The notes beneath the pieces were generated by a model. That model did not search any database. It was given only the letters and a program-made list of their open reading frames with translations, and was not told the origin of the DNA. Below, piece after piece: positions 1-64,000 of a DNA stretch of 64,000 bases (the stretch's first letter is position 1; the number at the start of each line of letters is the position of its first letter). The position numbers and the translations under genes were made by a program. Where the stretch lies: assembly GCA_040754375.1 (NCBI GenBank), contig JBFMCT010000011.1:1384-65383 (forward strand), in the 5' to 3' direction. The DNA is from Actinomycetota bacterium (GTDB taxonomy: Bacteria; Actinomycetota; Acidimicrobiia; Acidimicrobiales; AC-14).

Positions 1-2506
1 CCGCGGAACCGGCCGAGGCCGACGACGAGGCGTCCCCCGTCGGGCCGCTGTCACCCGAGGACGACGTGGTCGCCTCTCCGGCGGTTGCGACCGCCGTGCC
101 CAAGATGGCGTGGTTGGTGGCGGTGGCCGACGTCGAGGCGTCGCCCGTGTCCCCGGTCGGCCCGGAGGCTCCGCTCGCGGCCCGGGGGTCGGCGCCCGCC
201 GCGGACGTGGCGTGGCCGGTGTCGCCCGTGTTCGTGGCCGAGGACTGGGCGGTGGCATCGCCCGAAGCCCCGCTGACCGCCTCGGGAGTGATCGTGGTGG
301 ACGAGGGGCCGCCGTGACCACCGCCGGCCGACGTGGTCGCGACCGACGGCCCGCCGGTGGCCGACGAGGTGGCACCGGCGCCCGCGGCGACGACGTTGAG
401 GGCCGGCCCTCCCGGCCCCGAGGCGGCGACGGCCAGCGCCCCGCCCGGGCCGCCGTCGCCCGCCCCGGCGAAGACGTCCGCCGCGTTGAGTGCGTCACCC
501 GACGCACCCGAGCCGGCCGTCCCGACGGCCGCCGCGCCCGTGTTGGCCGAAGAGGCCGCGTCCCCGGTGGCCGTGGCGTCACCGGTGGCACCGCTGTCGC
601 CGCTGTCGCCCGAGGTGGCATCGCCGCCGGCGGCGACGGCCGAGCCCAGCAGGGCGGTGTTGGTGGCGGTGGCCGTGGAGGTGGCCTCGCCCGTCCTGCC
701 CGTGGGGCCGCTGTCGCCCGAGGTCGCCACCGGGCTGGACACGGCCGACGAAGTGGCGTTGCCCGTGGCCCCGGTGTTGGTGGCCGAGGTCTGTGACGTG
801 GCCGCACCGGTGGAGCCGGACGTGGCCGCCATGGTGATGTCGGCCTCGGCCCGGCCCCCGCCCCCGCCGACGGCCGACGAGGTGGCCACCGAGGGACCAC
901 CGGTGGCCGACGACGGGCCGCCGCCGACGTTGACGGCCGCCCCGCCGGGACCGGCGATGGCGACCGACGTCCCGCCCGCCCCACCGTTGCCGCCGATGAC
1001 CGTGGCCACGACCGTGTTGGAAGCGTTGCCGGAGGCACCCGAGGTGGCGTCGGCCGACGACGATGCGCCCGTGTTGGCCGACGAGGTGGCGTTGCCCACG
1101 GCAGTGGCGTCGCCGGTGGGACCGCTGTCGCCCGAGGAGCCGCTGGTGGCGTCGCCGGACGTGGCGACGGCGCTGCCCAGCAGGCCCGCGCCTTGGGCTG
1201 AGGGAGAGGAGAGTGCGGGCGAGGTAGCGCCCGTGCTGCCCGAGCTGCCGCTGAGGGCGCTGGGGCTGGAGCCGGCCACCGAAGTGGCACCGCCGGTTGC
1301 ACCGCTGTTGGAAGCACCGGCCGACGAACCGCTGTGGCCGGTGGGCCCGGAAAGGGAGGACTGGGTCGCCAGGAGCGAGGAGCCGCCGCCGGGACCACCC
1401 GAGGCCGAGCTGTTGGAACTGGAGTTGCCGCCCGAGAGTGAGGAGAAGGTGTTGGACATCTGGTTGCCGTGGGCAGCACCCGGGTTGTTGCCGGTGCTGC
1501 CGGAGGTGCCTGCTCGTCCTTCCCCGTTGATGGCGATGCCGTTGGAGGCGAGCACGAGATCGGTCGCCGCGGGCGCCGCCGGGCGGGCCCGGTCAGCGGC
1601 CGCCGCGGCCACGGCCCCGGCGCTGACCGCCGAAGCGCCGCTGCCGCACGAGGACCGCTTCGAGGTGCCGGCGGCCACGCAGGTGGCGGCCGAACCGAGG
1701 GCGATGGCTAGCCCGCTGGTGGCCCCCCCGCTGACGGGTGCCGGAGCGGCGGGCGCCGGAGCGCAGCCGGTGGCGCCGGGGAGGACGGCGGCCAAGCCGG
1801 AGAACCCTCGGCAGCCGGGGGCCGAACGAGTGAAGGTGAGGTCGCTGCGAAGAGCGCCCTTGTTGGTGTCGCTGGCTGTCTCCTCGGCCCGGGCCGCAGC
1901 CAGGATGCCCCGGGCGTAGTCGGTCTCGGCCGGCCCCGCGACCGGCGACCCCGGTACGCCCCCGGCACCAGACTGGGCGGCGGCGCCCGCCGGGGCGGCG
2001 GAGGTGTTGGACGGCGAGGAGGGCGGGCCATCGCCGAGCGGGGAGGCGTTGACCGAGTTGCTGGTCGAGGTCGAGACGTTCGAAGACGATGGCGAGCCGG
2101 TGCCAGCCGACGAGCTCTGGATGACGACCTGGGACGAACCTCCCTCGCCACCGGCGGTGGGAGCTGCCGACCGGATCTCGATCACCGTCTGGCCCCGGGC
2201 GACCACCACGGTCGTCACCGTCGAGGCCGTGGGCGCGCCGGCGACGGTCGTCGGCGGTGAGGCCACGGTCGTGGGCGGGACCTCGGGCGGAGCGGCCAGC
2301 ACGGGGGCGTCGGGGACCGGAGCGGGGGCGTCGGGCCCGGCCACCGGTGCCTCGACGGTGGGCGTGCCGTCACCCGAGGAGCGGACCTCCTCGGCTGACG
2401 ACGTCCCTGACCACATCAGGACGACCATGGTGGCGGCGGCCGCGAGCGCGAGAGCGGCACGCCTCAGCGTCCGCACCTCCCCGCAGGCCTCGCCCGTCGT
2501 CCCCAT
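1..2506 (-). CDS. secreted Gly/Ser/Thr/Ala/Asp-rich tandem-repeat protein (N-terminus in window, C-terminus beyond left edge)
   Basis: Manual reverse-complement translation from ATG (cat at 2504-2506). I scanned 1..2506 for tta/cta/tca in this frame and found none, so it is open to the window edge; this explains its absence from the track, which seems to list only ORFs closed in-window. N-terminus MGTTGEACGEVRTLRRAALALAAAATMVVLMWSGTSSA is signal-peptide-like. It is followed by a Pro-rich linker, a 4-Cys segment and long repeats. The plus-strand ORFs here share codon position 3 with it and are broken by stops. Confidence 0.55.
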   Translation of the reverse strand, partial: MGTTGEACGEVRTLRRAALALAAAATMVVLMWSGTSSAEEVRSSGDGTPTVEAPVAGPDAPAPVPDAPVLAAPPEVPPTTVASPPTTVAGAPTASTVTTVVVARGQTVIEIRSAAPTAGGEGGSSQVVIQSSSAGTGSPSSSNVSTSTSNSVNASPLGDGPPSSPSNTSAAPAGAAAQSGAGGVPGSPVAGPAETDYARGILAAARAEETASDTNKGALRSDLTFTRSAPGCRGFSGLAAVLPGATGCAPAPAAPAPVSGGATSGLAIALGSAATCVAAGTSKRSSCGSGASAVSAGAVAAAAADRARPAAPAATDLVLASNGIAINGEGRAGTSGSTGNNPGAAHGNQMSNTFSSLSGGNSSSNSSASGGPGGGSSLLATQSSLSGPTGHSGSSAGASNSGATGGATSVAGSSPSALSGSSGSTGATSPALSSPSAQGAGLLGSAVATSGDATSGSSGDSGPTGDATAVGNATSSANTGASSSADATSGASGNASNTVVATVIGGNGGAGGTSVAIAGPGGAAVNVGGGPSSATGGPSVATSSAVGGGGGRAEADITMAATSGSTGAATSQTSATNTGATGNATSSAVSSPVATSGDSGPTGRTGEATSTATATNTALLGSAVAAGGDATSGDSGDSGATGDATATGDAASSANTGAAAVGTAGSGASGDALNAADVFAGAGDGGPGGALAVAASGPGGPALNVVAAGAGATSSATGGPSVATTSAGGGHGGPSSTTITPEAVSGASGDATAQSSATNTGDTGHATSAAGADPRAASGASGPTGDTGDASTSATATNHAILGTAVATAGEATTSSSGDSGPTGDASSSASAGSA
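85..1200 (-). repeat. at least three degenerate tandem coding repeats, period about 540 bp (~180 aa)
   Basis: Repeat starts are recognisable in the minus-strand translation: ..AGLLGSAVATSGDATSGSSGDSGPTGDATA.. (~1190), ..TNTALLGSAVAAGGDATSGDSGDSGATGDATA.. (~655), ..TNHAILGTAVATAGEATTSSSGDSGPTGDASS.. (~110). Each unit also contains ..SSATGGPSVAT(S/T)SA.GGG.. and ..SATNTG.TG.ATS... Confidence 0.55.
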
Positions 2507-2661
2507 ACCTATTTGTCCCCTTAGTCCCCGGTAGGCGCGGCGCGCCCCTCGGACAGGCGGAGGTTTACCACCGGGCCCTCCCCCCGGCAAGCATCCCGGC
2601 CCCGGCCCGACCCCGCCTTCAACCCGACCCTCGACCACTCCTGACCTGGGAATTCGTAGCG

Positions 2662-2805
2662 TGTTGGAGATCACGGGCCAAGTCTCCGGGCGTCGGTCGA
2701 GACCCCACTTTCCTCACCGACGGCCCGGCCCTGACGGCCCTCGTTCCAACAGAAGCGGCAAAGGCTGGCCAGACTTTCCAACACTGTCGGAGAGGAGTTC
2801 CAACA
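2662..2805 (+). promoter_or_regulatory. array of TTCCAACA boxes upstream of CDS 2849 (three direct, one inverted)
   Basis: TTCCAACA at 2744-2751, 2776-2783 and 2798-2805 (spacings 32 and 22 bp). Inverted near-copy TGTTGGAG at 2662-2669. Lies in a relatively AT-richer divergent intergenic region (2507..2848). Confidence 0.35.
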
Positions 2806-2848
2806 AGGAAGGGGCGGGCGCAGGGCAGACGCGCAACTAGTCTTTGCC

Positions 2849-3655
2849 ATGGACGATGACGAGGTGGTCGATGCGTTCATCGCAACCGGGGCGGGAGCGG
2901 TCTTCGGGCCGACGCTCCACGTCGAGCAAGGCGCCCTAAAGCTGGAGGGCTGGTGGGCCCTGGCCTACCGGGTCTCCCCCGTGGCCATCCTCGTCCGTGA
3001 CGAACACCCACCCTCGGGCCCCGGGGCAACTGACCGCCTGACCGCGGCTCTCACGGCCCGAGGCCTCAGCCGGGTCGGGTCCGACCTGCCGGCCATGACC
3101 ACCGTCGTCTACACCAACTTGGACCTGGCGGGGATCTCGTGGGCCCTGTGGTCCACCGACCGCGAGACCGGGGAGGCCGCCCTCAACGCCCGGGCCACCG
3201 AGGAGAGCTTCTTCTCCCTGGCCGATGGTGGGGCGTCAGGCGACGGCGGGGCGTCGGGCGCCGGGTTCTCGATCACCCACGGCGTCAACGCCTCGTCCCG
3301 GGGGGCCCGCCGCCTGGCCGGAGAGGCCAGCCGCACCGTGCTGGCCGTGGGCGTGACCGCCGAGCTGGCGGCGGCCTTGGGGCCCGGGCTGGAGGACTGC
3401 CGCGTCCACCTCGTCGACCTCGAGGGCCTGGAGCCGCAAGGGTGTTGGGAGCTACTGCCCACCCTGGTCCTGGTCGACGCCACTGGGACCGCGGGGCGAG
3501 CGCTGGTGGCCGGGCTCAGGGCCAGCGCGGTGGCCGCCGTCCCGGTGGTGGCCATCACGTCGGCGGGCCGTGACATCGCGGGAGCCGATGCCACTGTCGA
3601 TGCCGGGGCCCTGCCGGCGGAGGCCGTCGAGACCGTCGCCGCCCTCCTGGTCTGA
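2849..3655 (+). CDS. uncharacterised protein with conserved N-terminal domain and C-terminal receiver-like (REC-fold) domain; paralogue of 58552..59331
   Basis: 268-aa ORF. Aligns by eye along its whole length with the 259-aa ORF at 58552..59331 (MDD.E....F......FG.TLH.E......G.W....RV.P....VR.E ... GARRLAG ... PTL.LV(D/E)A...GR......LRA.......PVVA.T). The C-terminal LVLVDAT / PVVAITS pattern resembles beta3/beta4 of a response-regulator receiver. Confidence 0.7.
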   Translation: MDDDEVVDAFIATGAGAVFGPTLHVEQGALKLEGWWALAYRVSPVAILVRDEHPPSGPGATDRLTAALTARGLSRVGSDLPAMTTVVYTNLDLAGISWALWSTDRETGEAALNARATEESFFSLADGGASGDGGASGAGFSITHGVNASSRGARRLAGEASRTVLAVGVTAELAAALGPGLEDCRVHLVDLEGLEPQGCWELLPTLVLVDATGTAGRALVAGLRASAVAAVPVVAITSAGRDIAGADATVDAGALPAEAVETVAALLV

Positions 3656-3713
3656 GCACCGCGTCTGACGTGAGGCGTCGGCCACCGACCGCCGGCGGTG
3701 CTAGCAAGGAACG

Positions 3714-4562
3714 GTGAGCACGGGCTTTCCCGATGCCGACGCCCGCGACGACTTCAACCGCGTGCAGCGCCAGGGCCGGCTCGACCGCATGCGCGACCGG
3801 GCCCGGCGCCGCCCACCCGAGGCCGGTGACATGCTCGTGTTCGAGGACGTGACCCGGGCACTGGGCCGAGTCGGCCAGCGGGACCTCGGGCACCAGACGG
3901 TCGACATCACGACCATCGTCGGCACCGTCGATCGGGCCAAAGGGTTCGACCGCCAGTTCCGCCCGACCAACCTTCACACCCGCCAGCGATGGGAACGCCT
4001 GGCGGCCGCCTCCCGCCGGGGCGTGGCCTTGCCGGCGGTCGACCTCTACCGGGTGGGGCTACTGCACTTCGTTCGCGACGGCCACCACCGCGTCTCGGTG
4101 GCGCGCGCCCTGGGCCAGAACACGATCGACGCAGTCGTCACCGAGGTCCTCACCGCCGAGGCGCCTCCGGCCCAGGCGTCGCCCGCCGACCTTCCCCTGA
4201 TCGACCACCGGCGGGTGTTCCGGGAGCGGGTGCCGTTGCCCCCCACCGCCCTCGCCCGTATCGAGTTGCACGACGGGTGGGACTACGCGCTGCTGGCCGA
4301 GGGCGTCGAGGCGTGGGGCTACCGCCGCAGCCTCGAAGACGGCGGGTTGGTGGGGCGGACCGAGTTGGCCCGGCGCTGGTTCGAAGAGGAGTACGAACCC
4401 GTGGTCACCACGCTCCGGGCCGCCGGCCTCGTGGGCCGCCGCACCGAGACCGAGGCCTACCTGCGCCTGGGTGCGGAACGCTTCCGCCTCCTGCGTACCC
4501 ACGCCTGGACCGACGAGGTGATCGAGCGCCTACGCCGGCTCCCCCCCGGAAGTCGCCGCTGA
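3714..4562 (+). CDS. ParB/sulfiredoxin-fold (ParB-like nuclease domain) protein
   Basis: 282-aa ORF with LLHFVRDGHHRVSVARALG, the DGHHR-type motif of the ParB N-terminal/Srx fold. GTG start preceded by aaggaacg. Confidence 0.7.
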   Translation: MSTGFPDADARDDFNRVQRQGRLDRMRDRARRRPPEAGDMLVFEDVTRALGRVGQRDLGHQTVDITTIVGTVDRAKGFDRQFRPTNLHTRQRWERLAAASRRGVALPAVDLYRVGLLHFVRDGHHRVSVARALGQNTIDAVVTEVLTAEAPPAQASPADLPLIDHRRVFRERVPLPPTALARIELHDGWDYALLAEGVEAWGYRRSLEDGGLVGRTELARRWFEEEYEPVVTTLRAAGLVGRRTETEAYLRLGAERFRLLRTHAWTDEVIERLRRLPPGSRR

Positions 4563-4589
4563 CCCCCGGCGCCGGCGTCGCCGCTCGGC

Positions 4590-5759
4590 TCATCCAGCCG
4601 CCGCGCCCGTGAGGTTGTCACCCGAGGAGGGGTCGAACAGGTGCAGCCGGGCCGGGTCGAACCACAGGACCGACTCCCGGCCCGCCCTGATGTCGCTGGC
4701 CGCGTCGAGGCGGGCCACCACCATCGAGCCCGACCCGGGTGACTCCACCGTCTCCAGCTCCCGGGCCAGGTCGGCCAGCTCGCTCGACCGTTGCTGCTGG
4801 GCCACCGGGAAGTAGGCGTACTGCTCGGCCCCCAGCCACTCCATGACCTCGACCTTGGTGGTGAACGACGGTACGCCGTCGGGCTGGTCGCCCAGAGCGG
4901 CGTCGTGGAAGTCCTCGGGACGGATGCCGGCGATCAAGGAGCGGTCCCCGCCCAGCCGGTCGCGCCACTCCCCGGGCGCCGGGAACGAGACCATCGGGAG
5001 CCTCACCTCTCCCCCGGCCACCTCGGCGGGCAGGAAGTTCATGGCCGGCGAGCCGATGAAGCCGGCCACGAACAGGTTCACCGGGTGCTGGTAGAGCTCG
5101 CGGGGTGAGGCCACCTGCTGCACCACCCCCTTGCGCAGCACGGCCACCCGGTCGCCCAGGGTCATGGCCTCGGTCTGGTCATGGGTCACGTAGACGGTGG
5201 TCGTCTTGAGCCGGCCCTGGAGGCGGGCGATCTCCGTCCGCATCTGCACCCTCAACTTGGCATCGAGGTTGGAGAGGGGCTCGTCGAGCAAGAAGGCAGC
5301 CGGTTCCCGGACGATGGCCCGCCCCATGGCCACCCGCTGGCGCTGGCCCCCGGACAGGTTGGCAGGCTTGCGGTCGAGGTGGTCTACCAGCTCCAACACC
5401 TGAGCGGCGTCCTCCACCCGGCGCCTGATCTCATCTTCGGGCACCTTGGCCAACCTCAACGGGAAGGCCATGTTCTCTCTCACCGTCAAGTGGGGGTAGA
5501 GGGCGTAGTTCTGGAAGACCATGGCCAGGTTTCGGGCCCGGGGTGGCAGGTCGTTGACCACCCGGTCGCCGATGCGGATCTCGCCGTCGGAGATGTCCTC
5601 GAGGCCGACGATCATGCGCAGCAGGGTCGACTTGCCGCACCCCGAGGGGCCTACCAGGATCACGAACTCCCCATCGGCGATCTCGAGGTTGACGTCGCTC
5701 ACCGCCTCGGTGCCGTCGGGGTAGCGCTTGGTGGCGTGCTCGATGGTGATGGGGGCCAC
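4590..5759 (-). CDS. sugar ABC transporter ATP-binding protein (MalK/UgpC/SugC type)
   Basis: Walker [10 protein letters not shown], signature [14 protein letters not shown], Walker [12 protein letters not shown], and a C-terminal MalK-like regulatory domain; 389 aa. Confidence 0.93.
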
Positions 5760-5778
5760 AGCCGGCGCCCCTCCTTTC

Positions 5779-6609
5779 TCAGCCCTTGACCGCGCCGGCG
5801 GTCAGGCCGGCCACGATGCGGCGCTGGAAGACCAGCACCATGACGACGATGGGTATGGTGACGACCACGGCCGCGGCCGCGATCGAGCCCGTGGGCTGCT
5901 CGAACTGGGAGTCGCCCGTGAAGAAGGCCAAGGCCGCGGGGACCGTGCGCGACGTGTCCGTCGAGGTCAGTGAGATGGCGAACAGGAAGTCGTTCCAGGC
6001 GAAGAAGAAGACCAAGATGGCGGCCGTGAACACACCCGGGGCGGCCAGGGGCACGATCACCTTGCGGAAGGCCTCGAAGGGGGTGGCCCCGTCGACCTGG
6101 GCGGCTTGCTCGAGCTCCCAGGGGATCTCCCGGAAGAAGGCCGACAGCGTCCAGATGGCCAGCGGCAGCGTGAAGGTCATGTAGGGGATGACCAGGCCGG
6201 CCCACGTGTCGTAGAGGCCCAGGGACCGCCACATGTCGAACAGCGGGCCGATGATCGAGATGGGCGGGAACATGGCGATGGCCAGCGCCCCGGTGAGCAC
6301 CGCCTTCTTGCCCGGGAAGCGCAGGCGGGCGATGGCGTAAGCCGCCAGGGTGGCCAGGGCCACGGCCAGCAGGGTGGCGATCAGCGCCACCCCGATGGAG
6401 TTGCGCAGGGGCCGGGTGAACTCGCCGGCTTGGAGGATCGACCGGTAGTTGTCGAAGGTGACCGACCGGGGGATGAACCGGCCGTCGGTCAGGGCGTCGC
6501 CCTTCTTGAGCGAGAGCGAGGCGATCCACGCCACCGGCGCCAGCGCGTAGGCGACGATGATCACGGTGCCGATCGTCCAGAAAGCCTTGTCCCGCTGCTC
6601 GCGCGTCAC
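5779..6609 (-). CDS. carbohydrate ABC transporter permease (SugB/MalG-like)
   Basis: C-terminal 276 aa of ORF 5779..7560. GTG at 6609 overlaps the upstream stop (GTGA). EAA-type motif [26 protein letters not shown]; ends ..[16 protein letters not shown]. The upstream part of the listed ORF is Arg/Gly-rich shadow. Confidence 0.9.
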
Positions 6610-7502
6610 TTGTCCCCTCTCACCTGGCCGAGGTCGGCTCTGAACCCCTTGACGAACAGGAAGGCGATGGCGATCACCGCCAGGAACAGCAGCACCGACA
6701 CCGCCGAACCCACGCCCAGGTTCACCCGGTTGATGAGCTGGTTGAAGCCGAGCATCGAGACGGTCTCGGTGTCGTTGGCCCCCCGGGTCTGGATGAACAC
6801 GGTGTCGAAGATGCGGAAGGCGTCGAGCGTGCGGAACAGCAGGGCCACCAGCACGGCCCCCTTCATGGTCGGCAGCGTCACCTTGTAGAACCGCTGCCAG
6901 GCCGACGCCCCGTCCACCTTGGCCGCCTCCTGAAGCTCCTCGGGCACGATGGCCAGCCCGGCCAGCAGGAGAAGCGACATGAACGGGGTGGTCTTCCACA
7001 CCTCGGTCAGGGTGATGACGAGGAACGACGTCCCCCGCTCGGTCAGCCACGCCCGGTCGGTGTTCAGCCAGGTGTTGACGAACCCGAGGTCGGGGGTGAA
7101 GGCGTACTGCCAGGCGAAGGCGGCGACCACGGTGATGATCCCGTAGGGGATGAGGATCGAGGTGCGTACCGTCCGGCGCCCGAAGATGGCCCGGTGCATG
7201 AACAGGGCCAGTCCCATGCCCACCACCAGCTCGAGGCTGACGGTGACGACCGTGATGATCACCGTGGTCAGCAGGTCCTGCCACCACAGCTCCGAGCTGA
7301 GGACGGTGACGTAGTTGCGTAGCCCCACGAACCCCCGGGCGTCGGGCACCCGCAGGTCGTAGCGCTGCATCGACAGCCACACCGAGTAGGCCAGCGGGTA
7401 GGCCGTGACGGCCAGCATCACCGCCACCGCCGGAGCGCACAGCATCCACCCCAGCTTGCGTTCCTCGCGGGCCCGCTCGGTGACGACCACGGGCGCGGTC
7501 AC
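6606..7502 (-). CDS. carbohydrate ABC transporter permease (SugA/MalF-like)
   Basis: In-frame GTG at 7502 preceded by gggggtggagg. Multi-TM protein with [20 protein letters not shown] motif. The N-terminal extension of ORF 6606..7745 would overlap the binding-protein gene. Confidence 0.85.
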
Positions 7503-7587
7503 GCCCCTCCACCCCCCGACCGGTGTGCCGAGCGCTCCAGACCCGGCGCGTTCGGCACACCGGTTCGTCGGCGGGCAGGCCGGCCCG

Positions 7588-8994
7588 TCACAGGAGGGCC
7601 TCGCCCTTGACGGCCCGGTCGACCAGGTCTCGCAGGGCGCGGGCGGTGCGTTCGGGGTCGACGCTGCGAGGCGGGTGGAGCGTGCGCTGGACGGCCAGGG
7701 ACACGTCGTTGTAGGCAGCGGCCACGGGCCGGGGGGCGGCGTCACGCAGCGACTCGCGGATCATGTCGCCGAACGGGTAGGCCTCACGCATCTCGGGCCG
7801 GTCGTAGGCGGCGTCGAGGGTGGGGGGCAGCCCGCCCTTGACCGCCGCGTTCACCTGGTGTTGCTCGCTGATCAGGCACTCCACGGCGTCGAAGGCCAGG
7901 TCGGACTTGCGGGAGAACGCCCCCACCCCCAGGTTGATGCCCCCCAGCGGGGGCCGGCTGGGCTGGCCGGCCACCACCGCCGGGTAACGGGCCCAGCCCA
8001 TGTTGGCGAACACCTCGGGGGCGTCGCGCTGGGCGCTGGGGTAGACGAACGGGTAGTTCACCATGAACGTGGCCCGCCCCGCCTGGAACGCCAGCCGGGT
8101 GGTGTCCTCGGTGCTGGTCGACAACGACGGGTCGGCAGCCGGGGACCGGGCCAGCTTGGAGATCACACCCAGGGCCGTCGAGGTGGGGCCCTGTTCGAGC
8201 GAGACAGGCGGCACGGGGCCCGTGCCCTCACCCAGCACTGTGCCACCGGCCGATTCCAGCAAGGCGTTGAACCACACGGTGTAGCCCTCGTAGCGGTTGC
8301 CCTGGACGGCGACGTAGTTGGGCTCCCCCGTCTGGCGGCCCAGGGACACGGCCGTGTCGATCATCTCGTCCCACGTCCGGGGGGGCGTGCTCACCCGGTC
8401 GGTGCGGTACCAGAGCAGTTGGGTGTTGCTGGTCGAAGGGGCGGCGTAGAGACGGCCCTTGTAGGTCCCCGTCTGCAGCGGGCCGGCCAGCACGCCCCGG
8501 GAGATCTCCGCCGCCCGGTCGGCGGGGAAAGGCTGGATCCACCCCGCCTCCGCGAACTCGCCGGTCCAGATCACGTCCATGCCCACGATGTCGACCGAAC
8601 GGTCCTTGGCCGCCAGCCGCCGCACCAGTTGCTCGCGCTGGGTGTCGGCGCTGGTGGGCAGGGCCTGGATGCGGATCTCGTAGCGGCCGCCCGACCGCCG
8701 TGAGCAGTCGGCCGCGGCCTCGTCGTAGGCCCCGCTGGGCTCCTTGAACACGTACCAGTTGACGACGTTGGCCCCCCCGCCCTCGCCCCGCCCGCACGCG
8801 GCCAAGGTGGCGGCCAGTACCAGGGCAGCTCCGAGGACACGGCCTCTCTTGGCGGCGTGGCCCCACCTGGGGCGGCGCGTAGCCCTCGTCCGCCCCCTCC
8901 GACACCACTGCGCGATCGCTATGCCCGTGGCGCACTCCTTCCGACCAGGACTGCTACCCGCCAGAACGCTACCTCTACACCCCTTGAAAAGCAC
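7588..8994 (-). CDS. extracellular solute-binding lipoprotein of the sugar ABC transporter (LpqY-like); start uncertain
   Basis: ..RRPRWGHAAKRGRVLGAALVLAATLAACG.. has a signal peptide plus lipobox (LAAC). The mature part shows the family-1 SBP pattern (DVIWTGEFAEAGW). Order and sizes SBP-permease-permease-ATPase match my recollection of mycobacterial LpqY-SugABC. No canonical start lies just upstream of the signal peptide, so the GTG at 8994 is kept provisionally. Confidence 0.8.
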   Translation of the reverse strand: MLFKGCRGSVLAGSSPGRKECATGIAIAQWCRRGRTRATRRPRWGHAAKRGRVLGAALVLAATLAACGRGEGGGANVVNWYVFKEPSGAYDEAAADCSRRSGGRYEIRIQALPTSADTQREQLVRRLAAKDRSVDIVGMDVIWTGEFAEAGWIQPFPADRAAEISRGVLAGPLQTGTYKGRLYAAPSTSNTQLLWYRTDRVSTPPRTWDEMIDTAVSLGRQTGEPNYVAVQGNRYEGYTVWFNALLESAGGTVLGEGTGPVPPVSLEQGPTSTALGVISKLARSPAADPSLSTSTEDTTRLAFQAGRATFMVNYPFVYPSAQRDAPEVFANMGWARYPAVVAGQPSRPPLGGINLGVGAFSRKSDLAFDAVECLISEQHQVNAAVKGGLPPTLDAAYDRPEMREAYPFGDMIRESLRDAAPRPVAAAYNDVSLAVQRTLHPPRSVDPERTARALRDLVDRAVKGEALL

Positions 8995-9012
8995 GGGCCA
9001 TCCGGACGCGGC

Positions 9013-9047
9013 CGGAGGCCGGGCACCCGACCGGGGCCCGGCCTCCG
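9013..9047 (-). terminator. GC-rich hairpin downstream of CDS 9079..9672
   Basis: CGGAGGCCGGGC (9013-9024) pairs with GCCCGGCCTCCG (9036-9047), with a further CCC/GGG pairing inside. There is no clean U-run directly after it on the minus strand. Confidence 0.4.
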
Positions 9048-9078
9048 TAACACCCGCCTCGGAGAGCGCGTTGGCGCC

Positions 9079-9672
9079 CTACTTGCGCACAGCCGCGGCC
9101 GACGGGGCCCGGCGGGACTGGCGCACGAAGGCGATGAAGCCGGCCGCGAACAGGCCGAGGCCGAGGACGCCCAGGCCCACCGTCAGGGCGATGATGCCGG
9201 CCGAACTGCCTTCACTGCCCACCGTGGCCACCGGCGCGGAGGCCGGGGTCACCACCGACTGGCCGTTGGGCCCGAGGATCTGGTAGCTGGCCCGGGCCGG
9301 GGTGCCGTAGGTGTCGACCCCCTGGGCGTCGCGCTGGGTGGCTACCAGCACGTAGTAGCCGGGCTGGCCGTCGGGCACGGTGAACGTGGCCGAGATGTTG
9401 CCCACCCGGTCGGGCTGGACCTCGGCCAGCATGGCCCCGTCGACCCCGTTCCACCGCAGTTGCACGGGGAAGGACGAGGCCACGTCCTGGGCGTTGACCC
9501 GGAACGACGAGCCCGTGACGGTCACCGTGTCACCCGGCTTGCCGGCCGCGCTCGACAGGTTGAGGGTCGCCAGGTTGGTGCACGCGAACACGGCCGCTCC
9601 CGTCAGGACGGTCGCGGTGGCAGCGGCGCCGAAGGCGACGGCTACTTTCTTCCTAAGGTTCACTACTACCAC
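9079..9672 (-). CDS. secreted, C-terminally membrane-anchored protein (Ig/TIG-like single domain)
   Basis: 197 aa. N-terminal signal (KKVAVAFGAAATATVLTGAAVFA), beta-rich middle (GDTVTVTGSSF..), C-terminal TM helix IIALTVGLGVLGLGLFAAGFIAF followed by a basic tail RQSRR. Confidence 0.65.
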   Translation of the reverse strand: MVVVNLRKKVAVAFGAAATATVLTGAAVFACTNLATLNLSSAAGKPGDTVTVTGSSFRVNAQDVASSFPVQLRWNGVDGAMLAEVQPDRVGNISATFTVPDGQPGYYVLVATQRDAQGVDTYGTPARASYQILGPNGQSVVTPASAPVATVGSEGSSAGIIALTVGLGVLGLGLFAAGFIAFVRQSRRAPSAAAVRK

Positions 9673-9799
9673 CTCTCTTTCGTACGCACAGCTCTAATGA
9701 CGCGCCGACCACCAGTCGGGTACGAACGAGGCCCAGGGAGGCCCCAGCCCGACGGCGTCCCGGCACCCTCCAGTATGCCAATACGGCGCTCGGTGCACA

Positions 9800-9835
9800 A
9801 TACTGGCAGTCGGCATATACTGCCGGTGCCAGTAT
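9800..9835 (-). terminator. 14-bp compound hairpin immediately after the dinG-like stop
   Basis: ATACTGGCA(9800-08) gt CGGCA(9811-15) tatac TGCCG(9821-25) g TGCCAGTAT(9827-35). It starts 12 nt after the stop at 9847-9849. The minus-strand RNA is followed by UUGUG. Confidence 0.4.
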
Positions 9836-9846
9836 CGGATGGCGTC

Positions 9847-12015
9847 CTATATCTCCCCGGCTGCCAGTTGGGCGAGGTAGGCCCGGACTTCGGCGCCGTC
9901 GATCGAGCGACGCATGGGGGGCAGTGACCGGAGCAGGGCCGCCTTGTAGCGCGCCTTGGCCAACCGGCGGTCGAGCACCGCCACGACACCTCGGTCGGTG
10001 GCCGTGCGCACCAGCCTTCCGGCTCCTTGGGCCAACAAGGTGGCGGCTAGAGGGAGGTCGACGGCCTCGAACGGCACCCGTTGCTCGTTCTGGGCGGCTT
10101 GGCGGCGGGCCTCGAGAAGGGGGTCCCGGGGGGATGGGAACGGGAGGCGGTCGATGACCACCAGGGTCAGCGACCGGCCGGGTACGTCCATGCCCTGCCA
10201 GTAGCCCATCGTGGCCAGCAGGCAGGATGTCTCGTCGTCTCGGAACCGTTCAATCAGCCCCGGGCTGGGTGGCCCGTCCTGCACATGCACAGCCCACGGG
10301 AACCTGTCCTTGAAGCTCTCGCTGGCCAGGCGCAGCATGCGGTGGCTGGTGAACAGACCGAGCGTCCGCCCGCCGGCCGCCTCCATCAATGAGGCCAGCT
10401 CGTCGAGGGCGGCGGCGTCGAAAGACCTGGGCATCTGGCGGGGATCGGGCAGGTGCACGGGGCAGTAGAGCAAGGCGTTGGCCCGGTAGTCGAACGGGCT
10501 CCCCAACCGCAGCCCCACCACCGCCCGGCCCCCCTCCCCCGGCCCGCCGCCACCGCCGTCGAGCTCGCCGTCGGGGTCGTCGGCCCCACGGTCGCCGGGG
10601 CCGTCAGGGTCATCGGGGCCCTCGCCGCTCTCGTCCCCGCCTACGCGTTCGCCGGCCAGGAGGGCGGGGCGTAGGCCGAGGCGATGGGCGACGGGGTCGA
10701 CATCGCCCCCGACGCTCAGGGTGGCACTGGTGAGGATGGCGGTCCGGCGCCGGTACACGCGCTGGGCCAGCACCGGGCCGACGTCGACGGGGGCCACGGT
10801 AAGGACGGGTTCGGGCCCCTCGGGGACGTAGACGACGTCACCGGCTTGGGGGGCACGAGCCCGGCGTAGGTCCTCCAGCAGGCTGGAGGCCGCCTGCAGG
10901 CACCGGTCCCTCCGCCCGTCCCGCCGCCCCCCGGCGCCCGGCTCCCCGCCCCCGCCCGACGGGCCGCCCCCGCCCGAGCCCGAGCCCGCGCCCGACGGTA
11001 GCTTGCGCAGGAGCGAGGTCACCGCCGAGAGCACCTCGTCGGCCGCGGCCAGGGCCCCGGCGACCGACGGCTCAGTCACGTCGAGGCGCTGGCCGGTCGC
11101 GGGAGCCAGCGCCGCAGCCACGCTGTCGCCCACCCGTTCGAGGCGGGCCGGTTCCTCCGAACCCGCCACCATCAGGCCCCGGAGCTGGCCGGCCAGCCAG
11201 GCGAAGCGGCGGCGTCCGAGTTCGAGGCCGAACGTCCGGCTGGCCACGTTCTCCAGTTCGTGGGCCTCGTCGAACACGACGGCGTCGTGATCACCGAGAA
11301 GAGCCCCGCCGATGGCCGTGTCCAGGCAGTAGAGGTCGATGTTGGTGACGACGAGCTGGGCCTCACGCGCCCGGGCCAGGGCCTTCTCGGCCAGGCACTC
11401 CTCCCCGCGGTCGCAGGACGCCGCCCCCGGGCACTCGCGGGGGCCCACCGTCACGAGGCCCATGAGGCCGGGGCCCACCTCGACGGGCGCGGCCCCCATG
11501 TCGCCCGCCCCCGGGGTGAGGGCCCAGTCGGCCAGTTGGTCGAGGACGGGCCGGCGGCGGTCGGCGATGAGCTGGCCCTGGTCGCCACCGGTGGCCTCGG
11601 CCAGCTTGGCCAGGCACAGGTAGTTCGACCGTCCCTTGAGCACGGCCGCGTCCACCCCGCCCAGGGCGGCGGCCACCACCGGGATGTCCTTGTTGATGAG
11701 CTGGTCCTGCAGGGGCTTGCGGGCGGTGGCGACCACCACCCGCCGGCCCGACAGGACGGCCGCCACCAGGTAGGCCAGCGACTTGCCCACACCGGTGCCC
11801 GCCTCCACGGCCAGGTGGTGGCCGGCGGCCAGGGCCTCGGCCACGGCCCGGCACATCTCGGCCTGCTCGGGCCGTTCCTCGCCGCCGGGCAGGCCGGCCA
11901 CGAGGGCAGCCAGTGCCGCCACCGCCTCGCCACCTGGGCCCTTGTTCACCCACCCAGCATCGCCCACGGCCGCCGCCGGGACCGGTACCCGACCCACGAG
12001 CGGCCCACCTGGCAC
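9847..12015 (-). CDS. dinG: ATP-dependent DNA helicase, DinG/XPD (Rad3-related, Fe-S) family
   Basis: 722 aa. Walker A AGTGVGKSLAY and DEAH box VFDEAHELE. Four Cys (NYLC.., ..ECPGAASCDRGEEC) in the position of the XPD-type 4Fe-4S domain. Two Gly/Asp/Pro low-complexity insertions. Confidence 0.85.
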   Translation of the reverse strand: MPGGPLVGRVPVPAAAVGDAGWVNKGPGGEAVAALAALVAGLPGGEERPEQAEMCRAVAEALAAGHHLAVEAGTGVGKSLAYLVAAVLSGRRVVVATARKPLQDQLINKDIPVVAAALGGVDAAVLKGRSNYLCLAKLAEATGGDQGQLIADRRRPVLDQLADWALTPGAGDMGAAPVEVGPGLMGLVTVGPRECPGAASCDRGEECLAEKALARAREAQLVVTNIDLYCLDTAIGGALLGDHDAVVFDEAHELENVASRTFGLELGRRRFAWLAGQLRGLMVAGSEEPARLERVGDSVAAALAPATGQRLDVTEPSVAGALAAADEVLSAVTSLLRKLPSGAGSGSGGGGPSGGGGEPGAGGRRDGRRDRCLQAASSLLEDLRRARAPQAGDVVYVPEGPEPVLTVAPVDVGPVLAQRVYRRRTAILTSATLSVGGDVDPVAHRLGLRPALLAGERVGGDESGEGPDDPDGPGDRGADDPDGELDGGGGGPGEGGRAVVGLRLGSPFDYRANALLYCPVHLPDPRQMPRSFDAAALDELASLMEAAGGRTLGLFTSHRMLRLASESFKDRFPWAVHVQDGPPSPGLIERFRDDETSCLLATMGYWQGMDVPGRSLTLVVIDRLPFPSPRDPLLEARRQAAQNEQRVPFEAVDLPLAATLLAQGAGRLVRTATDRGVVAVLDRRLAKARYKAALLRSLPPMRRSIDGAEVRAYLAQLAAGEI

Positions 12016-12077
12016 GATCTGTGGGTGCCGGCCGTGGACAACCGCCTGTGAACCTGCCGTCGGGAAGGAGCGCCGAG

Positions 12078-12317
12078 GTGGCCCGGGCTCTCGGCGTGGT
12101 GCTGCTCGTCCCCGTCTCGCTGTTCTACCTGGCCAGTGGGCTCGTCGTGCCGATGCCGTGGCTGGTCGCCGTATGGGCCTTGGGAGTGGCGGCCGTGGCC
12201 TACGCCATTGTCAACCGCCGCCACCGGTGGCGGGTGGCGGCCACCCCCGTGGTCTCCTTCGCCCTGTGGGTGGTCGTGCTCTCCCTGGGCGACGCCCTCC
12301 TGGGGTGGACGGCCTGA
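12078..12317 (+). CDS. small membrane protein (2-3 TM)
   Basis: GTG at 12078 preceded by gggaaggag; translation VARALGVVLLVPVSLFYLASGLVVPMPWLVAVWALGVAAVAYAIV.. is hydrophobic. The upstream part of ORF 11913..12317 overlaps dinG. Confidence 0.4.
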   Translation: MARALGVVLLVPVSLFYLASGLVVPMPWLVAVWALGVAAVAYAIVNRRHRWRVAATPVVSFALWVVVLSLGDALLGWTA

Positions 12318-12337
12318 CCCGCGGGCCCAGCCCGGAG

Positions 12338-12580
12338 TCAGCCGTCGCCGCCCTCGCCGCCCCCTCCGCCCGATCCCCCGCCCGAGCCGGCCTGGGTCAG
12401 CAGGGCGAACAGGCCCCCCGCCAGGGTGGCCAGCAGCGTGGTGAACGACTCGGGCGCGTCACGGCCCTCATAGGCCATGATGGCCCACGTGATCCCGCCC
12501 ACGACGAAGTAGATCGCCAGCGCGGAGACGATCACCAGGTAGAGCCACGGGGGTAGACGGGGGTTCTGTCCTCCGGCCAA
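12338..12580 (-). CDS. small membrane protein with Gly-rich tail
   Basis: 80-aa ORF (TTG start) with two hydrophobic helices (WLYLVIVSALAIYFVVGGITWAI; TTLLATLAGGLFALL). Confidence 0.4.
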   Translation of the reverse strand: MAGGQNPRLPPWLYLVIVSALAIYFVVGGITWAIMAYEGRDAPESFTTLLATLAGGLFALLTQAGSGGGSGGGGGEGGDG

Positions 12581-12589
12581 GGTCCCGCC

Positions 12590-12835
12590 TCAACCGATCG
12601 CCGGGACGGAGCCGCTCTCGGGACCGTCGGACAACGGCGGGGCGGGCCGCACCTCCTCGACGAGCTTTTCCTTGTCGACCTCGCCCTCGATGTTCAGCTC
12701 GGCGATGACACCGTCCTCACCGAGGCTCACCGTGACCCGCGTCCCCTTGTCCACGTCGAACGGTCTACGCCGTGGCGGCCCGCCTGTCGAGCGCGGCGCC
12801 GGACGCCCGCCCGGGCCGGTCGCGCCGGGTGCCAT
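12590..12835 (-). CDS. possible small protein (81 aa), weakly supported
   Basis: ATG at 12835. Only the C-terminal part (FDVDKGTRVTVSLGEDGVIAELNIEGEVDKEKLVEEV) looks protein-like. The rest of ORF 12590..13441 is antisense to the methyltransferase. Confidence 0.25.
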   Translation of the reverse strand: MAPGATGPGGRPAPRSTGGPPRRRPFDVDKGTRVTVSLGEDGVIAELNIEGEVDKEKLVEEVRPAPPLSDGPESGSVPAIG

Positions 12836-12844
12836 GCTGGCGGG

Positions 12845-13573
12845 GTGGACGACGGGGTGCTCGACGAGCAGCAAGCGTTCTACCGGGCCAGGGCACCGCA
12901 CTACGACGACTGGTGGCTGGGCCGGGGCAACTACCAGCGCGGCGAAGACCGGGCCCGGCGGTGGCACGAGCAGGTCGTGACCATAGAGCGGGCGCTGGCC
13001 GAGTTCGGGCCCCGGGGCGACGTGCTCGAGCTGGCGGGCGGCACGGGCTGGTGGACACTCCAACTGGCCCGCACCGCCGGCACGCTGACCGTCGTCGATT
13101 CGTCCCCCGAGGCCCTCGAGCTCAACCGCCGGCGCGTCTCCGCGGCCGAGGGGGCGACGACCACCACCGAGGTCGACTACGTGGTGGCCGACTTGTTCTC
13201 CTGGGAACCGGCCCGGCAGTTCGACGTCGTCTTCTTCTCGTTCTGGCTGTCCCACGTTCCCCGCGCCCGGTTCGCCGACTTCTGGGCCCTCGTGCGGCGC
13301 AGCCTGCGCCCCGGTGGCCGGGCCTTCCTGGTCGACAACCGCCACCAACCCACGCCGGGCGTCTCCGGCGGCGACCCCTACGTGGTCGAGTACCTGCCCG
13401 ACCTCCACCGCCGCCGGCTGGAGGACGGCCGCGAGTTCCACGTGGTCAAGGTCACCTACGGGCCCGACGAGCTCGCCGCCCTGCTCCAGGCGGACGGCTG
13501 GCAGCCCTCCATAGACGCCACTGAGTGGTTCCTGTACGGCTGGGCCCAGCCCGCCGACCCGGGAGTGCAGTAG
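12845..13573 (+). CDS. class I SAM-dependent methyltransferase
   Basis: 242 aa. Motif I VLELAGGTGWWT, then VVDSSPEAL, FDVVFFSFWLSHVP and LRPGGRAFLVD. Confidence 0.85.
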   Translation: MDDGVLDEQQAFYRARAPHYDDWWLGRGNYQRGEDRARRWHEQVVTIERALAEFGPRGDVLELAGGTGWWTLQLARTAGTLTVVDSSPEALELNRRRVSAAEGATTTTEVDYVVADLFSWEPARQFDVVFFSFWLSHVPRARFADFWALVRRSLRPGGRAFLVDNRHQPTPGVSGGDPYVVEYLPDLHRRRLEDGREFHVVKVTYGPDELAALLQADGWQPSIDATEWFLYGWAQPADPGVQ

Positions 13574-13663
13574 AGGGCTGCGAGCACGGTCCGTGGTGCT
13601 CCGCTAGGTTGGCCTCGGCTGGGCTTTGCGGGAAACCTGGTTCGAGGAAGGCGGGGGACGAGA

Positions 13664-15262
13664 ATGAAGAACGCTGTTCGGGGCGCGACCGGAGCAGTCA
13701 CACTGCTGGCGTTGCTGTTCGTGAACACATCCGCGGGCGCACAGACGGGGGACCGTACGCCCGCGCCCACGGGGGCCGTCCAGGTCACCGCCAACCCACT
13801 GCCCGTACGCGCCCATTCCTCGCCCCAGATCGCCATGAACCCCCGCACCGGCGAGCTCGTGGTCGTCGAGGCCGACGTGCGCACCGACCGCGCCTGTCGC
13901 GTCCACCTGTCGCTCGACCACGGTAGGACCTGGCGACCCGGCGGCAACCCGATGTCGTCGCCGTTCGACGATTGCAGCTTCTATGCCGAGTACGGGCCGT
14001 ACGCGACGGCCGCTTTCGGCCGCGACGGGACGCTGTACATCGCGTTCGTGGCCAGCGAGCTCCTCGCCCGGAGCCGCAACGACGTCCCCCGCCACGTGTT
14101 CCTGGCCCGCTCCACCGACAGTGGGCGTACGTTCCAGACGACCCGGGTCTTCGACGCCCCGGACGGCGACCAGAACCGGGGCCTCAACAAGGGCCCCATG
14201 GTGGCCGTCGACCCCCGCGACCCGGCCAAGGTGTACGTGGGCTGGCGCCAGGGCGTCTTCACGGCCACCACCACCGAGAAGCTCAAGACCAACATCGCAG
14301 CCTCACACGACGGTGGGCGCACGTTCCGCCCACCCGTGGAGATATCCGGCACCCCCGGCGGTGACTACCCCGCCATCGCGGTCGACGGCCGCGGCACGGT
14401 GCACGCCGTCTACTGGGCGCGCACGTTCGGCGTCCCCCCGACGCCGTCGGGCCAGCAGGCACCCCTGCGGCCGATCATGTACTCCCGCTCGACCGACGGA
14501 GGCGCCACCTTCACGCCGGCCACCGAGATCGACCCCGGCAACCAGTCCGCGTCGCGACCGGCGATGCTGGCCGCCGACCCGTCCTCGGGCAACCTCTACC
14601 TCGTCTGGCATGGCCACGCCGAGCCCAACAACACCGGCCCGCAGTTCGACGGCGACCTCGAGATCTTCGTCCGGACGTCGACCGACGGCGGCGACACCTG
14701 GGGAGAACGCGTCCTCGTCAACGACGACACCGTGAACGCCAACCAGTACGAGCCGGGGGTCTCCGTAGCCCCCAGCGGGCGGGTCGACATCGCCTGGTAC
14801 GACTTCCGGCACAGCCCGACACCGCCGCTGGTGAGCCCCGGCCACAACGGCGACAAGGGGACGTCGGACGTCTATTACAGCTACTCCACCGACGGCGGCC
14901 GGACCTTCGCCCCCAACGTCCGGGTCACCGATCGCAGCATCGACCGCTCGGTGGGCGTGTGGGGCAACGACATCAACAGCAAGTTCAACATCGGCATCGC
15001 GTCGTCGGACCAGGCCGTTCACCTGGCATGGCAGGACAGCCGCAACGCCGTCGGCGAGACCCACTCCGAAGACGTCTACGCGGCCGCCGTATGGCTGGAC
15101 GGCGCCCAGGCCGTGACGACCGGCGCAACGGCGGGTACGCCCGGCTGGCTCCTGCTGGCGGCCGGCCTCGCCTTGGGCCTGGGGGCGGCTGCCGTCGGCG
15201 CCTGGGCCCTCGCCCGCCGGGCCGTGGCCACACCAGGCAGGGGCTCGCCGGTGGCCACCTAG
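13664..15262 (+). CDS. secreted BNR/Asp-box repeat beta-propeller (sialidase-like fold) with C-terminal TM anchor
   Basis: 532 aa. Signal peptide, then repeated S-x-D-x-G-x-T-(W/F) boxes (SLDHGRTW, STDSGRTF, SHDGGRTF, STDGGATF, STDGGDTW, STDGGRTF). C-terminal helix WLLLAAGLALGLGAAAVGAWAL followed by ARR. Confidence 0.8.
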   Translation: MKNAVRGATGAVTLLALLFVNTSAGAQTGDRTPAPTGAVQVTANPLPVRAHSSPQIAMNPRTGELVVVEADVRTDRACRVHLSLDHGRTWRPGGNPMSSPFDDCSFYAEYGPYATAAFGRDGTLYIAFVASELLARSRNDVPRHVFLARSTDSGRTFQTTRVFDAPDGDQNRGLNKGPMVAVDPRDPAKVYVGWRQGVFTATTTEKLKTNIAASHDGGRTFRPPVEISGTPGGDYPAIAVDGRGTVHAVYWARTFGVPPTPSGQQAPLRPIMYSRSTDGGATFTPATEIDPGNQSASRPAMLAADPSSGNLYLVWHGHAEPNNTGPQFDGDLEIFVRTSTDGGDTWGERVLVNDDTVNANQYEPGVSVAPSGRVDIAWYDFRHSPTPPLVSPGHNGDKGTSDVYYSYSTDGGRTFAPNVRVTDRSIDRSVGVWGNDINSKFNIGIASSDQAVHLAWQDSRNAVGETHSEDVYAAAVWLDGAQAVTTGATAGTPGWLLLAAGLALGLGAAAVGAWALARRAVATPGRGSPVAT

Positions 15263-15294
15263 GATGACCCGAGTCGGCTCGCCCCGACAGGCCG

Positions 15295-16467
15295 TCATCT
15301 CCGCCGGTGGCCGGCGGGGTGGGATGTGACGGAGCCGTAGATCTCGAGGTGGCGGCGGGCGGTGGCCTCCCAGGTGAAGCGGGAGGCCACGCGGTGGCCG
15401 GCTCGGACGAGGCGGTGGCGTAGCTGGGCGTCGGTGGCGACGGCCCGCATGGCTCGGGCCAGGGCGCTCGGGTCGGCCGGGGGGACCAGCAGGGCGTCCT
15501 TCCCGTCGGTCAGGTACTCCCGGAAGACCGCTATGTCGGTGGCCACGACGGGCAGGCCCGCGCTCAATGCTTCGAGCACGACCAGGCCCCATCCCTCGTT
15601 CAGCGAGGGGAACACGAAAGCGTCGGCCACGCCGTACCAGTCGCCCAGCTCGTCGTCGTCCACGGTGCCCAGGAGCACCACGTCTCGGCCGAGCTCGAGG
15701 CCGAGGGGCCCGAGGCTGGCGAGGGCCGCCTCGCGGTAGGCCCGGTAGTCCTGGAAGGAGTGCCCGCCGACGATGGCCAGGACCGGCCTCGGGTCGAGGG
15801 CGTCGAGGGCGGCCAGGGCGGCCAGCAGGTGGGCACTGCCCTTGCGGGGCTCGATGCCGCCCACGGTGAGGAACACGAACCGGCCGTCGCCCGCCCCGAT
15901 CCGGTGGCGCAGGGCGGCCCGTCGACCGGCAGGGACGGGCGGGAACGGCCGGCCGTCGGCCCCGTTGTAGACGACCTCGGCGTCCACGCCGTAGCCGTCG
16001 CGCAGGAGCGTGCGCCAGTGCTCGCTCACCACCAAGGCCCGGTCGGGCTCGAGGATGGCCTGGTGCTGGCAGTCGATCAGCGCCTGGGTGGTGAAGTCGT
16101 CGACGTGATGGACGGTACGCACCACCGGCACCCCGGCACCGCCGTCGCGTACCCGGGCGGCGGCCCGCGCCGAGATGCAGTCCTGGGCGTGGAAGAGGTC
16201 GAAGTCGTCGGCGACGACCGAGAGGCCGGCAGCCAGGGAGGCCACCGACGCGAAGACCCGTTCCTCCAGGCTGGCCCCCTCGGCGGGCGGGCCCACGATC
16301 TTGACCGGGACAGCGACGGGCCTGAAGAACCCCGCACTGTCGCCCAGGGCGAGGACGGTCACGTCGGCCCCCAGGCGGTGGAGGGCCTCAGCCAGCCACA
16401 GGGTGTGGGCCACACCGCCGCGGGGCTTCACCGAGTACGTGACGAGGCCGATCCGCGGCCCGGTCAC
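15295..16467 (-). CDS. GT4-family glycosyltransferase (MSMEG_0565-like by context)
   Basis: GTG at 16467 overlaps the fdrA-like stop (GTGA). 390 aa with the GT-B C-terminal pattern FVFPSLNEGWGLVVLEALSAGLPVV. The listed ORF 15295..16905 has a spurious N-terminal extension. Confidence 0.8.
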   Translation of the reverse strand: MTGPRIGLVTYSVKPRGGVAHTLWLAEALHRLGADVTVLALGDSAGFFRPVAVPVKIVGPPAEGASLEERVFASVASLAAGLSVVADDFDLFHAQDCISARAAARVRDGGAGVPVVRTVHHVDDFTTQALIDCQHQAILEPDRALVVSEHWRTLLRDGYGVDAEVVYNGADGRPFPPVPAGRRAALRHRIGAGDGRFVFLTVGGIEPRKGSAHLLAALAALDALDPRPVLAIVGGHSFQDYRAYREAALASLGPLGLELGRDVVLLGTVDDDELGDWYGVADAFVFPSLNEGWGLVVLEALSAGLPVVATDIAVFREYLTDGKDALLVPPADPSALARAMRAVATDAQLRHRLVRAGHRVASRFTWEATARRHLEIYGSVTSHPAGHRRR

Positions 16468-18011
16468 AATGCAGCGGTGACGAGCTGAGGCTGGCGGGTG
16501 GCGATGGCGGCCGCGGCCAAGGAGGCCCGGGCGGCGGTGGGCGTGACCGTGCAGCCCGCCTCGGTAAGTTGGGCCCGCTGGCGCTCGAAGCCCTGAGGGT
16601 CGCCGTCGGTCCCCAGCACGTAGGCCACCACGCTCGGCCCGCCGCCGGCCATGATCTCCGCGCACGCAGGGGCCAGTTCGCCCGCCGGGTCGGGGTGGGA
16701 CCCGTACCCCAGCACGACGTCGATCAGGACCACGGCCACCTCCTCGTCCTGGCCCGCCTCCCTGATGAGCTCGAGGCGGGCCGCGGGGTCGATCATGGGA
16801 TGGGGGCGGCCCTTGGTGTACTCCTCCTCGCCCAGGTCGAGACAGACGTGGCTGCCGGTTGGCGCGGGCACCCGGTAGGCCTTGTCCAGCGGTGTGTTGG
16901 ACCAAACCGGGCCGATGTACCGCGACAGGACCGCCAGCGACTCGTAGCAGAGCGTCCCGCCCGAGAACAGGCCCCGCACGAGGGACCGGCCCGGGCCGAG
17001 GCGGGCGGCGGACCTCTCGACCGCCTCAGCCAGACCGGAGATCAGGTCGGGCACGTCGATGCCCAACAGGGTCAGGGCCCGCACCACCCCCTCCTCCAGC
17101 GTGCCTACGACGGCGACGCCCTCGGGTTGCCCGAACGCCGGTCCCAAACCGATGAGCGAGGCCACCAGCGGCGTGCCCCCGGCCAGGGCCACGACGTCGC
17201 GGGCGACGTGCTCGGAGGGCGGCTTCGACACCAGGAGGATGGCATCGGTGCCCGGGTCCTTGGCCATGGCCGACACGGCCAGCTTGGCCATGCGCCCGCC
17301 CACGGCATCGGTGAGGTCGCGGCCGCCGAGCCCGACTACCGAGGACACCCCCGCGCCCCAGCGGTCCAGCAGGCTCATGGCCTCCTGGGCGCCGGTGCCC
17401 GCGGCCGCGACCACACCGACCCGGCCCGGCTTGACCACGTTGGCAAAGCCCAGCCCTACGCCCCCGAGCAAGGCGGTGCCCGCCCCGGGGCCCATCACCA
17501 ACAGTCCCAGGTCGGTGGCCCGGTCCTTGAGCGCCACCTCGTCGGCCACCGGCACGTTGTCGCTGAACAGCAGCACGTGGAGGCCGGCAGAGAGGGCCTT
17601 GTGGGCTTCGAGGGCGGCGTAGTCTCCGGGAACGGACACCACGGCGACGTTCGTCGCGGCCTGGGCGGCCAGCGCCTCGCCGAGGGTACGGGGCCGGCGC
17701 TCGGCTTCCCGGTCGTGCTCCGCACCCCGGGGCTCGGCGAACAGCCTTTCCTCGGCGGCCGCCACGGCCGCGCCGGCACTGTCATCGTCGGTCGCCTCGA
17801 CGGCCACGAACAGATCGTCGGCCGAGACGCCGTCGAGGCCACCGGGCGAGAAGCCCCGCTCGACCAGGGTGGCGACGTTGGCCGGGGTGCCCATGGCCGC
17901 GGCCGCCCAGTCGACCCCCTCGACGTCGAGCATGGCCCGGGTGCCGGCCATCTGGAGCACGGAGTCGAGGTAGGTGCCCCCGAAGACCTTGACCAACCGG
18001 CTGGCCGTCAT
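16464..18011 (-). CDS. fdrA: FdrA-family protein (succinyl-CoA-synthetase-alpha-like CoA-ligase fold)
   Basis: 515 aa. Starts ..FGGTYLDSVLQM.. and continues NVAVVSVPGDYAALEAHKAL..GLHVLLFSDNVP..GLLVMGPGAGT..VGVVAAAGTGAQE, as in FdrA. ATG overlaps the carbamate kinase stop (ATGA at 18008-18011). Confidence 0.85.
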   Translation of the reverse strand: MTASRLVKVFGGTYLDSVLQMAGTRAMLDVEGVDWAAAAMGTPANVATLVERGFSPGGLDGVSADDLFVAVEATDDDSAGAAVAAAEERLFAEPRGAEHDREAERRPRTLGEALAAQAATNVAVVSVPGDYAALEAHKALSAGLHVLLFSDNVPVADEVALKDRATDLGLLVMGPGAGTALLGGVGLGFANVVKPGRVGVVAAAGTGAQEAMSLLDRWGAGVSSVVGLGGRDLTDAVGGRMAKLAVSAMAKDPGTDAILLVSKPPSEHVARDVVALAGGTPLVASLIGLGPAFGQPEGVAVVGTLEEGVVRALTLLGIDVPDLISGLAEAVERSAARLGPGRSLVRGLFSGGTLCYESLAVLSRYIGPVWSNTPLDKAYRVPAPTGSHVCLDLGEEEYTKGRPHPMIDPAARLELIREAGQDEEVAVVLIDVVLGYGSHPDPAGELAPACAEIMAGGGPSVVAYVLGTDGDPQGFERQRAQLTEAGCTVTPTAARASLAAAAIATRQPQLVTAAL

Positions 18012-18988
18012 GTCGACGCCACCAGCGGCTTGACCCGGACGATGTGGGTACCGCGCGGCCCCTCGATGTCCGAGACCGTTCCTTGGAGCGAGGCGTACAC
18101 CAGTTGGGGGGTGGTGATGACGGCTTCCTCACCGCCCCGGCGCAGGAACCGCACGGCGGCCCGGACCTTGGGGGCCATGCTGCCCTCGGGGAACTCGCCC
18201 CTCTCCAGCCACTGCTCGGCCTCGTCCACCGCCATCTCGTGGATGGCCCTCTGGTCGGGCTGGCCGTAGTGGAGCAGCACCGTCTCCACCCCCGTGACCA
18301 GCACCAGCGCCTCGGCGGCCAGGGAGGTGGCCAGGCGCTGGGCCGCGTAGTCCTTGTCGATCACGGCGTCGATGCCGCCGTAGCCGTCGTGGTAGCGCAC
18401 CACCGGCACCCCTCCCCCGCCGGCCGCCACCACCACCTGGCCCTGGTTGAGCAGGGCTCGGATGGCGTCGGTCTCGAGGATGGCGACGGGCTCGGGCGAG
18501 GGGACTACGCGCCGGTAACCACGGTCGGCGTCCTTGTTGACCACCCATCCCCGTTCGGCGGCCATCGTCTCGGCCTGCTCCTTGGTCAGGAAGGGGCCGA
18601 TGAACTTCGTCGGGTTCTCGAAGGCCGGGTCGTCGGGGTTCACGGCCACGTGGGTGACGATGGCTACCGCCCCCCGCATCCACGACGCGTCGGCCACCCG
18701 GCGAAGTGCCAGGCAGATGAGGCTGCCCAGCTGGCCTTCGGTCATGGCCCCCAGAGAGAACAGGGGCTGGGCCGGCACCAGCTTCTGGCCCTCCTCCTGC
18801 TGGATGGCGAGGTTGCCGACCTGGGGGCCGTTGCCGTGGACGAGGACCACGCGCCACCCGCTGCGCATGAGCGAGGACACGGCCTTGGCCATGGCCGTGG
18901 CGTTGGCCTCCAGCTCCTGGTGCGTTCCCTGCTGGCTCTCCCGGGTGAGGGCGTTGCCGCCCAGCGCCACCACGGCCGTCTTCGGCAT
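18008..18988 (-). CDS. arcC: carbamate kinase
   Basis: 326 aa. VVALGGNAL, VLVHGNGPQVGNL, RRVVPSPEP and VVAAGGGGVP motifs are typical of carbamate kinase. Confidence 0.9.
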   Translation of the reverse strand: MPKTAVVALGGNALTRESQQGTHQELEANATAMAKAVSSLMRSGWRVVLVHGNGPQVGNLAIQQEEGQKLVPAQPLFSLGAMTEGQLGSLICLALRRVADASWMRGAVAIVTHVAVNPDDPAFENPTKFIGPFLTKEQAETMAAERGWVVNKDADRGYRRVVPSPEPVAILETDAIRALLNQGQVVVAAGGGGVPVVRYHDGYGGIDAVIDKDYAAQRLATSLAAEALVLVTGVETVLLHYGQPDQRAIHEMAVDEAEQWLERGEFPEGSMAPKVRAAVRFLRRGGEEAVITTPQLVYASLQGTVSDIEGPRGTHIVRVKPLVAST

Positions 18989-19002
18989 CGGCCCTCCTCT
19001 GA

Positions 19003-19047
19003 TGGACGAGAGCGGGTGTAGAGGATGAGAAATTGTCGTCCATTATA
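19003..19047 (-). promoter_or_regulatory. candidate arcC-operon promoter: TATAAT box plus inverted repeat
   Basis: Minus-strand TATAAT at 19047-19042. Inverted repeat TGGACGA (19003-19009) / TCGTCCA (19036-19042). RBS agaggaggg before the ATG at 18988. AT-rich island in GC-rich DNA. Confidence 0.3.
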
Positions 19048-19064
19048 GTGTAGGGTAGGCGCCG

Positions 19065-19418
19065 ATGAGCGGCCCGCCGGCCCCGCCGGTCCCACCCAGC
19101 CCGTTCTCTGACCCCGAGGTGCCGGGCGAGGTCCTCTACCGGTGGTTCCAGGCCGAGGAGCGCCTCTACCCTGTGGCCATGGTGATGCCCGAGCGTTACC
19201 AGGAGGCCGTGCGCCTGGTCGGGCGGCTGGCCGAGCAGCTCCGGGCGTCCTGCCCTGACATCCCCAGCCTCGTCACGGCCGATGCCGAGGCCCGGGACGC
19301 AGCGCAACGGCTCGCCTCCCACGACCCGGCCATGGCCGAGGACCTCGACCTGTCCCTGGTGGCCGGCGCGGCATGCTCGATCCGCTACCGGGAGCTGGCC
19401 GCTCAGCGCCGGGGCTGA
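19065..19418 (+). CDS. hypothetical protein (117 aa), first gene of the radical-SAM/GNAT operon
   Basis: ORF with an ATG start that ends 3 nt before the next start. No motif recognised. Confidence 0.5.
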   Translation: MSGPPAPPVPPSPFSDPEVPGEVLYRWFQAEERLYPVAMVMPERYQEAVRLVGRLAEQLRASCPDIPSLVTADAEARDAAQRLASHDPAMAEDLDLSLVAGAACSIRYRELAAQRRG

Positions 19419-19421
19419 ACC

Positions 19422-20516
19422 GTGGACCTGGGCCACCTCATCACCGACCTGCAGAGCCGGGGCCTCCGTGTGGAGGCGCAGATGGAGGCCCGTCACGGCG
19501 GCGCCGGGCCCAGCGACTCGGGGATGCTGTGGATCGAAGGCGTGGCCGTGACCGTCCCGACCGACAACGCCCTCGCCCACGCCTCGCCTTATGTCCTGCG
19601 CCCCGAGGACGAGGGCTACGGCATCTACCGCGACGGTGAACGGCTGGCCGCCGCCACGGCCACGCCCCGGCCCCGCTACTACGACCTCTCGACGGCCGAC
19701 GGGACCCCGTACTGGAAGATCGCCCTGCTTCACCTCGACTCGCTGGCCAGCACCGTCTTGCAGACCTGCGCCTACTGGGGGAACTCCGACCAGTGCCAGT
19801 TCTGCGGTATCGGCCTGTCGTTGGACGGCCGGCGCACCATCGCCAAGAAGCGCCCCGAGCAGCTGGCCGAGGTGGCGGTGGCGGCCAAGGAGCTCGACGG
19901 CGCGGTCGACGCCACCCTGACCACCGGCAGCACCGCGGGGGCCGACAAGGGAGCGCTGTACGTGGCCACCTGCGGCGCGGCCGTCAAGGAGGCGGCCGGG
20001 CTACCGGTCGAGGTGCAGTTCGAGCCGCCCGACGACCTCGACGTGATCGACCGCGTCCACGACCTGGGGATCGACTCGGTGGGCATCCACGTCGAGTCGT
20101 TCGACCCCGTGGTGCTGGCCCGGGTGGCCCCGGCCAAGGCCCGCACCGGCATCGAGGGGTACTTCGCGGCCTGGGAGCGGGCGGTCAGCCTGTTCGGCGA
20201 GGGCCAGGTGTCGACCTATGTGATCCTCGGCATGGGGGAGGACGCCCAGCTCACCGTGGAGGGGTGCCGGCGGGCCATCGACGCGGGCGTCTACCCCTTC
20301 GTGGTCCCGTTGCGGCCCATCGCCGGCAGCCTGATGGGGGACTTCATGCCCCCCTCGGCCGAGTACACCGAGAGCATCTACCGGCGGGTGGTGCCCTACC
20401 TGCGGGAGCGGGGCCTGGACACCAAAGGCGTGGCTGCCGGGTGCGCCCGCTGCCAGGCGTGCTCGGCCATGGCCACCGTCGAGAAGCTCCTCACGATCAG
20501 CCCGTCGCGGTCTTGA
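19422..20516 (+). CDS. radical-SAM-like protein (MSMEG_0568/Sll0785-like by context)
   Basis: 364 aa. TIM-barrel-like pattern with a Cys triad C-x8-C-x2-C (CAYWGNSDQCQFC) and a C-terminal CARCQAC cluster. Followed directly by the GNAT gene, as in Nit1C clusters. Confidence 0.7.
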   Translation: MDLGHLITDLQSRGLRVEAQMEARHGGAGPSDSGMLWIEGVAVTVPTDNALAHASPYVLRPEDEGYGIYRDGERLAAATATPRPRYYDLSTADGTPYWKIALLHLDSLASTVLQTCAYWGNSDQCQFCGIGLSLDGRRTIAKKRPEQLAEVAVAAKELDGAVDATLTTGSTAGADKGALYVATCGAAVKEAAGLPVEVQFEPPDDLDVIDRVHDLGIDSVGIHVESFDPVVLARVAPAKARTGIEGYFAAWERAVSLFGEGQVSTYVILGMGEDAQLTVEGCRRAIDAGVYPFVVPLRPIAGSLMGDFMPPSAEYTESIYRRVVPYLRERGLDTKGVAAGCARCQACSAMATVEKLLTISPSRS

Positions 20517-20992
20517 GCACCGCCGCCGACGTCCGCAGCCGCCGTTCGTGCCGGATCGCCACCCGGCCCGACGAACTGGCCGTCCACTACGGGATCCGCC
20601 ACCGCGTGTTCGTGGAAGAACAGGGCCTGTTCGACGGCTCCGACATCGACAGTTGGGACGCGGTGGCGGGCGCCGTCCACGTCCTCGGCCTGTGGGACGA
20701 CGAGCCCGTCGGCGCCGTGCGCCTGTTCCCTCTCGACCCGTCCACCGACTTGTGGCAGGGCGACCGCCTGGCCGTGCTGGCCAGGTACCGGGTCCGCAAC
20801 CTGGGGATGCCCCTGGTCAAGTTCGCGGTGGCCACCGCCGCGGCCCGGGGTGGGCGGGAGATGGTGGCCCACGTCCAGCTACCGAACGTCGCCTTCTTCG
20901 AGCGCATCGGCTGGCACACCTACGGCGCGGTCGAGACCTACGTCGGGGTCGAGCACCAGCCCATGGCCATCGACCTCAGCCCGTACCGCTGA
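20513..20992 (+). CDS. GNAT N-acetyltransferase (MSMEG_0567/Sll0786-like by context)
   Basis: TTG at 20513 overlaps the previous stop (TTGA). 159 aa with HYGIRHRVFVEEQG.., VGAVRL.., GMPLVKFAVATAAARG, FFERIGW. Confidence 0.75.
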   Translation: MSTAADVRSRRSCRIATRPDELAVHYGIRHRVFVEEQGLFDGSDIDSWDAVAGAVHVLGLWDDEPVGAVRLFPLDPSTDLWQGDRLAVLARYRVRNLGMPLVKFAVATAAARGGREMVAHVQLPNVAFFERIGWHTYGAVETYVGVEHQPMAIDLSPYR

Positions 20993-21950
20993 GGCCCGTC
21001 ACCGGCTCGGCCGCGAGGTCGACCACGACGGCCGGACGGGCCCCGGCCGCGGTCACAGCCACCACGCCCGTGTCGTCGAGCGTCCCGATGACGGCCACCT
21101 CTATGGCCCGGTCGCGGAACGGCCGGGCGCATTCCTCCTCCCGCCCGGGTGGGACGCACAGCAGGAAGCCGTAGCAGGGGAACGCCAGGAGCCATGTGAC
21201 CAGGTCGGCCCCGGGCGGCCGCGGGACGGCCTCGAGGTCGATGGTGACTCCCAGGCCCTGGCACTCGACCAGCATGGCCGTGGAGCCGACGATGCCGGCC
21301 ATGCTCACGTCCTTGGCGGCCACGCACGCCCCTCGGTCGGCCACGTCGGCCAGGAGCCGGACGTCGGCCGCCAGCCGGTCGCCCCGCTCGGCGAAGGAGG
21401 CGAAGAAGGGGAAGTCTTCGCGCATGCGGCCCTCGGTAACGCACGCCAGCATCAGGCGTTGGCCGGCGGCCGCGTTGCGGACCGAGAGGACGCGGTTGGC
21501 CTCCCGTACCCGGCCCAACCCGAAAGCCGACACGGAGGCCGGCCCGTCGCGGACCGTGAGGTGCCCGCCCACCACGGGGACGTCGTAGAGCACCGAGGCG
21601 TGGCGCATGCCCTCCAGCACGGAGCGGGCCACGGGCTCGGGGGCCACCACCGTGTCCACGATGGCCAGCGGGACGGCGCCCATGGCCGCCAGGTCGTTGA
21701 CGTTGGCCAGCACGGCGGCGGCGCCCGCGCCGAACGGGTCGCGCGCCACGAATGCAGGCGCCATGGCCTCGCCGCCCACGGTGAGGACCAGGCCGCCGAC
21801 CTCCACCACCGCGCCGTCGTCGCCCGGCCCGTGGGCCCAGTCGGTGGCACCCAGGACCTCGGTGACGAGGCCGATGCCGGCCTTGTCCCGCAGGCCCGGA
21901 TGGGCCCGCAGGCGGGCGGCCACCGCCTCCACGTCCCATCGACCGGGCAT
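20976..21950 (-). CDS. AIR-synthase-related (PurM-superfamily) protein, Sll0787-like
   Basis: 324 aa. DDGAVV, AAAVLANVNDLAAMGAVPLAIVD, VPVVGGH and AKDVSMAGIVGS motifs of the PurM/ThiL/HypE fold. Its 3' end overlaps the convergent GNAT gene by 17 nt. Confidence 0.8.
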   Translation of the reverse strand: MPGRWDVEAVAARLRAHPGLRDKAGIGLVTEVLGATDWAHGPGDDGAVVEVGGLVLTVGGEAMAPAFVARDPFGAGAAAVLANVNDLAAMGAVPLAIVDTVVAPEPVARSVLEGMRHASVLYDVPVVGGHLTVRDGPASVSAFGLGRVREANRVLSVRNAAAGQRLMLACVTEGRMREDFPFFASFAERGDRLAADVRLLADVADRGACVAAKDVSMAGIVGSTAMLVECQGLGVTIDLEAVPRPPGADLVTWLLAFPCYGFLLCVPPGREEECARPFRDRAIEVAVIGTLDDTGVVAVTAAGARPAVVVDLAAEPVTGLSGTG

Positions 21951-21959
21951 CCCTCATCC

Positions 21960-21988
21960 TTGCACTAAAGTAAACGTCTCTCTACCAT
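21960..21988 (+). promoter_or_regulatory. candidate sigma70-type promoter of the comA-like operon
   Basis: TTGCAC (21960-65), 17-nt spacer, TACCAT (21983-88), then aagaggaga ATG (21998). This would give a very short leader. Confidence 0.3.
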
Positions 21989-21997
21989 AAGAGGAGA

Positions 21998-22783
21998 ATG
22001 GGCCCACCGCCGTTCCGCCTGGACCTGCCTCCACGAGCGCCCCGACCCCGCCGGACGGGGCTCACCCACGTGCTCGACAAGGGTATGCCGGCGACCCAGC
22101 TGGCCGGCGTCCTGGAGTCGTGCGGGGCGTTCGTGGACGTGTGGAAGTTCGGCTGGGGCACGGCCTACGTCGACCCGCTGCTCGCCGGCAAGCTCGCCCT
22201 CCTGCGGGCCCACGACGTCCTCGGCTGCCTGGGGGGCACGCTCTTGGAGGTGGCCTGGGCACAAGGGCGGGCCGACGAGTACCTGGCCTGGGCCCGGGAG
22301 TTGGGCGTCCCGAGCGTGGAGGTCTCCCGCGGGGCCGTGCCTATGGGCGAGGACGACAAGGACCGGCTGATCCGCTCCGCGGTCGAAGCCGGGTTCGTCG
22401 TCCTGTCGGAGGTGGGCAGCAAGAGCGCCTCCTCCCAGCCTTTGCCCGACCAGTGGGGCAAGGAGGTGGAGCGCGACCTCGACGCCGGGGCCACCTGGGT
22501 CCTGGCCGAGGGGCGCGAGAGCGGGACGGTCGGCATCTACGACCACGCCGGGCGGGTACGAGAGGACGTCGTCGACGCCGTGGTGGACGCGGGCGGGGTG
22601 GGAAGGGTCGTGTTCGAGGCGCCCGCCAAGGACCAGCAGGCGTGGTTCATCCGCTGCTTCGGCTCGGACGTCAACCTGGCCAACGTCGCCCCTGCCGAGA
22701 TCCTCGGCCTGGAGACCCTGCGCCTGGGCCTGCGGGCGGACACCATCGGGCTGTCGCGGCCCCCGGCGGTGCGCCGGCGATGA
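21998..22783 (+). CDS. comA: (2R)-phospho-3-sulfolactate synthase (ComA) family protein
   Basis: 261 aa. It aligns along its length with my recollection of archaeal ComA: GLT.VLDKG.., D..KFGWGT, EVS.G, VLSEVG.K, DLDAGA..V..EGRESG, V.FEAP.K.QQ..FI..FG..VNLAN., LETLR.GLR.DT. Confidence 0.85.
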   Translation: MGPPPFRLDLPPRAPRPRRTGLTHVLDKGMPATQLAGVLESCGAFVDVWKFGWGTAYVDPLLAGKLALLRAHDVLGCLGGTLLEVAWAQGRADEYLAWARELGVPSVEVSRGAVPMGEDDKDRLIRSAVEAGFVVLSEVGSKSASSQPLPDQWGKEVERDLDAGATWVLAEGRESGTVGIYDHAGRVREDVVDAVVDAGGVGRVVFEAPAKDQQAWFIRCFGSDVNLANVAPAEILGLETLRLGLRADTIGLSRPPAVRRR

Positions 22784-23670
22784 ACACCGTCCCCGGCCAG
22801 TACCGGAAGGTCTCGGTCGCCCGGGTCGACGTTGCCCTCACCGTGGACGGCCTCACCGGCCACTTCCTGGGACGGGAGGTGTACCGCCACACCCGGTTCG
22901 TCGTGGTGCGCGACGGCCACGGCGCGACCGCGCTGGTCGAGGTGGACAAGCCGGCCCGCGGCGACCTGTTCTCTCCGGTGACGTCGGTGACCGTGCGGGC
23001 TCTGCCCGCCGACTGCGTGTACGTGGTCGCCCCCGACGCCGACACCGGCGTCCCCAGTGCGCTGGCGGCGGTGGCCCGCGACCAGGGCAACGGCGCTCGC
23101 TGCGTAGTGGTCGAGGGCCGCTACGACCACGTGAGCTTCATCCTCGACCCCGCCCCGGTGCGGGTGCGGGTGGGCGACGTCGTGCCGCCGATGCCGGCCA
23201 AGCTGGTCGACCAGGCCCGGCGGGTCCTCGACCTGGCCGAGGACCTGGCCCCTGTGGAGCTGGTGCCCGAGGTGGTGGACATGGCCGACCTGGCCCGGGC
23301 CGGCGGTCAGGGCCGGGCCGACCACTACCTGCTGCCGTGCCGGGCCTCGGGGTTCGAGCTCGACGGCGCCCAGGTCTCGTTCCTCGACGAGCGGCCGCCC
23401 CGGGCCGACTGGACGCTCATCGGCTGTGAACGGTCCCGTTCCATCCATCAGTGGTTCTACGGCGACCTGCCCGCCGGTCCCATCGAGACCTGCCCCCGCA
23501 AGCTCTTCACCGGTCCCGGCCCCCTGCTGACCAAGTGCTGCCTGCTGGAGAACGAGAACTGCACCGACGGCGACACCGTGGTGGTGCCCTGGGGCGCCTC
23601 GCTCGACCTGGTGCGCCAGGCCGTCACCGACCTGTCTAGGACCGGGGAGCCGGCGTGGGCGCCCGCCTGA
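22780..23670 (+). CDS. uncharacterised Cys-rich protein (296 aa)
   Basis: ATG at 22780 overlaps the comA-like stop (ATGA). C-terminal third carries LLPCRASG, LIGCERSRSIH, ETCPRK, LTKCCLLENENC. No family recognised. Confidence 0.6.
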   Translation: MNTVPGQYRKVSVARVDVALTVDGLTGHFLGREVYRHTRFVVVRDGHGATALVEVDKPARGDLFSPVTSVTVRALPADCVYVVAPDADTGVPSALAAVARDQGNGARCVVVEGRYDHVSFILDPAPVRVRVGDVVPPMPAKLVDQARRVLDLAEDLAPVELVPEVVDMADLARAGGQGRADHYLLPCRASGFELDGAQVSFLDERPPRADWTLIGCERSRSIHQWFYGDLPAGPIETCPRKLFTGPGPLLTKCCLLENENCTDGDTVVVPWGASLDLVRQAVTDLSRTGEPAWAPA

Positions 23671-25004
23671 GCGACTCCCGCCTGTACAGCCACCTGTGGG
23701 GCACCGACGAGCTGCGAGGGCTGTTCGACGAGGAGGCCCGGCTCCAGCGCTGGCTCGACATCGTCGCCGCCCTGGCCCGGGCCCAGGCCAAGCTCGGGAT
23801 CATCCCCGCGGCGTCGGCCGAGGAGATCACCCGCTCGGCCAGGGTGGAGCGCCTCGACCTGGACCTCGTGGCCGAGGAGACCCGCCGCACCTCGCACTCC
23901 ACCCTGGGGCTCATCCACGGCCTCCAGCGGGTGCTGCCCTCGCCCGCCCGCGACCACGTCTACGTCGGCACGACCGTGCAGGACGTCACCGATACGTGGA
24001 CGGCGCTGACGATGGCGGCCGTAGGACAGACCGTGTGGCGGGACCTGCGGGCCATCGAGGACCTGCTCATCGACCTGGCGGTGGCCCACCGGGGCACCCT
24101 GATGGTGGGGCGCACGCACGGCCAGCCCGGGGCGCCCATCACCTTCGGCTTCAAGGCGGCCTCATGGGCCGACGAGGTCCGCCGCCACCTGGCCCGCCTG
24201 GCCGACGCCAGGCCCCGGTGGCTGGTGGGCCAGCTCGGCGGCGCAGTGGGCGCCCTCGGGTTCTTCGGGGCCGACGGGCCGGCGCTGCGGGCCGCCTTCT
24301 GCGCCGAGCTCGGCCTCGGTGAACCGGCCATCTCGTGGTTGACCGCCCGCGACCGGGTAGCCGAGTTCGGCACTGTGCTGGCGATGGTGAGCTCGACCCT
24401 GGCCCGCATCGGCACCGAGGTCTACGAGCTCCAGCGGCCCGAGATCGGCGAGCTGCGCGAGCCCACGACAGCCTCGGCGGTGGGCAGCATCACCATGCCC
24501 CACAAGCGCAACCCCGAGGCCAGCGAGCACCTCGACACCCTCTCCCGACTGGTGCGGGCCAACGCCGGCGTGCTGCTCGACGGCATGGTCGGCGCCCACG
24601 AGCGAGACGGACGGGCGTGGAAGGCCGAGTGGGTGGCCTTTCCGGAGGTTTGCCTGCTCACCGGCTCGGCCCTCGCGGTCGCCATCGGGCTGCTGTCGGG
24701 GCTGGAGGTGGACGCCGAGGCCATGGCCACCCGGGCGTCGGCTGCGGAGTCGCGGGCCGGTTCGGAACGGGCCCTGTCCATCCTCACCCGGCGGCTGGGG
24801 CGAAACGAGGCCCAGGACGCCCTTCACCAGGCGCTGCAACCGGGTGCCCTCCACCCGCCCGACCTGGCCCAGGCCGGGCTCCTGACCGACGACGAACTGG
24901 GATCCCTGGCCGCCCCCGCCCTTGACGGCGCGCGGGCGATGGTGGACGAGGTGGTGGCGCGCGCCCGGGCCGCCCGCCGGGGCGAGCCTGAGATATGGGC
25001 GTGA
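23655..25004 (+). CDS. fumarate-lyase-superfamily enzyme, adenylosuccinate lyase / 3-carboxymuconate cycloisomerase-like
   Basis: 449 aa. GRTHGQPGAPITFG and the signature loop GSITMPHKRNPEASE. Confidence 0.8.
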   Translation: MGARLSDSRLYSHLWGTDELRGLFDEEARLQRWLDIVAALARAQAKLGIIPAASAEEITRSARVERLDLDLVAEETRRTSHSTLGLIHGLQRVLPSPARDHVYVGTTVQDVTDTWTALTMAAVGQTVWRDLRAIEDLLIDLAVAHRGTLMVGRTHGQPGAPITFGFKAASWADEVRRHLARLADARPRWLVGQLGGAVGALGFFGADGPALRAAFCAELGLGEPAISWLTARDRVAEFGTVLAMVSSTLARIGTEVYELQRPEIGELREPTTASAVGSITMPHKRNPEASEHLDTLSRLVRANAGVLLDGMVGAHERDGRAWKAEWVAFPEVCLLTGSALAVAIGLLSGLEVDAEAMATRASAAESRAGSERALSILTRRLGRNEAQDALHQALQPGALHPPDLAQAGLLTDDELGSLAAPALDGARAMVDEVVARARAARRGEPEIWA

Positions 25005-25996
25005 ACGGACCTCCCTGGGGTCGGTTGCCCCGGTTCCCCCTGGCCGCGCTCCCTACCCCCCTGGTGCGGGCCCGGCATCTGGAGGCCCGGGTCGCCCGCG
25101 GCCGGCGGGGCCCGATCGTCCTCGTCAAGCGCGACGACCTCAGCGGCTTCGCGGCCGCCGGCCACAAGGCCCGCCAGCTCGAGTACCTGGTGGGCGCGGC
25201 GCTGGCCGAGGGGTGCGACGTCCTGGTCACGGGCGGGGGGCCGAGCTCGAACTGGTGCCCGGCAGCCGCCGTGGCGGCCCGGGTGGCCGGCCTCGAATGC
25301 CAGCTGGTCTCGTTCGGCACCCGGCCCGAGCGCACCCATCCCAACCTGGCCGCCTCGCTGGCCAGCGGGGCCGAGGTCCGGTTCACGGGCGATCCCGACC
25401 GCGACAACTTGGAGGCGGCCATCGTGGCGGCCGCCGACGACCTGCGGGCTGCCGGCCGGCGCCCGTTCGCCGTGCCCCGGGGTGGTGCCAGCCCCCTCGG
25501 GGCCGTGGGCATGGTCGCGGCGGCCTACGAACTAGCCGTCCAGCTCGGCGACCTCGAGGCCACGGCCGTCGTGGTGGCCACCGGGTCGGGCGGGGCCTGC
25601 GCCGGGCTGGCCGCGGCCGGGCGCTTCCCGGTCGTCGGCGCCTCGGTCAGCCGTCCCCTCGACGAGGCCGCCGCCCAGGTCGGGCGGCTGGCCCAGGCCT
25701 CGGCGTCCCTGCTCGGCCTCCCGGCGCCCACCCCGCCGGAGCTGTTCGACGTGCGGGGGCCGGGCTTCGGCGTCGCCTCCGACGAGGGCGAGGCGGCCGC
25801 CACCGTCGCCCTCCACACCGAGGGGCTGCTGCTCGACCCGACGTACACGGCTAAGGCGTTCGCCCTCCTGCTCCGGCTGGCCGAGGCCGATGACGGCCAC
25901 CCGAGCCCGGGACCGCTGGTCTTCTGGCACACGGGCGGGCTGCTCTCGGCCGCCGACCACCTGGCGCGTACGGCCGCCGTGGGAGCCGGTGCATGA
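24995..25996 (+). CDS. PLP-dependent enzyme of the ACC deaminase / D-cysteine desulfhydrase / cysteate sulfo-lyase fold
   Basis: 333 aa. LPTPL, VKRDDLSG..AAGHKARQLEYL (Lys in the PLP position), ATGSGG, and LDPTYTAKA near the C-terminus. Confidence 0.75.
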   Translation: MGVNGPPWGRLPRFPLAALPTPLVRARHLEARVARGRRGPIVLVKRDDLSGFAAAGHKARQLEYLVGAALAEGCDVLVTGGGPSSNWCPAAAVAARVAGLECQLVSFGTRPERTHPNLAASLASGAEVRFTGDPDRDNLEAAIVAAADDLRAAGRRPFAVPRGGASPLGAVGMVAAAYELAVQLGDLEATAVVVATGSGGACAGLAAAGRFPVVGASVSRPLDEAAAQVGRLAQASASLLGLPAPTPPELFDVRGPGFGVASDEGEAAATVALHTEGLLLDPTYTAKAFALLLRLAEADDGHPSPGPLVFWHTGGLLSAADHLARTAAVGAGA

Positions 25997-27495
25997 GGAC
26001 CTTTGGCCCGGCCACGTCGGGTCCCGCCCCCGAACTGGTCGAGTCGGGTTTCGCCCTCGAGAACGCCGACGCCCCCCTTCTCCATCGTGGCCTCAACCTG
26101 GCCGACATGGCCCACGTCCTGGACCTGCGCAGCCAGCAAGTCATCCCCGACGACGCCGCCCGCCAGCTCCTCGGGCTGCTCCTCGAGGTCCACGAGATGC
26201 CGGCCGAGGAGTTCCCCTACGACCCGTCGTTCGGGGAGGCGTACAACTCCCGGGAACGGTACTTCGTCTCCCGTCTGGGCGACACGGCTGGCTGGCTGCA
26301 CGCCGGCCGGCCCCGGCGGGAGGCCACCCGGATCGCCCTGCGGCTACTGCTGCGCCGCCAGTTGGTCGAGGTGCTCGCCGACGCCGCCCGGCTGGCCGAC
26401 AGCATGGCCGATCAGGCGGCCGCCCACGTGGGCTCGGTGATGCCCGACCAGACCTACCTCCAGCAGGCCCAGCCGTCCACGTTCGGCCATTACATCCTCT
26501 CGTTCGCCTACCCGACCCTGCGCGACAGCCGGCGCCTGCTCGACGCCGTGTCCTGGGTGAACGCCAGCCCGGGCGGGGCCGGGTGTGTCAACGGCAGCCG
26601 GCTGTTGGCCGACCGGGAACTGCTGGCCGACCTGCTCGGGTTCGACGGCGTGATCGAACACACCCGCGACGCCATGTGGCAGGTCGACGGGCTCATCCAC
26701 ATCATGGGCACCACGGCCAGCATGCTCTCCAACCAGAGCAAGTTGGCCGAGGACCTGGAGATCTGGTCGAGCAGCGAGTTCGACTACGTGGACCTCGACC
26801 CTGGCTTCACCCGGGCCAGCGTGCTCATGCCCCAGAAGCGCAACCCGTACTCGCTGTCGATCGTGCGGGGTGCCCACGGCATCCTCATCGGGCGGCTGTC
26901 CGGCTTCCTGGCCGTGGTCAAGAGCCCCTCGGCCCGCAGCGACAACTTGATCTTCGCCTACGGCGAGGTCCCCCGGTCCCTCGATCTGGCCGCCCGCGTC
27001 ACCCGCCTGATGGGCGGGGTCGTCCGCACCTTGGCGGTCAACACCGACCGCATGGCCGATGCCCTGCGCGACGGGTTCACCCAGGCCACCGACCTGGCCG
27101 AACACATCGTCACGACCACCGGCATCGACTACCGCACGGCCTACCTGGTCGTGGGCCAGGCCGTGCGGGTGGCCAGCGCGGCCGGGCTGCGGGGGGTGGA
27201 CATCACGGGCGAGATGCTCGACCGGGCGGCCACGGACCTGCGGGGCCAGCCGCTGGGGCTGGCGGGCGCCGACCTCACCGACGTGCTCGACCCCCGCCAG
27301 ATCGTCGCCACCCGGTCCGCCCCGGGCGGGGCCGCGCCGTCGGCCGTCGAGGCCATGGTGGGCACGTGCCGGGCCGAGGCGGCCGAGGTCCTGGCCGAGG
27401 CCATGAGGCGCCAGGGGGACTTCGACCACGCCGAGGAGCTGCTCGTGGAACGGGCCGTGGCCGAGGCGCACGGCCGGCAGGAGGTTGCCCAGTGA
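25993..27495 (+). CDS. fumarate-lyase-superfamily enzyme, argininosuccinate lyase-like
   Basis: 500 aa. QTYLQQAQPSTFGH, and a signature loop ASVLMPQKRNPYS that deviates from GSSxMPxKxNP. ATG overlaps the previous stop (ATGA). Confidence 0.8.
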   Translation: MRTFGPATSGPAPELVESGFALENADAPLLHRGLNLADMAHVLDLRSQQVIPDDAARQLLGLLLEVHEMPAEEFPYDPSFGEAYNSRERYFVSRLGDTAGWLHAGRPRREATRIALRLLLRRQLVEVLADAARLADSMADQAAAHVGSVMPDQTYLQQAQPSTFGHYILSFAYPTLRDSRRLLDAVSWVNASPGGAGCVNGSRLLADRELLADLLGFDGVIEHTRDAMWQVDGLIHIMGTTASMLSNQSKLAEDLEIWSSSEFDYVDLDPGFTRASVLMPQKRNPYSLSIVRGAHGILIGRLSGFLAVVKSPSARSDNLIFAYGEVPRSLDLAARVTRLMGGVVRTLAVNTDRMADALRDGFTQATDLAEHIVTTTGIDYRTAYLVVGQAVRVASAAGLRGVDITGEMLDRAATDLRGQPLGLAGADLTDVLDPRQIVATRSAPGGAAPSAVEAMVGTCRAEAAEVLAEAMRRQGDFDHAEELLVERAVAEAHGRQEVAQ

Positions 27496-28895
27496 AGCTG
27501 CCCACCGACATCGAGGTTGTGAACGTCGGCCTCCCGCTGTTCGCCGACGCCGTCCGCCAGCAGGGCCGGCCGGTGGTGCAGGTCGACTGGCGCATCCCCG
27601 CGGGCGGGGACCTCGAACTGGTGGCCGCCCTGAGCCGGCTCTACGGCCGTCACGGGGCGGCCATCGACGAGGCCAATGCGGAGGTCGCCCGGCGGTTGGA
27701 CCAGGGTTCGCCCAAGTTGGTGGGCCTCGAGCGGGCACTCGACGTCCTGCCCGGTGTCGACGACCGAACGGTCATCCACTGCGGCCCGGCCATCGGCTGG
27801 ACCGACATGTGCGACCCCCTGCGCCGGTCGGTCCGGGCCGCGGTAATGGCCGAGGGGTGGGCGGCGACGCCCGCCGAGGTGGACGGGCTGATGGCGCGCC
27901 ACGGGGTACGGCTGGAGCCGGCCAACCACCACGGGGCCGTCGTGCCCATGGCCAGCGCCATCGGCCCTACCGCGCCGATGCTCGTCGTGGAGAACGAGGC
28001 CGGCGGTACCCGCGCCTTCTCGGCCCTCAACCAGGGCCCGGGTGAAGTGGCCTGGTTCGGGCGGGAGACTCCCGCGGCCGTGGACCGGCTGGTCTTCCTA
28101 CGGGAGGTGGCCGGTCCGCTGCTGGCCGAGTGCCTGCGCCACTCGGGGCCGCTCGACGTGTTCACCCTGGCGGCCCAGGGACTGCAGATGGGCGACGACC
28201 TGCACATGCGCACCCAGGCCACGACCAACCTGTTCGTGCGGGCCCTGCTGCCCCACCTGATGGGGCTCGAAGACCGGCGACGGGCCGACCTGGGCCGCTT
28301 CCTCTCCACCGACCACCTGTTCTTCCTGAACGTGGCCATGGCCGGGGCCAAGTCGCTCACCCTGTGGGCCGAACAGGTACAGGGATCGAGCGTGGTCACC
28401 ACCATGGCCCGCAACGGCACGACCTACGGGGTCCGCCTGCCAGGCTCGCAGCGTTGGTTCGTCACCGCCTCGCCGCCCATCGGCCAGGCCCTCTACTACC
28501 CCGGTTACGGTCCCGAGCACGGCGCCCCCGACATCGGCGACAGCGCCGTGCTGGAGCTGGTCGGCCTGGGCGGTTCGGCGGCCGCCGCCTCGCCCGCGGT
28601 GGCCGCCTTCGTCGGCGGCACCATGGCCGACGCCATCGCCTCGACCGAGGCCATGGACCACGTGTGCGTGGCCCGCAGCACCCGGTTCAAGCTGCCGTTG
28701 CTCGACTTCCGCGGCTCACCGGTGGCCGTCGACGTCCGCAAGGTGGTCGAACTGGGCATCACACCCAAGGTCAACACCGGCATCCTCCACGCCCACGACG
28801 GCTCCGGACAGGTCGGCGCGGGTGTGGCCGAGGCCCCCATCGCCTGCTTCCGCGAGGCGTTGCTGGACCTCGACCGCCGCCTGTCCTCGTCCTGA
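27492..28895 (+). CDS. DUF1116 (YlbE-like) protein
   Basis: GTG at 27492 overlaps the previous stop (GTGA). 467 aa resembling E. coli YlbE-type proteins that accompany FdrA. The listed ORF 25890..28895 has a 534-codon spurious extension. Confidence 0.7.
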   Translation: MKLPTDIEVVNVGLPLFADAVRQQGRPVVQVDWRIPAGGDLELVAALSRLYGRHGAAIDEANAEVARRLDQGSPKLVGLERALDVLPGVDDRTVIHCGPAIGWTDMCDPLRRSVRAAVMAEGWAATPAEVDGLMARHGVRLEPANHHGAVVPMASAIGPTAPMLVVENEAGGTRAFSALNQGPGEVAWFGRETPAAVDRLVFLREVAGPLLAECLRHSGPLDVFTLAAQGLQMGDDLHMRTQATTNLFVRALLPHLMGLEDRRRADLGRFLSTDHLFFLNVAMAGAKSLTLWAEQVQGSSVVTTMARNGTTYGVRLPGSQRWFVTASPPIGQALYYPGYGPEHGAPDIGDSAVLELVGLGGSAAAASPAVAAFVGGTMADAIASTEAMDHVCVARSTRFKLPLLDFRGSPVAVDVRKVVELGITPKVNTGILHAHDGSGQVGAGVAEAPIACFREALLDLDRRLSSS

Positions 28896-28905
28896 TGAGG
28901 CGCTA

Positions 28906-29718
28906 GTGCTCGAACTGGGCCTGGGCGCCCGAGAGGCGCTCTCGGTGCCCGGCACGGGCACCGTGATCGGGGCCTACACCAAGGCCGCCTACGTCCGGGT
29001 GCCGGGCGGGCTGTTCGCCCTCACCACACGCGACGTGGCCTCCGGTCCCCTGCACGCCCGCACCGACCTGCCCGTCGCGCGCCTCGGCGTGGGCGACCGG
29101 GTTGTGGTCACGCCGAGGCTGCTCCAGGCCGGGCCGCTCCTGTTCGACCTCCGGGCGGCCACCGTCTGGCGGGGCCGCCTCCCCCAGGTCGGCCCCCCGG
29201 GCCACGCCGGCACCGCCGGCCGCGGAGTCGACGTCCCGGGCCTGGCCCGCCGCCTGGGCGGGGCCGGTCCCGGGCTCACACCCGCGGGTGACGACGCCCT
29301 GGCCGGGGTCCTCCTCGTGGCCCGGCTCCACGGTGGTCAGCCGGCCGAGGAGGGCCTCGTGGGGATCGCGGCCGCCGTCCCCACCAACGACATCTCCCGG
29401 GCCTTCCTCGTTTGGGCGGCCCGGGGCCAGAGCACCGAGCCCGTCCACCAGTTCCTCCTGACCGGCGACCCCCACCACCTGGGCACCGTGCGGGCCATGG
29501 GGCACACCTCCGGAGCGGCCTTGGCTGACGGCCTCATGTACGCATTGCACGCTTTTGCAAGGCCCGTGCAACAGGACGTCGCAGGCTGCGGGGTACCAGC
29601 CGAACCCCGAGGAGGTCCCGCGTGGCCCGGACGATTCTCACTCTCCGCCCCACCACTGTCTGCCCGTGCTGGTTCGCCACCGCCGCCCCAGCCCACCACG
29701 ACCGGCTGGTCCGGGTGA
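28906..29718 (+). CDS. DUF2877 (YlbF-like) protein
   Basis: GTG at 28906. GPGLTPAGDDALAGVLLV motif as I recall for DUF2877. About 270 aa, like YlbF. Confidence 0.6.
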   Translation: MLELGLGAREALSVPGTGTVIGAYTKAAYVRVPGGLFALTTRDVASGPLHARTDLPVARLGVGDRVVVTPRLLQAGPLLFDLRAATVWRGRLPQVGPPGHAGTAGRGVDVPGLARRLGGAGPGLTPAGDDALAGVLLVARLHGGQPAEEGLVGIAAAVPTNDISRAFLVWAARGQSTEPVHQFLLTGDPHHLGTVRAMGHTSGAALADGLMYALHAFARPVQQDVAGCGVPAEPRGGPAWPGRFSLSAPPLSARAGSPPPPQPTTTGWSG

Positions 29719-29912
29719 CGACCGACCTGACCGCGACCCTGGACCTGGTGGAGATGGCCGTCACCTGGGCCGAGCTCGACTACAGCCACGAGGACGTCAT
29801 CCCGCCCCGGCGCTGGCTGGAGTTCGCGGCCGAGCACGAGTGGGAAGACCCCGACGTGGCCGAACGGCTCTTCAGCGCGGCCGCCGAGATCGCCCTCAGG
29901 CGGGCGGGTTGA
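29715..29912 (+). CDS. possible small acidic protein (65 aa)
   Basis: GTG at 29715 overlaps the previous stop (GTGA). ..VEMAVTWAELDYSHEDVIPPRRWLEFAAEHEWEDPDVAERLF... Its 3' end overlaps the convergent OsmC-like gene by 17 nt. Confidence 0.3.
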   Translation: MTTDLTATLDLVEMAVTWAELDYSHEDVIPPRRWLEFAAEHEWEDPDVAERLFSAAAEIALRRAG

Positions 29913-30348
29913 CGACGACCTCGACCTCGTTCAGCGTACGAAGGGTGTTGGACACGTAACACACGGCCTTGGCCCGCTCAACCAGGCGGTCCAGCTCCTC
30001 CCGCTCGTGGCTGGAGGTGACCTCGACCCGGAGATGGGAGAACTTGGGGCCGTCGTAGGCGCCCACGACCAGCACGGCCAGGTCGGCCAGCTCGATGCCG
30101 CGCTTGCGCCCGACGTGGGCCACGGCGAGGGCGAAGCACGACCCCAGCGAGGCCAGGAAGAGGTCGGTCGGCTGCGGCCCGGTGCCCTCCCCTCCGGCGT
30201 GCTCCGGCTCGTCCACCCGTACCTCGAACTCACCGGCCGTGACCCGGCAGCGGTAGCCGCCCTCCCATACGGCGTATACCGAGCGCGAGCTCGAGGGCGG
30301 ACGCTCAGCCGTGCTCGTGGCCGTGCCCGTGCTCGTGCCCACTGGCAT
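29896..30348 (-). CDS. OsmC/Ohr-family peroxiredoxin-like protein; start uncertain
   Basis: ..GGEGTGPQPTDLFLASLGSCFALAVA.. and ..AKAVCYVSNTL.. carry the two conserved Cys of the OsmC fold. The first canonical in-frame start after the upstream stop region is ATG 30348, which would overlap the His-tail coding region by 44 nt. Confidence 0.7.
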   Translation of the reverse strand: MPVGTSTGTATSTAERPPSSSRSVYAVWEGGYRCRVTAGEFEVRVDEPEHAGGEGTGPQPTDLFLASLGSCFALAVAHVGRKRGIELADLAVLVVGAYDGPKFSHLRVEVTSSHEREELDRLVERAKAVCYVSNTLRTLNEVEVVVNPPA

Positions 30349-30709
30349 GATCGTGACCGTGCCCGCCGGCATGATCGTGACCGGCCGGGCGCTCGGCCAG
30401 CTCACCGGCCCGGGCCTCCAGCTCACCGGCGCCCACGACGCCCCTGCCGGCCAACACCCGCTCCAGGGCGGTGAGCCAGCAGCGGTAGTAGCTCCAGCAC
30501 TCGTCGCCCTCGCGCTCCCAACCGCCGACGGCGGCGATGAGCTCACGACGGAAGTCCTCCCAGTCGATGGTCCCGGCGTCGTGGAGGGCCATGGCCAGCC
30601 CGAACGCCCGGCTCTCCCACGGGGCCGCGAAGACCAGCTCGCCGTTGCTCCGGGGGGGCGCCCCCGGCCCCTCGATGTCCAGCACCGCGCCCGGCGACGG
30701 GACAGTCAT
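30305..30709 (-). CDS. nitrile hydratase accessory (activator) protein with C-terminal His-rich tail
   Basis: ATG at 30709 overlaps the alpha stop (ATGA). 134 aa. [18 protein letters not shown].. resembles the beta-subunit-like NHase activators. Tail is [24 protein letters not shown]. Confidence 0.75.
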
Positions 30710-31305
30710 GGAGCCGCCACCTTGGCCACCCCGACCATGGCGTCGCGCGTCACCAGCGAGGCCAGGTCTTCCTCGCTCATCCCCTCGGTGCCCGCCGGCC
30801 GTTCGGGCAGCACCATGTAGCGCACCTCCGAACTGCTGTCCCATACCCGCAGCTCGATGTCGTCGCCCAACTCCAGCCCCATCTCGGCCAGCAGGGCCCG
30901 GGGGTCGCGCACCATCCGCGACCGGTAGGCGGGGTCCTTGTACCAGCCCGGGGGCAGGCCCAGCACCGGCCACGGGTAACAGGAGCACAGCGTGCAGACG
31001 ACGACGTTGTGCACCGACGGCGTGTTCTCCAGTACGACGATGTGCTCGCCCTGGGGGCCCTTGAAGCCCAGTTCGGCGATCGAACCCGTGCCGTCCTCCA
31101 GCAGGCGGGCCTTGTAGTCAGGGTCGGCCCAGGCGTGGGCCACGACCTTGGCGCCGTTCATGGGGCCGACGTCCTGCTCGTACATCTTGATGAACTTGTC
31201 CATGAGGGAGGGGTCGACGATCCCCCGCTCCACCAGGATCGATTCGAGAGCCTCCGTCCGCAGCTCGATGGGCAGGCGTTCGGCGGTGGTGTCCGACGTG
31301 GTCAC
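30706..31305 (-). CDS. nthA: nitrile hydratase alpha subunit, cobalt type
   Basis: GTG at 31305 overlaps the beta stop (GTGA). Metal-site motif [14 protein letters not shown] (Thr/Tyr variant = Co type; the Fe type is CSLCSCT). Confidence 0.9.
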
Positions 31306-31967
31306 GGCGCGGCCTCCAGATAGGACTCGTACAGGTCGAACCTCAGGGTGAACTTCTCGGCGTCCTCGCCCCACAGCTCAGTCGAGCCGAACTCGACGTT
31401 GTAGACGTGCTGGGGGTTCTCCCCCAGGAAGTGGGCGTTGGTGTCGGGCAGCACCTGGGCGGGCAGGACGAGGCGCACGACACCCGCCCGCCCGCGCACG
31501 TAGCGGGCCAGCCGGGTGTGGCCCGTCGGGTGGATGTCGCGCGCCCGCACCCGGTCCCCCACCGCGAACTTGGGCGGGTCGTCGATCTGGCGGATCGACC
31601 CGGCCGCCGTGGGCTGGTAGTCGGGCTTGTCGGGCTCGGGGACGGGCGGCTCCTCCACGTCCTCGCCCCGCAGCTTGCGGGCCCGGGCGTCGACCGCCCC
31701 GGGGGCGATGATCGACGATCCCACCAGCAGGTTCTCGGTCATCTTGAGCCAGCGGCCGTAGTAGCCGTAGGCCAGGTAGTCGATGGGGTGCTGGCGGTTC
31801 AGGCCGTGGCGGAACGTGTCGAGGTTGGTGCCCGAGATCCGCATCGACAGCAGCGCCATGGCGAACGCCCGCTTCTCCCACTCCTCATGGAAAGGCGGGT
31901 CGTCGGGCGGGTCGAGGCTGACGCGGCCGAAACCCTGCAGCCCGCCCATGTCGGCGACGGTGTCCAA
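31302..31967 (-). CDS. nthB: nitrile hydratase beta subunit
   Basis: 221 aa. MGGLQGFG..., [11 protein letters not shown], ..YYGRWL.., ..[12 protein letters not shown]... Gene order beta-alpha-accessory. Confidence 0.9.
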
Positions 31968-32051
31968 CGTCGCACCTCCTTCAAACGAAAGGGAGAGACG
32001 CCCCCCGACCGTGGCGGCCGGGGGGCGCTCCCGGTGATCGGCGACGAGTGG

Positions 32052-32540
32052 TCAGACGGTCCAGGTGTTGATCTGGAACGCCCCGGCCCGCCAGGCGGTC
32101 AGCGCCGAGTCGAGCACGTCCAGCGGGTGGAAGGCCTTCACGCCATCGATGAGGTCGTCCTCCCGGAAGCCGTAGAGCGCGCCCATGGCGAAGCGGCAGG
32201 CGTAGACGTTCGCTCCCTCCTTGAGGAGGGTCTTGATCTGGTTGTTGATGGCCATGTGCCCGGGGAAGGCCTCCTGGCCGACAGCCGGGAAGCCCCGGGT
32301 GCCTGACGCCAGCAGGACGCCCGGCCCGTAGAGGATGATGTTGACCTCGAACCCCTTGCGCACCAGCCGGGTCGAGGTCAGCAGGTTCACCAGCGCGACC
32401 GAACCCTCGTAGGGGACGGTGTGTATGAAGACGAAGGCCCGCTCGCCGGGGTTGGCCTTGATGTCTTCGAACAGCTTCTCGTCCGTGTCGAAAAGGACCT
32501 CGCCGTCGGCGGGGCGTTCCTGGTTGACTGTCTTCGGCAT
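32052..32540 (-). CDS. DsrE-like ~160-aa protein (MSMEG_0572/Sll0783-like by size and context)
   Basis: 162 aa. ATG directly abuts the upstream stop (TAGATG) with RBS gaggagag. The pattern AFVFIHTVPYEG...VNIILYGPGV...ANVYACRFAMGA suggests a DsrE/DsrF-type fold. Confidence 0.6.
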   Translation of the reverse strand: MPKTVNQERPADGEVLFDTDEKLFEDIKANPGERAFVFIHTVPYEGSVALVNLLTSTRLVRKGFEVNIILYGPGVLLASGTRGFPAVGQEAFPGHMAINNQIKTLLKEGANVYACRFAMGALYGFREDDLIDGVKAFHPLDVLDSALTAWRAGAFQINTWTV

Positions 32541-32855
32541 CTACTCTCCTCGTGTCTCGGTAAGGGTCTGCGGTGGGGTGGTGACTCGGCCGTCGGCGCT
32601 GACGGCCGGGGTTCCTCGTAGCGGGGGATGCGCCCAGTTCTGACGATGGCTGCCCGGCATCGCCCGGATCGTGAAGTGCCGCAGTCCCCAGGGCAGCCGG
32701 CGGTAGACGGGCGCGAAGACCTGTAGCCAGAACTTCTCCCGCACGCCCTTGGGCCGGGGCGGGCCGGCCCGCCCGTACTTGTCGGCCATCCGCCGTTGGG
32801 CGTCGACGAGCAGGTAGTGCTCGGAGTTCTGGCGGAGCCAGTGGGCGAAGGCCAC
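32541..32855 (-). CDS. small conserved-looking protein (104 aa; MSMEG_0570-like by size and position)
   Basis: GTG at 32855, 2 nt after the oxidoreductase stop. ..HWLRQNSEHYLLVDAQRRMADKYG...KFWLQVFAPVYRRLPWGLRHFTIRAMPGSHRQNW... The rest of ORF 32541..33899 is antisense shadow. Confidence 0.5.
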   Translation of the reverse strand: MAFAHWLRQNSEHYLLVDAQRRMADKYGRAGPPRPKGVREKFWLQVFAPVYRRLPWGLRHFTIRAMPGSHRQNWAHPPLRGTPAVSADGRVTTPPQTLTETRGE

Positions 32856-32857
32856 CG

Positions 32858-34195
32858 CTACCTGCCCAGCGAGGCCAGGCCGTTCTGGGCGGCCAGCGCG
32901 ATGGGCTCGTTGAGAGCCCCGATGGGTGGGGAGTAGACGTTCTCCATGGTGGCGAGGTCGTCGAGGGTGATCCCCGTACGGACGGCCATGGCCAGGAAGT
33001 CGGCCCGCTCCTTGATGCCCTCGCCCCCGACGAGCTGGGCGCCGATGAGGCGGAGCGTCCCCGGCTCGGCCAGCAGCTTGACTTTGATCTTCTTCATGTC
33101 CGGGTAGTAGCGGGCCCGGGAGATGCCCTGGGCCACGCCCATGACGAACGGGATCCCCAGGGCCGTAGCCAGCGTCTCGCCGAACGACACGCCACCGATC
33201 ATCCACTTGCCGGCCACCATCCCCCAGGGGACGTACACGGGCTGGTACGCCCGCTTGCCCCCGGCCGCGTTGGTGCCCGCCACCTTGCCCTGGGCGTAGG
33301 CGTGGCTGCCGGACAGGCCCTGGATGGGGACGTCGCTCACGCCGTGGGGCAGCTCGACACAATCGCCGGCCGCGTACACGTCGGGCGCCGAGGTGGTCAT
33401 GCGCTCGTCCACGATGATCCCGCCGGTGGAACCGACCTTGATGCCCGCTCCCGCCGCCATGCGGGCATTGGGCTGCTTCTTGGTGCACACGACGACCACG
33501 TCGGCCGGCAGTTCCCCGGCGTCGGTGCGCACCGCCCGCACGTGCCCTTGTCCGTCGCCCACGAACTCGCGCAGGGCCGTGTTCCAGTGCATCTTCACGC
33601 CCATCTCCGCCCAGGACTCCTCCACCGGAGCGGCGATGTCGGGGTCGGCGGCCTCGGCCAGGGCCCAGGGGTGAGGGTCGATCACGTGGGTCTCGATGCC
33701 GCGGTGGGCCAGGGCCGTGACCATCTCCAAGCCGAGGGGCGACGCCTCCACCACCACCGCCACCTTGACGGTGTCGAGCACCTTGTCCCACTCCATGGCG
33801 CTGCGGATGTTCTTTACGTAGTAGAGGCCCCCCAGCTCGGTGCCGGGGACACCCGGGTCGGCGTAGTCGAAGCCGGTACCGAGGATCAGCCGGTCCCATT
33901 GCTGGGTGCCCTCACCCTCGATGGTGACGGTCCGGGCGTCGACGTCGAACGACGAGACACGCGTCTCATAGTGGATGTCGATGCCCGCCTCCTGGTAGGA
34001 CTGCTTGGTGGCCAGGAACAGCCGGTCGAAGTCGGGGATCTCCTTGCCGTGGACATAGGGGATGCCGCACGGGCTGTACGCGGCGTCCTCGTACTCGGTG
34101 TACACCACGACTTCGGCGCTACGGTCCGTCTGCTTGGCGGCGCCCGCGGCACCGATCCCCGCTGCCCCACCACCGATCACGACGATCCTGGCCAC
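32858..34195 (-). CDS. FAD-dependent pyridine nucleotide-disulfide oxidoreductase (CoA-disulfide reductase / NADH oxidase-like, single active Cys)
   Basis: GTG at 34195 preceded by aggagacgggggg. 445 aa. IVVIGGGAAGIGAA, YSPCGIPY, VAVVVEASPLGLE, AAGDC, and a C-terminal dimerisation domain. Confidence 0.85.
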   Translation of the reverse strand: MARIVVIGGGAAGIGAAGAAKQTDRSAEVVVYTEYEDAAYSPCGIPYVHGKEIPDFDRLFLATKQSYQEAGIDIHYETRVSSFDVDARTVTIEGEGTQQWDRLILGTGFDYADPGVPGTELGGLYYVKNIRSAMEWDKVLDTVKVAVVVEASPLGLEMVTALAHRGIETHVIDPHPWALAEAADPDIAAPVEESWAEMGVKMHWNTALREFVGDGQGHVRAVRTDAGELPADVVVVCTKKQPNARMAAGAGIKVGSTGGIIVDERMTTSAPDVYAAGDCVELPHGVSDVPIQGLSGSHAYAQGKVAGTNAAGGKRAYQPVYVPWGMVAGKWMIGGVSFGETLATALGIPFVMGVAQGISRARYYPDMKKIKVKLLAEPGTLRLIGAQLVGGEGIKERADFLAMAVRTGITLDDLATMENVYSPPIGALNEPIALAAQNGLASLGR

Positions 34196-34280
34196 CTGCC
34201 CCCCGTCTCCTACCGCATGGACGATCCGGCTCTGACGTTTACTATACTGGACGTCGTTGGTAATGGCGTCAAGGAGGCCT

Positions 34281-34925
34281 ATGACTGATCTCGGCGATCC
34301 GGCGCCCCGTACCGACGGGCGGGCGGGTGTGGACGGCATCGTGAGCGGCATCGGGTTGCGCCTGCGGGAGTTGCGCCTCCACCACAGCCTCTCGCTCCAG
34401 CAGTTGGCCGAACGGGCGGGCGTGTCGGCCGCCGCCATCCACAAGATCGAGCGCAACGGCATGGTCCCCACGATCACCACGCTGCTGAAGCTGGCCGACG
34501 CGTTCGACCGCCCGGTGGCCTACTTCCTCGACGACGAGAAGGCCGAGGCCGGGCCGGTGGCGTTCATCCCGGCCGACGAGCGGCCGACCGTGTTCAACTC
34601 CCGCCCGGGCGTCGAGGTCCGCGCCATCTCCGGCTCGTACCCGAAGTTCTTCCTGGCCTCGACGGTGGTCACCGTCCAGCCCGGTGCCGGCAGCGGCCCG
34701 TCACGCGCCGTCGACCAGCGGGAGGAGCTCGTACTGGTGCTCGAGGGCACTCTCCGCTTCGAGGTCGACGGCCGGGAGTACCTGCTCGAGCCAGGGGACG
34801 CCCTGCACCTGCGGACCGACGGCCCGCATCGTTGGGTGAACCCGGGAGACGGCCCGGCCCAGGCGGCCTGGACCACCCTCAAGCCGTTCGACGGCTGCCC
34901 GTTCGGATCGGGGGCGGTGAGGTAG
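34281..34925 (+). CDS. XRE-family HTH + cupin-domain transcriptional regulator
   Basis: ATG at 34281 with a perfect aaggagg RBS (the track start 34257 is an upstream TTG). HTH LSLQQLAERAGVSAAAIHKIERNG. C-terminal cupin (..ELVLVLEGTLRFEVDG..L.PGDALH). Confidence 0.8.
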   Translation: MTDLGDPAPRTDGRAGVDGIVSGIGLRLRELRLHHSLSLQQLAERAGVSAAAIHKIERNGMVPTITTLLKLADAFDRPVAYFLDDEKAEAGPVAFIPADERPTVFNSRPGVEVRAISGSYPKFFLASTVVTVQPGAGSGPSRAVDQREELVLVLEGTLRFEVDGREYLLEPGDALHLRTDGPHRWVNPGDGPAQAAWTTLKPFDGCPFGSGAVR

Positions 34926-34928
34926 GCC

Positions 34929-35897
34929 ATGGCGCTGACGACCGTGCCGGTCGCCCCGTGGATCGAGGGGTTCCAGCCCTTCGACCACACCTCGGTGCGG
35001 CGTACCGAAGTCGTGCGTCCCGCCATGTGCGGGCACAACTCGTTGCTGGTCGGCCAGATCGGCGACTGGACCTGGGACGCCGTCGCCCAGGTGTGCGGCA
35101 CCGACGTACTGCGGGCCGCCAGCCGCACCGGCGAGCCCGCCTACCTGTCGTTCTATTACTACCGGGTGCGTAGCAGCCCGTCGTTCCACCTGCGGACGCC
35201 GACGTTCGGCGACCGCCTGCACGTGACCTCGCAGCTCTTCGACTTCGGCAGCGAGTCCGTGCTGACCCTGCACCGCATCAGCCTCCTGGCCGGCGTAGGT
35301 GGCTTCGGGCCCGACGAGTTCTACTCGGGCACCGACAAGGACTGCCTCTATGTCGAGAACCTCAACCGGTGGATCTCCCGGCCCGACGACGGGTCCAACC
35401 GCCGTCTGGTCCCGGCCTCGCCGCCGGACTTCCGCCACCACCACCTGCCCCCGCTGCCCGAGGCCTACTCGCCCCGCCACGCCTGCCACCGCGCTCGCAC
35501 CCGGCTGACGTTCCTCGACGGCGACGATCTCGACCGGCTGGAGCCCGCTGGCCCGCCCGTGGAGCTCGAGTACCGCGTCGACCCCAGCCGGGACCTCAAT
35601 GGCGTGGGCCTGCTGTACTTCGCGGCCTACTTCTCGATCGTCGACTGGGGCCTGCTCCAGCTCTGGCGGGGCCTGGGCCGCAATAGCCGCTCGTTCCTCG
35701 AACGAGTGGTGGTGGACCAGCAACTCTGCTATCTCGGGAACGCTGATGCCGACAGTGCTGTGAGGGTGAGCGTCCAGCGGCGGGAAGCGGTGACCGGTGA
35801 CCGCGGCCACGAGGTCGTCGACGTGGTGCTACGAGACCGTGCCGACGGGCGGCTACTGGCCGTTTGCACCCTGCGGCTACTGGCGAACCCTCGCTAA
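34929..35897 (+). CDS. double hot-dog-fold protein (acyl-ACP thioesterase / LnmK-like)
   Basis: 322 aa, two similar halves, with ..NGVGLLYFAAYFSIVD.. reminiscent of acyl-ACP thioesterase-type hot-dog proteins. Family assignment is by eye only. Confidence 0.45.
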   Translation: MALTTVPVAPWIEGFQPFDHTSVRRTEVVRPAMCGHNSLLVGQIGDWTWDAVAQVCGTDVLRAASRTGEPAYLSFYYYRVRSSPSFHLRTPTFGDRLHVTSQLFDFGSESVLTLHRISLLAGVGGFGPDEFYSGTDKDCLYVENLNRWISRPDDGSNRRLVPASPPDFRHHHLPPLPEAYSPRHACHRARTRLTFLDGDDLDRLEPAGPPVELEYRVDPSRDLNGVGLLYFAAYFSIVDWGLLQLWRGLGRNSRSFLERVVVDQQLCYLGNADADSAVRVSVQRREAVTGDRGHEVVDVVLRDRADGRLLAVCTLRLLANPR

Positions 35898-38800
35898 CCG
35901 GCCCCGGGCCACGAAGCCGTCCCGCAACTCGGCGGGGAGCAGGGCGGCGAGGCGGTCGAACGCCTCCCGGGCCTGGCCGGGAGGTGCCACCTCGGCCAGC
36001 AGCAGGTCCGAGCCGGTGGAAGCGGCCACGGCCGCGGCCTCCTCGCACCGGCCGAGGTGGTGCAAGGCCAGCGCCTCGTACTTGCGGGAGCGGCGCTGGC
36101 GGGCCGTGTCGAGGAGGCCGTCGGCTTCGTCGGCGGCCAAGCGGCAACGCAGCTCCCGGTAGCGGAGCTCGGCCCGCCAGTGGAACGGGAGCCAGTTGGA
36201 CAACAGCGGCCCCGCCTCCTCTACCAGTTGCCCGGCTGTGCCGTCGTCGCCCGCCAGCAGCGCGCATTCCGCCCGGGCCAGGATCCCGTGCAGCTCCTGC
36301 TCGATCTGAAGGCTCCCGGCGCCAACGTCGCGGGCCTCGTCGACCGCCCGCTCGGCCAGGTCACGGGCCCGGCCCTGCTGGCCGACCTCCCGCCACACCC
36401 ACGACAACAATGTGTCGGTGCGGGCGCGGTAGAAGTGGACGTCGTACTCCTCCAGCAGGCGCCGCTTGCGGTCGAGCGCCCGCAGGGCACCGCCGAAGTC
36501 GCCGAGGTTGGCCCGGGCCAGGGCGGCAAAGAACAGGGCACGCAGCAGCGGTCGGAAGGAGCCGCTGCGCGTCGACTCGGCCGCCGCCTGGTCGAGGGTG
36601 CGACGGGCCTCGGCGAAGCGGTCACCGTGCTCCAGCAAGGCGCCCAGGCAGCTCAACGCCGACGCCGTGGTAGGCGCGTCGGGCTCTCGCGACAGGGCCT
36701 CTTCGTAGGCTGAGGCGGCGCCGTCGATGTCGCCTGCCCAGTGCCGGATGCGCCCCACCAGGACCAGCGCGCTGGGCAGCGCGGCGGGAGCGGCGGCTGC
36801 CGACTCGGCCAGCTCGGCGGCCCGGGCCGCCAGTTCGGAGGCGACCGCCGGGTCCCGGCCGTAGTACGCCGTCCAGCCCAGGCGCTCGAGGGCCTGGGCC
36901 TCGATGCCCTCGTCCCCGATGCCGCGGGCGATCGCCAGCGCCGCCATGTGGTCCTCGTTGGCTCCTGCGTAGTCGGCCAGCTCTTCGCGCATCTGCCCGC
37001 GACGGATGAGCGCCCGGGCTCGGGCCCCGTCGTCGCCCGCCTGCCCGGCCGCGGCGATGGCCTCGGTGAGGAGGCGCTCGGCGTCTCGGAGAGCGAACGA
37101 CCGGACCGCCCGCTCCGCGGCCCCCGACCACGCGGCGTGGGCCTGGGCCCAGTCGCCGGCCGCGCCATGGTGGACGGCGGCCATCTCCGGTTTGCCCGCC
37201 AGCTTGGCCGCGGCCCTGCGGTGGCGGCTGGCCCGGATGGGTGCCGGCGTGCTGTCGTAGAGAACGTCGCGGATGATGCTGCCGGCGAAGAGGAAGCGGC
37301 TGCCGTCGGTGGTCAGCAGCCCGGCCTGTAGGGCGTGCCCCGCCCGCTGGGCCGCTTCCTCGGTGGCCAGGCCCATGAGCTCGGCCACGAAGTCCAGCTC
37401 GAAACCACCGCCGACGATCGCCGCTCCCCGCAGGAGCTCCTCGACGTCCTTGCCGGCCCGGGCCACCCGATCGAGCACCGCCGTCCGCAGCGACGGCGGC
37501 TGGCGTCCCCCCTGATCGGCCGCGGCCAGGCGCAGGGCCTCGACGACGAACTGGGCGTGACCACCGGTGCGCTCGTGCAGTTCGAGCGAGTCGACCGAGG
37601 TGGCGCCCAGGCGCTGGCGGAGCTGTTCGACGGCTGCGGGGGACAACTCCTCGAGCGCCAGGACCTCGGCGGCGTGGCCCGCAAGGGGCAGGATGCCGTC
37701 CATCTCGTCGGAGGCGACGGTGCCCACGATCAGGATCGCCCTGGTTTCGAGGCGCCCGGCGAGGAGGAAGGCCGCTTCGACGGTCGAGCGCCCGGCGTGG
37801 TGCAGATCGTCCAACACGATGAGCACGGGCTGCTCCCGGGACAGCCCCTCGAGCACGCTCGTCACCGCGCTCAGGGAATGCCGGCGCTCGATCTCGGGGG
37901 TCGAGCGCTCGTAGGGCGACTCACCGAGCAGGGGCCGGAGCTGGGGCATCAGCTCGGCCAGGGTGCCGGCCCACCGCCCGGCCAGGCGCTGGACCTTCTG
38001 GGGCTCGAGCGACGAGAGGCAGCCGGCCAGAGCTTCGAGTAGTGGCTGGAGGAACAGCGAACGTTCGGCCTCGTAACACGTCGCCCACATCACGAGCGCG
38101 CCCGTGGCCCGGGCCTCCGACGCCAGTTCGGAGGCGAGCCGGGTCTTGCCCGACCCGACCGAACCCGAGACGAGCTGGACGCCGGCCCGGCCCCGCACGG
38201 CCGCCGACCAGCGCTCGAGGAGAGCGGCCAGCTCGGCCTCCCGACCGACCAAAGACGATGAGGCGCCCGAGCCCGCATGGTTTCGGTCGAGGGCCGTCGG
38301 ATCGGCGGCCGGGACCGGTTCCGAACGGACGATGGCGAGGTAGAGCCTCTCGGTCTCGGCACCCGGGCCCGCGCCCAGTTCGGTCGCCAGCGTCTCCCGC
38401 AACTCCCGGTAGGCGGTGAGGGCGGCCGCGGCGTCGCCGGCCAGGTAGAACGCCTGCATACAGGCCCGGTGGGCTTCCTCGTCCACGGGATCGGCTTCGA
38501 TGGCCGCGGTGGCGGCGTCGAGGGCGGCGATCGGCTCGCCCAGCCCCAGCGCGGCCGCCCACGCCGCGTGGCGGGCCCGGCGCACGAGCCTCTCGGCCTG
38601 GCGGCGGGCGGGCTCGGCCCATGGCGCATAGGGCTCGTCGACCAGGAACGTCCCCCGCTCGAGCAGGTGGCGGGCCTGCACGGCCGCCGCTGCGGCCAGC
38701 GCCACCCGCCCGTCGCGGAGCTGGTTCTCGGCCTCGGCCACCAGCTGCTGGGCCTCGTCTTCGTCCACCCAGCAACCGGCCAGCTCCCACCGGTAACCAC

Positions 38801-39065
38801 CCCGCCCACCGCTGATCCGTTCCGCCCCCACCACCCGCCGCAGCCGGCTGACCAGGGACGCGACGTTCTGCGCCGTACCCGGCGGGGCCCGGTCCCCCCA
38901 CAGCGCGTCCACGATCGCATCGGTCGGCACGTATGCCCCGCGCCGGACCACCAGCAGCCGGGCCAGCGAGGTCGCCTTCCCTCCGGGCAAAGCCAACGGC
39001 CCGCCGGGCACGCCGAAGACCTCGAACCGCCCCATCAGTCGGACCCGGAGCTCAACCTCCGGCAT
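35877..39065 (-). CDS. SARP/AfsR-family regulator: OmpR-type winged helix + BTAD + P-loop NTPase + TPR
   Basis: 1062 aa. N-terminal LRVRLMGRFEV..., BTAD (..EEAHRACMQAFYLAGDAAAALTAYRELRETLATELG..PG.ETERLY), Walker A SGSVGSGKTRL, Walker B VLIVLDDLHH, and a long TPR-like C-terminus. Confidence 0.85.
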   Translation of the reverse strand: MPEVELRVRLMGRFEVFGVPGGPLALPGGKATSLARLLVVRRGAYVPTDAIVDALWGDRAPPGTAQNVASLVSRLRRVVGAERISGGRGGYRWELAGCWVDEDEAQQLVAEAENQLRDGRVALAAAAAVQARHLLERGTFLVDEPYAPWAEPARRQAERLVRRARHAAWAAALGLGEPIAALDAATAAIEADPVDEEAHRACMQAFYLAGDAAAALTAYRELRETLATELGAGPGAETERLYLAIVRSEPVPAADPTALDRNHAGSGASSSLVGREAELAALLERWSAAVRGRAGVQLVSGSVGSGKTRLASELASEARATGALVMWATCYEAERSLFLQPLLEALAGCLSSLEPQKVQRLAGRWAGTLAELMPQLRPLLGESPYERSTPEIERRHSLSAVTSVLEGLSREQPVLIVLDDLHHAGRSTVEAAFLLAGRLETRAILIVGTVASDEMDGILPLAGHAAEVLALEELSPAAVEQLRQRLGATSVDSLELHERTGGHAQFVVEALRLAAADQGGRQPPSLRTAVLDRVARAGKDVEELLRGAAIVGGGFELDFVAELMGLATEEAAQRAGHALQAGLLTTDGSRFLFAGSIIRDVLYDSTPAPIRASRHRRAAAKLAGKPEMAAVHHGAAGDWAQAHAAWSGAAERAVRSFALRDAERLLTEAIAAAGQAGDDGARARALIRRGQMREELADYAGANEDHMAALAIARGIGDEGIEAQALERLGWTAYYGRDPAVASELAARAAELAESAAAAPAALPSALVLVGRIRHWAGDIDGAASAYEEALSREPDAPTTASALSCLGALLEHGDRFAEARRTLDQAAAESTRSGSFRPLLRALFFAALARANLGDFGGALRALDRKRRLLEEYDVHFYRARTDTLLSWVWREVGQQGRARDLAERAVDEARDVGAGSLQIEQELHGILARAECALLAGDDGTAGQLVEEAGPLLSNWLPFHWRAELRYRELRCRLAADEADGLLDTARQRRSRKYEALALHHLGRCEEAAAVAASTGSDLLLAEVAPPGQAREAFDRLAALLPAELRDGFVARGRLARVRQ

Positions 39066-39231
39066 CGGGTGCGCCCCCTTCCCCGGCCTACCGGGACGAC
39101 CCTCAAACTACCCTTCGTCGCGCCTTACCGGCGTACGAAGGCCCCGCTCCTACCATCCAGCCCTAGGAGCGGCGGGCGGACCGCGAAGCACCCGGCGCCT
39201 TCACCTGGCTGGCTAGCTCTGGCTGGCTGGC

Positions 39232-39307
39232 TGGCAGTCCCAACGGGGTTCGAACCCGTGTCTCAACCTTGAGAGGGTTGTGTCCTAGGCCACTAGACGA
39301 TGGGACC
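39232..39307 (-). tRNA. tRNA-Glu (anticodon CTC), CCA encoded
   Basis: Reverse complement GGTCCCATCGTCTAGTGGCCTAGGACACAACCCTCTCAAGGTTGAGACACGGGTTCGAACCCCGTTGGGACTGCCA folds as a cloverleaf. Anticodon loop is CUCUCAA, T-loop TTCGAAC, and pair 1-72 is G:U. Confidence 0.9.
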
Positions 39308-39331
39308 AGTGTCGCCGCCGCGCGCGACGGC

Positions 39332-39406
39332 TGGCTCGGGGGGGAGGACTCGAACCCCCAATAACAGGGCCAGAACCTGTCGTGTTGCCGATTACACCAC
39401 CCCCGA
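39332..39406 (-). tRNA. tRNA-Gln (anticodon CTG), CCA encoded
   Basis: Reverse complement TCGGGGGTGGTGTAATCGGCAACACGACAGGTTCTGGCCCTGTTATTGGGGGTTCGAGTCCTCCCCCCCGAGCCA. Has U1:A72, anticodon loop UUCUGGC and T-loop TTCGAGT. Confidence 0.9.
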
Positions 39407-39438
39407 TCGGGCTCGACCAGCCTAGCAGTGCCTAACGC

Positions 39439-40923
39439 ATGCCCTGCCGGGGGAAAACCCACAGCATGCCGACAGTGAACCGGGTGCTGCCCGAACGAGC
39501 ATACGAGACCCTGGACGACTACGTGGCCGCGGGCGGCGGGCGAGGCCTGGAGGCGGCCCGGGCCGTGGCCCCCGAGGTGGTGATCGCCGAGATCGAGGCG
39601 TCGGGGCTGCGGGGCCGGGGCGGGGCCGGGTTCCCGACGGGCACCAAGTGGCGGACCGTGCGCGACCACCGTTCGGACCTGCTGCCCACGTCGGTGGTGG
39701 TCAACGCGGCCGAGGGTGAACCGGGGACGTTCAAGGACCGCACGATCATGCGCCTCGACCCGTACTCCGTGCTCGAGGGCGCCCTGGTGGCGGCCCACGC
39801 CGTCGGCGCGGCCATCGTGGTGGTGGCCACCAAGGCCACGTTCAGCCCGGAGGTGGCCCGGCTGCGAAGGGCGATGGCCGAGGTTCGGCGGGCGGGTTGG
39901 CTGGCGGAGGACTTCGAGCTGAGCCTGCACGAGGGCCCGAGCGAGTACCTCTACGGCGAGGAGACGGCCCTGCTGGAGTCGATCGCCGGGCGCCCGCCTT
40001 TCCCCCGCATCGCCCCGCCGTTCCGCCGGGGGGTCACCGAGGTGGTCGAGCTCGACGCCGACGACGAGAGCGGGCTGGCCGCCCCGGTCGACATGGCCGG
40101 GCCCAGCGACGGCGACGTGGCCCCGCCTACCCTGGTCGACAACGTCGAGACCCTGGCCAACGTGCCCCGGACGGTAAGCGAGGGCGCTGCTTGGTTCCGC
40201 CGGTACGGCACCGACGAGTCGCCGGGGACGATCGTATGCACCGTCACCGGTTCGGTGCGCCGCCCGGGCGTGGGCGAGGTCCCCATGGGCACGCCCCTGG
40301 CCGAGGCCATCGCCGCCATCGCCGGCGGACCGCTCGACGGGCGTCGCCTGGTCGCCGTGCTGCCCGGGGTGGCCAACGGGTACGTGCCCGCCGACCTGCT
40401 GGCCACCCCCCTGACCTACGAGGCCATGGCCGCCAACGGGAGCGGCCTGGGCTCGGCCAGCTTCCGGGCCCTCGACGACGGTGACGACGTTGTGGCGGTC
40501 ACCGCTGGGGCGTCGCGGTTCCTGGCCGTGGAGTCGTGCGGGCAGTGCGTGCCCTGCAAGCAGGACGGCCTCACCCTGGCCACCATCCTCGAACGCCTGT
40601 GCCGGGGCGAGCCCGAGCCGGGCGACGTCGACGTCCTGAAGACCAGGGCGGCCACCGTCGGCGACCGCGCCCGGTGTTACCTCGCCCTCCAGCACCAGGC
40701 CGTAGTGACCAGCCTGCTCGACCGGTTCCCAGACCATGTCGAGGCCCACGCCACCCACGAAGCGCCCCCCACCGACCGCGCCCTGGTGGCCGAACTGGTC
40801 GACCTGGGCGACGGCCACGCCGCCATCGACGAGGACTTCCGCCACAAGCAGCCCGACTGGGACCACGGCCGCACCGACTCGGGCCAGGCCCCCGCCGACC
40901 GCCATGCCGAGCACCGCAGCTGA
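39439..40923 (+). CDS. NuoF-like flavoprotein (NADH dehydrogenase subunit F family, FMN + 4Fe-4S), orphan
   Basis: GLRGRGGAGFPTGTKW (FMN site), NAAEGEPGTFKDR, YLYGEETALLESI, ESCGQCVPCKQDG (N3-type cluster). An alternative start ATG at 39466 has a better RBS. Confidence 0.8.
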   Translation: MPCRGKTHSMPTVNRVLPERAYETLDDYVAAGGGRGLEAARAVAPEVVIAEIEASGLRGRGGAGFPTGTKWRTVRDHRSDLLPTSVVVNAAEGEPGTFKDRTIMRLDPYSVLEGALVAAHAVGAAIVVVATKATFSPEVARLRRAMAEVRRAGWLAEDFELSLHEGPSEYLYGEETALLESIAGRPPFPRIAPPFRRGVTEVVELDADDESGLAAPVDMAGPSDGDVAPPTLVDNVETLANVPRTVSEGAAWFRRYGTDESPGTIVCTVTGSVRRPGVGEVPMGTPLAEAIAAIAGGPLDGRRLVAVLPGVANGYVPADLLATPLTYEAMAANGSGLGSASFRALDDGDDVVAVTAGASRFLAVESCGQCVPCKQDGLTLATILERLCRGEPEPGDVDVLKTRAATVGDRARCYLALQHQAVVTSLLDRFPDHVEAHATHEAPPTDRALVAELVDLGDGHAAIDEDFRHKQPDWDHGRTDSGQAPADRHAEHRS

Positions 40924-40954
40924 CCCCGGCCGCCCGCCGGGCCCGGCGCCGGGC

Positions 40955-41596
40955 TCAGCGCCCCAGTAACACCACCGGTGGGGCGGCGATGCGGCGTTGG
41001 ATGCCGGCCTCGCGGCGGTAGCCGATGATGCGGCCCACGGCCACCGCCGCCGTCTCGCGGAACATGTGGCGGGTGGCGCTGGCCCCGGTGATAGGGCTGG
41101 TGCGGGTGGGCGAGGCGTGGGCCTCGAGTCCCAGCTCGCCGGCGATGGCCGTGACCCGGTAGGAGTGGAAGCCGTCCGAGACCAGCAGCACGGAGTGGAT
41201 GTCGCGCTCTTGCAGGAACACAGAGGCGGCGGCCAGCGACTCCCACGAGTTGGTGCCGCTGACCTCCCGCAGGATGTCCTCGTCGGGCACGCCCCGGCCC
41301 ATCAGGTAGTCGGCCGAGGCGGCCGCCTCGGTGAACTCGTCCCCCGGCTGCTTTCCCCCGGTCACCACGATCACCGGGGCCAGGTCGCGCTGGTATAGGT
41401 CGAAGGCGTGGTCAAGGCGGGCCTGGAGGATGGACGAGGGCACCCCGTTGAACTGGGCCGCGCCCAGCACGACGATGGCCTGGGCGGGCCGGGCCCGGTC
41501 CTGGCGCGACGCCCACCAGACCTGGGCGAACGTGAACACGAGGTAGCCGGCCACCACCAGCCCCGCCACGATCGCGAGCTTGAGGAGCCGGATCAC
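40955..41596 (-). CDS. DUF218 (YdcF/ElyC-like) membrane-anchored protein
   Basis: GTG at 41596 overlaps the gltX stop (GTGA). N-terminal TM, then IVVLGAAQ..., VIVVTGG..., LLVSDGFHSYR. Confidence 0.75.
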   Translation of the reverse strand: MIRLLKLAIVAGLVVAGYLVFTFAQVWWASRQDRARPAQAIVVLGAAQFNGVPSSILQARLDHAFDLYQRDLAPVIVVTGGKQPGDEFTEAAASADYLMGRGVPDEDILREVSGTNSWESLAAASVFLQERDIHSVLLVSDGFHSYRVTAIAGELGLEAHASPTRTSPITGASATRHMFRETAAVAVGRIIGYRREAGIQRRIAAPPVVLLGR

Positions 41597-42999
41597 GAGC
41601 CCTCGAGAAGCTCCCTCGCCCGCCTCACCCGGGCCAGCACCTCGTCGCGGCCCAGGACCTCCAGGGACTCGAACAGGGGCGGGCCGACCGGACGGCCGGT
41701 CACCGCCACCCGGACGGGGGCCTGGGCCTTGCCCAGCTTGAGGCCGTGGCGCTCCCCCACCTCGGCCGTGGCTGCGTGCAGGGCGGCGGCCGTCCACTCC
41801 GCCCCGGCGTAGGCCTCGAGCACCCCGTCGAGCACGGCGGCCGCCACCGGCGCGCCCATCACCTTGTCCCAGGCGGCCTGGTCCACGGCGGGCTCTTCGA
41901 GGAACAGGAAGTCGACGGTGGCCGCCACCTCACCGAGGGTACGCACCCGTTCCTGCACGAGGGGCGCCATGGCCACGAACTTGGACAGGTCGAAGCGCTC
42001 GGGCGGCCACGGCGTGTCGGTCTCCAGCCACGGGAGCGACTCGGACACGAAGACCTCGACCGGCAAGGCCCGTATGTAAGCGGCGTTCATGTGGTCGAGC
42101 TTCTGGGTGTCGAAGAAGGCGGGCGAAGGGGTCACGTCCTCCAGGCGGAACTGGGCCACCATGTCCTCGATGGGAGCGATCTCGCCCCCCTGGCGGGGAG
42201 CCCACCCCAGCAGGGCCAGGTAGTTGCGCATGGCCTCGGGCAGGTACCCCCGCTCGCGGTACTCCTCGACGGCCACCGCGTGCTGGCGCTTGGACAGCTT
42301 GCGCCGCTGGGCGTCGACGATCAGCGGCAGGTGGGCGTAGACGGGCTCGGGCGCGGTGGTCAACGCCCGGCGCAGCATGAGCACGCGGGGGGTCGACGAC
42401 AGCAGGTCCTCCCCCCGAATGACGTGGGTGATGCCCATGTCGAGGTCGTCCACGGCGTTTGGCAGGTAGAACGAGGGCGAACCGTCGGAGCGCACGATCA
42501 CGAAGTCCTCGATCGTGGAGTGGGCGAAGCGGACCTGGCCCCGCACGACGTCGTCGACCACCGTCTCGCCCTCGTCGGGCGTGCGCAAGCGCAGCGCCCG
42601 GCCCGGCCCGGCCCCCAGGCCCAACTCGCGGCAGAAGCCGTCGTAGCCGGCCGGGCCCGAGGTCGCCCCCGAGCGGGCGCGTACGTCGTCGGCCGTGCAC
42701 CCGCAGTAGTAGGCCCGGCCCTCGGCCACCAGGGTGGCGGCCACCTCCCGGTAGCGGTCGAGGCGGTGGGACTGGTGCACAGGCCCCTCGTCCCAGTCGA
42801 TCCCCAGCCAGTGCAGGCCGGCCTCGATGGCCCGCACCGACTCCTCGGTCGAACGTGACGCGTCGGTGTCCTCGATGCGCAGCAGCAGCGTCCCCCCCGT
42901 GTGGCGGGCGTACATCCAGTTGTACAAGGCCAGTCGGGCCGTCCCGACATGGAGGTACCCGGACGGGGCCGGGGCGTAACGGACTCGAGGGGCGCTCAC
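41593..42999 (-). CDS. gltX: glutamate--tRNA ligase
   Basis: GTG at 42999. 468 aa with PAPSGYLHVGTAR (HIGH), LLRIEDTD and KLSKRQ (KMSKS). The upstream part of ORF 41593..43845 is antisense to proS. Confidence 0.92.
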   Translation of the reverse strand: MSAPRVRYAPAPSGYLHVGTARLALYNWMYARHTGGTLLLRIEDTDASRSTEESVRAIEAGLHWLGIDWDEGPVHQSHRLDRYREVAATLVAEGRAYYCGCTADDVRARSGATSGPAGYDGFCRELGLGAGPGRALRLRTPDEGETVVDDVVRGQVRFAHSTIEDFVIVRSDGSPSFYLPNAVDDLDMGITHVIRGEDLLSSTPRVLMLRRALTTAPEPVYAHLPLIVDAQRRKLSKRQHAVAVEEYRERGYLPEAMRNYLALLGWAPRQGGEIAPIEDMVAQFRLEDVTPSPAFFDTQKLDHMNAAYIRALPVEVFVSESLPWLETDTPWPPERFDLSKFVAMAPLVQERVRTLGEVAATVDFLFLEEPAVDQAAWDKVMGAPVAAAVLDGVLEAYAGAEWTAAALHAATAEVGERHGLKLGKAQAPVRVAVTGRPVGPPLFESLEVLGRDEVLARVRRARELLEGS

Positions 43000-43026
43000 T
43001 GCCAGCGACGGTAGCCTCGGGGGCCC

Positions 43027-44433
43027 ATGCCCCAGAGCGTTTTGACCCCCCAGTCCGAGAGCTTCCCCCAGTGGTACCAGGATGTCGTGGCCAAGGCCGA
43101 GCTGGCCGACAACGGGCCGGTGCGCGGCACGATGGTCATCCGGCCCTACGGCTACGCCATCTGGGAGCGCATGCAGCGCGAGCTCGACGACCGCATCAAG
43201 GCCGCAGGCGCCCGCAACGCCTACTTCCCGCTGTTCATCCCCGAGTCCTACCTGCGCAAGGAGGCCCAGCACGTCGAGGGGTTCAGCCCCGAGCTGGCCG
43301 TGGTCACCCACGGGGGGGGCCGGGAGCTGGAGGAGCCCGTCGTGGTCCGGCCCACCAGCGAGACGATCATCAACGTGTTCTTCGCCAAGTGGGTCCAGAG
43401 CCACCGCGACCTGCCCCTGCTGATCAACCAGTGGGCCAACGTGGTGCGCTGGGAGCTGCGGCCCCGGGTCTTCCTGCGCACCACCGAGTTCCTGTGGCAG
43501 GAGGGCCACACGGCCCACGCCACCCAGGACGACGCCCGCCGCTACGCGGTGCGCATCCTGGGGGAGGTCTACGAGGACTTCGCGGTCAACGTGCTCGGCA
43601 TCCCCGTGGTCGTGGGCCGCAAGACCGAGCAGGAGCGGTTCGCGGGGGCCGACGCCACGTACACCATCGAGGGCATGATGGGCGACGGCAAGGCCCTGCA
43701 GATGGGCACGAGCCACGAGCTGGGGCAGAACTTCTCCCGGGCCTTCGGCATCGACTTCCAGGACGAGAGCGGCCACAGCGAGTTCGCCTGGCAGACCTCG
43801 TGGGGGGTCTCCACCCGGCTGGTGGGGGCGCTGATCATGGCCCACGGCGACGACGCCGGCCTGCGCCTACCCCCCCGGCTGGCCCCCGTCCAGGTCGTCG
43901 TCCTGCTGGTGCGGGGCGAGGACGGGGCGGGCGAGAAGGCGGCCGCCCTGGCCGCCGAACTGTCGGCCGCCGGCCTGCGGGTCGAGCTCGACGACCGGCT
44001 GGGCACCTCGTTCGGGCGGCGGGCCGTCGACTGGGAGCTGAAGGGCGTCCCCGTGCGCGTCGAGGTCGGCCCCCGAGACCTGGCCACCGGCCACGTGACC
44101 GTGGTCCGTCGCGACAGCCAGTCCAAGCAGCAGGTCGGCCTCGACGGGCTGGCCGCGCTGGTCTCGTCCACCCTCGGCGAGGTGCAGGCCGCCCTCCACG
44201 ACCAGGCCCTGGCCCGGCGCCAGGCCGCCACGGCCGACGTGGCCACCGTGGCCGAAGCCGTGGAGGCCTCCCAGAGCGGGTTCGCCCGCCTGCCGTGGGA
44301 CACCGCCCGGGCCGCCGAAGGCGAGCTCAATGCGGCCGCCGTGTCGGTCCGCTGCCTGCAACGGCCCGACGGGAGCCTGCCCGGTTCGTCGGCCGAGGAC
44401 GGCTTGGTGGCCACCGTGGCCAAGGCCTACTGA
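43027..44433 (+). CDS. proS: proline--tRNA ligase (short, archaeal/eukaryote-like type)
   Basis: 468 aa. ..GTMVIRPYGYAIWE.., FPLFIP, RPTSET, RTTEFLWQEGHTAH, GTSHELGQNFS. Confidence 0.92.
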   Translation: MPQSVLTPQSESFPQWYQDVVAKAELADNGPVRGTMVIRPYGYAIWERMQRELDDRIKAAGARNAYFPLFIPESYLRKEAQHVEGFSPELAVVTHGGGRELEEPVVVRPTSETIINVFFAKWVQSHRDLPLLINQWANVVRWELRPRVFLRTTEFLWQEGHTAHATQDDARRYAVRILGEVYEDFAVNVLGIPVVVGRKTEQERFAGADATYTIEGMMGDGKALQMGTSHELGQNFSRAFGIDFQDESGHSEFAWQTSWGVSTRLVGALIMAHGDDAGLRLPPRLAPVQVVVLLVRGEDGAGEKAAALAAELSAAGLRVELDDRLGTSFGRRAVDWELKGVPVRVEVGPRDLATGHVTVVRRDSQSKQQVGLDGLAALVSSTLGEVQAALHDQALARRQAATADVATVAEAVEASQSGFARLPWDTARAAEGELNAAAVSVRCLQRPDGSLPGSSAEDGLVATVAKAY

Positions 44434-44470
44434 ACCAGCCGGCACCGCCCGCCGGCCCACGATGGTTCAG
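44430..44470. terminator. compound hairpin between convergent proS and the CHAT gene
   Basis: CTGAACCA (44430-37) / TGGTTCAG (44463-70) with inner GCCGGC (44438-43) / GCCGGC (44451-56). Both stop codons lie inside the outer arms. Confidence 0.4.
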
Positions 44471-47187
44471 GCGCCGTAGCAGACGAACGACGACGCCGAC
44501 GCCCTGGCCCTGATGTCGGAGGGATCGGTGAGCGACTGGGCCTGGGCCAGCGCCTCGGCAGGGGCCATGCCCGAGGCCAGCAGCCGGTGGAAGTCGACCA
44601 TGAGACGGCGGGTCTCGTCGTCGCCGACCAGCAGGACGCTGGCCACCACGGTGGACGTGCCCAGGGCGAACAGGGCCGACGACAGGCCCAGGAGCTCGTT
44701 GCCGGGCCGTACGGCGGCCATGCCCGCGTTGCACGACGAGAGGACGACCCGGCGGGGCGCGGCCTCCAACCGCTCCAGCTCGTACACCGTCAGCGGGCCG
44801 TCGGCCAGGCGGAGCGACGAGAAGAGCGGGTTGTCGTCGCGGAAGGACCCGTGGGCGATCACGTGGGCCAGCTCGGCGCCGTCGAGGGCCGAGGCCACGG
44901 CCCGAGCGGTGGCCCGGGGGCCCGACAGAACAGTGGCGCCTGGGTAGACCCGGTTGAGCTCCTCGATCTCCTCGCCGGCATGGGCCACGTTGGGACCGGC
45001 CACGACGACCGTCGTGCCCCCGGTGCGGTACGGGGAGGTGGCCGCCCGCAGCCAGACGGCAGCCGACGGGGCCACGGACACCGGCCGGTCCCGGCAGGAC
45101 GGCAGCGCCCGCCAGGGCAGCAGGTGGAGGGGGCCGGTCGGCACCACCACCAGGGCGCGGTCGCCGATGACGGCCCGCACCGGCCCGAGCAGGATGTCGT
45201 CGAGCTGGGCCGCGCTCCGGGAGAACGCCTGCTCCATGACTGCCCCCGAGCCCCTGGCGCCCCGAGCCGACACCAGCCGGTCGAGGCTGAACCGCAGGGA
45301 ATCCACCTCCCGGCCGATCAAGGTCACCGGCCCCACGGACCACAGGCGGCAGGCACCGTCGCGGACTGTGACGGCGTGCAGGAGGCCGTCGCCCTCGACG
45401 TACTCCACCAGGACGGCCGGGCCCAGAGCGGCCGCCAGCCGGCCGGCCGGCACCAGGCGCGGACCGGGGGCCTGGAAGCCACCCGTTTGCCACGTCGAGC
45501 GGCGCACGGCCGTTTCGAGAGCCGCCTTCTCGTGCAGCAGGTCGCCCGGTCCCTCCCCGTCGAACAGCGACTTCTCGACGTTGGCGTTGATGGCCCGCAG
45601 CTCGGCCAGTCGGGACGCCAGTTCCACGTCCGCCGGTGGCCGCACGGGGGTCAGTTGCACGGTGGCCGCCCGCCCCCGTTCGGCCCAGGCCAGGACTCGG
45701 GTGGCCTCATGCCCGGCCAGAGCGATCCTCACGCCCAGCCCCGCCAGGTCCGACGCCATGGCCCCGGCGTTCACCCGCAGCTCGGTGGCCCCGAGGGTGG
45801 CCCGGTAGGCGTCGACAGCCCGCAGCCCGGCCCGCAGGGCGCTCTCGGCGCCCGGCCCGTCACCCTTGCCCCAGCGCAGCAGAGCTTCGGCGTGCCACGC
45901 CTGCGCCCGCACCTCGGCGGGAGCCCGGCGCCGGTGGCGGGCCTCCTCCCGCAACTGGCACTCCGCTACCGGGAGATCGCCCCGCTCCAGCGCGGTACGG
46001 GCGGCCAGGACCCGAGCGTGCGAGGCCGCTGCCGTCCACCGCGCCCGCCTCAGGTCGGCGGCGATGGACTGGGCGGCCACCATGGTGGCCTCGGTGCAGT
46101 CGCTCTTGGCCCATCGCACCCGCAACCAGGCGTACCGGGCCAGGACCTCCCAGGCTGGACGGTTCTGGTGGGCGAAGGCGGCCCGAGCCATCTCGGCCAG
46201 CGCTTCCGCCTGGTCGAGGTCGCCCGCCGCGATCTCCACCTCGGCCAGCAACAGGCGGACCTCGGCCAGGTCGGTCTCCATGCCCGCCACCTCGAGCTGG
46301 GCCATGGCCTGGCGGCCCACCTGGCGGGCCTCGACGATCAGATGGGCCCGCAACAAGGTCTCGCAGTAGTCGCGCAGCGCCCCGGGGTGGGAGACCCCCT
46401 GGCGGGCCAGCGATCGGGACGCGCCCTCGAAGGCCCTCAGTGCGGCCGGGATGTCGCCCTGGCGGGCGGCCACGAAGCCGAGGTTGTGGTCCACCTCGGC
46501 CGCCTGGACAGGCTCGCCCAGCTCGCGCCACAAGCGGGCCGCCTGCGTGAGGTCGGTGGTGGCCGCCTCGAACCGCCGGGCGTAGGCGTGCAGCAGCCCT
46601 CGGTTGTTGAGCACCCGGGCCTCCCCCGGGCGGTTGCCGTCGCGCCGCATGGCGGCCAGGCCCCGCCGGTAAGCATCGAGGGCATCGTCCGCCCGGCCCA
46701 GGCGCTGCAGGACCAGCGCCCGCTGGCACTCGGCCCGGGCCAGGCGCGTGCCCGAGGACGCCGTCTCGACCCGCTCGAGCTCGGCCAATGCCTCCTCGAG
46801 GCGGCCCGAGCGGGCCAGGACGAGGGCCAAGTCGATGGTGACGTCGCCCGCCCGAGCGGCCAGATCGGCGGTACTGGCCAGCTCACGCGCCTCCCGTAGC
46901 CACCGTTCGGCGGCCACCAGGTCCTGGCCTTCGACCGACGCCCGCCCCACGGCCAGGTGGGCGATCACGGCCGTCTCGGCGTCCCCTTCGAGGGGCGCCC
47001 ACGGTTCCTCACGCAGGGGGCACACCAGCGACAGAACTGATGCCGGCTCGGTCGCGGCCCGTGACAGGGCCCGTTCGGCCTCCCCGCGCAGACCTGTGCC
47101 ATGAGGGCCGGGCGGACGCCGGCGGTGGCTGGCTCCACCGGTAGTGCCCGCCTCTTCGCTCACGCCCGGTTCAGGTGGCGAGCTCAC
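44467..47187 (-). CDS. TPR-repeat protein with C-terminal CHAT (caspase-like) domain
   Basis: 906 aa. Long TPR-like helical N-terminal part. C-terminal ..ELAHVIAHGSF.. (His) and ..VVLSSCNAG.. (Cys) give the CHAT catalytic dyad pattern. Confidence 0.85.
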   Translation of the reverse strand: MSSPPEPGVSEEAGTTGGASHRRRPPGPHGTGLRGEAERALSRAATEPASVLSLVCPLREEPWAPLEGDAETAVIAHLAVGRASVEGQDLVAAERWLREARELASTADLAARAGDVTIDLALVLARSGRLEEALAELERVETASSGTRLARAECQRALVLQRLGRADDALDAYRRGLAAMRRDGNRPGEARVLNNRGLLHAYARRFEAATTDLTQAARLWRELGEPVQAAEVDHNLGFVAARQGDIPAALRAFEGASRSLARQGVSHPGALRDYCETLLRAHLIVEARQVGRQAMAQLEVAGMETDLAEVRLLLAEVEIAAGDLDQAEALAEMARAAFAHQNRPAWEVLARYAWLRVRWAKSDCTEATMVAAQSIAADLRRARWTAAASHARVLAARTALERGDLPVAECQLREEARHRRRAPAEVRAQAWHAEALLRWGKGDGPGAESALRAGLRAVDAYRATLGATELRVNAGAMASDLAGLGVRIALAGHEATRVLAWAERGRAATVQLTPVRPPADVELASRLAELRAINANVEKSLFDGEGPGDLLHEKAALETAVRRSTWQTGGFQAPGPRLVPAGRLAAALGPAVLVEYVEGDGLLHAVTVRDGACRLWSVGPVTLIGREVDSLRFSLDRLVSARGARGSGAVMEQAFSRSAAQLDDILLGPVRAVIGDRALVVVPTGPLHLLPWRALPSCRDRPVSVAPSAAVWLRAATSPYRTGGTTVVVAGPNVAHAGEEIEELNRVYPGATVLSGPRATARAVASALDGAELAHVIAHGSFRDDNPLFSSLRLADGPLTVYELERLEAAPRRVVLSSCNAGMAAVRPGNELLGLSSALFALGTSTVVASVLLVGDDETRRLMVDFHRLLASGMAPAEALAQAQSLTDPSDIRARASASSFVCYGA

Positions 47188-47332
47188 CCGTGGCCCGATC
47201 CCCGGCCCGGCCGGCGCGGCCTATGGTGCCGGCCGCGCCCCGGGGCTCGGTTCGCCCGAGGAGAGGCGACATCAGTGCGGGGCCCGTACCCGCGGGCGGA
47301 CGACCGCCAGGCAGGGCATAAGCATTGGGCCG

Positions 47333-47794
47333 CTACAGGGCTACCCAGTCGGTGACGGCCAGGACCTCGTCGCTGCCGAGCGGGCGGCACCGGAGGCTCA
47401 CCGGGCCGCGCGGGACGGATTCGGCGAAGAAGCGGCCGTGCGCGTCGACGTCCAACCGGAACGACCCGTCGCGGTGGCGGACCTCGACCGATCCGGGCAC
47501 GGGCGGCACGAGCTGGCCCACCACCCGGCGGTTCGTGAGGTCGTCCACGACGGCCATCTCGACGGCCACGCTCCCACCCTCGAAGCTCAGGTGACGGGCG
47601 CCCTGGGCACTGCGCACGCCGACCTGCTCGTCGAGCACCGAGTCGTAGACCAGCTCGGCCAGCTCGGCGTCGAAGGTGCGCCGCCCGAGGCAGGACCGCA
47701 GCGACTGGAGCACGTCATAGGGCACCGGGTCAGCCGCCGTGACGACCCGCACCAGGTTGTCGGGCATCCACTGGTCGTCAGCAGCCAGGTTCAC
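47333..47794 (-). CDS. hypothetical protein (153 aa), coupled to the ECF sigma gene
   Basis: ATG overlaps the sigma-factor stop (47791-47794). No TM helix and no zinc anti-sigma motif. The C-terminal half (GSVEVRHRDGSFRLDVDAHGRFFAESVPRGPVSL) resembles a carboxypeptidase-regulatory-like beta-sandwich. Confidence 0.55.
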   Translation of the reverse strand: MNLAADDQWMPDNLVRVVTAADPVPYDVLQSLRSCLGRRTFDAELAELVYDSVLDEQVGVRSAQGARHLSFEGGSVAVEMAVVDDLTNRRVVGQLVPPVPGSVEVRHRDGSFRLDVDAHGRFFAESVPRGPVSLRCRPLGSDEVLAVTDWVAL

Positions 47795-48396
47795 GAGCTC
47801 GCCCCTCTCATAGACCCAGCCCGATCTTCCAGGTACCGCTTCAGCACCGGTTCGGCCCGCAGCTTATCCAGGCAGCGCCCCCTCGTCGGCCCGATGCTGC
47901 CGATCGGTACCCCGAGGCTCTCGCCGATCTGCTCGTAGCTGAACCCGGGTTCGGTCGTGAGCATCAGCAGGAGGACCCGGCAGTTGTAGGGCAGCGACTG
48001 GAACGCCTGCCACAGGGCCTGATCACGCTCCTCGGTGAGCAGGGCCCGGTCCACCTCGCCGCCCTCGGACGGGCGCCGGATGTCGACCATGGGGTCGAAG
48101 GGAACGTCACGGCGGGCCCGGCGGGCCAGGCGCAGCGACTCGTTGCGGGCCGTGACCGCCAACCACGCCCCGATGCGCTCGGGGTCACGGAGCTTCACCA
48201 GGTGCTCGGCCAGGCGCAGCCACGTCGTCTGCATGACGTCGTCGGCGTCAGCCACCGACAGCCCATGGCTGCGGGCGATGGCCCAGATGAGCCGGGCGTA
48301 TTTCTCCACCAGCTCGTCCCATGCCGCGGTGTCCCCATCGGCGGCCGCCTTGACGAGGGCCGTGACGGTCACGATGTGGCCCCGTTGGTCGAGCAA
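47791..48396 (-). CDS. ECF-type RNA polymerase sigma-70 family factor
   Basis: 201 aa. Region 2 (..AWDELVEKYARLIWAIAR..DADDVMQTTWLRL) and region 4 HTH (..FSYEQIGESLGVPIGSIGPTRGRCLDKLR). Confidence 0.85.
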   Translation of the reverse strand: MLDQRGHIVTVTALVKAAADGDTAAWDELVEKYARLIWAIARSHGLSVADADDVMQTTWLRLAEHLVKLRDPERIGAWLAVTARNESLRLARRARRDVPFDPMVDIRRPSEGGEVDRALLTEERDQALWQAFQSLPYNCRVLLLMLTTEPGFSYEQIGESLGVPIGSIGPTRGRCLDKLRAEPVLKRYLEDRAGSMRGASS

Positions 48397-48410
48397 CTGG
48401 CACGTATCAG

Positions 48411-48435
48411 GGAACGGGCTCCGGTCTCTGATGTC
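48411..48435 (+). promoter_or_regulatory. candidate ECF-type promoter (GGAAC-N17-GTC) pointing away from the sigma gene
   Basis: GGAAC at 48411-15, 17-nt spacer, GTCGG from 48433. Lies in the 84-bp gap between the sigma start and the small ORF at 48481. Confidence 0.25.
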
Positions 48436-48480
48436 GGACTAGTACAACCGGGCTGGGCCTCAGATGAAGGAACGGAGCAC

Positions 48481-48591
48481 ATGCAGCCTCTTCGGAAGAT
48501 CCGCCGGCGGGCCATTGGTATGGTGACGAGCATCGGTGTGCTCGCGGGTGTGTGGGTGGCAGCGGGAGCCCCCATCTACCAGGGCTTCTGA
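48481..48591 (+). CDS. possible 36-aa membrane peptide
   Basis: ATG preceded by gaaggaacggag. MQPLRKIRRRAIGMVTSIGVLAGVWVAAGAPIYQGF has a basic N-terminus plus one TM helix. Confidence 0.3.
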   Translation: MQPLRKIRRRAIGMVTSIGVLAGVWVAAGAPIYQGF

Positions 48592-48723
48592 CACTCCGGT
48601 AGGCACGGGTAGGCGGGCCGCGGGCGGCGGTAAGACCGGCCGTATCATCGCGGCCACGTCGACTACGACTCCCACCCCAGGTCCCACCCCTGGTCGCATG
48701 CCTGGCCGCCCTCCCCCATTCCA

Positions 48724-49341
48724 GTGATGATAGTCGCGCCGGTACTCCTGGGGGTGGTCATCGGCTGGGCGCGCCGGGGCCGGCTCGGCGGTCTCGGGTC
48801 GCTCAGGTTGCGGGCCCCCTTGCTCGTGTTCGCGGCCGTGGGTGCCCAGCTGGCGCTGGGCCGCCTTCCGGCGACGTGGCGCTGGCCGGTCGTGCTCGGC
48901 ACCTACGCGGCGGTCGGCCTGTGGGTCGGCCTCAACGTGCGGGGACGGTCGGCGGCCGTGAGGGCCGGACTGGGGCTCGTCGCCCTCGGCTGGGCCATGA
49001 ACCTGGCCGCCATGGCCCCTTATGGGGGCATGCCTGTGTCGGTGTCGGCGCTGAGGGCCGCGGGCTTCGACGCTGACCATGACGTGACCGGCGGTCACCT
49101 CTACAAGCATGTAGTGGCCGACGACGGCGACGTCCTCGCTCGGGCCCTCGGCGACTCGGTCCCCGTCCCCCCGTTGCGGGCCGTGATCAGCAGTGGCGAC
49201 ATCGTGCTGGCCGCGGGGATCGCCACCGTGATCGCCGGGGCCATGGGCCGGCGCCCGCCGGTGGGCCACCCGGGCCCTACTGGCCGGCACCCACCAACGA
49301 GCGCCAGTCCCCCAGCCGGGCACGCGCCTCGGCCGGGGTGA
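48724..49341 (+). CDS. DUF5317-like integral membrane protein
   Basis: 205 aa, several TM helices, ..NLAAMAPYGGMPV.. and ..SSGDIVLAAG.. as I recall for DUF5317. The 3' 65 nt overlap the convergent CDS 49277..49798. Confidence 0.55.
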   Translation: MMIVAPVLLGVVIGWARRGRLGGLGSLRLRAPLLVFAAVGAQLALGRLPATWRWPVVLGTYAAVGLWVGLNVRGRSAAVRAGLGLVALGWAMNLAAMAPYGGMPVSVSALRAAGFDADHDVTGGHLYKHVVADDGDVLARALGDSVPVPPLRAVISSGDIVLAAGIATVIAGAMGRRPPVGHPGPTGRHPPTSASPPAGHAPRPG

Positions 49342-49798
49342 CCCGCAGGGTGCCGGCCGGCACCCGGTCGGCGATGGCCCGCCGCTCCCAGTAGTCGTGG
49401 GACGCCCCCCGGAAGGCCTTGGCCCGCCAGTCCACCAGGTCGGGGGGCAGGCTGTCGGGGTCGTCGAGGAAGCCGAACATGCCGAAGGCCAGCTCGAGGT
49501 CGTGGTTCACCGGTGCCCGCCCGAACATCGAGGCCCGCCGCAGGGCCACGGCCATCACCCCGTCCACCACGTCGGACCGGTGCTCCCCGGGGGCCAGGCG
49601 CAGCCTGTCCTCGAACTGCGACACCAGCACGAGCACGTAACCCTGATCGGGCCCGGGCCGGCCCAGACGCTGACCGGTGGGCTGGCCCCCCACCAGGTCG
49701 GCGGGGCGGCTGGCCGTCCACCGCCCGGGGGGCGGCAGGGCCAGCGACGAGCGCGGCTTGTCGGCCGTGGTGGGCGGGACGTAGTCAGGCGCCGACAT
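49277..49798 (-). CDS. hypothetical protein (173 aa)
   Basis: ORF with ordinary amino-acid composition (..GYVLVLVSQFEDRLRL.., ..LELAFGMFGFLDDPD..). No family recognised. Confidence 0.55.
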   Translation of the reverse strand: MSAPDYVPPTTADKPRSSLALPPPGRWTASRPADLVGGQPTGQRLGRPGPDQGYVLVLVSQFEDRLRLAPGEHRSDVVDGVMAVALRRASMFGRAPVNHDLELAFGMFGFLDDPDSLPPDLVDWRAKAFRGASHDYWERRAIADRVPAGTLRVTPAEARARLGDWRSLVGAGQ

Positions 49799-49849
49799 CG
49801 CCTCTTTGTAGCCCCTGGGACGGCCGGGCGCCAGGGCCGCCGACCGGCG

Positions 49850-50770
49850 TCAGGCCCGGACGAGCTCCAGCCAGTCCTTGTAGCGGTCGACCTCGCCCCG
49901 CACGGTGGAGAAGTAGACCTCCTGGATGGCCCGGGTGATGGGGCCGGGGTCGCCGATCTCGCGGTCGTCGACCGACCGGATGGGCACCACCTCGGCCGCC
50001 GTCCCGGTGAGGAAGGCCTCCTCGGCGAGATAGAGGTCGGTCCGCAGCAGGTTGGCCTCCACGACCTCGTAGCCCAGGTCCTGGGCGATCGTGACCACCG
50101 AGGCCTGGGTGATGCCCTCGAGGGCGCCCGCGGCCGAGGGCGTCTTCACCAGCCTCCCGTTCTTCACGATGAGAAGGTTCTCGCCGGTGCACTCGCTCAC
50201 GTACCCCTGGGGCGACAGCAGGATGGCCTCGTCGTAGCCCCCCTTGAGGGCCTCGACCTTGGCCATGGACGAGTTCACGTACATACCCGTGCCCTTGGCC
50301 GCCACCGGCATGGCGTTGGGGTCGTGGCGGGTCCAGGTGGAGATCTTGGTGCGCACGCCCCGGCGGATGCCCTCCTCGCCCAGGTAGGTACCCCACGGCC
50401 ACACCGCGATCGACACATTGACGGGGCAGGGCATGGGGTTGAGGCCCATCTCGCCGTAGCCCAAGTAGACGATCGGGCGGATGTAACAGGCGTCGAGCCC
50501 GTTGACCCGCACGGTCTCTTTGACGCCCTCGATGATCCGCTCGGGCGTGAACGGGATGTCGATCAGGTAGACCTTGGCGCTGTTGAACAGCCGGTTGACG
50601 TGGTCGGTGAGGCGGAACACGGCCGGGCCCTGGCTGGTGGCGTAGGCCCGGATGCCCTCGAACACGCCGCTGCCGTAGTGGAGCGAGTGGGTGAGGATGT
50701 GGACGCGGGCCTCCTCCCACGGCACCATCTCCCCGTCCATCCAGATCTTGTCGACGGTCTGGATCGGCAT
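49850..50770 (-). CDS. ilvE: branched-chain amino acid aminotransferase
   Basis: 306 aa. IWMDGEMVPWEEA, HSLHYGSGVFEGIRAY, AKG.G.Y.NS, ECTGEN, EGITQ, TGTAAEV. Confidence 0.92.
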   Translation of the reverse strand: MPIQTVDKIWMDGEMVPWEEARVHILTHSLHYGSGVFEGIRAYATSQGPAVFRLTDHVNRLFNSAKVYLIDIPFTPERIIEGVKETVRVNGLDACYIRPIVYLGYGEMGLNPMPCPVNVSIAVWPWGTYLGEEGIRRGVRTKISTWTRHDPNAMPVAAKGTGMYVNSSMAKVEALKGGYDEAILLSPQGYVSECTGENLLIVKNGRLVKTPSAAGALEGITQASVVTIAQDLGYEVVEANLLRTDLYLAEEAFLTGTAAEVVPIRSVDDREIGDPGPITRAIQEVYFSTVRGEVDRYKDWLELVRA

Positions 50771-50773
50771 GGC

Positions 50774-51778
50774 CTAGGGCTCCTTCGTGTTCATGTCTGC
50801 GACGCGCTCTGCGAGGGCATCGCCGATCTCGGTGGTGGTGGCGCCGGGCGACGGCAGCGCCTCCGAACAAGCAGCGGCGACCCGGGCGGCTGCGCCCGTC
50901 TCACCCAGGAAGTCCAGCATCATCGCCGCCGAACGTACGGCGGCGACGGGGTTGGCCTTGCCCGTGCCCACGATATCGGGGGCCGACCCGTGGACGGGCT
51001 CGAACATCGACGGGCCCGTCCGGCGAGGGTTGAGGTTGGCCGACGCCGCCTGGCCGATCCCTCCGGTCACGGCCCCGGCCAAGTCGGTGAGGATGTCGCC
51101 GAACAGGTTGTCGGTCACGATCACGTCGTAGCGGGCTGGGTCTTCCACGAGATGGACGCAGGCGGCGTCGACGTGGTTGTAGGCGGTGGTGACCTCGGGG
51201 TGCTCGGCCGCCACCTCGTCGAACGTGCGCTGCCACAGGTCCCCGGCGAAGGCCAGCACGTTGGTCTTGTGGACCAGCGTGAGGTGGCGCCGGGGCCGCG
51301 ACCCGGCCAGCTCGAAGGCGAACCGCATGCACCGCTCGACGCCCATCCGGGTGTTCACCGAGCCCTGGGTGGCCACCTCGTGCGGGGTGCCCCGGCGCAG
51401 GACGCCGCCTTCGCCCGCGTAGCTCCCCTCGGTGTTCTCCCGCACGACGGTGAAGTCGAGGCCGCCGCCGTGGAACGGGCGCAGGTTGACGTAGAGGTCG
51501 AGCTCGAACCGCAGCCTCAGCAGCAGGCCCCGCTCGATGACGCCGGGCGCTACCTCGGGCGTCCCCACCGCCCCCAGCAGGATGGCATCGAGGCCCCGTA
51601 GCTCGTCGAGCACGGCGTCGGGCAGGATGTCCCCGGTGCGCAGGTAGCGGGCCCCGCCCAGGTCGTAGTCCTCCATGACGAGGTCTACTCCAGCGGCGCG
51701 CACGACCTTGAGCGCCTCGGCCACGACCTCGGGGCCGATCCCGTCGCCCCCGATGACCCCGATCCTGTGCCCCAACAC
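50774..51778 (-). CDS. leuB: 3-isopropylmalate dehydrogenase
   Basis: 334 aa. [54 protein letters not shown]. Confidence 0.93.
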
Positions 51779-51962
51779 GTCCTCTCAAATGCGAAACCGC
51801 CCACCATCGGTGGACGGTCGTGGACGCACTCGCCCGGCGGGTGCCGGCGGGTGCGCTACGGAATTACGATGGTGCCGAAAGGCCTCACAGCGACCTCCAG
51901 TGTCCGTGACCGGCCCCTGCTCCGTCAACCCACTTGCCACCAGATGGGGGAAGCGTTCACCC

Positions 51963-52439
51963 ATGGCCAATCAACAGACCAGCCTTTCCCGCACGGCCTA
52001 CGACCGGCTGCGCACCGAGCTGACCGACCTCGAGACCCGGGGCCGGGTCGACATCGCCCGCATCATCGAGCGCGCCCGCGAGCTCGGCGACCTGTCCGAG
52101 AACGCCGACTACCACGCGGCCAAGGAGGACCAGGGCCGCATGGAGGCCCGCATCCGCCAGCTCCAGTCCATCTTGGACAAGGCCGTAGTCCTCGACGACG
52201 AGGCCGCGGCCGACGCCAGCACGGTCGTCCCGGGGGCGGTGGTGACCCTGCGCTACGAGGGTGACGACGAGACTGAGCGCTACCTCATCGGCTCCATCGA
52301 GGAGCGCCGCGACGACGTGGGGGTCATCTCCCCGGCATCGCCCCTCGGCCAAGCCCTGCTCGGCAAGTCGACGGGCACCACCGTCGCCTACGAGGCCCCC
52401 AGCGGCACCATGCGTGTGGACATCGTCGCCATCGGCTGA
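51963..52439 (+). CDS. greA: transcription elongation factor GreA
   Basis: ATG at 51963. 158 aa. ..GDLSENADYHAAKEDQG..EARI.QL.. coiled-coil domain plus a C-terminal FKBP-like domain. Confidence 0.9.
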   Translation: MANQQTSLSRTAYDRLRTELTDLETRGRVDIARIIERARELGDLSENADYHAAKEDQGRMEARIRQLQSILDKAVVLDDEAAADASTVVPGAVVTLRYEGDDETERYLIGSIEERRDDVGVISPASPLGQALLGKSTGTTVAYEAPSGTMRVDIVAIG

Positions 52440-52453
52440 GGCCCAACCCCACG

Positions 52454-52504
52454 AAACCCGCGCGGGAATCGTGGGCGTTTCGCCCACGATTCCCGCGCGG
52501 GTTT
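52454..52504. terminator. perfect 24-bp-stem hairpin between convergent greA and the Kelch gene (bidirectional terminator candidate)
   Basis: AAACCCGCGCGGGAATCGTGGGCG (52454-77), ttt loop, CGCCCACGATTCCCGCGCGGGTTT (52481-504). A/T tracts sit at the stem base on both strands. Confidence 0.6.
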
Positions 52505-52529
52505 GCCGGTCGCGGGGGGTCGCGGGGGT

Positions 52530-53609
52530 TCAGCCGGCCTGGACCTCGTGGGCCGTGCTGACGAACAGGCCGGGCTGGGGGCCGCCACCGATGAAGTGGA
52601 CGTTGGGGCCCACGCCCACGACGGCCAACCCGTGGCGGGGCTGGGCCAGCGGCGCCAGGCGTTCCCACCGGCCCTGGGCCGGGACCAGGCACTCCACCGA
52701 GGCGATCGTGCCCTGGGTCTCCTCACCGCCGGCCACGCACAGCCGGCCGGCGACCTCGGTGGCCGCCGTCCCGCCCCGGGTGTCGGCCAGCATGGGCTCG
52801 GCCCGCCAGGCGGCCTCCCCGGGCGCCCATGACTCGACGGTGCGCAGGTTGGAGTCGAAACCGCCCAGGCGGCCGCCGATGGCGTAGGCCCGGCCCCCGA
52901 GAGAGGCCATGCCCAGGTGCTCGCGGGCCTGGGCCAGGTCGGGCCCGGGGCGCCACGCCGGTTCCCCCGGGGCCCACGACTCGCTGGTCCCGGTCAGGCC
53001 GCCGGTGACTCCCCCGGCCACCACCAGGCGACCACCAGCCACCGCCGTCCCCTGGGCGCCCCGGGGCCTGCTCATGGCCACCTCGGCCCGCCAGGCCCGC
53101 TCGCCCGGGCCCAGGCTCCAGACGTCGGCCCGGACCTGCCAGTCCCGCCCCGGTGGGTTGGTGTAACCGCCTACCGCATAGAGCCGCTCGCCCAGCACGG
53201 CCAGCCCCAGGTGGTGGAGGGCCACGGGCAGGGCCACGCCCGGCTCCCAGCGGTCGGCCCCGGGCAGGTACAGGTCGACCCGGTCGCTGGCCCCGCCATC
53301 GAGGGTGAGCCCCCCGGCGACCACGACCTTGCCGTCCCAGAAGGCTCCGGCCACCTCGGTGCGGGCCAGGGGCAAGGGGGCCAGCTCCCCGACCACGGCC
53401 GTCGTCGGGGTGCCCGCCGGCTCGGGGCTACTGGCGCCCGTCCCCGGGCCCGGCGTCTCCGTCGACGACGAGCAGGCCGGCCCGGCCAGGACCACCACGG
53501 CCATCGCAGCCGCGGCCCACGCCCGCGGTGACTGTGGCTCGCGTCGGGTGGGGCACAGGGAGGCGACGGGCCTGCCCCATGGCCATCGGCCACCCGAGCC
53601 GGCCCGCAC
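52530..53609 (-). CDS. secreted Kelch-repeat beta-propeller protein; start uncertain
   Basis: Repeated ..L(Y/V)A.GG.. blades (GERLYAVGG, GGRLVVAGG, GGRAYAIGG, AGRLCVAGG, VHFIGG). Hydrophobic signal ..AAAAMAVVVLAGPACSS. GTG 53609 is the first start downstream of the IclR stop. Confidence 0.7.
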   Translation of the reverse strand: MRAGSGGRWPWGRPVASLCPTRREPQSPRAWAAAAMAVVVLAGPACSSSTETPGPGTGASSPEPAGTPTTAVVGELAPLPLARTEVAGAFWDGKVVVAGGLTLDGGASDRVDLYLPGADRWEPGVALPVALHHLGLAVLGERLYAVGGYTNPPGRDWQVRADVWSLGPGERAWRAEVAMSRPRGAQGTAVAGGRLVVAGGVTGGLTGTSESWAPGEPAWRPGPDLAQAREHLGMASLGGRAYAIGGRLGGFDSNLRTVESWAPGEAAWRAEPMLADTRGGTAATEVAGRLCVAGGEETQGTIASVECLVPAQGRWERLAPLAQPRHGLAVVGVGPNVHFIGGGPQPGLFVSTAHEVQAG

Positions 53610-53631
53610 CAACAGCGACCGAGGACGGCGC

Positions 53632-54267
53632 TCAACCACGGGCCAGGGCCTCCGAGATGGCACCCGCAGCCTCCACCACCGCGGCCCCGTAGCGCGCCCC
53701 GGGCCGGCGGGTGGTGCGTTCGAGGGGGCCGGAGACGGACACGGCGGCCACGGTGCGGCCCTGGGCGTCGGTGACCGGCGCGCTGACCGAAGCCACACCC
53801 CGCTGGCGTTCCTCGACGCTCTCGGCCCAACCGGGATGACCGGGCCGGCGAGGACCGGCGGCGAGGGCCCGGCCGGCCGAACCGCGGTCCAACGGTAACG
53901 AGGCGCCCACCTCCACGATGGTACGGAGCCCGTGGGGAGATTCAAGGGCGGCCACGCACACCCGGTGCTCGCCGCGGCGGACGTAGAGCTGCACGCTCTC
54001 CCCGGTGGCCTCCCGGAGGCGCTCCATGGCCGGCCGGGCCAGGGCGGCCAGTCCGGCGGTGGCCAGCCGAGGCCCGAGGCAGAAGCGGCCCCCGCCGTCC
54101 CGGCCCACGAACCCGTGGACCTCGAGGGCCTGGGCCAGGCGGTGGGCCGTGGGGCGGCTCAGGCCGGTGGCGTTCACCAGTTCGGCGAGGGACATGGGCC
54201 CGCCGTCGAGGGCGTCGAGCACCCAAACGGCCTTGTCGAGCACGCCCACACCGCTTACAGTTCTCAC
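53632..54267 (-). CDS. IclR-family transcriptional regulator, divergent from leuCD (LtbR-like position)
   Basis: 211 aa. N-terminal wHTH ([36 protein letters not shown]) plus an IclR effector domain. Confidence 0.85.
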
Positions 54268-54296
54268 ATGGCAAGACTAGCGTCTCGGATAATGAG

Positions 54297-55721
54297 ATGA
54301 CCCCTACCCCGCCCCGGACCTTGAGCGAGAAGGTTTGGGACCGCCACGTGGTGAGGTCGGCCCCGGGCGAGCCCGACCTGCTCTACGTCGACCTCCACCT
54401 CGTCCACGAGGTCACCTCACCCCAGGCCTTCGACGGGCTGCGTCTGGCCGGGCGGACGGTGCGCCGCCCCGACCTGACGGTGGCCACCATGGACCACAAC
54501 GTGCCCACCACCACGGGCGCGGGCGGCCTGGTCGGCCCGGTCACCGACCCTGTCTCGGCTCGCCAGATCGAGGCCCTGGCCCGCAACTGCGAGGAGTTCG
54601 GGGTCCGCCTCTACCCCATGGGCCACTCCCGCCAGGGCATCGTCCACGTCATCGGCCCCGACCTGGGCCTGACCCAGCCGGGCATGACCATCGTGTGCGG
54701 CGACAGCCACACGTCGACCCACGGGGCCTTCGGGGCGCTGGCCTTCGGCATCGGCACCAGCGAGGTCGAGCACGTGCTCGCCACCCAGACCCTGCCCCAG
54801 CCCCGGCCCGCGACCATGGCGGTCGACCTCGAGGGCGACCTGCCCGCCGGGGTCACGGCCAAGGACGTCGTGTTGGCCATCATCGGGCGGATCGGCACCG
54901 GAGGCGGCATCGGCCACGTCATCGAGTACCGGGGGGCGGCCATCCGCGCCCTGTCGATGGAAGGACGGATGACGATCTGCAACATGTCGATCGAGGGCGG
55001 CGCCCGGGCCGGCATGGTCGAGCCCGACGACACCACCTTCGCCTACCTCGAGGGCCGCCCCCACGCGCCCCGGGGGGCGGCCTGGGAGCGGGCCCTCGAC
55101 GACTGGCGGTCCCTGGCCACCGACGCCGGCGCCCGCTTCGACCGCCAGGTCACGATCGACGCCACCACCCTGAGCCCGCACGTGTCATGGGGCACCAACC
55201 CGGCCCAGGTCGTGCCCATCGATGCCACCGTGCCCGACCCCGACGCCCTCGCCGACCCGGCCGAGGCCGAGTCGGCCCGGCGGGCCCTGGCCTACATGGG
55301 CCTGACGGCCGGCACCCCCGTTCGCGACATAGCCGTCGACACGGTGTTCATCGGCTCGTGCACCAACTCCCGCCTCGAAGACCTGCGGGCCGCGGCGGCC
55401 GTGGTCGCAGGGCGCAAGGTCCGCCCGGGGTTGCGGGCCATGGTGGTGCCCGGTTCGATGCAGGTGCGGGCCGACGCCGAGGCCGAAGGCCTGGACCGGG
55501 TGTTCTCCGACGCCGGGTTCGAGTGGCGGGCGGCCGGCTGTTCGATGTGCCTGGGCATGAACCCTGACGTCCTCCAACCCGGCGAGCGCTGCGCCTCGAC
55601 GTCCAACCGCAACTTCGAAGGCCGCCAGGGCCGGGGAGGCCGGACCCACCTGGTCTCGCCCGCGGTGGCCGCGGCCACCGCCGTGGCCGGCCGTTTCGCC
55701 ACCCCCGAGGAGCTGGCATGA
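54297..55721 (+). CDS. leuC: 3-isopropylmalate dehydratase large subunit
   Basis: 474 aa aconitase-family protein. [26 protein letters not shown], and the Fe-S Cys residues in GSCTNSR and [10 protein letters not shown]. Confidence 0.95.
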
Positions 55722-56314
55722 AACCCGTCCGCACGATCACCGGGACGGCCCTGCCGCTGGACCGGTCCGACGTCGACACCGACCAGATCATCCCCAGCAA
55801 GTGGCTCAAGCGGGTCGAGCGCACGGGGTTCGGCGAAGGCCTGTTCTCGCAGTGGCGGGCCGACCCCGACTTCGTCCTCAACCAGCCTCAGTGGCGGGGG
55901 GCCAAGGTGCTGGTGGCCGGGCCCAACTTCGGGACGGGTTCGTCGCGCGAGCACGCCGTGTGGGCCCTGACCGACTACGGGTTCGAGGCCGTCGTATCGC
56001 CCCGCTTCGCCGACATCTTCCGCTCCAACGCCACCAAGGCGGGCCTGCTCCCCGTACAGGTCGACGGCCAGACCGGCCGCCGACTGCTGGACGCGGTGAC
56101 GGCCGACCCCGCCCTGGTCGTCACGATCGACGTGGAGGCCCGGACGCTCTCCGCCGCCGCCGCGGGGATCGACACGACGTTCCCCCTCGACGACTTCACC
56201 CGCGGGCGGCTGCTCGAAGGCCTCGACGACATCGGGACCACCCTGCGCCACGCCGACGCCATCGCCGCCTACGAGTCGGCAAGGCCGCCCTGGTTGCCCG
56301 TCACCGCCGGCTGA
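55718..56314 (+). CDS. leuD: 3-isopropylmalate dehydratase small subunit
   Basis: 198 aa. [23 protein letters not shown] overlaps the leuC stop. Confidence 0.95.
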
Positions 56315-57939
56315 GCCTCGCCCCCGCCTCCTGCGTCGGCCCCGGTCCCACCACCCCCGCCGTCGCCGCCGGGCCCGGGTACCGCGGGCCCGGGAGGCTC
56401 GGGCGCGGCGGCGGGCGCCAGCCGGCCGACGCCGGGCCCTTCCCGGGGTGCCCGGGCCTGCGGGCCCCGGCCCGACGAAGGCCGAGCGGGGCCTGAAACC
56501 ACCTCGCGGCGGGCGGTGGCGAACACCTCCCGGGCGGCCTCGAGGTCGTGGGAGGCCTCCAACCGCAGCGACGCGGCCTCCTCGCGGGCACGTTGCAGTT
56601 CGGCCTCGGCGTCGCGCCCCGCCCGGTCGCGCGCTTCGGTGGCCGCGGCCAGCGCCCGGCGGGCGGTGTCGCGCAGGTCGTTGGCCTCCCGCTCGGCGGC
56701 CGCCCGCAGCTCGCGGGCCTCGTCGAGCTCGCGCTGGGCCCCCTCCCGGAGACGGGAGGCCTCGGCCGCGGCCGCCTCCCGCAGGCTGGCCGCGGTGTCC
56801 AGCTCCCCCCGGGCGGCCGTCCGCCACTGCGAGAGCTCGGCTTCGGCCGCCGCCTGGAGGTCGGCCAGGGCGAGCAGCTCCTGCTGGGCCGCCTCCTGGG
56901 AGCGGGCCAGCACGCGGGCCGCCTGGGAACGTAGGTCGCGCGCCGCCTCGAGGTTCTGGCGGAAGGCCTCGCTGGTCTTGGCCCCCTCGCGCTCGGCCAT
57001 GGCCAACATCTCGGCCGCCTCCCGCTCGGCTTGGGCCCTGGTGTCGAGCGTCGAGGCCAGCATCCGCTGGGCCGCCTCGCGGGTCTTGACCCCCTCACCT
57101 TCGAGAAGGGCCCGTTGGCGCCGGGCCAGGTCGAGCTCGGCGGCCGCCACCTCCCTCGCCCGGGCGGTGTCCCGCTCCGTCTCCTGCCAGGCCTGCTCGA
57201 CGGCTCGGGCCATGCGCTCGACCTCCGATCGGGCCGACTCCAGTTCACCTTGGGCCGACTCCAGCACGGTCCGGGCCTCGGCCTCCGCCCTCGACCTGGT
57301 GGCCCGCGCCGCCGCCAGCTCGACCTGGGCCTGGCGGCGGTCCCGTTCGGCGCTGTCGGTGGCCGCGGCCTGCGCGGCCGCGTCGCTGGCGGCCTGCTGG
57401 CGGGCATCAGACGCGGCCGCCAGCTCGTTCGAGGCCTGACGGCGCACGTCGTCGGCCGCCGCCTGAGCGTCGGCCAGCAGATGACCGCAGTCGCGTTCGG
57501 CGGCCCGGCGCAGCTCCTGGGCGGCGTCGGAGCCCTGCTCGGCCATCCGCTGTAGATCGGCCGCCGAGCGCCTCGCCTGCTCGAGCAGGTCGGCCGCCTC
57601 CAGGCGGGCGGCCGCCCTCATCTCCGCGGCCTGGCTCTCGGCCTCAGCCCGGAGCCTGGCCGCCGTCCGCTCGGCCAAGGCCTCGGCCTCGTCGGCCCGC
57701 TGCGCGGCCCGGCGAGCCTCTTCCAGCAACTCCTGGGCACGCCGCTCGGCCGTCGCCGTGGCCTCGCTCGTCTCAGGCCCGGCGGCACCGTCCCCTCCTG
57801 CCTGCCCACCGGTCCCGGGCGTAGCGCTCCCATGCAGTGGGGTGGCCGCCACCTCCCGTAGGAAGGCGTCGACCTCGGCTTGGTCGTAACCCTGGGGCGA
57901 CACCGAGAACCGCCGCTGTTCGATCTCCTCCGGTGACAT
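56269..57939 (-). CDS. DivIVA-domain protein with ~450-aa Ala/Glu/Arg coiled coil and Pro/Gly-rich tail
   Basis: ATG 57939 (or GTG 57942) preceded by ggaggtgaggagg. MSPEEIEQRRFSVSPQGYDQAEVDAFLREV is a DivIVA N-terminal motif. The upstream part of ORF 56269..58239 is discarded. Its 3' end overlaps leuD convergently by 46 nt. Confidence 0.7.
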   Translation of the reverse strand: MSPEEIEQRRFSVSPQGYDQAEVDAFLREVAATPLHGSATPGTGGQAGGDGAAGPETSEATATAERRAQELLEEARRAAQRADEAEALAERTAARLRAEAESQAAEMRAAARLEAADLLEQARRSAADLQRMAEQGSDAAQELRRAAERDCGHLLADAQAAADDVRRQASNELAAASDARQQAASDAAAQAAATDSAERDRRQAQVELAAARATRSRAEAEARTVLESAQGELESARSEVERMARAVEQAWQETERDTARAREVAAAELDLARRQRALLEGEGVKTREAAQRMLASTLDTRAQAEREAAEMLAMAEREGAKTSEAFRQNLEAARDLRSQAARVLARSQEAAQQELLALADLQAAAEAELSQWRTAARGELDTAASLREAAAAEASRLREGAQRELDEARELRAAAEREANDLRDTARRALAAATEARDRAGRDAEAELQRAREEAASLRLEASHDLEAAREVFATARREVVSGPARPSSGRGPQARAPREGPGVGRLAPAAAPEPPGPAVPGPGGDGGGGGTGADAGGGGEAQPAVTGNQGGLADS

Positions 57940-58051
57940 CACGCCGCACCTCCTCACCTCCAGAGTAGATGCCGCTGGAACGGGCCCTCCAGGGACCGTC
58001 CCGTCTACGCAACGTGCGCCACGTCTCGGCACAGCCGCTACCGTCCGGTCG

Positions 58052-58570
58052 TTGCCCAGCAACCAACCCACCGCCTTCGACGTGCGTACCGTCCCGGTGA
58101 CCGCCACTCGCCCCTTGCGCTTGTCGGTCCTACGCCCGGGCCGCCCGGCGGGCGAAGCCGAGTACCCGGGTGACGACGACCCGTCGACGGTCCACTTCGG
58201 CGCGTTCGTGGTCGGCGAGGAGGAGGCCGCGGCGGCCATCGCGTCCCTCTACCGCGAAGCCCGACCCGGCGGTCCCTGGCCGGCCTGGCGACTGCGGGGC
58301 ATGGCTACCGACGCCCGCTGGCGGGGCCTGGGCCTGGGGCGGGCACTGGTCGAGGCGTGCGCCAGCCACGTCAGCCACCGTGGGGGCGGGGAGCTGTGGT
58401 GCAATGCCCGGGTGGCGGCCACCGGCTTCTACGCCCGTGCCGGCTTCGGGGCGGTGAGCGCCGAGTTCGACGTACCCGGGATCGGTCCCCACGTCGTGAT
58501 GGTCCGCCGGGTGGAGGCCGTTAACGACCGAGGCGGCAGTAGCCTGCGGCCATGGACGACCGGGAGCTGA
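58052..58570 (+). CDS. GNAT-family N-acetyltransferase
   Basis: 172 aa. ..RLRGMATDARWRGLGLGRALVEA.. (acetyl-CoA loop) and ..ARVAATGFYARAGF... Confidence 0.7.
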   Translation: MPSNQPTAFDVRTVPVTATRPLRLSVLRPGRPAGEAEYPGDDDPSTVHFGAFVVGEEEAAAAIASLYREARPGGPWPAWRLRGMATDARWRGLGLGRALVEACASHVSHRGGGELWCNARVAATGFYARAGFGAVSAEFDVPGIGPHVVMVRRVEAVNDRGGSSLRPWTTGS

Positions 58571-59331
58571 TCGAGTCCTTCGTCGACAACTCGTCGCAGC
58601 GGGGGTTCGGCGAGACCCTCCACATCGAAGGCGACGTGATCATCTTCGACGGCTACTGGCACGCCTGCCTGCGGGTCGGGCCCAACACCTTCGTGGTCCG
58701 GGCCGAGGAGACCCCGGTGGAGTCGGACATCCTGGCCCAGATGGCCGCCGTGCTGGCTGACCGAGGCCTGGCCCACGTGGCCACCGACCTGCCCGGCATC
58801 ACCGTGCTCACCATGAACAAAGCCAGCTTGGGCTTCGTTTCGTGGAACGTGTGGGCCGCCGACCTGGAGACGGGCCAGTCCGAGCTGGCCCGGGCCGTCA
58901 CCGAGGACAGCTTCTTCGAGAACGCCGAGTACTACAACCCCACGGCCGAGACCGATTACACGGCCGAGCTGCACGGGGCCCGCCGTCTGGCCGGGCTGCC
59001 GACCTCGGTCATCCTCAGCGTGGGCGTGGCCCAGGACGAGCTCGACGGCCTGGAGGCCGCCCTGGGTGACTGCGTCGTCGTACCGAAGCGGTTCGGCGAG
59101 ATCGAACCCGACGCCTGCGGTTCGCTCGTGCCCACGCTCATCCTGGTGGAGGCGAGTGAGCAGGTCGGCCGGGAGTTCGTGATGGGCCTGCGAGCGGCGT
59201 CGTGCTCCCGGGTCCTGCCCGTGGTGGCCGTGACGCCCGGGGCCGTGCCCCCGCTGGGGGCCGACGCGGCCGTCGGCGCGGGCGACGACCCCGCCAACTG
59301 GGCACCGCCCATCCGCAAACTGCTCCCGTGA
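58552..59331 (+). CDS. uncharacterised protein, paralogue of 2849..3655 (conserved N-domain + REC-like C-domain)
   Basis: 259 aa. See 2849..3655 for the shared motifs. Here the receiver-like beta3 reads LILVEAS (Glu where the paralogue has Asp). The start overlaps the GNAT gene by 19 nt. Confidence 0.7.
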   Translation: MDDRELIESFVDNSSQRGFGETLHIEGDVIIFDGYWHACLRVGPNTFVVRAEETPVESDILAQMAAVLADRGLAHVATDLPGITVLTMNKASLGFVSWNVWAADLETGQSELARAVTEDSFFENAEYYNPTAETDYTAELHGARRLAGLPTSVILSVGVAQDELDGLEAALGDCVVVPKRFGEIEPDACGSLVPTLILVEASEQVGREFVMGLRAASCSRVLPVVAVTPGAVPPLGADAAVGAGDDPANWAPPIRKLLP

Positions 59332-59390
59332 CCGCGGCCGGGCGGGGCCGGGCCGGGCGGGACGCCCCCCTAGGCCCGTAGAATGAAGCC

Positions 59391-60167
59391 ATGCGGGTCG
59401 GGATATCGGGCAAGGGCGGCGTAGGGAAGACGACCATCTCCGCCGTGCTGTCGCGCACGCTGGGGCGCCGGGGCCGGCGGGTCATAGCCATCGACTGCGA
59501 CTCCGACCCCAACCTGGCGGCCAATGTCGGCTTGGGCGAGGAGATGGTGGGCATGCTGCGCCCCTTCCTCGACCAGTCGGGTGAGGTCCGCTTCGTCCCC
59601 CGCAACCTGTCGCCCTCGACCCTGCTCGGCGAGTACGGCTACCACGGGCCCGACAACGTGACGCTCATGCTGGCCGCCCGGGCCGAGAAGGCGGGCTCCG
59701 GCTGAACGTGGAGCTCCCACGTCACCGTGCGTGACTTCATCCAGCAGATAGAGGACGAGATCCCCGGCACGGTCGTGGTGTGCGACATGGAGGCCGGCCT
59801 CGAGCACCTGTCCATCGGCACGCTGGCCCACATCGACATGCTGCTGGTAGTCGTCCAGCCCACGCTCAAGACGATGATGACGGCCGACCGCACCCACAAG
59901 CTGGCCCTCGAGCTGGGGATCCCCGAGATCGCCTTCCTGGGCAACCGCATCCGCCGGCCGAGCGACGTGGACCAACTGGAGGCCTTCGCCCGCGACCACG
60001 GTGGCCCGCTGCTGGTGGCCATGCCCGAGGACGACGAGGTCCGCCATGCCGACGCGGCCAACATGTGCATCCTCGACGCCGCCCCCGAGTCGACCACCGT
60101 CAAAGGCGTGGCCACCATCGCCGACTGGCTCGAGGGCCGTTTCCCGGTCCCCAACCTGTCGCGCTGA
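59391..60167 (+). pseudogene. CooC/MinD-type P-loop NTPase interrupted by a single in-frame TGA (59703-59705)
   Basis: ORFs 59391..59705 and 59727..60167 are in the same frame. N-part is MRVGISGKGGVGKTT (deviant Walker A); C-part is VVVCDMEAGLEHL (Walker B/switch). Read-through gives ..KAGSG*TWSSHVTVRDF.., where CooC has ..GGSQCYCREN.. as I recall, so TGA and TGG sit at the two Cys of the CxC metal site. Confidence 0.65.
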
Positions 60168-60174
60168 CGTCAAG

Positions 60175-61719
60175 CTACGGGCCGACCTCGGTGCGGCGGG
60201 GTTCGGCCCGGTCGCGGACGCGCAGGACCTTGTTCACGGCGTTGAGGTAGGCCCGGGCCGAGGCCTCGACCACGTCGGTGGACACGCCCCGGCCCGACAC
60301 CTTCACGCCGCCCGCCTCGACCTGGATGATCACGTCGCCCAGGGCGTCCACCCCGCCGGTGACCGAGGACACGTTGAAGTCGGTGAGCCGGCCTTCGACA
60401 CCGGTGGCGGCCGCGATGGCCTTGCAGGCGGCGTCGATCATGCCGTCGCCGTCGGCCGATGCCTCGCGCACCCGACCGTCCCGCATCACCGCCACCTTGG
60501 CCCGGGGTGTGCCCACCGTCCCGCCGCTGACCTCCAGTGACTCGAAGGAGAAGCCGTGCTCCACGCTCGTGCCCATCTCCTCGGCCACGATGGCCTCCAG
60601 GTCGGCGTCGGTGATGGACACCTTGCGGTCGGCCAGCTCCTTGAACCGGGCGAAAGCGGCGTTGAGCGTCTCGTCGGGCACGGTCAGGCCCAGCTTGTCG
60701 AGCGAGTCCTTGAAGGCGTGGCGCCCCGAGTGCTTGCCCAGCACGATCTGGCTGCCGACCTGGCCCACGGTGCCGGCGTCGATGATCTCGTAGGTCGAGC
60801 GCTCGGCCAGCACGCCGTGCTGGTGGATACCCGACTCGTGGGTGAAGGCGTTGCGGCCCACGACCGCCTTGTTGTACTGGACGGGGTAGCCCGTCAGGCG
60901 GCTGACCATGCGGCTGGTGCGGGCCAGCTCTTCGGTGCGTACGCCCACCTCGATGCCCGGGAACTGGTCGGGGCGGATCTTGACGGCCATGACCACCTCC
61001 TCCAGGGCGGCGTTGCCGGCCCGCTCGCCGATGCCGTTCACGCACACCTCGACCTGGCGGGCGCCGGCCTGCACCCCGGCCAGCGAGTTGGCCGTGGCCA
61101 GGCCCAGGTCGTTGTGGCAGTGGGTGGACGTGACGTAGTCGCCTTTGACCTCGCGGCGGATGTACTGGATGAGCGCCCCGAAGTCCCACGGGATCCCGTA
61201 GCCCACGGTGTCGGGAATGTTCAGCGTGGTGGCCCCGGCGTCGACGGCCGCCTGCAGCACCTCGAGCATGAAGTCGAGGGGGGTGCGGGTGGCGTCCTGG
61301 GGGCTGAACTCCACGTCGTCGGTGTGCTCTCGAGCCCGCGCCACCCCGCTGCGGGTGGCCTCGACCACCTGGGCCGGGGTCATGCGCAGCATGTGCTCCA
61401 TGTGGTTGGGGCTGGTCGAGATGAACACGTGGATGCGGCCCCGGGCCGCGTCCCGCAGGGCCTCCCAGCAACGGTCTACGTCGCCCCTCTGCGTACGCGA
61501 CAGGCCGGCGATGACCGGGCCGTGGACCTTGCGGGCGATGGCCTGGACGGCTTCGAAGTCCCCCTGGCTGGCGATCGGGAACCCGGCCTCGATCACGTCG
61601 ACGTTGAGGCGGGCCAGCTGCTCGGCGATCTCCAGCTTCTCGGCCGCGTCGAGGGAGATGCCGGGCGACTGCTCGCCGTCGCGCAGCGTCGTATCGAAGA
61701 TGATCAGCCGATCGCTCAT
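60175..61719 (-). CDS. leuA: 2-isopropylmalate synthase
   Basis: 514 aa. [29 protein letters not shown], and a C-terminal LeuA dimerisation/regulatory domain. Confidence 0.94.
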
Positions 61720-61760
61720 CGTGGTTCAGCCTCCAGCACGTTCGGGTTGGGTCGTGGGGG

Positions 61761-61796
61761 AAAAGAAAAAACCTCCCGGCCCGCAGGCACGAGAGG
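61761..61796 (-). terminator. leuA leader attenuator: intrinsic terminator hairpin + U-run
   Basis: Minus-strand RNA CCUCUCG-U-GCC UGCG GGC CGGGAGG (10 bp with one bulge, tetraloop) followed by UUUUUUCUUUU. It lies 41 nt upstream of the leuA ATG. Confidence 0.7.
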
Positions 61797-61828
61797 TTCT
61801 GGCGAGCACCCGGAGGGGGTACTCGCCG

Positions 61829-61867
61829 CTACGTAAGGAGCAGGCCCGAGAAGAAGGGTGCACTCAT
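61829..61867 (-). promoter_or_regulatory. leucine leader peptide ORF (MSAPFFSGLLLT*)
   Basis: ATG 61867, stop at 61831-61829. Three consecutive Leu codons (CUG CUC CUU) just before the stop. Followed by hairpin GGCGAG..CUCGCC (61827-61801) and then the terminator. Confidence 0.65.
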
Positions 61868-61920
61868 CCGGCTTCCATGGTGACAGTCGCGCCTGATGCC
61901 GTCAAGTAGGGTCGACCGGC

Positions 61921-62430
61921 GTGACCCGTCGAACCGTCCGTGTCGTGGCCGTCCTCGGCGCCCTCGGCGGCATCGGGGCCGCGATAGCCAAGATCCTCCA
62001 GGGCCGGCGTTCGGGCCAGGCCCACATGCCCAGCGGTGACCCCCTCCTGCCCAAGCGGTCCGAGACGCCGCTGGTCGAGCCCAAGATGTTCAAGGACCTC
62101 AACCTGCGGCCCGCCGGCGAAGCGGACGAGGACGAGCCCCGGGACACGCCCCCCCAAGGCCCCCGGGTGGTCGGCCCCCAGGCCCCCTCGGCGGCCGCCC
62201 GCCCCGCGCCCCAGCCCTCCTCGCCGGCCGAGCCGCCATCTGCCCCGGCCCACGCCTGGGTCGAGCCCGACGGCGCCGCCTGCCCGGCCACCCACCCGGT
62301 GAAGGCCAAACTGGCCAGCGGCATCTTCCACCTGCCGGGCATGACGGCCTACGAGCGCACCACTGCCGACCGCTGCTACCGGGACGAGGCCGCAGCCGAG
62401 GCCGACGGCCTGCGCAAGGCCAAGCGGTAG
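61921..62430 (+). CDS. membrane-anchored protein with Pro-rich linker and small C-terminal Cys-pair domain
   Basis: 169 aa. N-terminal TM (VRVVAVLGALGGIGAAIA). C-terminal ..CPATHPVKAKLASGIFHLPGMTAYERTTADRCYRDEAAAEADGLRKAK matches a widespread actinobacterial I(K/Y)HxPG..Y..T....CF..E..A.AAG(F/Y)R module as I recall it. Confidence 0.6.
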   Translation: MTRRTVRVVAVLGALGGIGAAIAKILQGRRSGQAHMPSGDPLLPKRSETPLVEPKMFKDLNLRPAGEADEDEPRDTPPQGPRVVGPQAPSAAARPAPQPSSPAEPPSAPAHAWVEPDGAACPATHPVKAKLASGIFHLPGMTAYERTTADRCYRDEAAAEADGLRKAKR

Positions 62431-62455
62431 CGACGCTCCCCAGACCCGGCCGGCC

Positions 62456-63619
62456 TCAGCCCCGCCAGTCGAGGCACACGGCGGTGGCGTCGTCGCGCAG
62501 GTCCGATGCCCGGTGGTCGACGACCGCCCGGGTGATGAGGCGGACGACCTCGGCCGGGGGGAGCGAAGCCGTGGCCTGGGCCAGGTCGACGAGGCGCTCT
62601 TCCCCGAACTGGTCCAGGCTGTCGGGCGCGGCCTCCAGCACGCCGTCGCTGACCACCAGGAGGCGGTCGCCGGGCGCCAATTGCCAGCGCTGCACCTGGT
62701 AGGCGGCGTCGCGGAACATGCCCAAGGGGAAGTCGGCATCGAGGTTCATCTCGCTCGCCTGCCCGCCCCGCAAGCAGTAGGCGTGGGGGTGGCCGGCGTT
62801 GACGACGTCCACCGCCCCTGTCGCCAGGTCGAGGCAGGCCACCAGGCCGCTGACGAACTGCTCCTCCTCGAACTGGGACGACACCGCGGCATTGGCGGCC
62901 TGGGCCTGGTCACCGACGCCGTGGCCCGACCGGCGGGCGTTGCGGAGGGCGTTCACGGCCAAGCTCCCGACGACCGCGGCCCGCAGGCCGTGGCCCATGG
63001 CGTCGGTCACCGACACGGTGACCGTCCCGACGTCGACGCAGTAGTCGAAGTTGTCGCCCCCGAACTCGTAGGCGGGCTCCAGCATCCCGGCCAAGGCCAC
63101 GTCGTCGCTCTCGTAGGCCAGGGCCGGCAGCAGGCCCCATTGGATCTCGGCCGCCAGCTCGAGGGGGCGATAACGGCGGGCCCGCTCGAAGAAGTCGGTG
63201 TAGGGGCGGCAGGCGGCGATGACGTAGGCCACCGTGGTCGCCACCCGGCCAACGCGGTCGAGGTCGTGGGCCGAGGGAGGCCGGGCCAGCAGGACATCGA
63301 GCACCCCCAGGCGGTCGGCCCGGACCGACACCGGGACGTAGACCCGGTGACCTTCCTGGTCGGGAAAGGCCATGGGCTGCTGGCGGCGGAACACGGTCCC
63401 GGCCGGGCTGTCGTCGACGGCCAGCGACTCGCTCGAGCGGGCCGGCCGGCCCTCGTCGATCCGCTCGAGGGTGCGCTCGCCGTAGTCGGCCAGGAGCAGG
63501 CTCACGGCCTGGGCCGGGAACATGGCCTTGACGTGCCCGGTCAGCACGGCCAGAGCCGCGAACGGCGGAGCCGAGTCGAGCGCCGCCAGCAGCTCCGCTA
63601 TGTCCTCCCCGGCGGTCAC
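62456..63619 (-). CDS. PP2C/SpoIIE-family serine phosphatase with N-terminal GAF-like sensor
   Basis: 387 aa. GGDNFDY.., VTDAMGHGL.AA, VVNAGHP, LLVVSDGV. GTG overlaps the serA stop (GTGA). Confidence 0.85.
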   Translation of the reverse strand: MTAGEDIAELLAALDSAPPFAALAVLTGHVKAMFPAQAVSLLLADYGERTLERIDEGRPARSSESLAVDDSPAGTVFRRQQPMAFPDQEGHRVYVPVSVRADRLGVLDVLLARPPSAHDLDRVGRVATTVAYVIAACRPYTDFFERARRYRPLELAAEIQWGLLPALAYESDDVALAGMLEPAYEFGGDNFDYCVDVGTVTVSVTDAMGHGLRAAVVGSLAVNALRNARRSGHGVGDQAQAANAAVSSQFEEEQFVSGLVACLDLATGAVDVVNAGHPHAYCLRGGQASEMNLDADFPLGMFRDAAYQVQRWQLAPGDRLLVVSDGVLEAAPDSLDQFGEERLVDLAQATASLPPAEVVRLITRAVVDHRASDLRDDATAVCLDWRG

Positions 63620-64000
63620 CCCGGGTCTTGGCTGAGGCGGTCGACCCGCACGATGCCGGGCTCGGACCGCAGCCCTTCGAGGACCTGGTCGGGCACGGGC
63701 TGGTCGGTCGACAGGACCATGAGGGCGGCCTCCCCCGAGGGTGAACGGCCCACGTCCATGTCCGAGATGTTGACCCCGGTCCGGCCCAGGAGCGTCCCCA
63801 CCACGCCGATCATGCCGGGCCGGTCGTCGTTACGGACCACCAGCATGTGGCGGGCCGGTGGGATGTCGACGGTGTGGTCGTCGACCATGACCAGGCGGGC
63901 CTCGTTGCCCAGCCCGAACAGGGTGCCGGCGATGGAGTGGTCAGGGCCCCGAACGGTGATCAGGTTCACGTAGTCCTCGGTCTCCGACGACTTCGACTCG
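63616..64000 (-). CDS. serA: D-3-phosphoglycerate dehydrogenase, C-terminal ASB/ACT part (5' end beyond right edge)
   Basis: ..HMLVVRNDDRPGMIGVVGTLLGRTGVNISDMDVGRSPSGEAALMVLSTDQPVP..VL..L is the typical ACT domain at the end of long-form SerA. The frame stays open to the window edge. Confidence 0.8.
   Translation of the reverse strand, partial: ESKSSETEDYVNLITVRGPDHSIAGTLFGLGNEARLVMVDDHTVDIPPARHMLVVRNDDRPGMIGVVGTLLGRTGVNISDMDVGRSPSGEAALMVLSTDQPVPDQVLEGLRSEPGIVRVDRLSQDPG

Follow-up and report, generated by a model that had tools for sequence, protein, structure and literature searches.

Bacterial coenzyme M (CoM) is produced by a five-enzyme pathway, XcbA-E, the biochemistry of which is established (PMC9457059). 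The oxamate carbamoyltransferase AllFGH and the carbamate kinase AllK have also been described (PMC11326118); a catabolic role of this system is documented in E. coli, and the same was proposed, from genomic context, for the biuret/triuret clusters of nitrifiers (PMC11326118, PMC12625717). As for the Nit1C clusters, GlnR induces the homologous MSMEG_0565-0572 operon of M. smegmatis by a factor of more than 500 when nitrogen is starved (PMC6039565), and the assimilation of cyanide by Pseudomonas needs the Nit1C nitrilase (PMC11049912). The locus presented here combines these elements. No description of the whole gene set was found in the open-access literature searched; the statement of a preliminary description of this DNA that no described pathway uses it holds within these limits, even if the XcbA-E and AllFGH/AllK subpathways were already known.

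The window, i.e. the whole 64-kb stretch of DNA analysed, contains a cluster of about 20 kb (Table 1), the families of which were assigned by Pfam and NCBIfam profile searches with curated cut-offs. The five gene groups of the preliminary description (Nit1C-type proteins, nitrile hydratase or NHase, FdrA/DUF1116/DUF2877/carbamate kinase, a ComA operon, and regulators with a double hot-dog protein) were all recovered at their coordinates by GC3-based gene calling, and the same genes were called independently on a 99%-identical metagenome contig. Most genes are joined by overlaps of 1-16 nt. These amount to 4 nt at GT/FdrA, FdrA/carbamate kinase, rSAM/GNAT, comA/xcbA, xcbE/xcbC, xcbC/allG and NHase beta/alpha, 16 nt at xcbA/xcbD and 10 nt at xcbD/xcbE. 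Short gaps of 3 nt (u117/rSAM, XRE/hot-dog) or 2 nt (u104/flavoprotein) are found at other junctions, and the DsrE-like and u104 genes abut (0 nt).

Table 1. Features of the cluster, in window positions (scores in bits, curated cut-offs in brackets).
Feature	Position	Strand	Evidence or remark
GT4 glycosyltransferase (GT), MSMEG_0565 family	15295..16467	-	TIGR04047 371 (260); last in carbamate kinase-FdrA-GT operon
FdrA/AllF-type subunit, oxamate-carbamoyltransferase-like enzyme	16464..18011	-	Pfam Ligase_CoA
Carbamate kinase, AllK/ArcC type	18008..18988	-	AA_kinase; NF009007 302 (266)
u117, conserved 117-aa protein	19065..19418	+	translationally coupled to radical SAM gene; homologues 5' of rSAM gene in 27 loci
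Radical SAM protein (rSAM), MSMEG_0568 family (Nit1C NitD type)	19422..20516	+	TIGR04043 388 (304)
GNAT, MSMEG_0567/Sll0786 family (NitE type)	20513..20992	+	TIGR04045 110 (68)
AIR-synthase-like (PurM superfamily), sll0787-like (NitF type)	20976..21950	-	Pfam AIRS + AIRS_C
Operator-like AT-rich motif GACGTTTACTTTA	21966..21978	-	AIRS/comA divergent spacer
ComA/XcbB phosphosulfolactate synthase	21998..22783	+	CoM operon gene 1; PF02679 255
XcbA family protein (DUF7714)	22780..23670	+	PF24830 300; NF052538 337 (150)
XcbD-like aspartase/fumarase-superfamily enzyme, 3-sulfopropionylcysteine synthase type	23655..25004	+	NF052536 587 (600)
XcbE-like PLP enzyme, D-cysteine desulfhydrase/ACC-deaminase fold	24995..25996	+	PF00291; NF052537
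XcbC-like aspartase/fumarase-superfamily enzyme	25993..27495	+	NF052535 top match, 434 (575); predicted role: phosphate elimination, phosphosulfolactate to sulfoacrylate
AllG (DUF1116) subunit	27492..28895	+	PF06545 221; translationally coupled to xcbC
AllH (DUF2877) subunit	28906..29718	+	PF11392 59.5 (25); start uncertain
u96, conserved ~96-aa acidic protein	29622..29912	+	homologues in 37 loci; AHH..WAELDY pattern conserved
OsmC/Ohr-type thiol peroxidase	29896..30426	-	PF02566 69; true start probably near 30290
NHase accessory protein, His-rich tail	30305..30712	-	TIGR03889 69 (46)
Co-type NHase alpha	30706..31305	-	TIGR01323 304 (250); VCTLCSC motif
NHase beta	31302..31967	-	TIGR03888 189 (152); nearest PDB Co-type beta
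DsrE-like protein, MSMEG_0572/Sll0783 family (NitB type)	32052..32540	-	TIGR04044 207 (110)
u104, conserved 104-aa protein, unnamed family	32541..32855	-	173 homologues, all annotated hypothetical
Single-cysteine flavoprotein disulfide reductase, CoA-disulfide reductase (CoADR)/NADH oxidase type	32858..34195	-	Pyr_redox_2/Pyr_redox_dim
Operator-like imperfect palindrome GACGTTTACTATACTGGACGTC	34234..34255	+	flavoprotein/XRE divergent spacer
XRE-HTH + cupin regulator, PuuR-like architecture	34329..34925	+	HTH_3 + Cupin_2; in 34 loci
LnmK-family double hot-dog protein	34929..35897	+	PF18238 233; TIGR04098 282 (100)
SARP (BTAD)-AAA-TPR regulator	35877..39065	-	family search

This cluster is conserved in many soil actinobacteria. 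The loci of the best 80 XcbC-bearing genomes, mostly Actinomycetota, were compared, and genes were counted in the 52 related loci that span 19 kb or more. ComA, XcbA/D/E and AllG are carried by 46-49 of these 52 loci, FdrA by 44, OsmC by 43, the AIR-synthase-like protein by 41 and carbamate kinase by 37; the DsrE-like protein, u104 and the flavoprotein are each found in 35. At least five different gene orders are observed among the related loci. The set is also present on an alphaproteobacterial plasmid of Methylocystis, with a Nit6803 nitrilase replacing NHase; the FdrA-GT coupling is shared, the u104 homologue is 48% identical, and FdrA and AllG are kept, while carbamate kinase and AllH were not found within ~45 kb. 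The preliminary description took the blocks to point to a dedicated pathway, against which a failure of profile searches to place the proteins in the named families, or adjacency confined to this genome with independent regulation, was to speak; since the blocks co-occur in most of the 80 loci, in at least five orders and on this plasmid, neither objection stands. A further indication comes from predicted operators. Only two exact copies of GACGTTTACTWTA exist in the 64 kb, the GACGTTTACTTTA site being one, and the exact 13-mer is confined to two spacers between divergent promoters within the cluster. Related palindromes are found in the orthologous spacers of loci L002, L005, L010, L016 and L017, and this sharing counts in favor of co-regulation. 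That the genes of the cluster form one functional unit is given a probability of about 85%.

The genes xcbB(comA)-xcbA-xcbD-xcbE-xcbC constitute, as judged from homology, a complete set for bacterial CoM biosynthesis. All five Xcb families are present, with 36-53% identity to the Py2 and JS614 proteins, and the gene order is identical in the CoM-using Nocardioides JS614 (43-53% identity). Family searches placed ComA, the two Lyase_1 proteins and the ACC-deaminase-fold PLP enzyme as initially proposed, but what had been taken for an operon of ComA and C-N lyases of unknown function corresponds, by its NCBIfam matches and identities, to the XcbA-E pathway (PMC9457059). The supposedly unplaceable protein of this operon falls in the XcbA/DUF7714 family (PF24830, NF052538), the same as the [2Fe-2S] reductase catalyzing the last CoM step in Xanthobacter; it is 42% identical to Xaut_5070, with cysteines kept in 64 homologues. 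Identities to Py2 and JS614 reach respectively 42% and 48% for ComA, the start of which (giving 261 aa) was taken from the gene call of the 99%-identical contig, and 43% and 53% for XcbD; XcbE is 43% identical to that of JS614. XcbC, XcbD, XcbE and ComA each score under the NCBI curated cut-off (ComA, 237 bits against 280 on TIGR03849; XcbE, 233 against 450 on NF052537, its top match), but a genuine CoM producer scores in a similar range: JS614 ComA, XcbE and XcbC obtain 205, 313 and 332 on the same models. The XcbC-like protein also shares with Xanthobacter XcbC the deviant signature RAS(V/K)(L/I)MPQKRNP. By close homology to characterized enzymes, this operon would convert phosphoenolpyruvate, sulfite and cysteine into CoM (2-mercaptoethanesulfonate), which is its probable product.

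The family matches reported for FdrA, DUF1116, DUF2877 and carbamate kinase stand, and the identity missed by the preliminary description is that of the known AllFGH and AllK (PMC11326118): the predicted proteins are those of an oxamate-carbamoyltransferase-like enzyme and its kinase. FdrA scores 400 bits on NF004760 (cut-off 433), with an alignment that spans positions 9-497 of the 555 in the model, and HMA_AllF_N and Ligase_CoA are detected on the FdrA of the 99%-identical contig. AllG matches PDB 3clq (267 bits), and its residues 1 to ~50 correspond to the C-terminal end of FdrA of the E. coli type; this shifted AllF/AllG split point implies a complex. AllG lies directly 3' of xcbC in 64 loci, and carbamate kinase (342 bits on TIGR00746, cut-off 358) adjoins FdrA in 45. 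The conservation of AllH stops near residue 217, its final ~55 residues being unconserved and overlapped in another reading frame by u96, for which no Pfam or NCBIfam family was matched. Close homology predicts that AllFGH would move carbamoyl groups between phosphate and an acceptor, in either direction, and that the kinase would interconvert carbamoyl phosphate + ADP and NH3 + CO2 + ATP.

Among the seven proteins initially assigned to the Nit1C type, five are retained, four above curated cut-offs and the AIR-synthase-like protein just below (TIGR04049, its top match, 257 against 321). This last protein scores 167 bits with methanogenesis marker 2, and its PDB relatives are PurL, SelD, ThiL and HypE. 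The glycosyltransferase carries Pfam Glycos_transf_1/Glyco_transf_4, the radical SAM protein is also recognized by NF045502 ("variant rSAM"), with a weak match to the model of the lipoyl synthase LipS2 as well, and the YACRF cysteine of the DsrE-like protein is conserved among homologues. The two others were rejected. The flavoprotein is excluded from the MSMEG_0569 family by its top NCBIfam match, CoADR (247 bits), and by its PDB relatives, Nox, CoADR and CoA-persulfide reductase. A single-cysteine flavoprotein of matching type adjoins the xcb genes of JS614 (34% identity) and Py2 (28%), with the same active-site Cys43, which makes the present one a candidate CoM-disulfide (or persulfide) reductase. 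The ~100-aa protein, u104, shows neither similarity to MSMEG_0570 nor any Pfam or NCBIfam match and belongs to an unrelated conserved family, with 18 invariant residues among 173 homologues, always encoded between the flavoprotein and the DsrE-like protein. Another small protein, u117, was called independently on the 99%-identical contig and has no Pfam or NCBIfam match. Both catalytic cysteines of OsmC, found in 60 of the 80 loci, are kept in 61 homologues.

The Co-type NHase (beta, alpha and accessory proteins) was correctly recognized at the outset, as was the lack of a nitrilase ORF, nitrilase queries giving a best E-value of 0.4 against the 64-kb window. NHase (31 loci) and an Amidohydro_2 enzyme (10 loci) are mutually exclusive, each directly after the DsrE-like gene; in six loci with this gene in view, neither is nearby. 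The nitrile-hydrolysing step thus appears swappable between NHase, nitrilase and Amidohydro_2 enzymes.

The locus is best explained as an extended Nit1C-type system that lacks a nitrilase and is centered on CoM. The complete CoM pathway is joined in one cluster to nitrile- and carbamate-processing enzymes, in line with the broad chemistry initially proposed (nitrile hydration, carbamoyl-phosphate/ATP coupling, sulfite or thiol handling). Neither an epoxyalkane:CoM transferase nor an alkene monooxygenase is present, and the cluster points to an undescribed use of CoM outside methane and alkene metabolism. By homology, NHase would turn a nitrile into a carboxamide. The modules could be linked by a cyano group borne by a heteroatom, for which the sulfur of CoM is the simplest choice: the reaction of CoM disulfide with cyanide would give CoM-S-CN, NHase would hydrate it to S-carbamoyl-CoM, and AllFGH would release CoM and carbamoyl phosphate, from which the kinase would yield NH3, CO2 and ATP. 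The flavoprotein might keep CoM reduced, and OsmC might spend the thiol reducing power against peroxides. Cyano- or cyanate-type nitrogen would be assimilated with energy conservation, under local induction by the XRE-cupin protein and probably nitrogen limitation, as in the homologous Nit1C/gpr clusters.

Such a CoM-dependent nitrogen scavenging, from cyano to carbamoyl, carbamoyl phosphate and finally NH3, CO2 and ATP, remains a tentative proposal with regard to the chemistry between modules. The Methylocystis nitrilase would bypass the carbamoyl intermediate, yet FdrA and AllG are kept, so AllFG cannot serve solely the NHase product. The specific route through a thiocyanate ester and S-carbamoyl-CoM is unlikely. 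The NHase is an ordinary Co-type enzyme, far nearer to aliphatic NHases (alpha subunit, 312-250 bits with the nearest PDB chains, all Co-NHases) than to thiocyanate hydrolase (163 bits). The glycosyltransferase, GNAT, radical SAM, AIR-synthase-like, SARP and LnmK-like proteins, as well as the neighboring LarBCE, give the cluster a biosynthetic rather than catabolic look. The sulfonate required may also be derived from sulfoacrylate instead of being CoM, because three Pseudonocardia loci have kept ComA, XcbC and AllG/AllH and lost XcbA/D/E.

The three proteins at the border, XRE-cupin, LnmK-type double hot dog and SARP-AAA-TPR, were all placed by family searches in agreement with the preliminary description. 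The XRE-cupin protein has a homologue in Methylocystis (46% identity). A full-length SARP homologue (45% identity) lies inside the cluster in five Pseudonocardia-type loci, and the SARP protein is a possible regulator of the cluster. Outside the cluster, the neighboring genes for a methyltransferase, a BNR protein and a NuoF-like protein recur in none of the compared loci. The LnmK-family protein, seen only in L002 among the 80 loci, is a peripheral or optional member. The Methylocystis cluster holds a distant relative of it, of the Pnap_2097 family.

The locus was classed as a variant of the Nit1C kind, and its most interesting implication is a role of coenzyme M (CoM) in bacteria that would be unconnected with alkenes. 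Genes were called by third-position GC (GC3), since the window has a G+C content of about 73%, and are listed in the table below. On a metagenome contig 99% identical to the window, genes called independently agreed in identity and size from the glycosyltransferase through xcbE. The gene positions and the short start/stop overlaps of the preliminary description are confirmed by these two sets of calls. The frame of allH extends about 55 codons past the part that is conserved in its homologues (window 29550-29718); GC3 drops in this tail, which overlaps the start of the conserved u96 in another frame and may be a read-through tail or the product of a mis-set stop or an assembly frameshift.

Genes of the cluster and of its right border, with their occurrence in 52 related loci of at least 19 kb (counts are lower bounds, the loci being bounded by 10-kb flanks; u117, u104 and u96 are small conserved proteins that match no named family)
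Unit	Gene	Position	Strand	Remark	Loci (of 52)
A	carbamate kinase	18008-18988	minus	4-nt overlap with FdrA	37
A	FdrA	16464-18011	minus	4-nt overlap with GT4	44
A	GT4 glycosyltransferase	15295-16467	minus		24
B	u117	19065-19418	plus		
B	radical SAM	19422-20516	plus		31
B	GNAT	20513-20992	plus		32
	AIR-synthase-like (AIRS)	20976-21950	minus	solitary	41
C	comA	21998-22783	plus		49
C	xcbA	22780-23670	plus		47
C	xcbD	23655-25004	plus		48
C	xcbE	24995-25996	plus		47
C	xcbC	25993-27495	plus		
C	allG	27492-28895	plus		46
C	allH	about 28906-29718	plus		
C	u96	29622-29912	plus		
D	flavoprotein	32858-34195	minus		35
D	u104	32541-32855	minus		35
D	MSMEG_0572 family	32052-32540	minus		35
D	nitrile hydratase beta	31302-31967	minus		25 (nitrile hydratase)
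D	nitrile hydratase alpha	30706-31305	minus		
D	nitrile hydratase accessory	30305-30712	minus		
D	OsmC	29896-30426	minus		43
E	XRE-cupin	34329-34925	plus		28
E	LnmK-type double hot dog	34929-35897	plus		
	SARP-AAA-TPR regulator	35877-39065		convergent	

A scan for XcbC-like proteins, limited to one genome per species, produced 301 relatives, and the loci of the best 80 of these (64-83% identity) were examined. The carriers among the best 80 belong nearly all to the Actinomycetota, with two MAGs labelled Dormiibacterota and one Bacillota, and comprise Acidimicrobiia MAGs, Pseudonocardia, Actinomycetospora, Jiangellaceae, Nocardioides agariphilus, Blastococcus jejuensis and Leekyejoonella. Gene order and orientation vary between lineages in at least five ways, and certain associations persist: xcbC-allG (64/80 loci), FdrA-carbamate kinase, glycosyltransferase-FdrA, radical SAM-GNAT and flavoprotein-u104-MSMEG_0572. 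A set of genes retained through such a reshuffling of its order is a classical signature of functional linkage. The borders were placed at GT4 on the left and at XRE-cupin on the right, because none of the genes beyond them (methyltransferase, BNR and NuoF-like) turns up in the related loci. The LnmK-like gene was found elsewhere only in the closest relative, L002, among the best 80 of the 301; its product matches the LnmK acyltransferase/decarboxylase models PF18238 (233 bits) and TIGR04098 (282 bits for a cut-off of 100), a match to be read as one to a domain-level model, and no ACP or PKS partner was found nearby. A SARP gene of 45% identity lies inside the cluster in five Pseudonocardia-type loci.

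The same association is found on a plasmid in Methylocystis iwaonis, a methanotroph of the Alphaproteobacteria (locus L082). This plasmid contains comA-xcbA-xcbD-xcbE-xcbC, together with homologs of the flavoprotein (63% identical to that of the window), the MSMEG_0572-family protein (62%), AllG and the MSMEG_0565-type glycosyltransferase (both 56%), FdrA (55%), u104 (48%) and XRE-cupin (46%), as well as a Pnap_2097-family double hot dog protein, AIRS, GNAT, radical SAM, OsmC and a Nit6803 nitrilase. Across the 80 loci and the plasmid, the extended set is accompanied by this nitrilase (Methylocystis), by a nitrile hydratase (31 loci) or by an Amidohydro_2 protein (10 loci). The last two never occur together and either is found directly after the MSMEG_0572-family gene, so that a C-N hydrolysing step appears, from this gene content, to be integral but swappable. 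The repeated co-occurrence of the blocks, which the preliminary description had proposed to verify by neighborhood mining, holds in the best 80 of the 301 relatives and on the Methylocystis plasmid. Its claim of an undescribed, conserved multi-operon pathway is strengthened, and no description of the whole combination was found in the open-access papers searched. The observation itself was real and non-random, but two blocks that had been regarded as unknown correspond to known pathways and two of the family assignments were wrong.

Several lineages depart from this common plan. In about 17 Pseudonocardiaceae-type loci (L037, L042-L048, L051, L055, L056, L062, L063, L069-L072, L078, L079; for example L043:1464-4090), larE-larB-larC, the genes for the nickel-pincer cofactor, lie beside the OsmC end, and a heavy-metal P-type ATPase gene adjoins them in L051 and L062. 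The window itself has no LarBCE. None of the ORFs tested beside these genes was a LarA-type user of the cofactor: they encode an AMP-binding enzyme, DoxX, a bestrophin-like protein and a P-type ATPase. Three Pseudonocardia loci, including that of P. hydrocarbonoxydans NBRC 14498 (L051:9171-11449, L052 and L062:7177-9838), have comA followed directly by xcbC-allG-allH; xcbA, xcbD and xcbE are deleted, a 49-aa xcbA remnant being left in L062, and the remaining cluster is intact. Eight Acidimicrobiia-type loci (L002 at 14375-15030, L004, L005, L008, L009, L014, L054 and L058) have an additional DJ-1/PfpI gene that separates allH/u96 from OsmC; two such genes are found near the Methylocystis cluster (L082:10796-12701) and none in the window. 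Two apparent gene fusions were observed once each, flavoprotein with u104 (L056:11602-13395) and FdrA with carbamate kinase (L058:18433-20955). If real, they would support a physical coupling of these proteins, but they could also be frameshift artefacts of the MAGs.

The relationship with Nit1C was assessed against the seven-gene definition of Podar et al. (2005), for which three genes are recognized in the window (ORF1, ORF3 and ORF4), ORF5 is borderline, and ORF2, ORF6 and ORF7 are missing. With the NCBIfam models, ORF1, the YchN/DsrE-like MSMEG_0572/Sll0783 protein (TIGR04044), scores 207 bits for a cut-off of 110 and has a conserved YACRF cysteine; ORF3, the radical SAM protein MSMEG_0568 (TIGR04043), scores 388 for 304; ORF4, the GNAT protein MSMEG_0567/Sll0786 (TIGR04045), scores 110 for 68; and the MSMEG_0565 glycosyltransferase model is matched at 371 for 260. 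The best match of AIRS is TIGR04049 (sll0787 family), under the cut-off (257 for 321), and this protein is 32-37% identical to its Acinetobacter and Methylocystis counterparts. The Nit1C-type set of the preliminary description is therefore upheld for the glycosyltransferase, radical SAM, GNAT and DsrE-like proteins and, below the cut-off, for AIRS, but not for the flavoprotein or the protein of about 100 residues. The latter, u104, had no NCBIfam match and could not be aligned with an annotated MSMEG_0570 protein (BLASTP, E <= 100). Its 173 homologs, every one annotated as hypothetical, share 18 invariant residues, which argues for a real gene and a separate conserved family; an AlphaFold2 model built with 48 homologs is a helical hairpin with a pLDDT of 66.5, a confidence too low for searching by fold. 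The flavoprotein is a single-cysteine enzyme of the CoA-disulfide reductase (CoADR)/NADH oxidase (Nox) type with the motif AAYSPCGIPY. CoADR heads its NCBIfam matches, the MSMEG_0569 model TIGR04046 is not among the best 25, its best PDB matches are Nox, CoADR and CoA-persulfide reductase, and the GxGxxG dinucleotide-binding motif alone aligns with an annotated MSMEG_0569 protein.

In comparison with the described Nit1C clusters (sll0783-0787 of Synechocystis, nitBCDEFGH of Pseudomonas, MSMEG_0565-0572 or 'gpr' of M. smegmatis), the window shares the MSMEG_0572 protein, the MSMEG_0568 radical SAM protein, the MSMEG_0567 GNAT protein and, as the borderline member, an sll0787-like AIRS, and with those of M. 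smegmatis and Burkholderia the MSMEG_0565 glycosyltransferase as well. In both, a flavoprotein gene and an ORF of about 100 codons adjoin the DsrE-like gene and the set includes an enzyme that hydrolyses nitriles, but the flavoprotein is of the CoADR/Nox type instead of the MSMEG_0569 type and u104 is unrelated to MSMEG_0570. Nit1C possesses a nitrilase, whereas the window has a cobalt-type nitrile hydratase and other lineages an Amidohydro_2 protein. For ORF2, the subfamily-1 (Nit6803/sll0784) nitrilase, tblastn with two Nit6803 nitrilases found no match in the 80 loci or anywhere in the 64 kb (best E = 0.4), in agreement with the nitrilase absence reported earlier. Moreover, the window has about 12 extra conserved genes (xcbA-E, allF/G/H, carbamate kinase, OsmC, XRE-cupin, u96, u117), none of which is found with the seven canonical Nit1C genes on a plasmid of Acinetobacter. 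In M. smegmatis, the MSMEG_0565-0572 operon is induced more than 500-fold by GlnR in nitrogen starvation and confers peroxide resistance (PMC6039565), and in Pseudomonas the Nit1C nitrilase is necessary for cyanide assimilation (PMC11049912).

The block formed by ComA, a DUF7714 protein, two fumarate-lyase-superfamily enzymes and a PLP enzyme of the ACC-deaminase fold had been considered in part unplaceable. The enzymes are indeed present, but this set is the predicted five-enzyme pathway of bacterial CoM biosynthesis. In Xanthobacter autotrophicus Py2 this pathway begins with the addition of sulfite to PEP by XcbB (ComA); phosphate is then eliminated by XcbC, XcbD introduces cysteine, XcbE carries out cleavage and decarboxylation, and XcbA the final reduction (PMC9457059). 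The models for ComA, XcbA, XcbD, XcbE and XcbC are each the top match of the respective window protein, all five families together, at 337 bits for a cut-off of 150 (XcbA) and below the cut-off for XcbD (587 for 600), XcbC (434 for 575), XcbE (233 for 450) and ComA (237 for 280). Scores below these 'exception' cut-offs of NCBI say little by themselves: Nocardioides JS614, a genuine CoM user, also fails on three of them (XcbC 332, XcbE 313, ComA 205). Full-length identities of the window proteins to Py2 XcbB, XcbA, XcbD and XcbC (Xaut_5067-5070; this copy has no XcbE) are 42, 42, 43 and 36%, and those to the five JS614 proteins ComA, XcbA, XcbD, XcbE and XcbC are 48, 44, 53, 43 and 48%. The five genes of the window constitute one operon with overlaps of 4-16 nt, and the order comA-xcbA-xcbD-xcbE-xcbC is the same in the window and in both JS614 copies. 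XcbC shares with the Xanthobacter enzyme the deviant superfamily loop RAS(V/K)(L/I)MPQKRNP. Flavoproteins of the same single-cysteine type adjoin the xcb genes of JS614 (34% identity) and Py2 (28%), with an invariant active cysteine, a likeness consistent with a CoM-related disulfide reductase, and OsmC keeps both catalytic cysteines. The product of the operon is probably CoM.

The window has all five families of the xcbABCDE operons of Py2, JS614 and Mycolicibacterium chubuense NBB4, and like Py2 and JS614 a CoADR-type flavoprotein near them, but unlike the known operons its own runs on into allG-allH. A second difference lies in the surroundings. The known systems are accompanied by alkene or epoxide genes, whereas none of these (epoxyalkane:CoM transferase or EtnE/XecA, alkene monooxygenase, hydroxyalkyl-CoM dehydrogenase, CoA-transferase) occurs in the window or the 80 loci; queries with EtnE, EtnC, the CoA-transferase and the acetate-CoA-ligase-family protein of JS614 found no match in either. 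In a plasmid collection, XcbA homologs were limited to three classical alkene oxidisers (42-45% identity) and Methylocystis iwaonis (47%). In a large protein and metagenome collection, identity to the XcbA of the window is 60-99% for the 120 best-matching clusters, which are accordingly closer to the window type than to the alkene type. A 2024 paper reports CoM biosynthesis genes only from methanogens and alkene-utilising bacteria and takes their presence as evidence of epoxide metabolism (PMC11507031).

The quartet of FdrA, DUF1116, DUF2877 and carbamate kinase is present as first described, with Pfam and NCBIfam matches, and is the predicted counterpart of the E. coli allFGHK module, AllFGH plus the kinase AllK. 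The Pfam names of DUF1116 and DUF2877 are now AllG and AllH, subunits of oxamate carbamoyltransferase. FdrA (AllF) scores 400 bits with NF004760, under the cut-off of 433, and also matches Ligase_CoA; AllG scores 221 bits (PF06545), AllH 59.5 bits (PF11392) and carbamate kinase 302 bits for a cut-off of 266 (NF009007). AllFGH interconverts oxalurate plus Pi with oxamate plus carbamoyl phosphate, from which the kinase then produces ATP, NH3 and CO2 (PMC11326118), and in nitrifiers the module lies beside biuret/triuret genes (PMC12625717). The four families are those of E. coli (Kim & Kim 2022, 2024), and the same chemistry, the ATP-coupled transfer of a carbamoyl group to or from phosphate, would be expected. 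In E. coli, however, a single allFGHK operon lies beside the allantoin genes allECD, whereas in the window the genes belong to two operons that lie on opposite strands and some 10 kb from each other, allF and the kinase with the glycosyltransferase, allG and allH behind xcbC. Family searches of about 38 window proteins (all genes of 12845-44433 plus ten further out) found no allantoin-pathway enzyme (allB/C/D/E). Given the split genes and the lack of allantoin genes nearby, allantoin-derived oxalurate is an unlikely substrate of this AllFGH. The first 50 or so residues of AllG (27492-27650) match the C-terminal 50 or so of E. coli-type FdrA (model 508-554; PDB 3dmy 428-476), and the FdrA of the window ends at model position 497. 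The AllF/AllG boundary has thus shifted between genes that are now 10 kb apart, which argues that the two proteins still constitute one enzyme.

The cobalt-type nitrile hydratase is likewise confirmed, by models above their cut-offs for alpha (TIGR01323, 304 bits for 250), beta (TIGR03888, 189 for 152) and the accessory protein with its His-rich tail (TIGR03889, 69 for 46), by the cobalt-type VCTLCSC motif of alpha and by cobalt-type enzymes as closest PDB structures. A thiocyanate hydrolase was considered and rejected, cobalt nitrile hydratases scoring 250-312 bits against 163 bits for the gamma subunit of thiocyanate hydrolase. The motif, the beta-alpha-accessory order and the His-rich accessory protein are shared with the operons of Pseudomonas putida NRRL-18668 and Pseudonocardia thermophila, but the enzyme of the window has no amidase partner and is embedded after the DsrE-like and flavoprotein genes of the Nit1C-type set. 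The beta subunit differs as well. YYGRW (residue 43 of the window subunit) replaces the YYEHW of P. putida in 28/29 cluster-associated subunits, and MR(V/I)SG is found at residues 71-72, a gap in P. putida, in 26/26. The extra arginines, located beside pocket-lining residues, could suit an anionic nitrile.

A signature of common control was observed in the promoter spacers. The exact 13-mer GACGTTTACT(A/T)TA has two copies in the 64 kb, located in the AIRS/comA and flavoprotein/XRE spacers; from base composition, the second exact copy has an estimated chance probability of about 7e-5. With up to 3 mismatches, 5 matches were found for 1.0 expected, a number reached in 0/100 shuffles. A degenerate copy lies in the carbamate kinase/u117 spacer, and related palindromes occur in the orthologous spacers of five Acidimicrobiia loci. 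The shared motif suggests common control, and its putative regulator is plausibly the XRE-cupin protein. The consensus of GlnR is gTnAc-n6-GaAAc, to which the motif gave no convincing fit, and a GlnR box was not retained. An Rfam search of the spacers for riboswitches or other RNAs at E <= 1 returned only two tRNAs, outside the cluster.

From homology, the reaction types to be expected are CoM synthesis, nitrile hydration, carbamoyl/phosphate exchange and the coupling of carbamoyl phosphate to ATP. The simplest scheme to accommodate all four is X-C≡N -> X-CO-NH2 -> carbamoyl phosphate, in which X would be a heteroatom and most economically the thiol of CoM. Cyanolysis of CoM disulfide would give a thiocyanate ester, which nitrile hydratase would convert to S-carbamoyl-CoM; the succinyl-CoA-synthetase-like AllFGH would phosphorolyse the latter, carbamate kinase would make ATP and free NH3, and the flavoprotein would recycle the CoM cofactor. 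CoM would then have a third role, as the thiol carrier of a cyano or carbamoyl group in energy-conserving nitrogen scavenging, by which the nitrilase-less Nit1C-type clusters of Actinomycetota (soil and freshwater) and some methanotrophs would turn cyanide, cyanate or a nitrile into NH3, CO2 and ATP via S-carbamoyl-CoM and carbamoyl phosphate; it is put forward as a long shot. In the synthesis of the cyanide ligand of [NiFe]-hydrogenase, HypF and HypE start from carbamoyl phosphate, transfer the carbamoyl group to a thiol and interconvert S-carboxamide and S-cyano forms on a PurM-superfamily protein. As a working analogy only, corresponding elements can be named in the cluster: an enzyme of carbamoyl phosphate, a carbamoyltransferase, a PurM-superfamily protein and a thiol. 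It lacks HypF, however, the proposed flux is opposite, and AIRS is distant from HypE (25-26 bits) and without its C-terminal cysteine. Four observations speak against the route. The Methylocystis variant with a nitrilase keeps FdrA and AllG, but neither carbamate kinase nor AllH was found over about 45 kb; of the xcb set, only comA and xcbC are left in three Pseudonocardia loci; no hydrolase is visible in six loci; and many of the genes (GT4, GNAT, radical SAM, SARP and the neighboring LarBCE) look biosynthetic. For these reasons, one functional unit is given a probability of about 0.85 and CoM is considered its xcb product with less assurance, CoM-dependent nitrogen scavenging is entertained tentatively, and the specific route through a CoM thiocyanate ester and S-carbamoyl-CoM is unlikely.

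The biosynthetic look of these genes leads to the main rival explanation, somewhat doubtful in its turn, in which the cluster would make and keep reduced a CoM-derived or CoM-dependent small molecule (a low-molecular-weight thiol or antioxidant, a cofactor or a specialised metabolite) that undergoes redox cycling under nitrogen limitation and oxidative stress. Its builders would be GT4 (MshA/BshA-like), GNAT (MshD-like), the radical SAM protein (sulfur insertion as in BioB/LipA), the DsrE-like protein as sulfur carrier and AIRS as ATP-dependent activator. MshA and BshA are indeed the next-best matches of GT4, and the radical SAM protein is weakly LipS2-like and was grouped by Podar et al. with biotin-synthase-related enzymes, but glycosylating or acylating CoM itself would be chemically awkward, as it has only a thiol and a sulfonate. 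Carbamate kinase and AllFGH would operate in the carbamoylating direction, and oxamate carbamoyltransferase is freely reversible in vitro (PMC11326118), although the documented physiological roles of AllFGH and the kinase are all catabolic. Nitrile hydratase or nitrilase would perform an on-pathway conversion of nitrile to amide or acid, yet a swap among three unrelated C-N hydrolases (nitrilase, nitrile hydratase, Amidohydro_2) would be more usual in catabolism or salvage. The flavoprotein and OsmC would spend the product on peroxide defense, attractive in nitrogen starvation because CoM contains no nitrogen; both are conserved, and the homologous M. smegmatis operon gives GlnR-dependent peroxide resistance and a higher NADPH/NADP ratio (PMC6039565). 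The SARP regulator and LnmK-like protein, the LarB/C/E cofactor-biosynthesis genes abutting the cluster in about 17 loci and the FdrA-glycosyltransferase translational coupling kept across phyla point in the same direction, but after 20 years there is no known product for any Nit1C-type cluster.

Both scavenging and synthesis of this kind presuppose CoM. ComA and XcbC could instead supply phosphosulfolactate or sulfoacrylate as an electrophilic building block for a different sulfonate, made or degraded, which would be passed to AllG/AllH/AllF and other enzymes. That allG follows xcbC directly in 64/80 loci, with a 4-nt overlap in the window, favors this explanation, as do the divergence of XcbE, the most divergent Xcb member, and the similarity of XcbC, which tracks cluster type and not taxonomy (Methylocystis 60% against 48% for the actinobacterial JS614). 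L051, L052 and L062, which keep comA-xcbC-allG-allH, would also fit, but these Pseudonocardia could obtain CoM from a second locus; moreover, all five xcb genes are kept in 47-49 of the 52 long loci, and the operon order and the XcbA cysteine pattern agree with those of CoM producers. A sulfonate other than CoM is accordingly improbable. The last explanation denies any shared pathway and pictures a nitrogen/sulfur 'island' in which a CoM operon, a nitrile hydratase operon, an allFGHK-like set and a degenerate Nit1C remnant lie side by side. Every block has a described stand-alone counterpart, and both strands carry cluster genes, in at least five transcription units; nevertheless, the co-occurrence outlasts reshuffling across Actinomycetota classes and an alphaproteobacterial plasmid, AllF and AllG, subunits of one enzyme, reside in different operons coupled to the glycosyltransferase and to xcbC respectively, an operator-like motif is common to the promoter spacers, and a search for an att-like repeat of the adjacent tRNA was negative. 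Independent modules are hence highly improbable, and a single functional unit is retained.

The occurrence of a complete xcb operon without alkene or epoxide genes, recurring in the best 80 of 301 XcbC-bearing genomes, has wider consequences. If CoM is truly made, the known CoM biology of bacteria would be a minority case and xcb genes would be no marker for alkene metabolism. The third role of CoM, if true, would offer biochemistry a first way into Nit1C, a puzzle for 20 years. The cluster joins nitrile hydratase, the AllFGH carbamoyltransferase, whose function was assigned only recently, and the enigmatic core of Nit1C in one testable unit, for which cultured carriers exist (Pseudonocardia, Actinomycetospora, Blastococcus, Nocardioides agariphilus and Methylocystis iwaonis).

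Outside the cluster, housekeeping genes encoding GltX, ProS, an IlvE-type aminotransferase, LeuB, a LeuC-type aconitase-family protein and LeuA (41593-44433 and 49850-61719) indicate a conserved chromosomal region with no obvious mobile element. Genes for tRNA-Glu(CTC) (39232-39307) and tRNA-Gln(CTG) (39332-39406) lie just past the SARP gene. An island integrated at these tRNAs was rejected, as there is no direct repeat of a tRNA end longer than 13 nt and GC is uniform along the window. A gene encoding a large TPR-CHAT protein (44467-47025) lies about 8 kb downstream of the cluster and is followed by a pair of sigma-70-family genes (47333-48396), and a TPR-CHAT protein with a similar domain architecture is encoded a few kb downstream of the cluster in the Acidimicrobiia loci L003, L006 (14184-16817) and L007.

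Follow-up and report, generated by a model that had tools for sequence, protein, structure and literature searches.

A Predicted AllFGH-Type Transcarbamylase and Carbamate Kinase Split across the Two Arms of a Nit1C/Xcb Supercluster

Gene Content of the Locus

The window (the whole 64-kb stretch of DNA analyzed) contains a supercluster of ~22 genes spanning ~20 kb, from about 15295 to 34925 (Table 1). Judged by protein family, the supercluster joins Nit1C/gpr-type genes, XcbABCDE, nitrile hydratase, an OsmC-like protein, a flavoprotein resembling CoA-disulfide reductase (CoADR-like), and a PuuR-like regulator. The carbamate kinase (CK), FdrA-like, and glycosyltransferase (GT) genes form a tightly packed leftward operon, read from 18988 down to 15295. 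Located 9.5 kb away, the AllG- and AllH-like genes close an operon on the opposite strand.

Table 1. Features of the supercluster, with window positions and best supporting matches
Feature	Position	Strand	Evidence
GT4 glycosyltransferase, MSMEG_0565 (Nit1C/gpr-associated) family	15295..16467	-	Pfam Glycos_transf_1 4.6e-32; TIGR04047 371 bits vs cutoff 260
FdrA/AllF-like subunit, CoA_binding + Ligase_CoA	16464..18011	-	NF004760 400 bits, under cutoff 433
Carbamate kinase (AllK/ArcC-like), first gene in leftward operon	18008..18988	-	TIGR00746 arcC 342 bits; PRK12352 302 bits vs cutoff 266
Divergent intergenic region, 76 bp	18989..19064	.	Promoter-like motif TCGTCCATTATAGTGTAGG; 8-bp inverted repeat ATGGACGA/TCGTCCAT
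Conserved 117-aa protein, first gene in rightward operon	19065..19418	+	
Radical SAM protein, MSMEG_0568 family (Nit1C NitD type)	19422..20516	+	TIGR04043 388 bits vs 304
GNAT acetyltransferase, MSMEG_0567/Sll0786 family	20513..20992	+	TIGR04045 110 bits vs 68
AIR-synthase-like (AIRS-like; PurM superfamily), sll0787-like	20976..21950	-	Pfam AIRS + AIRS_C; TIGR04049 257 bits, under cutoff 321
XcbB/ComA phosphosulfolactate synthase	21998..22783	+	Pfam ComA 3.5e-82; TIGR03849 249 bits
XcbA family (DUF7714)	22780..23670	+	PF24830 1.9e-89; NF052538 337 bits vs 150
XcbD-like, 3-sulfopropionylcysteine synthase type, aspartase/fumarase superfamily	23655..25004	+	NF052536 587 bits vs 600
XcbE-like PLP enzyme	24995..25996	+	NF052537 235 bits (best match), below 450
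XcbC-like, argininosuccinate-lyase fold; phosphate elimination to sulfoacrylate	25993..27495	+	NF052535 434 bits, below 575
AllG/DUF1116-like subunit	27492..28895	+	PF06545 221 bits
AllH/DUF2877-like subunit	28906..29718	+	PF11392 59 bits vs cutoff 25
OsmC/Ohr-like protein	29896..30348	-	Pfam OsmC 1.1e-18
Nitrile hydratase accessory protein	30305..30709	-	TIGR03889 69 bits vs 46
Nitrile hydratase alpha, Co-type (VCTLCSC)	30706..31305	-	TIGR01323 303 bits vs 250
Nitrile hydratase beta	31302..31967	-	TIGR03888 189 bits vs 152
MSMEG_0572/Sll0783 family (DsrE-like); equivalent of Nit1C ORF1/NitB	32052..32540	-	TIGR04044 207 bits vs 110
Conserved ORF, ~104 aa	32541..32855	-	tblastn matches in 34 related loci
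Pyridine-nucleotide-disulfide oxidoreductase, CoA-disulfide-reductase-like	32858..34195	-	TIGR03385 246 bits (best match), below cutoff
PuuR-like HTH + cupin regulator	34263..34925	+	Pfam HTH_3 + Cupin_2; NF007408 73 bits

The first gene of the rightward operon has no match in Pfam or NCBIfam and is found in 53 related loci by an iterative HMM; upstream of it, the motif ...CATCATAGTGTAGG / xATAGTnnAC is kept in most related loci. The AIRS-like gene is the only minus-strand gene within the rightward block, an orientation that is also kept in related loci. Alignment of XcbA reveals six invariant cysteines. To the right, the OsmC-like gene is kept in 40 loci and the CoADR-like flavoprotein in 34; nitrile hydratase is limited to 17 of 48. 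The ~104-aa ORF, without a match in NCBIfam or other families, always lies between the flavoprotein and the DsrE-like gene in its 34 loci. The regulator, found in 26 related loci, marks the right-hand limit of the conserved cluster, since the flanking LnmK, BNR, methyltransferase, and helicase genes occur in none of the related loci. FdrA, XcbC, XcbD, XcbE, and the AIRS-like protein all fall short of the NCBIfam equivalog cutoffs, so what they do may not be exactly what their names imply.

Junctions of the Leftward Operon

The stop codon of the kinase gene and the start codon of the FdrA-like gene share four nucleotides (GTCGAC ATGA CGG at 18011-18008, reverse complement), and the FdrA-like TGA and the GTG of the GT gene do the same (CATT GTGA CCGG at 16467-16464, reverse complement). 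The third-position GC content changes frame exactly at both junctions. In addition, a 99%-identical metagenome contig with independent gene calls has the same products (390, 515, and 326 aa) and the same 4-nt overlaps. The ATGA and GTGA overlaps of the original prediction are therefore borne out by the sequence, the frame-specific GC, and the relative's gene calls.

Such overlaps are the norm in the cluster, where the coordinates of neighboring genes overlap at 10 of the 12 same-strand junctions, so the CK/FdrA and FdrA/GT overlaps are not special on their own. The signal that exceeds chance is the conservation of the overlaps in other genomes, together with the conserved split itself. The CK/FdrA overlap is kept in 34–36 of 48 related loci and the FdrA/GT overlap in 38–44 of 49. 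FdrA adjoins GT in all 49, and the kinase adjoins FdrA in 48 loci; in two loci (L065 and L076) it is missing beside FdrA.

Identity of the Quartet

The kinase is 40% identical to E. coli YbcF/AllK. In a full-length alignment (residues 12-503), the FdrA-like protein shares 37% identity with E. coli AllF, and PF27530 (HMA_AllF_N) has been matched on the FdrA of the 99%-identical relative. Its top PDB match is the FdrA structure 3DMY (7e-71), far ahead of succinyl-CoA synthetase alpha (1.6e-16), which separates it from unrelated CoA ligases. The AllG-like protein is 37% identical to E. coli AllG (PDB 3CLQ, 4e-78), and its GTG start overlaps the XcbC stop. The AllH-like gene likely starts at GTG 28906 instead of 28822, and its product is 35% identical to E. 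coli AllH over ~100 aa. This subunit is the least conserved; homologues cover ~75–80% of it, its Pro-rich C-terminus is not conserved, and 23 of 48 related clusters have no detectable copy. The assignment of 27492..29718 to DUF1116 and DUF2877 is upheld by both Pfam families, and profile searches identify the quartet as true relatives of AllF, AllG, AllH, and AllK.

The FdrA-like protein lacks the ~50-aa C-terminal tail of E. coli AllF, and residues 2-50 of the AllG-like protein are homologous to that tail (AllF 506-554). Whereas E. coli carries this linker segment on AllF, 60 of 62 related loci have it on AllG. Fusion proteins of ~1000 aa with the domain order FdrA, linker, AllG make up 12 of the best 150 AllG-family representatives. 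The fusions and the relocated linker indicate that the distant halves belong to one enzyme. In E. coli, AllF, AllG, and AllH co-purify (PMC11326118). From these observations, we infer that FdrA and AllG, with AllH where present, almost certainly assemble into a single enzyme.

Conservation of the Split Layout

The original prediction placed the FdrA partners 9 kb away at the end of an opposite operon, bracketing radical-SAM/GNAT/AIRS/ComA/lyase genes. The distance and the bracketing both stand; the core had been left unidentified as Nit1C/gpr-type genes plus XcbABCDE. The extension of the cluster to about 34.9 kb, with nitrile hydratase, the DsrE-like protein, the flavoprotein, and the regulator, had also been passed over.

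Dozens of other genomes carry the split quartet around the same core. In 39 of the 45 related genomes that cover both arms, FdrA belongs to the left arm and AllG to the right. Without exception (42/42 loci), the pair occupies opposite strands, with a median of 9.9 kb between the genes, and is never contiguous. The carriers are mostly uncultured soil bacteria and include Actinomycetota, Dormibacterota, Chloroflexia, and Gemmatimonadota; Leekyejoonella antrihumi is an example of a carrier in culture. The quartet is thus a set of co-inherited supercluster members and not a stray allantoin module. Identity to the window is correlated more strongly among FdrA, AllG, and CK (r = 0.90–0.92) than between these and other genes of the cluster (0.75–0.85), a correlated divergence that could be caused by similar evolutionary rates instead of interaction.

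Proposed Function and Alternatives

We give a probability of about 0.55 to the reading that the CK/FdrA/GT operon and AllG/AllH encode a full AllFGH-type transcarbamylase with its carbamate kinase, integral to the supercluster. The FdrA/AllG enzyme would interconvert a cluster-specific X-C(O)NH2 and carbamoyl phosphate, and the kinase would interconvert carbamoyl phosphate and ATP + NH3 + CO2. Speculatively, the favored role of the Xcb genes is to supply coenzyme M, or a sulfonate close to it, as carrier or substrate, as in alkene and vinyl chloride clusters, where xcb genes adjoin CoM-dependent catabolic genes as well as one resembling CoADR (PMC8727900). We favor, speculatively, a transcarbamylase step that would run phosphorolytically, from X-C(O)NH2 through carbamoyl phosphate to ATP and assimilable NH3. 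X could be a thiol S or an amide N, and X-C(O)NH2 could arise, for example, from X-C≡N hydrated by nitrile hydratase. Given its presence in 17/48 loci, the hydratase cannot be an obligatory step. There is catabolic precedent for allFGHK, both in E. coli and in the biuret clusters of nitrifiers (PMC11326118, PMC12625717), and Nit1C/gpr relatives are induced under nitrogen starvation and required for the assimilation of cyanide nitrogen (PMC6039565, PMC7815647). Two points speak against this reading: AllH, although required in E. coli, escapes detection in about half of the relatives' clusters, and two loci have no kinase beside FdrA. The AIRS-like, radical SAM, GNAT, and GT genes are without a role in the favored catabolic scheme and look more biosynthetic.

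It is highly improbable that the locus is an ordinary E. coli-like oxalurate (allantoin/purine) catabolic module merely near unrelated genes. The four proteins are homologous to AllF, AllG, AllH, and AllK at 35–40% identity, but the 64-kb window contains no allantoin or ureidoglycolate genes (allB/C/D/E) and no nitrilase gene. Moreover, the quartet is never contiguous, is embedded in the same Xcb/Nit1C core across phyla, and shares operons with GT and XcbC through conserved 4-nt overlaps. Ligase-type function is the older annotation of FdrA, and FdrA/AllG could be an acyl-CoA or acyl-phosphate ligase-type enzyme acting on a sulfonated acid, unconnected with carbamoyl groups, with the kinase a generic neighbor. 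The succinyl-CoA-synthetase-alpha-like domains of FdrA, its score just under the FdrA cutoff, the frequent absence of AllH, and the two loci missing the kinase would all fit. We nevertheless find a ligase unlikely, as the kinase stays beside FdrA, mostly with overlapping stop and start as in E. coli allFGHK, and E. coli FdrA is far nearer than succinyl-CoA synthetase. Moreover, experiments have assigned no activity other than transcarbamylation to the FdrA+DUF1116+DUF2877 set (PMC11326118).

An anabolic direction is a tentative possibility. The kinase would make carbamoyl phosphate, FdrA/AllG would carbamoylate a thiol or amide on an intermediate of the cluster, and the AIRS-like enzyme would dehydrate the carbamoyl group to a cyano group with ATP, mirroring the carbamoyl-phosphate-to-thiocyanate chemistry of HypF/HypE in hydrogenase maturation. 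The outcome would be a metabolite of the nitrile, thiocyanate, or cyanamide type; the radical SAM, GNAT, and GT proteins would then tailor it, and nitrile hydratase would recycle or detoxify it. This scheme needs only core genes (CK, FdrA, AllG, and AIRS, in nearly all loci) and leaves nitrile hydratase accessory. It also fits the complete biosynthetic pathway and the GT, GNAT, and radical SAM genes in the cluster and the constant FdrA–GT adjacency, and Nit1C has itself been proposed to act in biosynthesis (PMC7815647). On the other hand, the AIRS-like protein matches HypE weakly (25 bits) and lacks the HypE C-terminal cysteine tail, and carbamate kinases are usually catabolic. Every characterized allFGHK context is catabolic (PMC11326118, PMC12625717), and a nitrogen-containing product is ill-suited to the nitrogen-starvation induction of Nit1C relatives (PMC6039565).

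In view of the FdrA-AllG fusions, a carbamoyl-phosphate-linked step remains the best reading. This part of the originally predicted carbamoylated intermediate with ATP recovery survives; its ureido/oxalurate-like nature and the ATP-yielding direction are conjectural, and the window is devoid of allantoin/oxalurate genes. The quartet is split across the ends of a cluster that holds a full coenzyme M pathway and still-unexplained Nit1C genes. We found no published description of this supercluster, and the recurrence of its layout in dozens of bacteria points to an undescribed pathway.

Comparison with Known Systems

In Nit1C/gpr clusters (Synechocystis sll0783-0787, Pseudomonas nitA-H, M. smegmatis MSMEG_0565-0572), the MSMEG_0572, MSMEG_0568, MSMEG_0567-type, and MSMEG_0565 members have counterparts here that all score above cutoffs, and the sll0787-like protein has one below its cutoff. 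The locus differs in that the defining Nit6803-type nitrilase is missing, with the Co-type nitrile hydratase instead (~1/3 of relatives), and in that the flavoprotein is CoADR-like and not of the MSMEG_0569 type. XcbABCDE and FdrA/AllG/AllH/CK are additions to the canonical Nit1C set (PMC1199592, PMC7815647).

As in Xanthobacter autotrophicus Py2 and other alkene or vinyl chloride degraders, the five xcb genes are adjacent, and each protein has the corresponding family as its best NCBIfam match (TIGR03849 arch_ComA for XcbB). They have a CoADR-like companion, a feature shared with etn clusters (PMC8727900). Unlike in alkene degraders, neither an alkene monooxygenase nor an epoxyalkane:CoM transferase is encoded in the 64-kb window. 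Compared with known Xcb sets, XcbC and XcbE fall well under the equivalog cutoffs, and the genes stand in a Nit1C/All context widespread in uncultured Actinomycetota.

By analogy and not membership, the locus also resembles HypF/HypE in combining carbamoyl phosphate supply, carbamoyl transfer, and an ATP-dependent enzyme of the PurM superfamily, with nitrile-handling enzymes nearby. However, it has no HypF homologue, and its AIRS-like protein is distant from HypE.

As in the original prediction, the E. coli fdrA-ylbE-ylbF-ybcF genes are contiguous and encode oxamic transcarbamylase and its carbamate kinase (PMC11326118, PMC9843812). All four families are found here, with the kinase again directly beside the FdrA subunit. 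In contrast to the single E. coli operon, the genes lie apart on opposite strands without allantoin gene context, the AllF tail is carried by AllG, AllH is dispensable or missing in roughly every second related cluster, a glycosyltransferase gene stands in the same operon as FdrA, and the substrate is presumably different. Recruitment of AllFGH and CK outside enterobacterial allantoin operons has also been observed in the biuret/triuret loci of comammox Nitrospira and ammonia-oxidizing archaea. There, allFGHK are kept together with ureide hydrolases, whereas here they are split and accompanied by sulfonate and Nit1C genes (PMC12625717).

The FdrA operon and its junctions

Genes were called by third-position GC in the window, which has a G+C content of ~72%. 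A carbamate kinase (CK, AllK-like), an FdrA-like protein (AllF-like) and a GT4 glycosyltransferase (GT) form the left arm of a conserved supercluster, whose coordinates are collected in the table. The original prediction held that these three genes are coupled by 4-nt overlaps, and the overlaps are exactly as claimed. The reverse complement reads GAC-ATGA-CGG at 18011–18008 (CK/FdrA) and CATT-GTGA-CCGG at 16467–16464 (FdrA/GT), the coding frame changes at both junctions, and a 99%-identical metagenome contig with independent gene calls shows the same three products and identical overlaps. Such overlaps are by themselves unremarkable, since 10 of the 12 same-strand junctions in the cluster overlap and 4 nt is the norm there. 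What counts is their conservation in other genomes. The overlap is kept at the CK/FdrA junction in 34–36 of 48 related loci, at the FdrA/GT junction in 38–44 of 49, and at the XcbC/AllG junction, where AllG follows XcbC with a 4-nt overlap, in 23–44 of 53. FdrA and GT are adjacent in all 49 loci, including one in which CK is relocated (L059) and two in which it is absent beside FdrA (L065 and L076). A 532-aa BNR/Asp-box repeat protein is encoded directly to the left of GT (13664–15262); it is not conserved beside the cluster in relatives.

Features of the supercluster in the window
Feature	Position	Strand	Size	Match
GT4 glycosyltransferase (GT)	16467–15295	minus	390 aa	
FdrA-like protein	18011–16464	minus	515 aa	
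Carbamate kinase (CK)	18988–18008	minus	326 aa	
Divergent intergenic region	18989–19064		76 bp	
117-aa protein	19065–19418		117 aa	
XcbB/ComA, XcbA, XcbD, XcbE, XcbC, in that order	21998–27495			
AllG	27492–28895	plus		PF06545
Co-type nitrile hydratase alpha (VCTLCSC), beta and accessory protein	30305–31967			
MSMEG_0572/Sll0783 DsrE-like protein	32052–32540			207 bits (cutoff 110)
~104-aa protein	32541–32855		~104 aa	

Identity of the predicted transcarbamylase and kinase proteins

CK scores 342 bits against TIGR00746 (cutoff 358) and 302 bits against PRK12352 (cutoff 266), and is 40% identical to E. coli YbcF/AllK. FdrA shares 37% identity with E. coli AllF across its whole length and scores 400 bits against NF004760, slightly below the curated cutoff of 433. 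PF27530 (HMA_AllF_N) is matched on the FdrA of the 99% relative. The best solved-structure match of FdrA is E. coli FdrA (3DMY, 7e-71), compared with 1.6e-16 for succinyl-CoA synthetase alpha, so that FdrA does not group with unrelated CoA ligases. The proteins at 27492..29718, proposed earlier to be its DUF1116 and DUF2877 partners 9 kb away, do belong to these families. AllG matches PF06545 (AllG/DUF1116) at 221 bits (cutoff 27) and is 37% identical to E. coli AllG, and AllH matches PF11392 (AllH/DUF2877) at 59 bits (cutoff 25). The start of AllH is likely GTG 28906, 10 nt past the AllG stop, because homologues align only from there on; its Pro-rich last ~50 residues are not covered by them.

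Conservation of the split layout

The central gene, XcbA, was used as the anchor for comparison. The protein collection contains more than 2,000 relatives of XcbA, most of them from uncultured Actinomycetota and Acidimicrobiales MAGs. In a scan of one genome per species, 180 stretches encode an XcbA relative; the 80 best loci, with 10 kb on either side, were mapped by tblastn with the window proteins. The recurrent order is GT, FdrA and CK pointing leftward; the 117-aa protein, radical SAM and GNAT rightward; the AIR-synthase-like (AIRS-like) gene leftward; and XcbB, XcbA, XcbD, XcbE, XcbC, AllG and, where present, AllH rightward. FdrA lies to the left and AllG to the right in 39 of the 45 loci covering both arms. 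The split of FdrA from DUF1116 and, where present, DUF2877 around the same core genes recurs in several phyla. In five of the 45 loci (L003, L019, L040, L043 and one more) only the right arm is present within 10 kb, and the left arm (GT-FdrA-CK, radical SAM and GNAT) was not found within that distance. At L065, the one apparent exception to the split, AllG is frameshifted. In each of 42 loci FdrA and AllG occupy opposite strands; the median distance between them is 9.9 kb, and in none are they contiguous.

The layout is found in Acidimicrobiia, Nocardioidaceae, Streptosporangiaceae, Jiangellaceae and the cultured Leekyejoonella antrihumi, and also in Dormibacterota, Chloroflexia and Gemmatimonadota MAGs. 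Outgroup contexts were sought through AllH homologues of 44–48% identity, and all three places examined were the supercluster again.

In E. coli, activity depends on AllH. Among 48 related clusters AllH is present in 25 and undetectable in 23 (for example L013, L029, L045, L069 and L076), often with no space for it after AllG. Nitrile hydratase is encoded in 17 of the 48 adequately covered loci. Co-variation of AllH with nitrile hydratase would favour an obligatory route from the hydratase to the transcarbamylase, and none is seen (2x2 table 9/16/8/15). A scan of the ORFs of clusters without nitrile hydratase and AllH gave no consistent gene. In two such clusters an Amidohydro_2 gene flanks the locus (L076, 2026–2877; L029, 19970–20815), and these genes may be alternative accessory enzymes. 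Some related clusters (L086, 10778–11803; L087, 10806–11770) have two more genes after AllH, one for a ~104-aa hypothetical protein and one of the DJ-1/PfpI family; neither was identified in the window.

A probable single enzyme in two distant halves

By NCBIfam and BLASTP, the E. coli homologue of residues 2–50 of AllG (27492–27650) is the C-terminal stretch of ~50 residues of AllF, not AllG. A profile of this segment matches 60 ORFs in the related loci, all of them AllG and none FdrA, and it matches the tail of E. coli AllF at 2e-11. When 1.84 billion representative proteins were searched exhaustively, 2,744 were AllG relatives at E <= 0.001. Of the 150 best, 12 are FdrA-AllG fusions of ~950–1095 aa (CoA_binding + Ligase_CoA + AllG), in which the AllF-tail segment is the linker joining the halves; another 12 are stand-alone AllG proteins that carry the segment, as in the window, and 62 are without it, as in E. 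coli. The gene boundary around the linker segment is shifted between lineages. The predicted relationship is a classic Rosetta-stone case: some lineages make a single polypeptide, E. coli has the genes side by side, and here they lie ~10 kb apart on opposite strands. Identity to the window is correlated among FdrA, AllG and CK at r = 0.90–0.92 and with other cluster genes at 0.75–0.85, which gives weak but consistent support to the two proteins acting as one enzyme. FdrA and AllG, with AllH where present, would then form a transferase that uses or forms carbamoyl phosphate.

Coenzyme M and Nit1C genes

The genes bracketed by the two arms belong to two known sets, one for bacterial coenzyme M biosynthesis and one of the Nit1C/gpr type. 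In the first, XcbB matches ComA at 3.5e-82 and XcbA matches DUF7714 at 1.9e-89. XcbA, XcbC, XcbD and XcbE each score best in NCBIfam against their own Xcb model, with 337 bits for XcbA (cutoff 150, subfamily model), 587 for XcbD (cutoff 600), 434 for XcbC (cutoff 575) and 235 for XcbE (cutoff 450). No alkene monooxygenase or epoxyalkane:CoM transferase is encoded in the window.

In the Nit1C/gpr set, the radical SAM protein belongs to the MSMEG_0568 family (388 bits, cutoff 304), the GNAT protein to MSMEG_0567/Sll0786 (110 bits, cutoff 68) and GT to MSMEG_0565 (371 bits, cutoff 260). The AIRS-like protein matches TIGR04049 (sll0787) best, at 257 bits, under the cutoff of 321. Its gene is the only minus-strand gene within the rightward block, an orientation kept in related loci, and its 3' end overlaps that of the convergent GNAT gene by 17 bp (20976–20992). 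A HypE-type C-terminal cysteine was looked for in this protein and is absent. The supercluster flavoprotein matches CoA-disulfide reductase best (246 bits), and the MSMEG_0569 family is absent among the 25 best matches listed for it. The 117-aa protein is kept in 53 related loci and the ~104-aa protein in 34; neither matches any Pfam or NCBIfam family.

Limits of the cluster and its putative control region

The conserved block also takes in an OsmC-like gene, the ~104-aa ORF, the CoA-disulfide-reductase-like flavoprotein and a PuuR-like HTH-cupin regulator. Relatives do not keep the BNR, methyltransferase, helicase and LnmK-like genes that flank it, and the unit is therefore placed at ~15295–34925. 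Elsewhere the window is ordinary chromosome and carries greA, a tRNA synthetase gene and genes for leucine biosynthesis. Past the conserved cluster (34926–39107 and 44467–47220) lie an LnmK-family bifunctional acyltransferase/decarboxylase, a large BTAD + AAA_16 regulator and, further on, a 917-aa TPR-CHAT protein beside a sigma-70-like gene.

The divergent region between CK and the 117-aa protein contains an 8-bp inverted repeat, ATGGACGA at 19002–19009 and TCGTCCAT at 19037–19044, and the motif CGTCCATTATAGTGTAGG. Across distant phyla the core of the motif, xATAGTnnA, is kept ~15 nt ahead of the gene that opens the rightward block. This motif emerged only from comparison of intergenic regions; a scan for the sigma-70 consensus found no promoter, and no GlnR box is obvious by eye. 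The motif probably represents a -10 element, with an operator and a leader that is very short.

Proposed function

The most far-reaching reading, to which we give a probability of about 0.4, is that coenzyme M (CoM) or a closely related sulfonate thiol serves a purpose outside alkene and methane metabolism, and that it is used with the Nit1C enzymes and the split AllF/AllG carbamoyl-phosphate enzyme to move a one-carbon C-N unit (carbamoyl or cyano) on or off a carrier. The window would then carry one copy of an undescribed, widespread pathway that spans at least four phyla and is commonest in uncultured Actinomycetota of soil and groundwater. In the known chemistry of the AllFGH family, a carbamoyl group is released phosphorolytically from an amide nitrogen beside an anionic group, which would make a sulfonated amide or thiol of the Xcb branch an attractive candidate substrate. 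Oxalurate derived from allantoin is unlikely as the substrate because no gene able to make it is present; Pfam and NCBIfam scans of the window ORFs gave no allB, allC, allD or allE of allantoin and ureidoglycolate metabolism.

Release of carbamoyl phosphate is favoured as the direction, with modest confidence, for three reasons. The allFGHK contexts known so far are all catabolic (PMC11326118, PMC12625717). Nitrogen starvation elicits a response of Nit1C/gpr relatives, which are also required for assimilating cyanide nitrogen (PMC6039565, PMC7815647). Elsewhere, xcb genes adjoin a CoADR-like gene and the pathway in which CoM serves as carrier (PMC8727900). In this direction nitrile hydratase would convert X-C#N to X-C(O)NH2, FdrA/AllG would convert X-C(O)NH2 and Pi to XH and carbamoyl phosphate, and the translationally linked CK would tie the carbamoyl phosphate to ATP, NH3 and CO2. 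This scheme would account for the lack of an amidase near the nitrile hydratase. The patchy occurrence of nitrile hydratase and AllH, in about a third and a half of the loci and without co-variation, counts against it, as do the core radical SAM, GNAT, AIRS-like and GT proteins, which have no role in it. By analogy with HypE, the route may instead be anabolic, with the kinase making carbamoyl phosphate, the transferase carbamoylating an intermediate and the PurM-type enzyme dehydrating the product. Such a route needs core genes only, but the AIRS-like protein is without the HypE-type C-terminal cysteine tail.

The original prediction therefore stands as an observation, and its interpretation, a carbamoylated intermediate with ATP recovered through carbamoyl phosphate, is supported in part. 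The finding itself is larger, a conserved supercluster of ~20 kb that unites CoM biosynthesis, Nit1C genes and a split transcarbamylase, fused in other lineages, with its kinase. Full-text searches, with most subscription journals outside their scope, found no paper combining these modules. We rate the parts as known and their widely conserved combination as undescribed, implying a new substrate.

If the far-reaching reading is true, the AllFGH family gains a second substrate class, and the puzzle of Nit1C, now 20 years old, gains a first lead in terms of chemistry. The function of Nit1C/gpr has been obscure since 2005, and a variant with sulfonate thiol synthesis, carbamoyl-phosphate transfer and nitrile hydration would give testable substrates. 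The AllF/AllG/AllH transcarbamylase was identified only in 2024. Its construction and its possible other substrates are matters on which four features would bear: the conserved split, the naturally occurring FdrA-AllG fusions, the mobile linker and an AllH that is often missing. Bacterial CoM genes have been described mainly from metabolisers of alkenes, epoxides or vinyl chloride, and the full Xcb set occurs here in another context. Leekyejoonella antrihumi C5-26 is a cultured carrier, which makes experiments feasible.

Comparison with known systems

In E. coli, fdrA-ylbE-ylbF-ybcF are contiguous and encode the oxamic transcarbamylase AllFGH and the carbamate kinase AllK (PMC11326118, PMC9843812), in agreement with the original prediction. 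The transcarbamylase reaction is oxalurate + Pi <-> oxamate + carbamoyl phosphate. FdrA, AllG, AllH and a CK adjoining FdrA are all present here. Unlike the E. coli genes they do not form a single operon, with FdrA and CK on the minus strand at 16.5–19.0 kb and AllG and AllH on the plus strand at 27.5–29.7 kb, and they lack the allantoin/ureidoglycolate gene context.

Four Nit1C-type families are represented in the supercluster above their family cutoffs, and a fifth, sll0787, is the best match of the AIRS-like protein but at a score under its cutoff. The canonical Nit1C is defined by its nitrilase (PMC1199592, PMC7815647), whereas no scanned window ORF has a CN_hydrolase match of the Nit6803/sll0784 type; a Co-type nitrile hydratase stands in its place, and the MSMEG_0569-type flavoprotein is missing. 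Of the bacterial coenzyme M pathway known from Xanthobacter (PMC9457059), all five xcb genes stand together here, some of them scoring under equivalog cutoffs.
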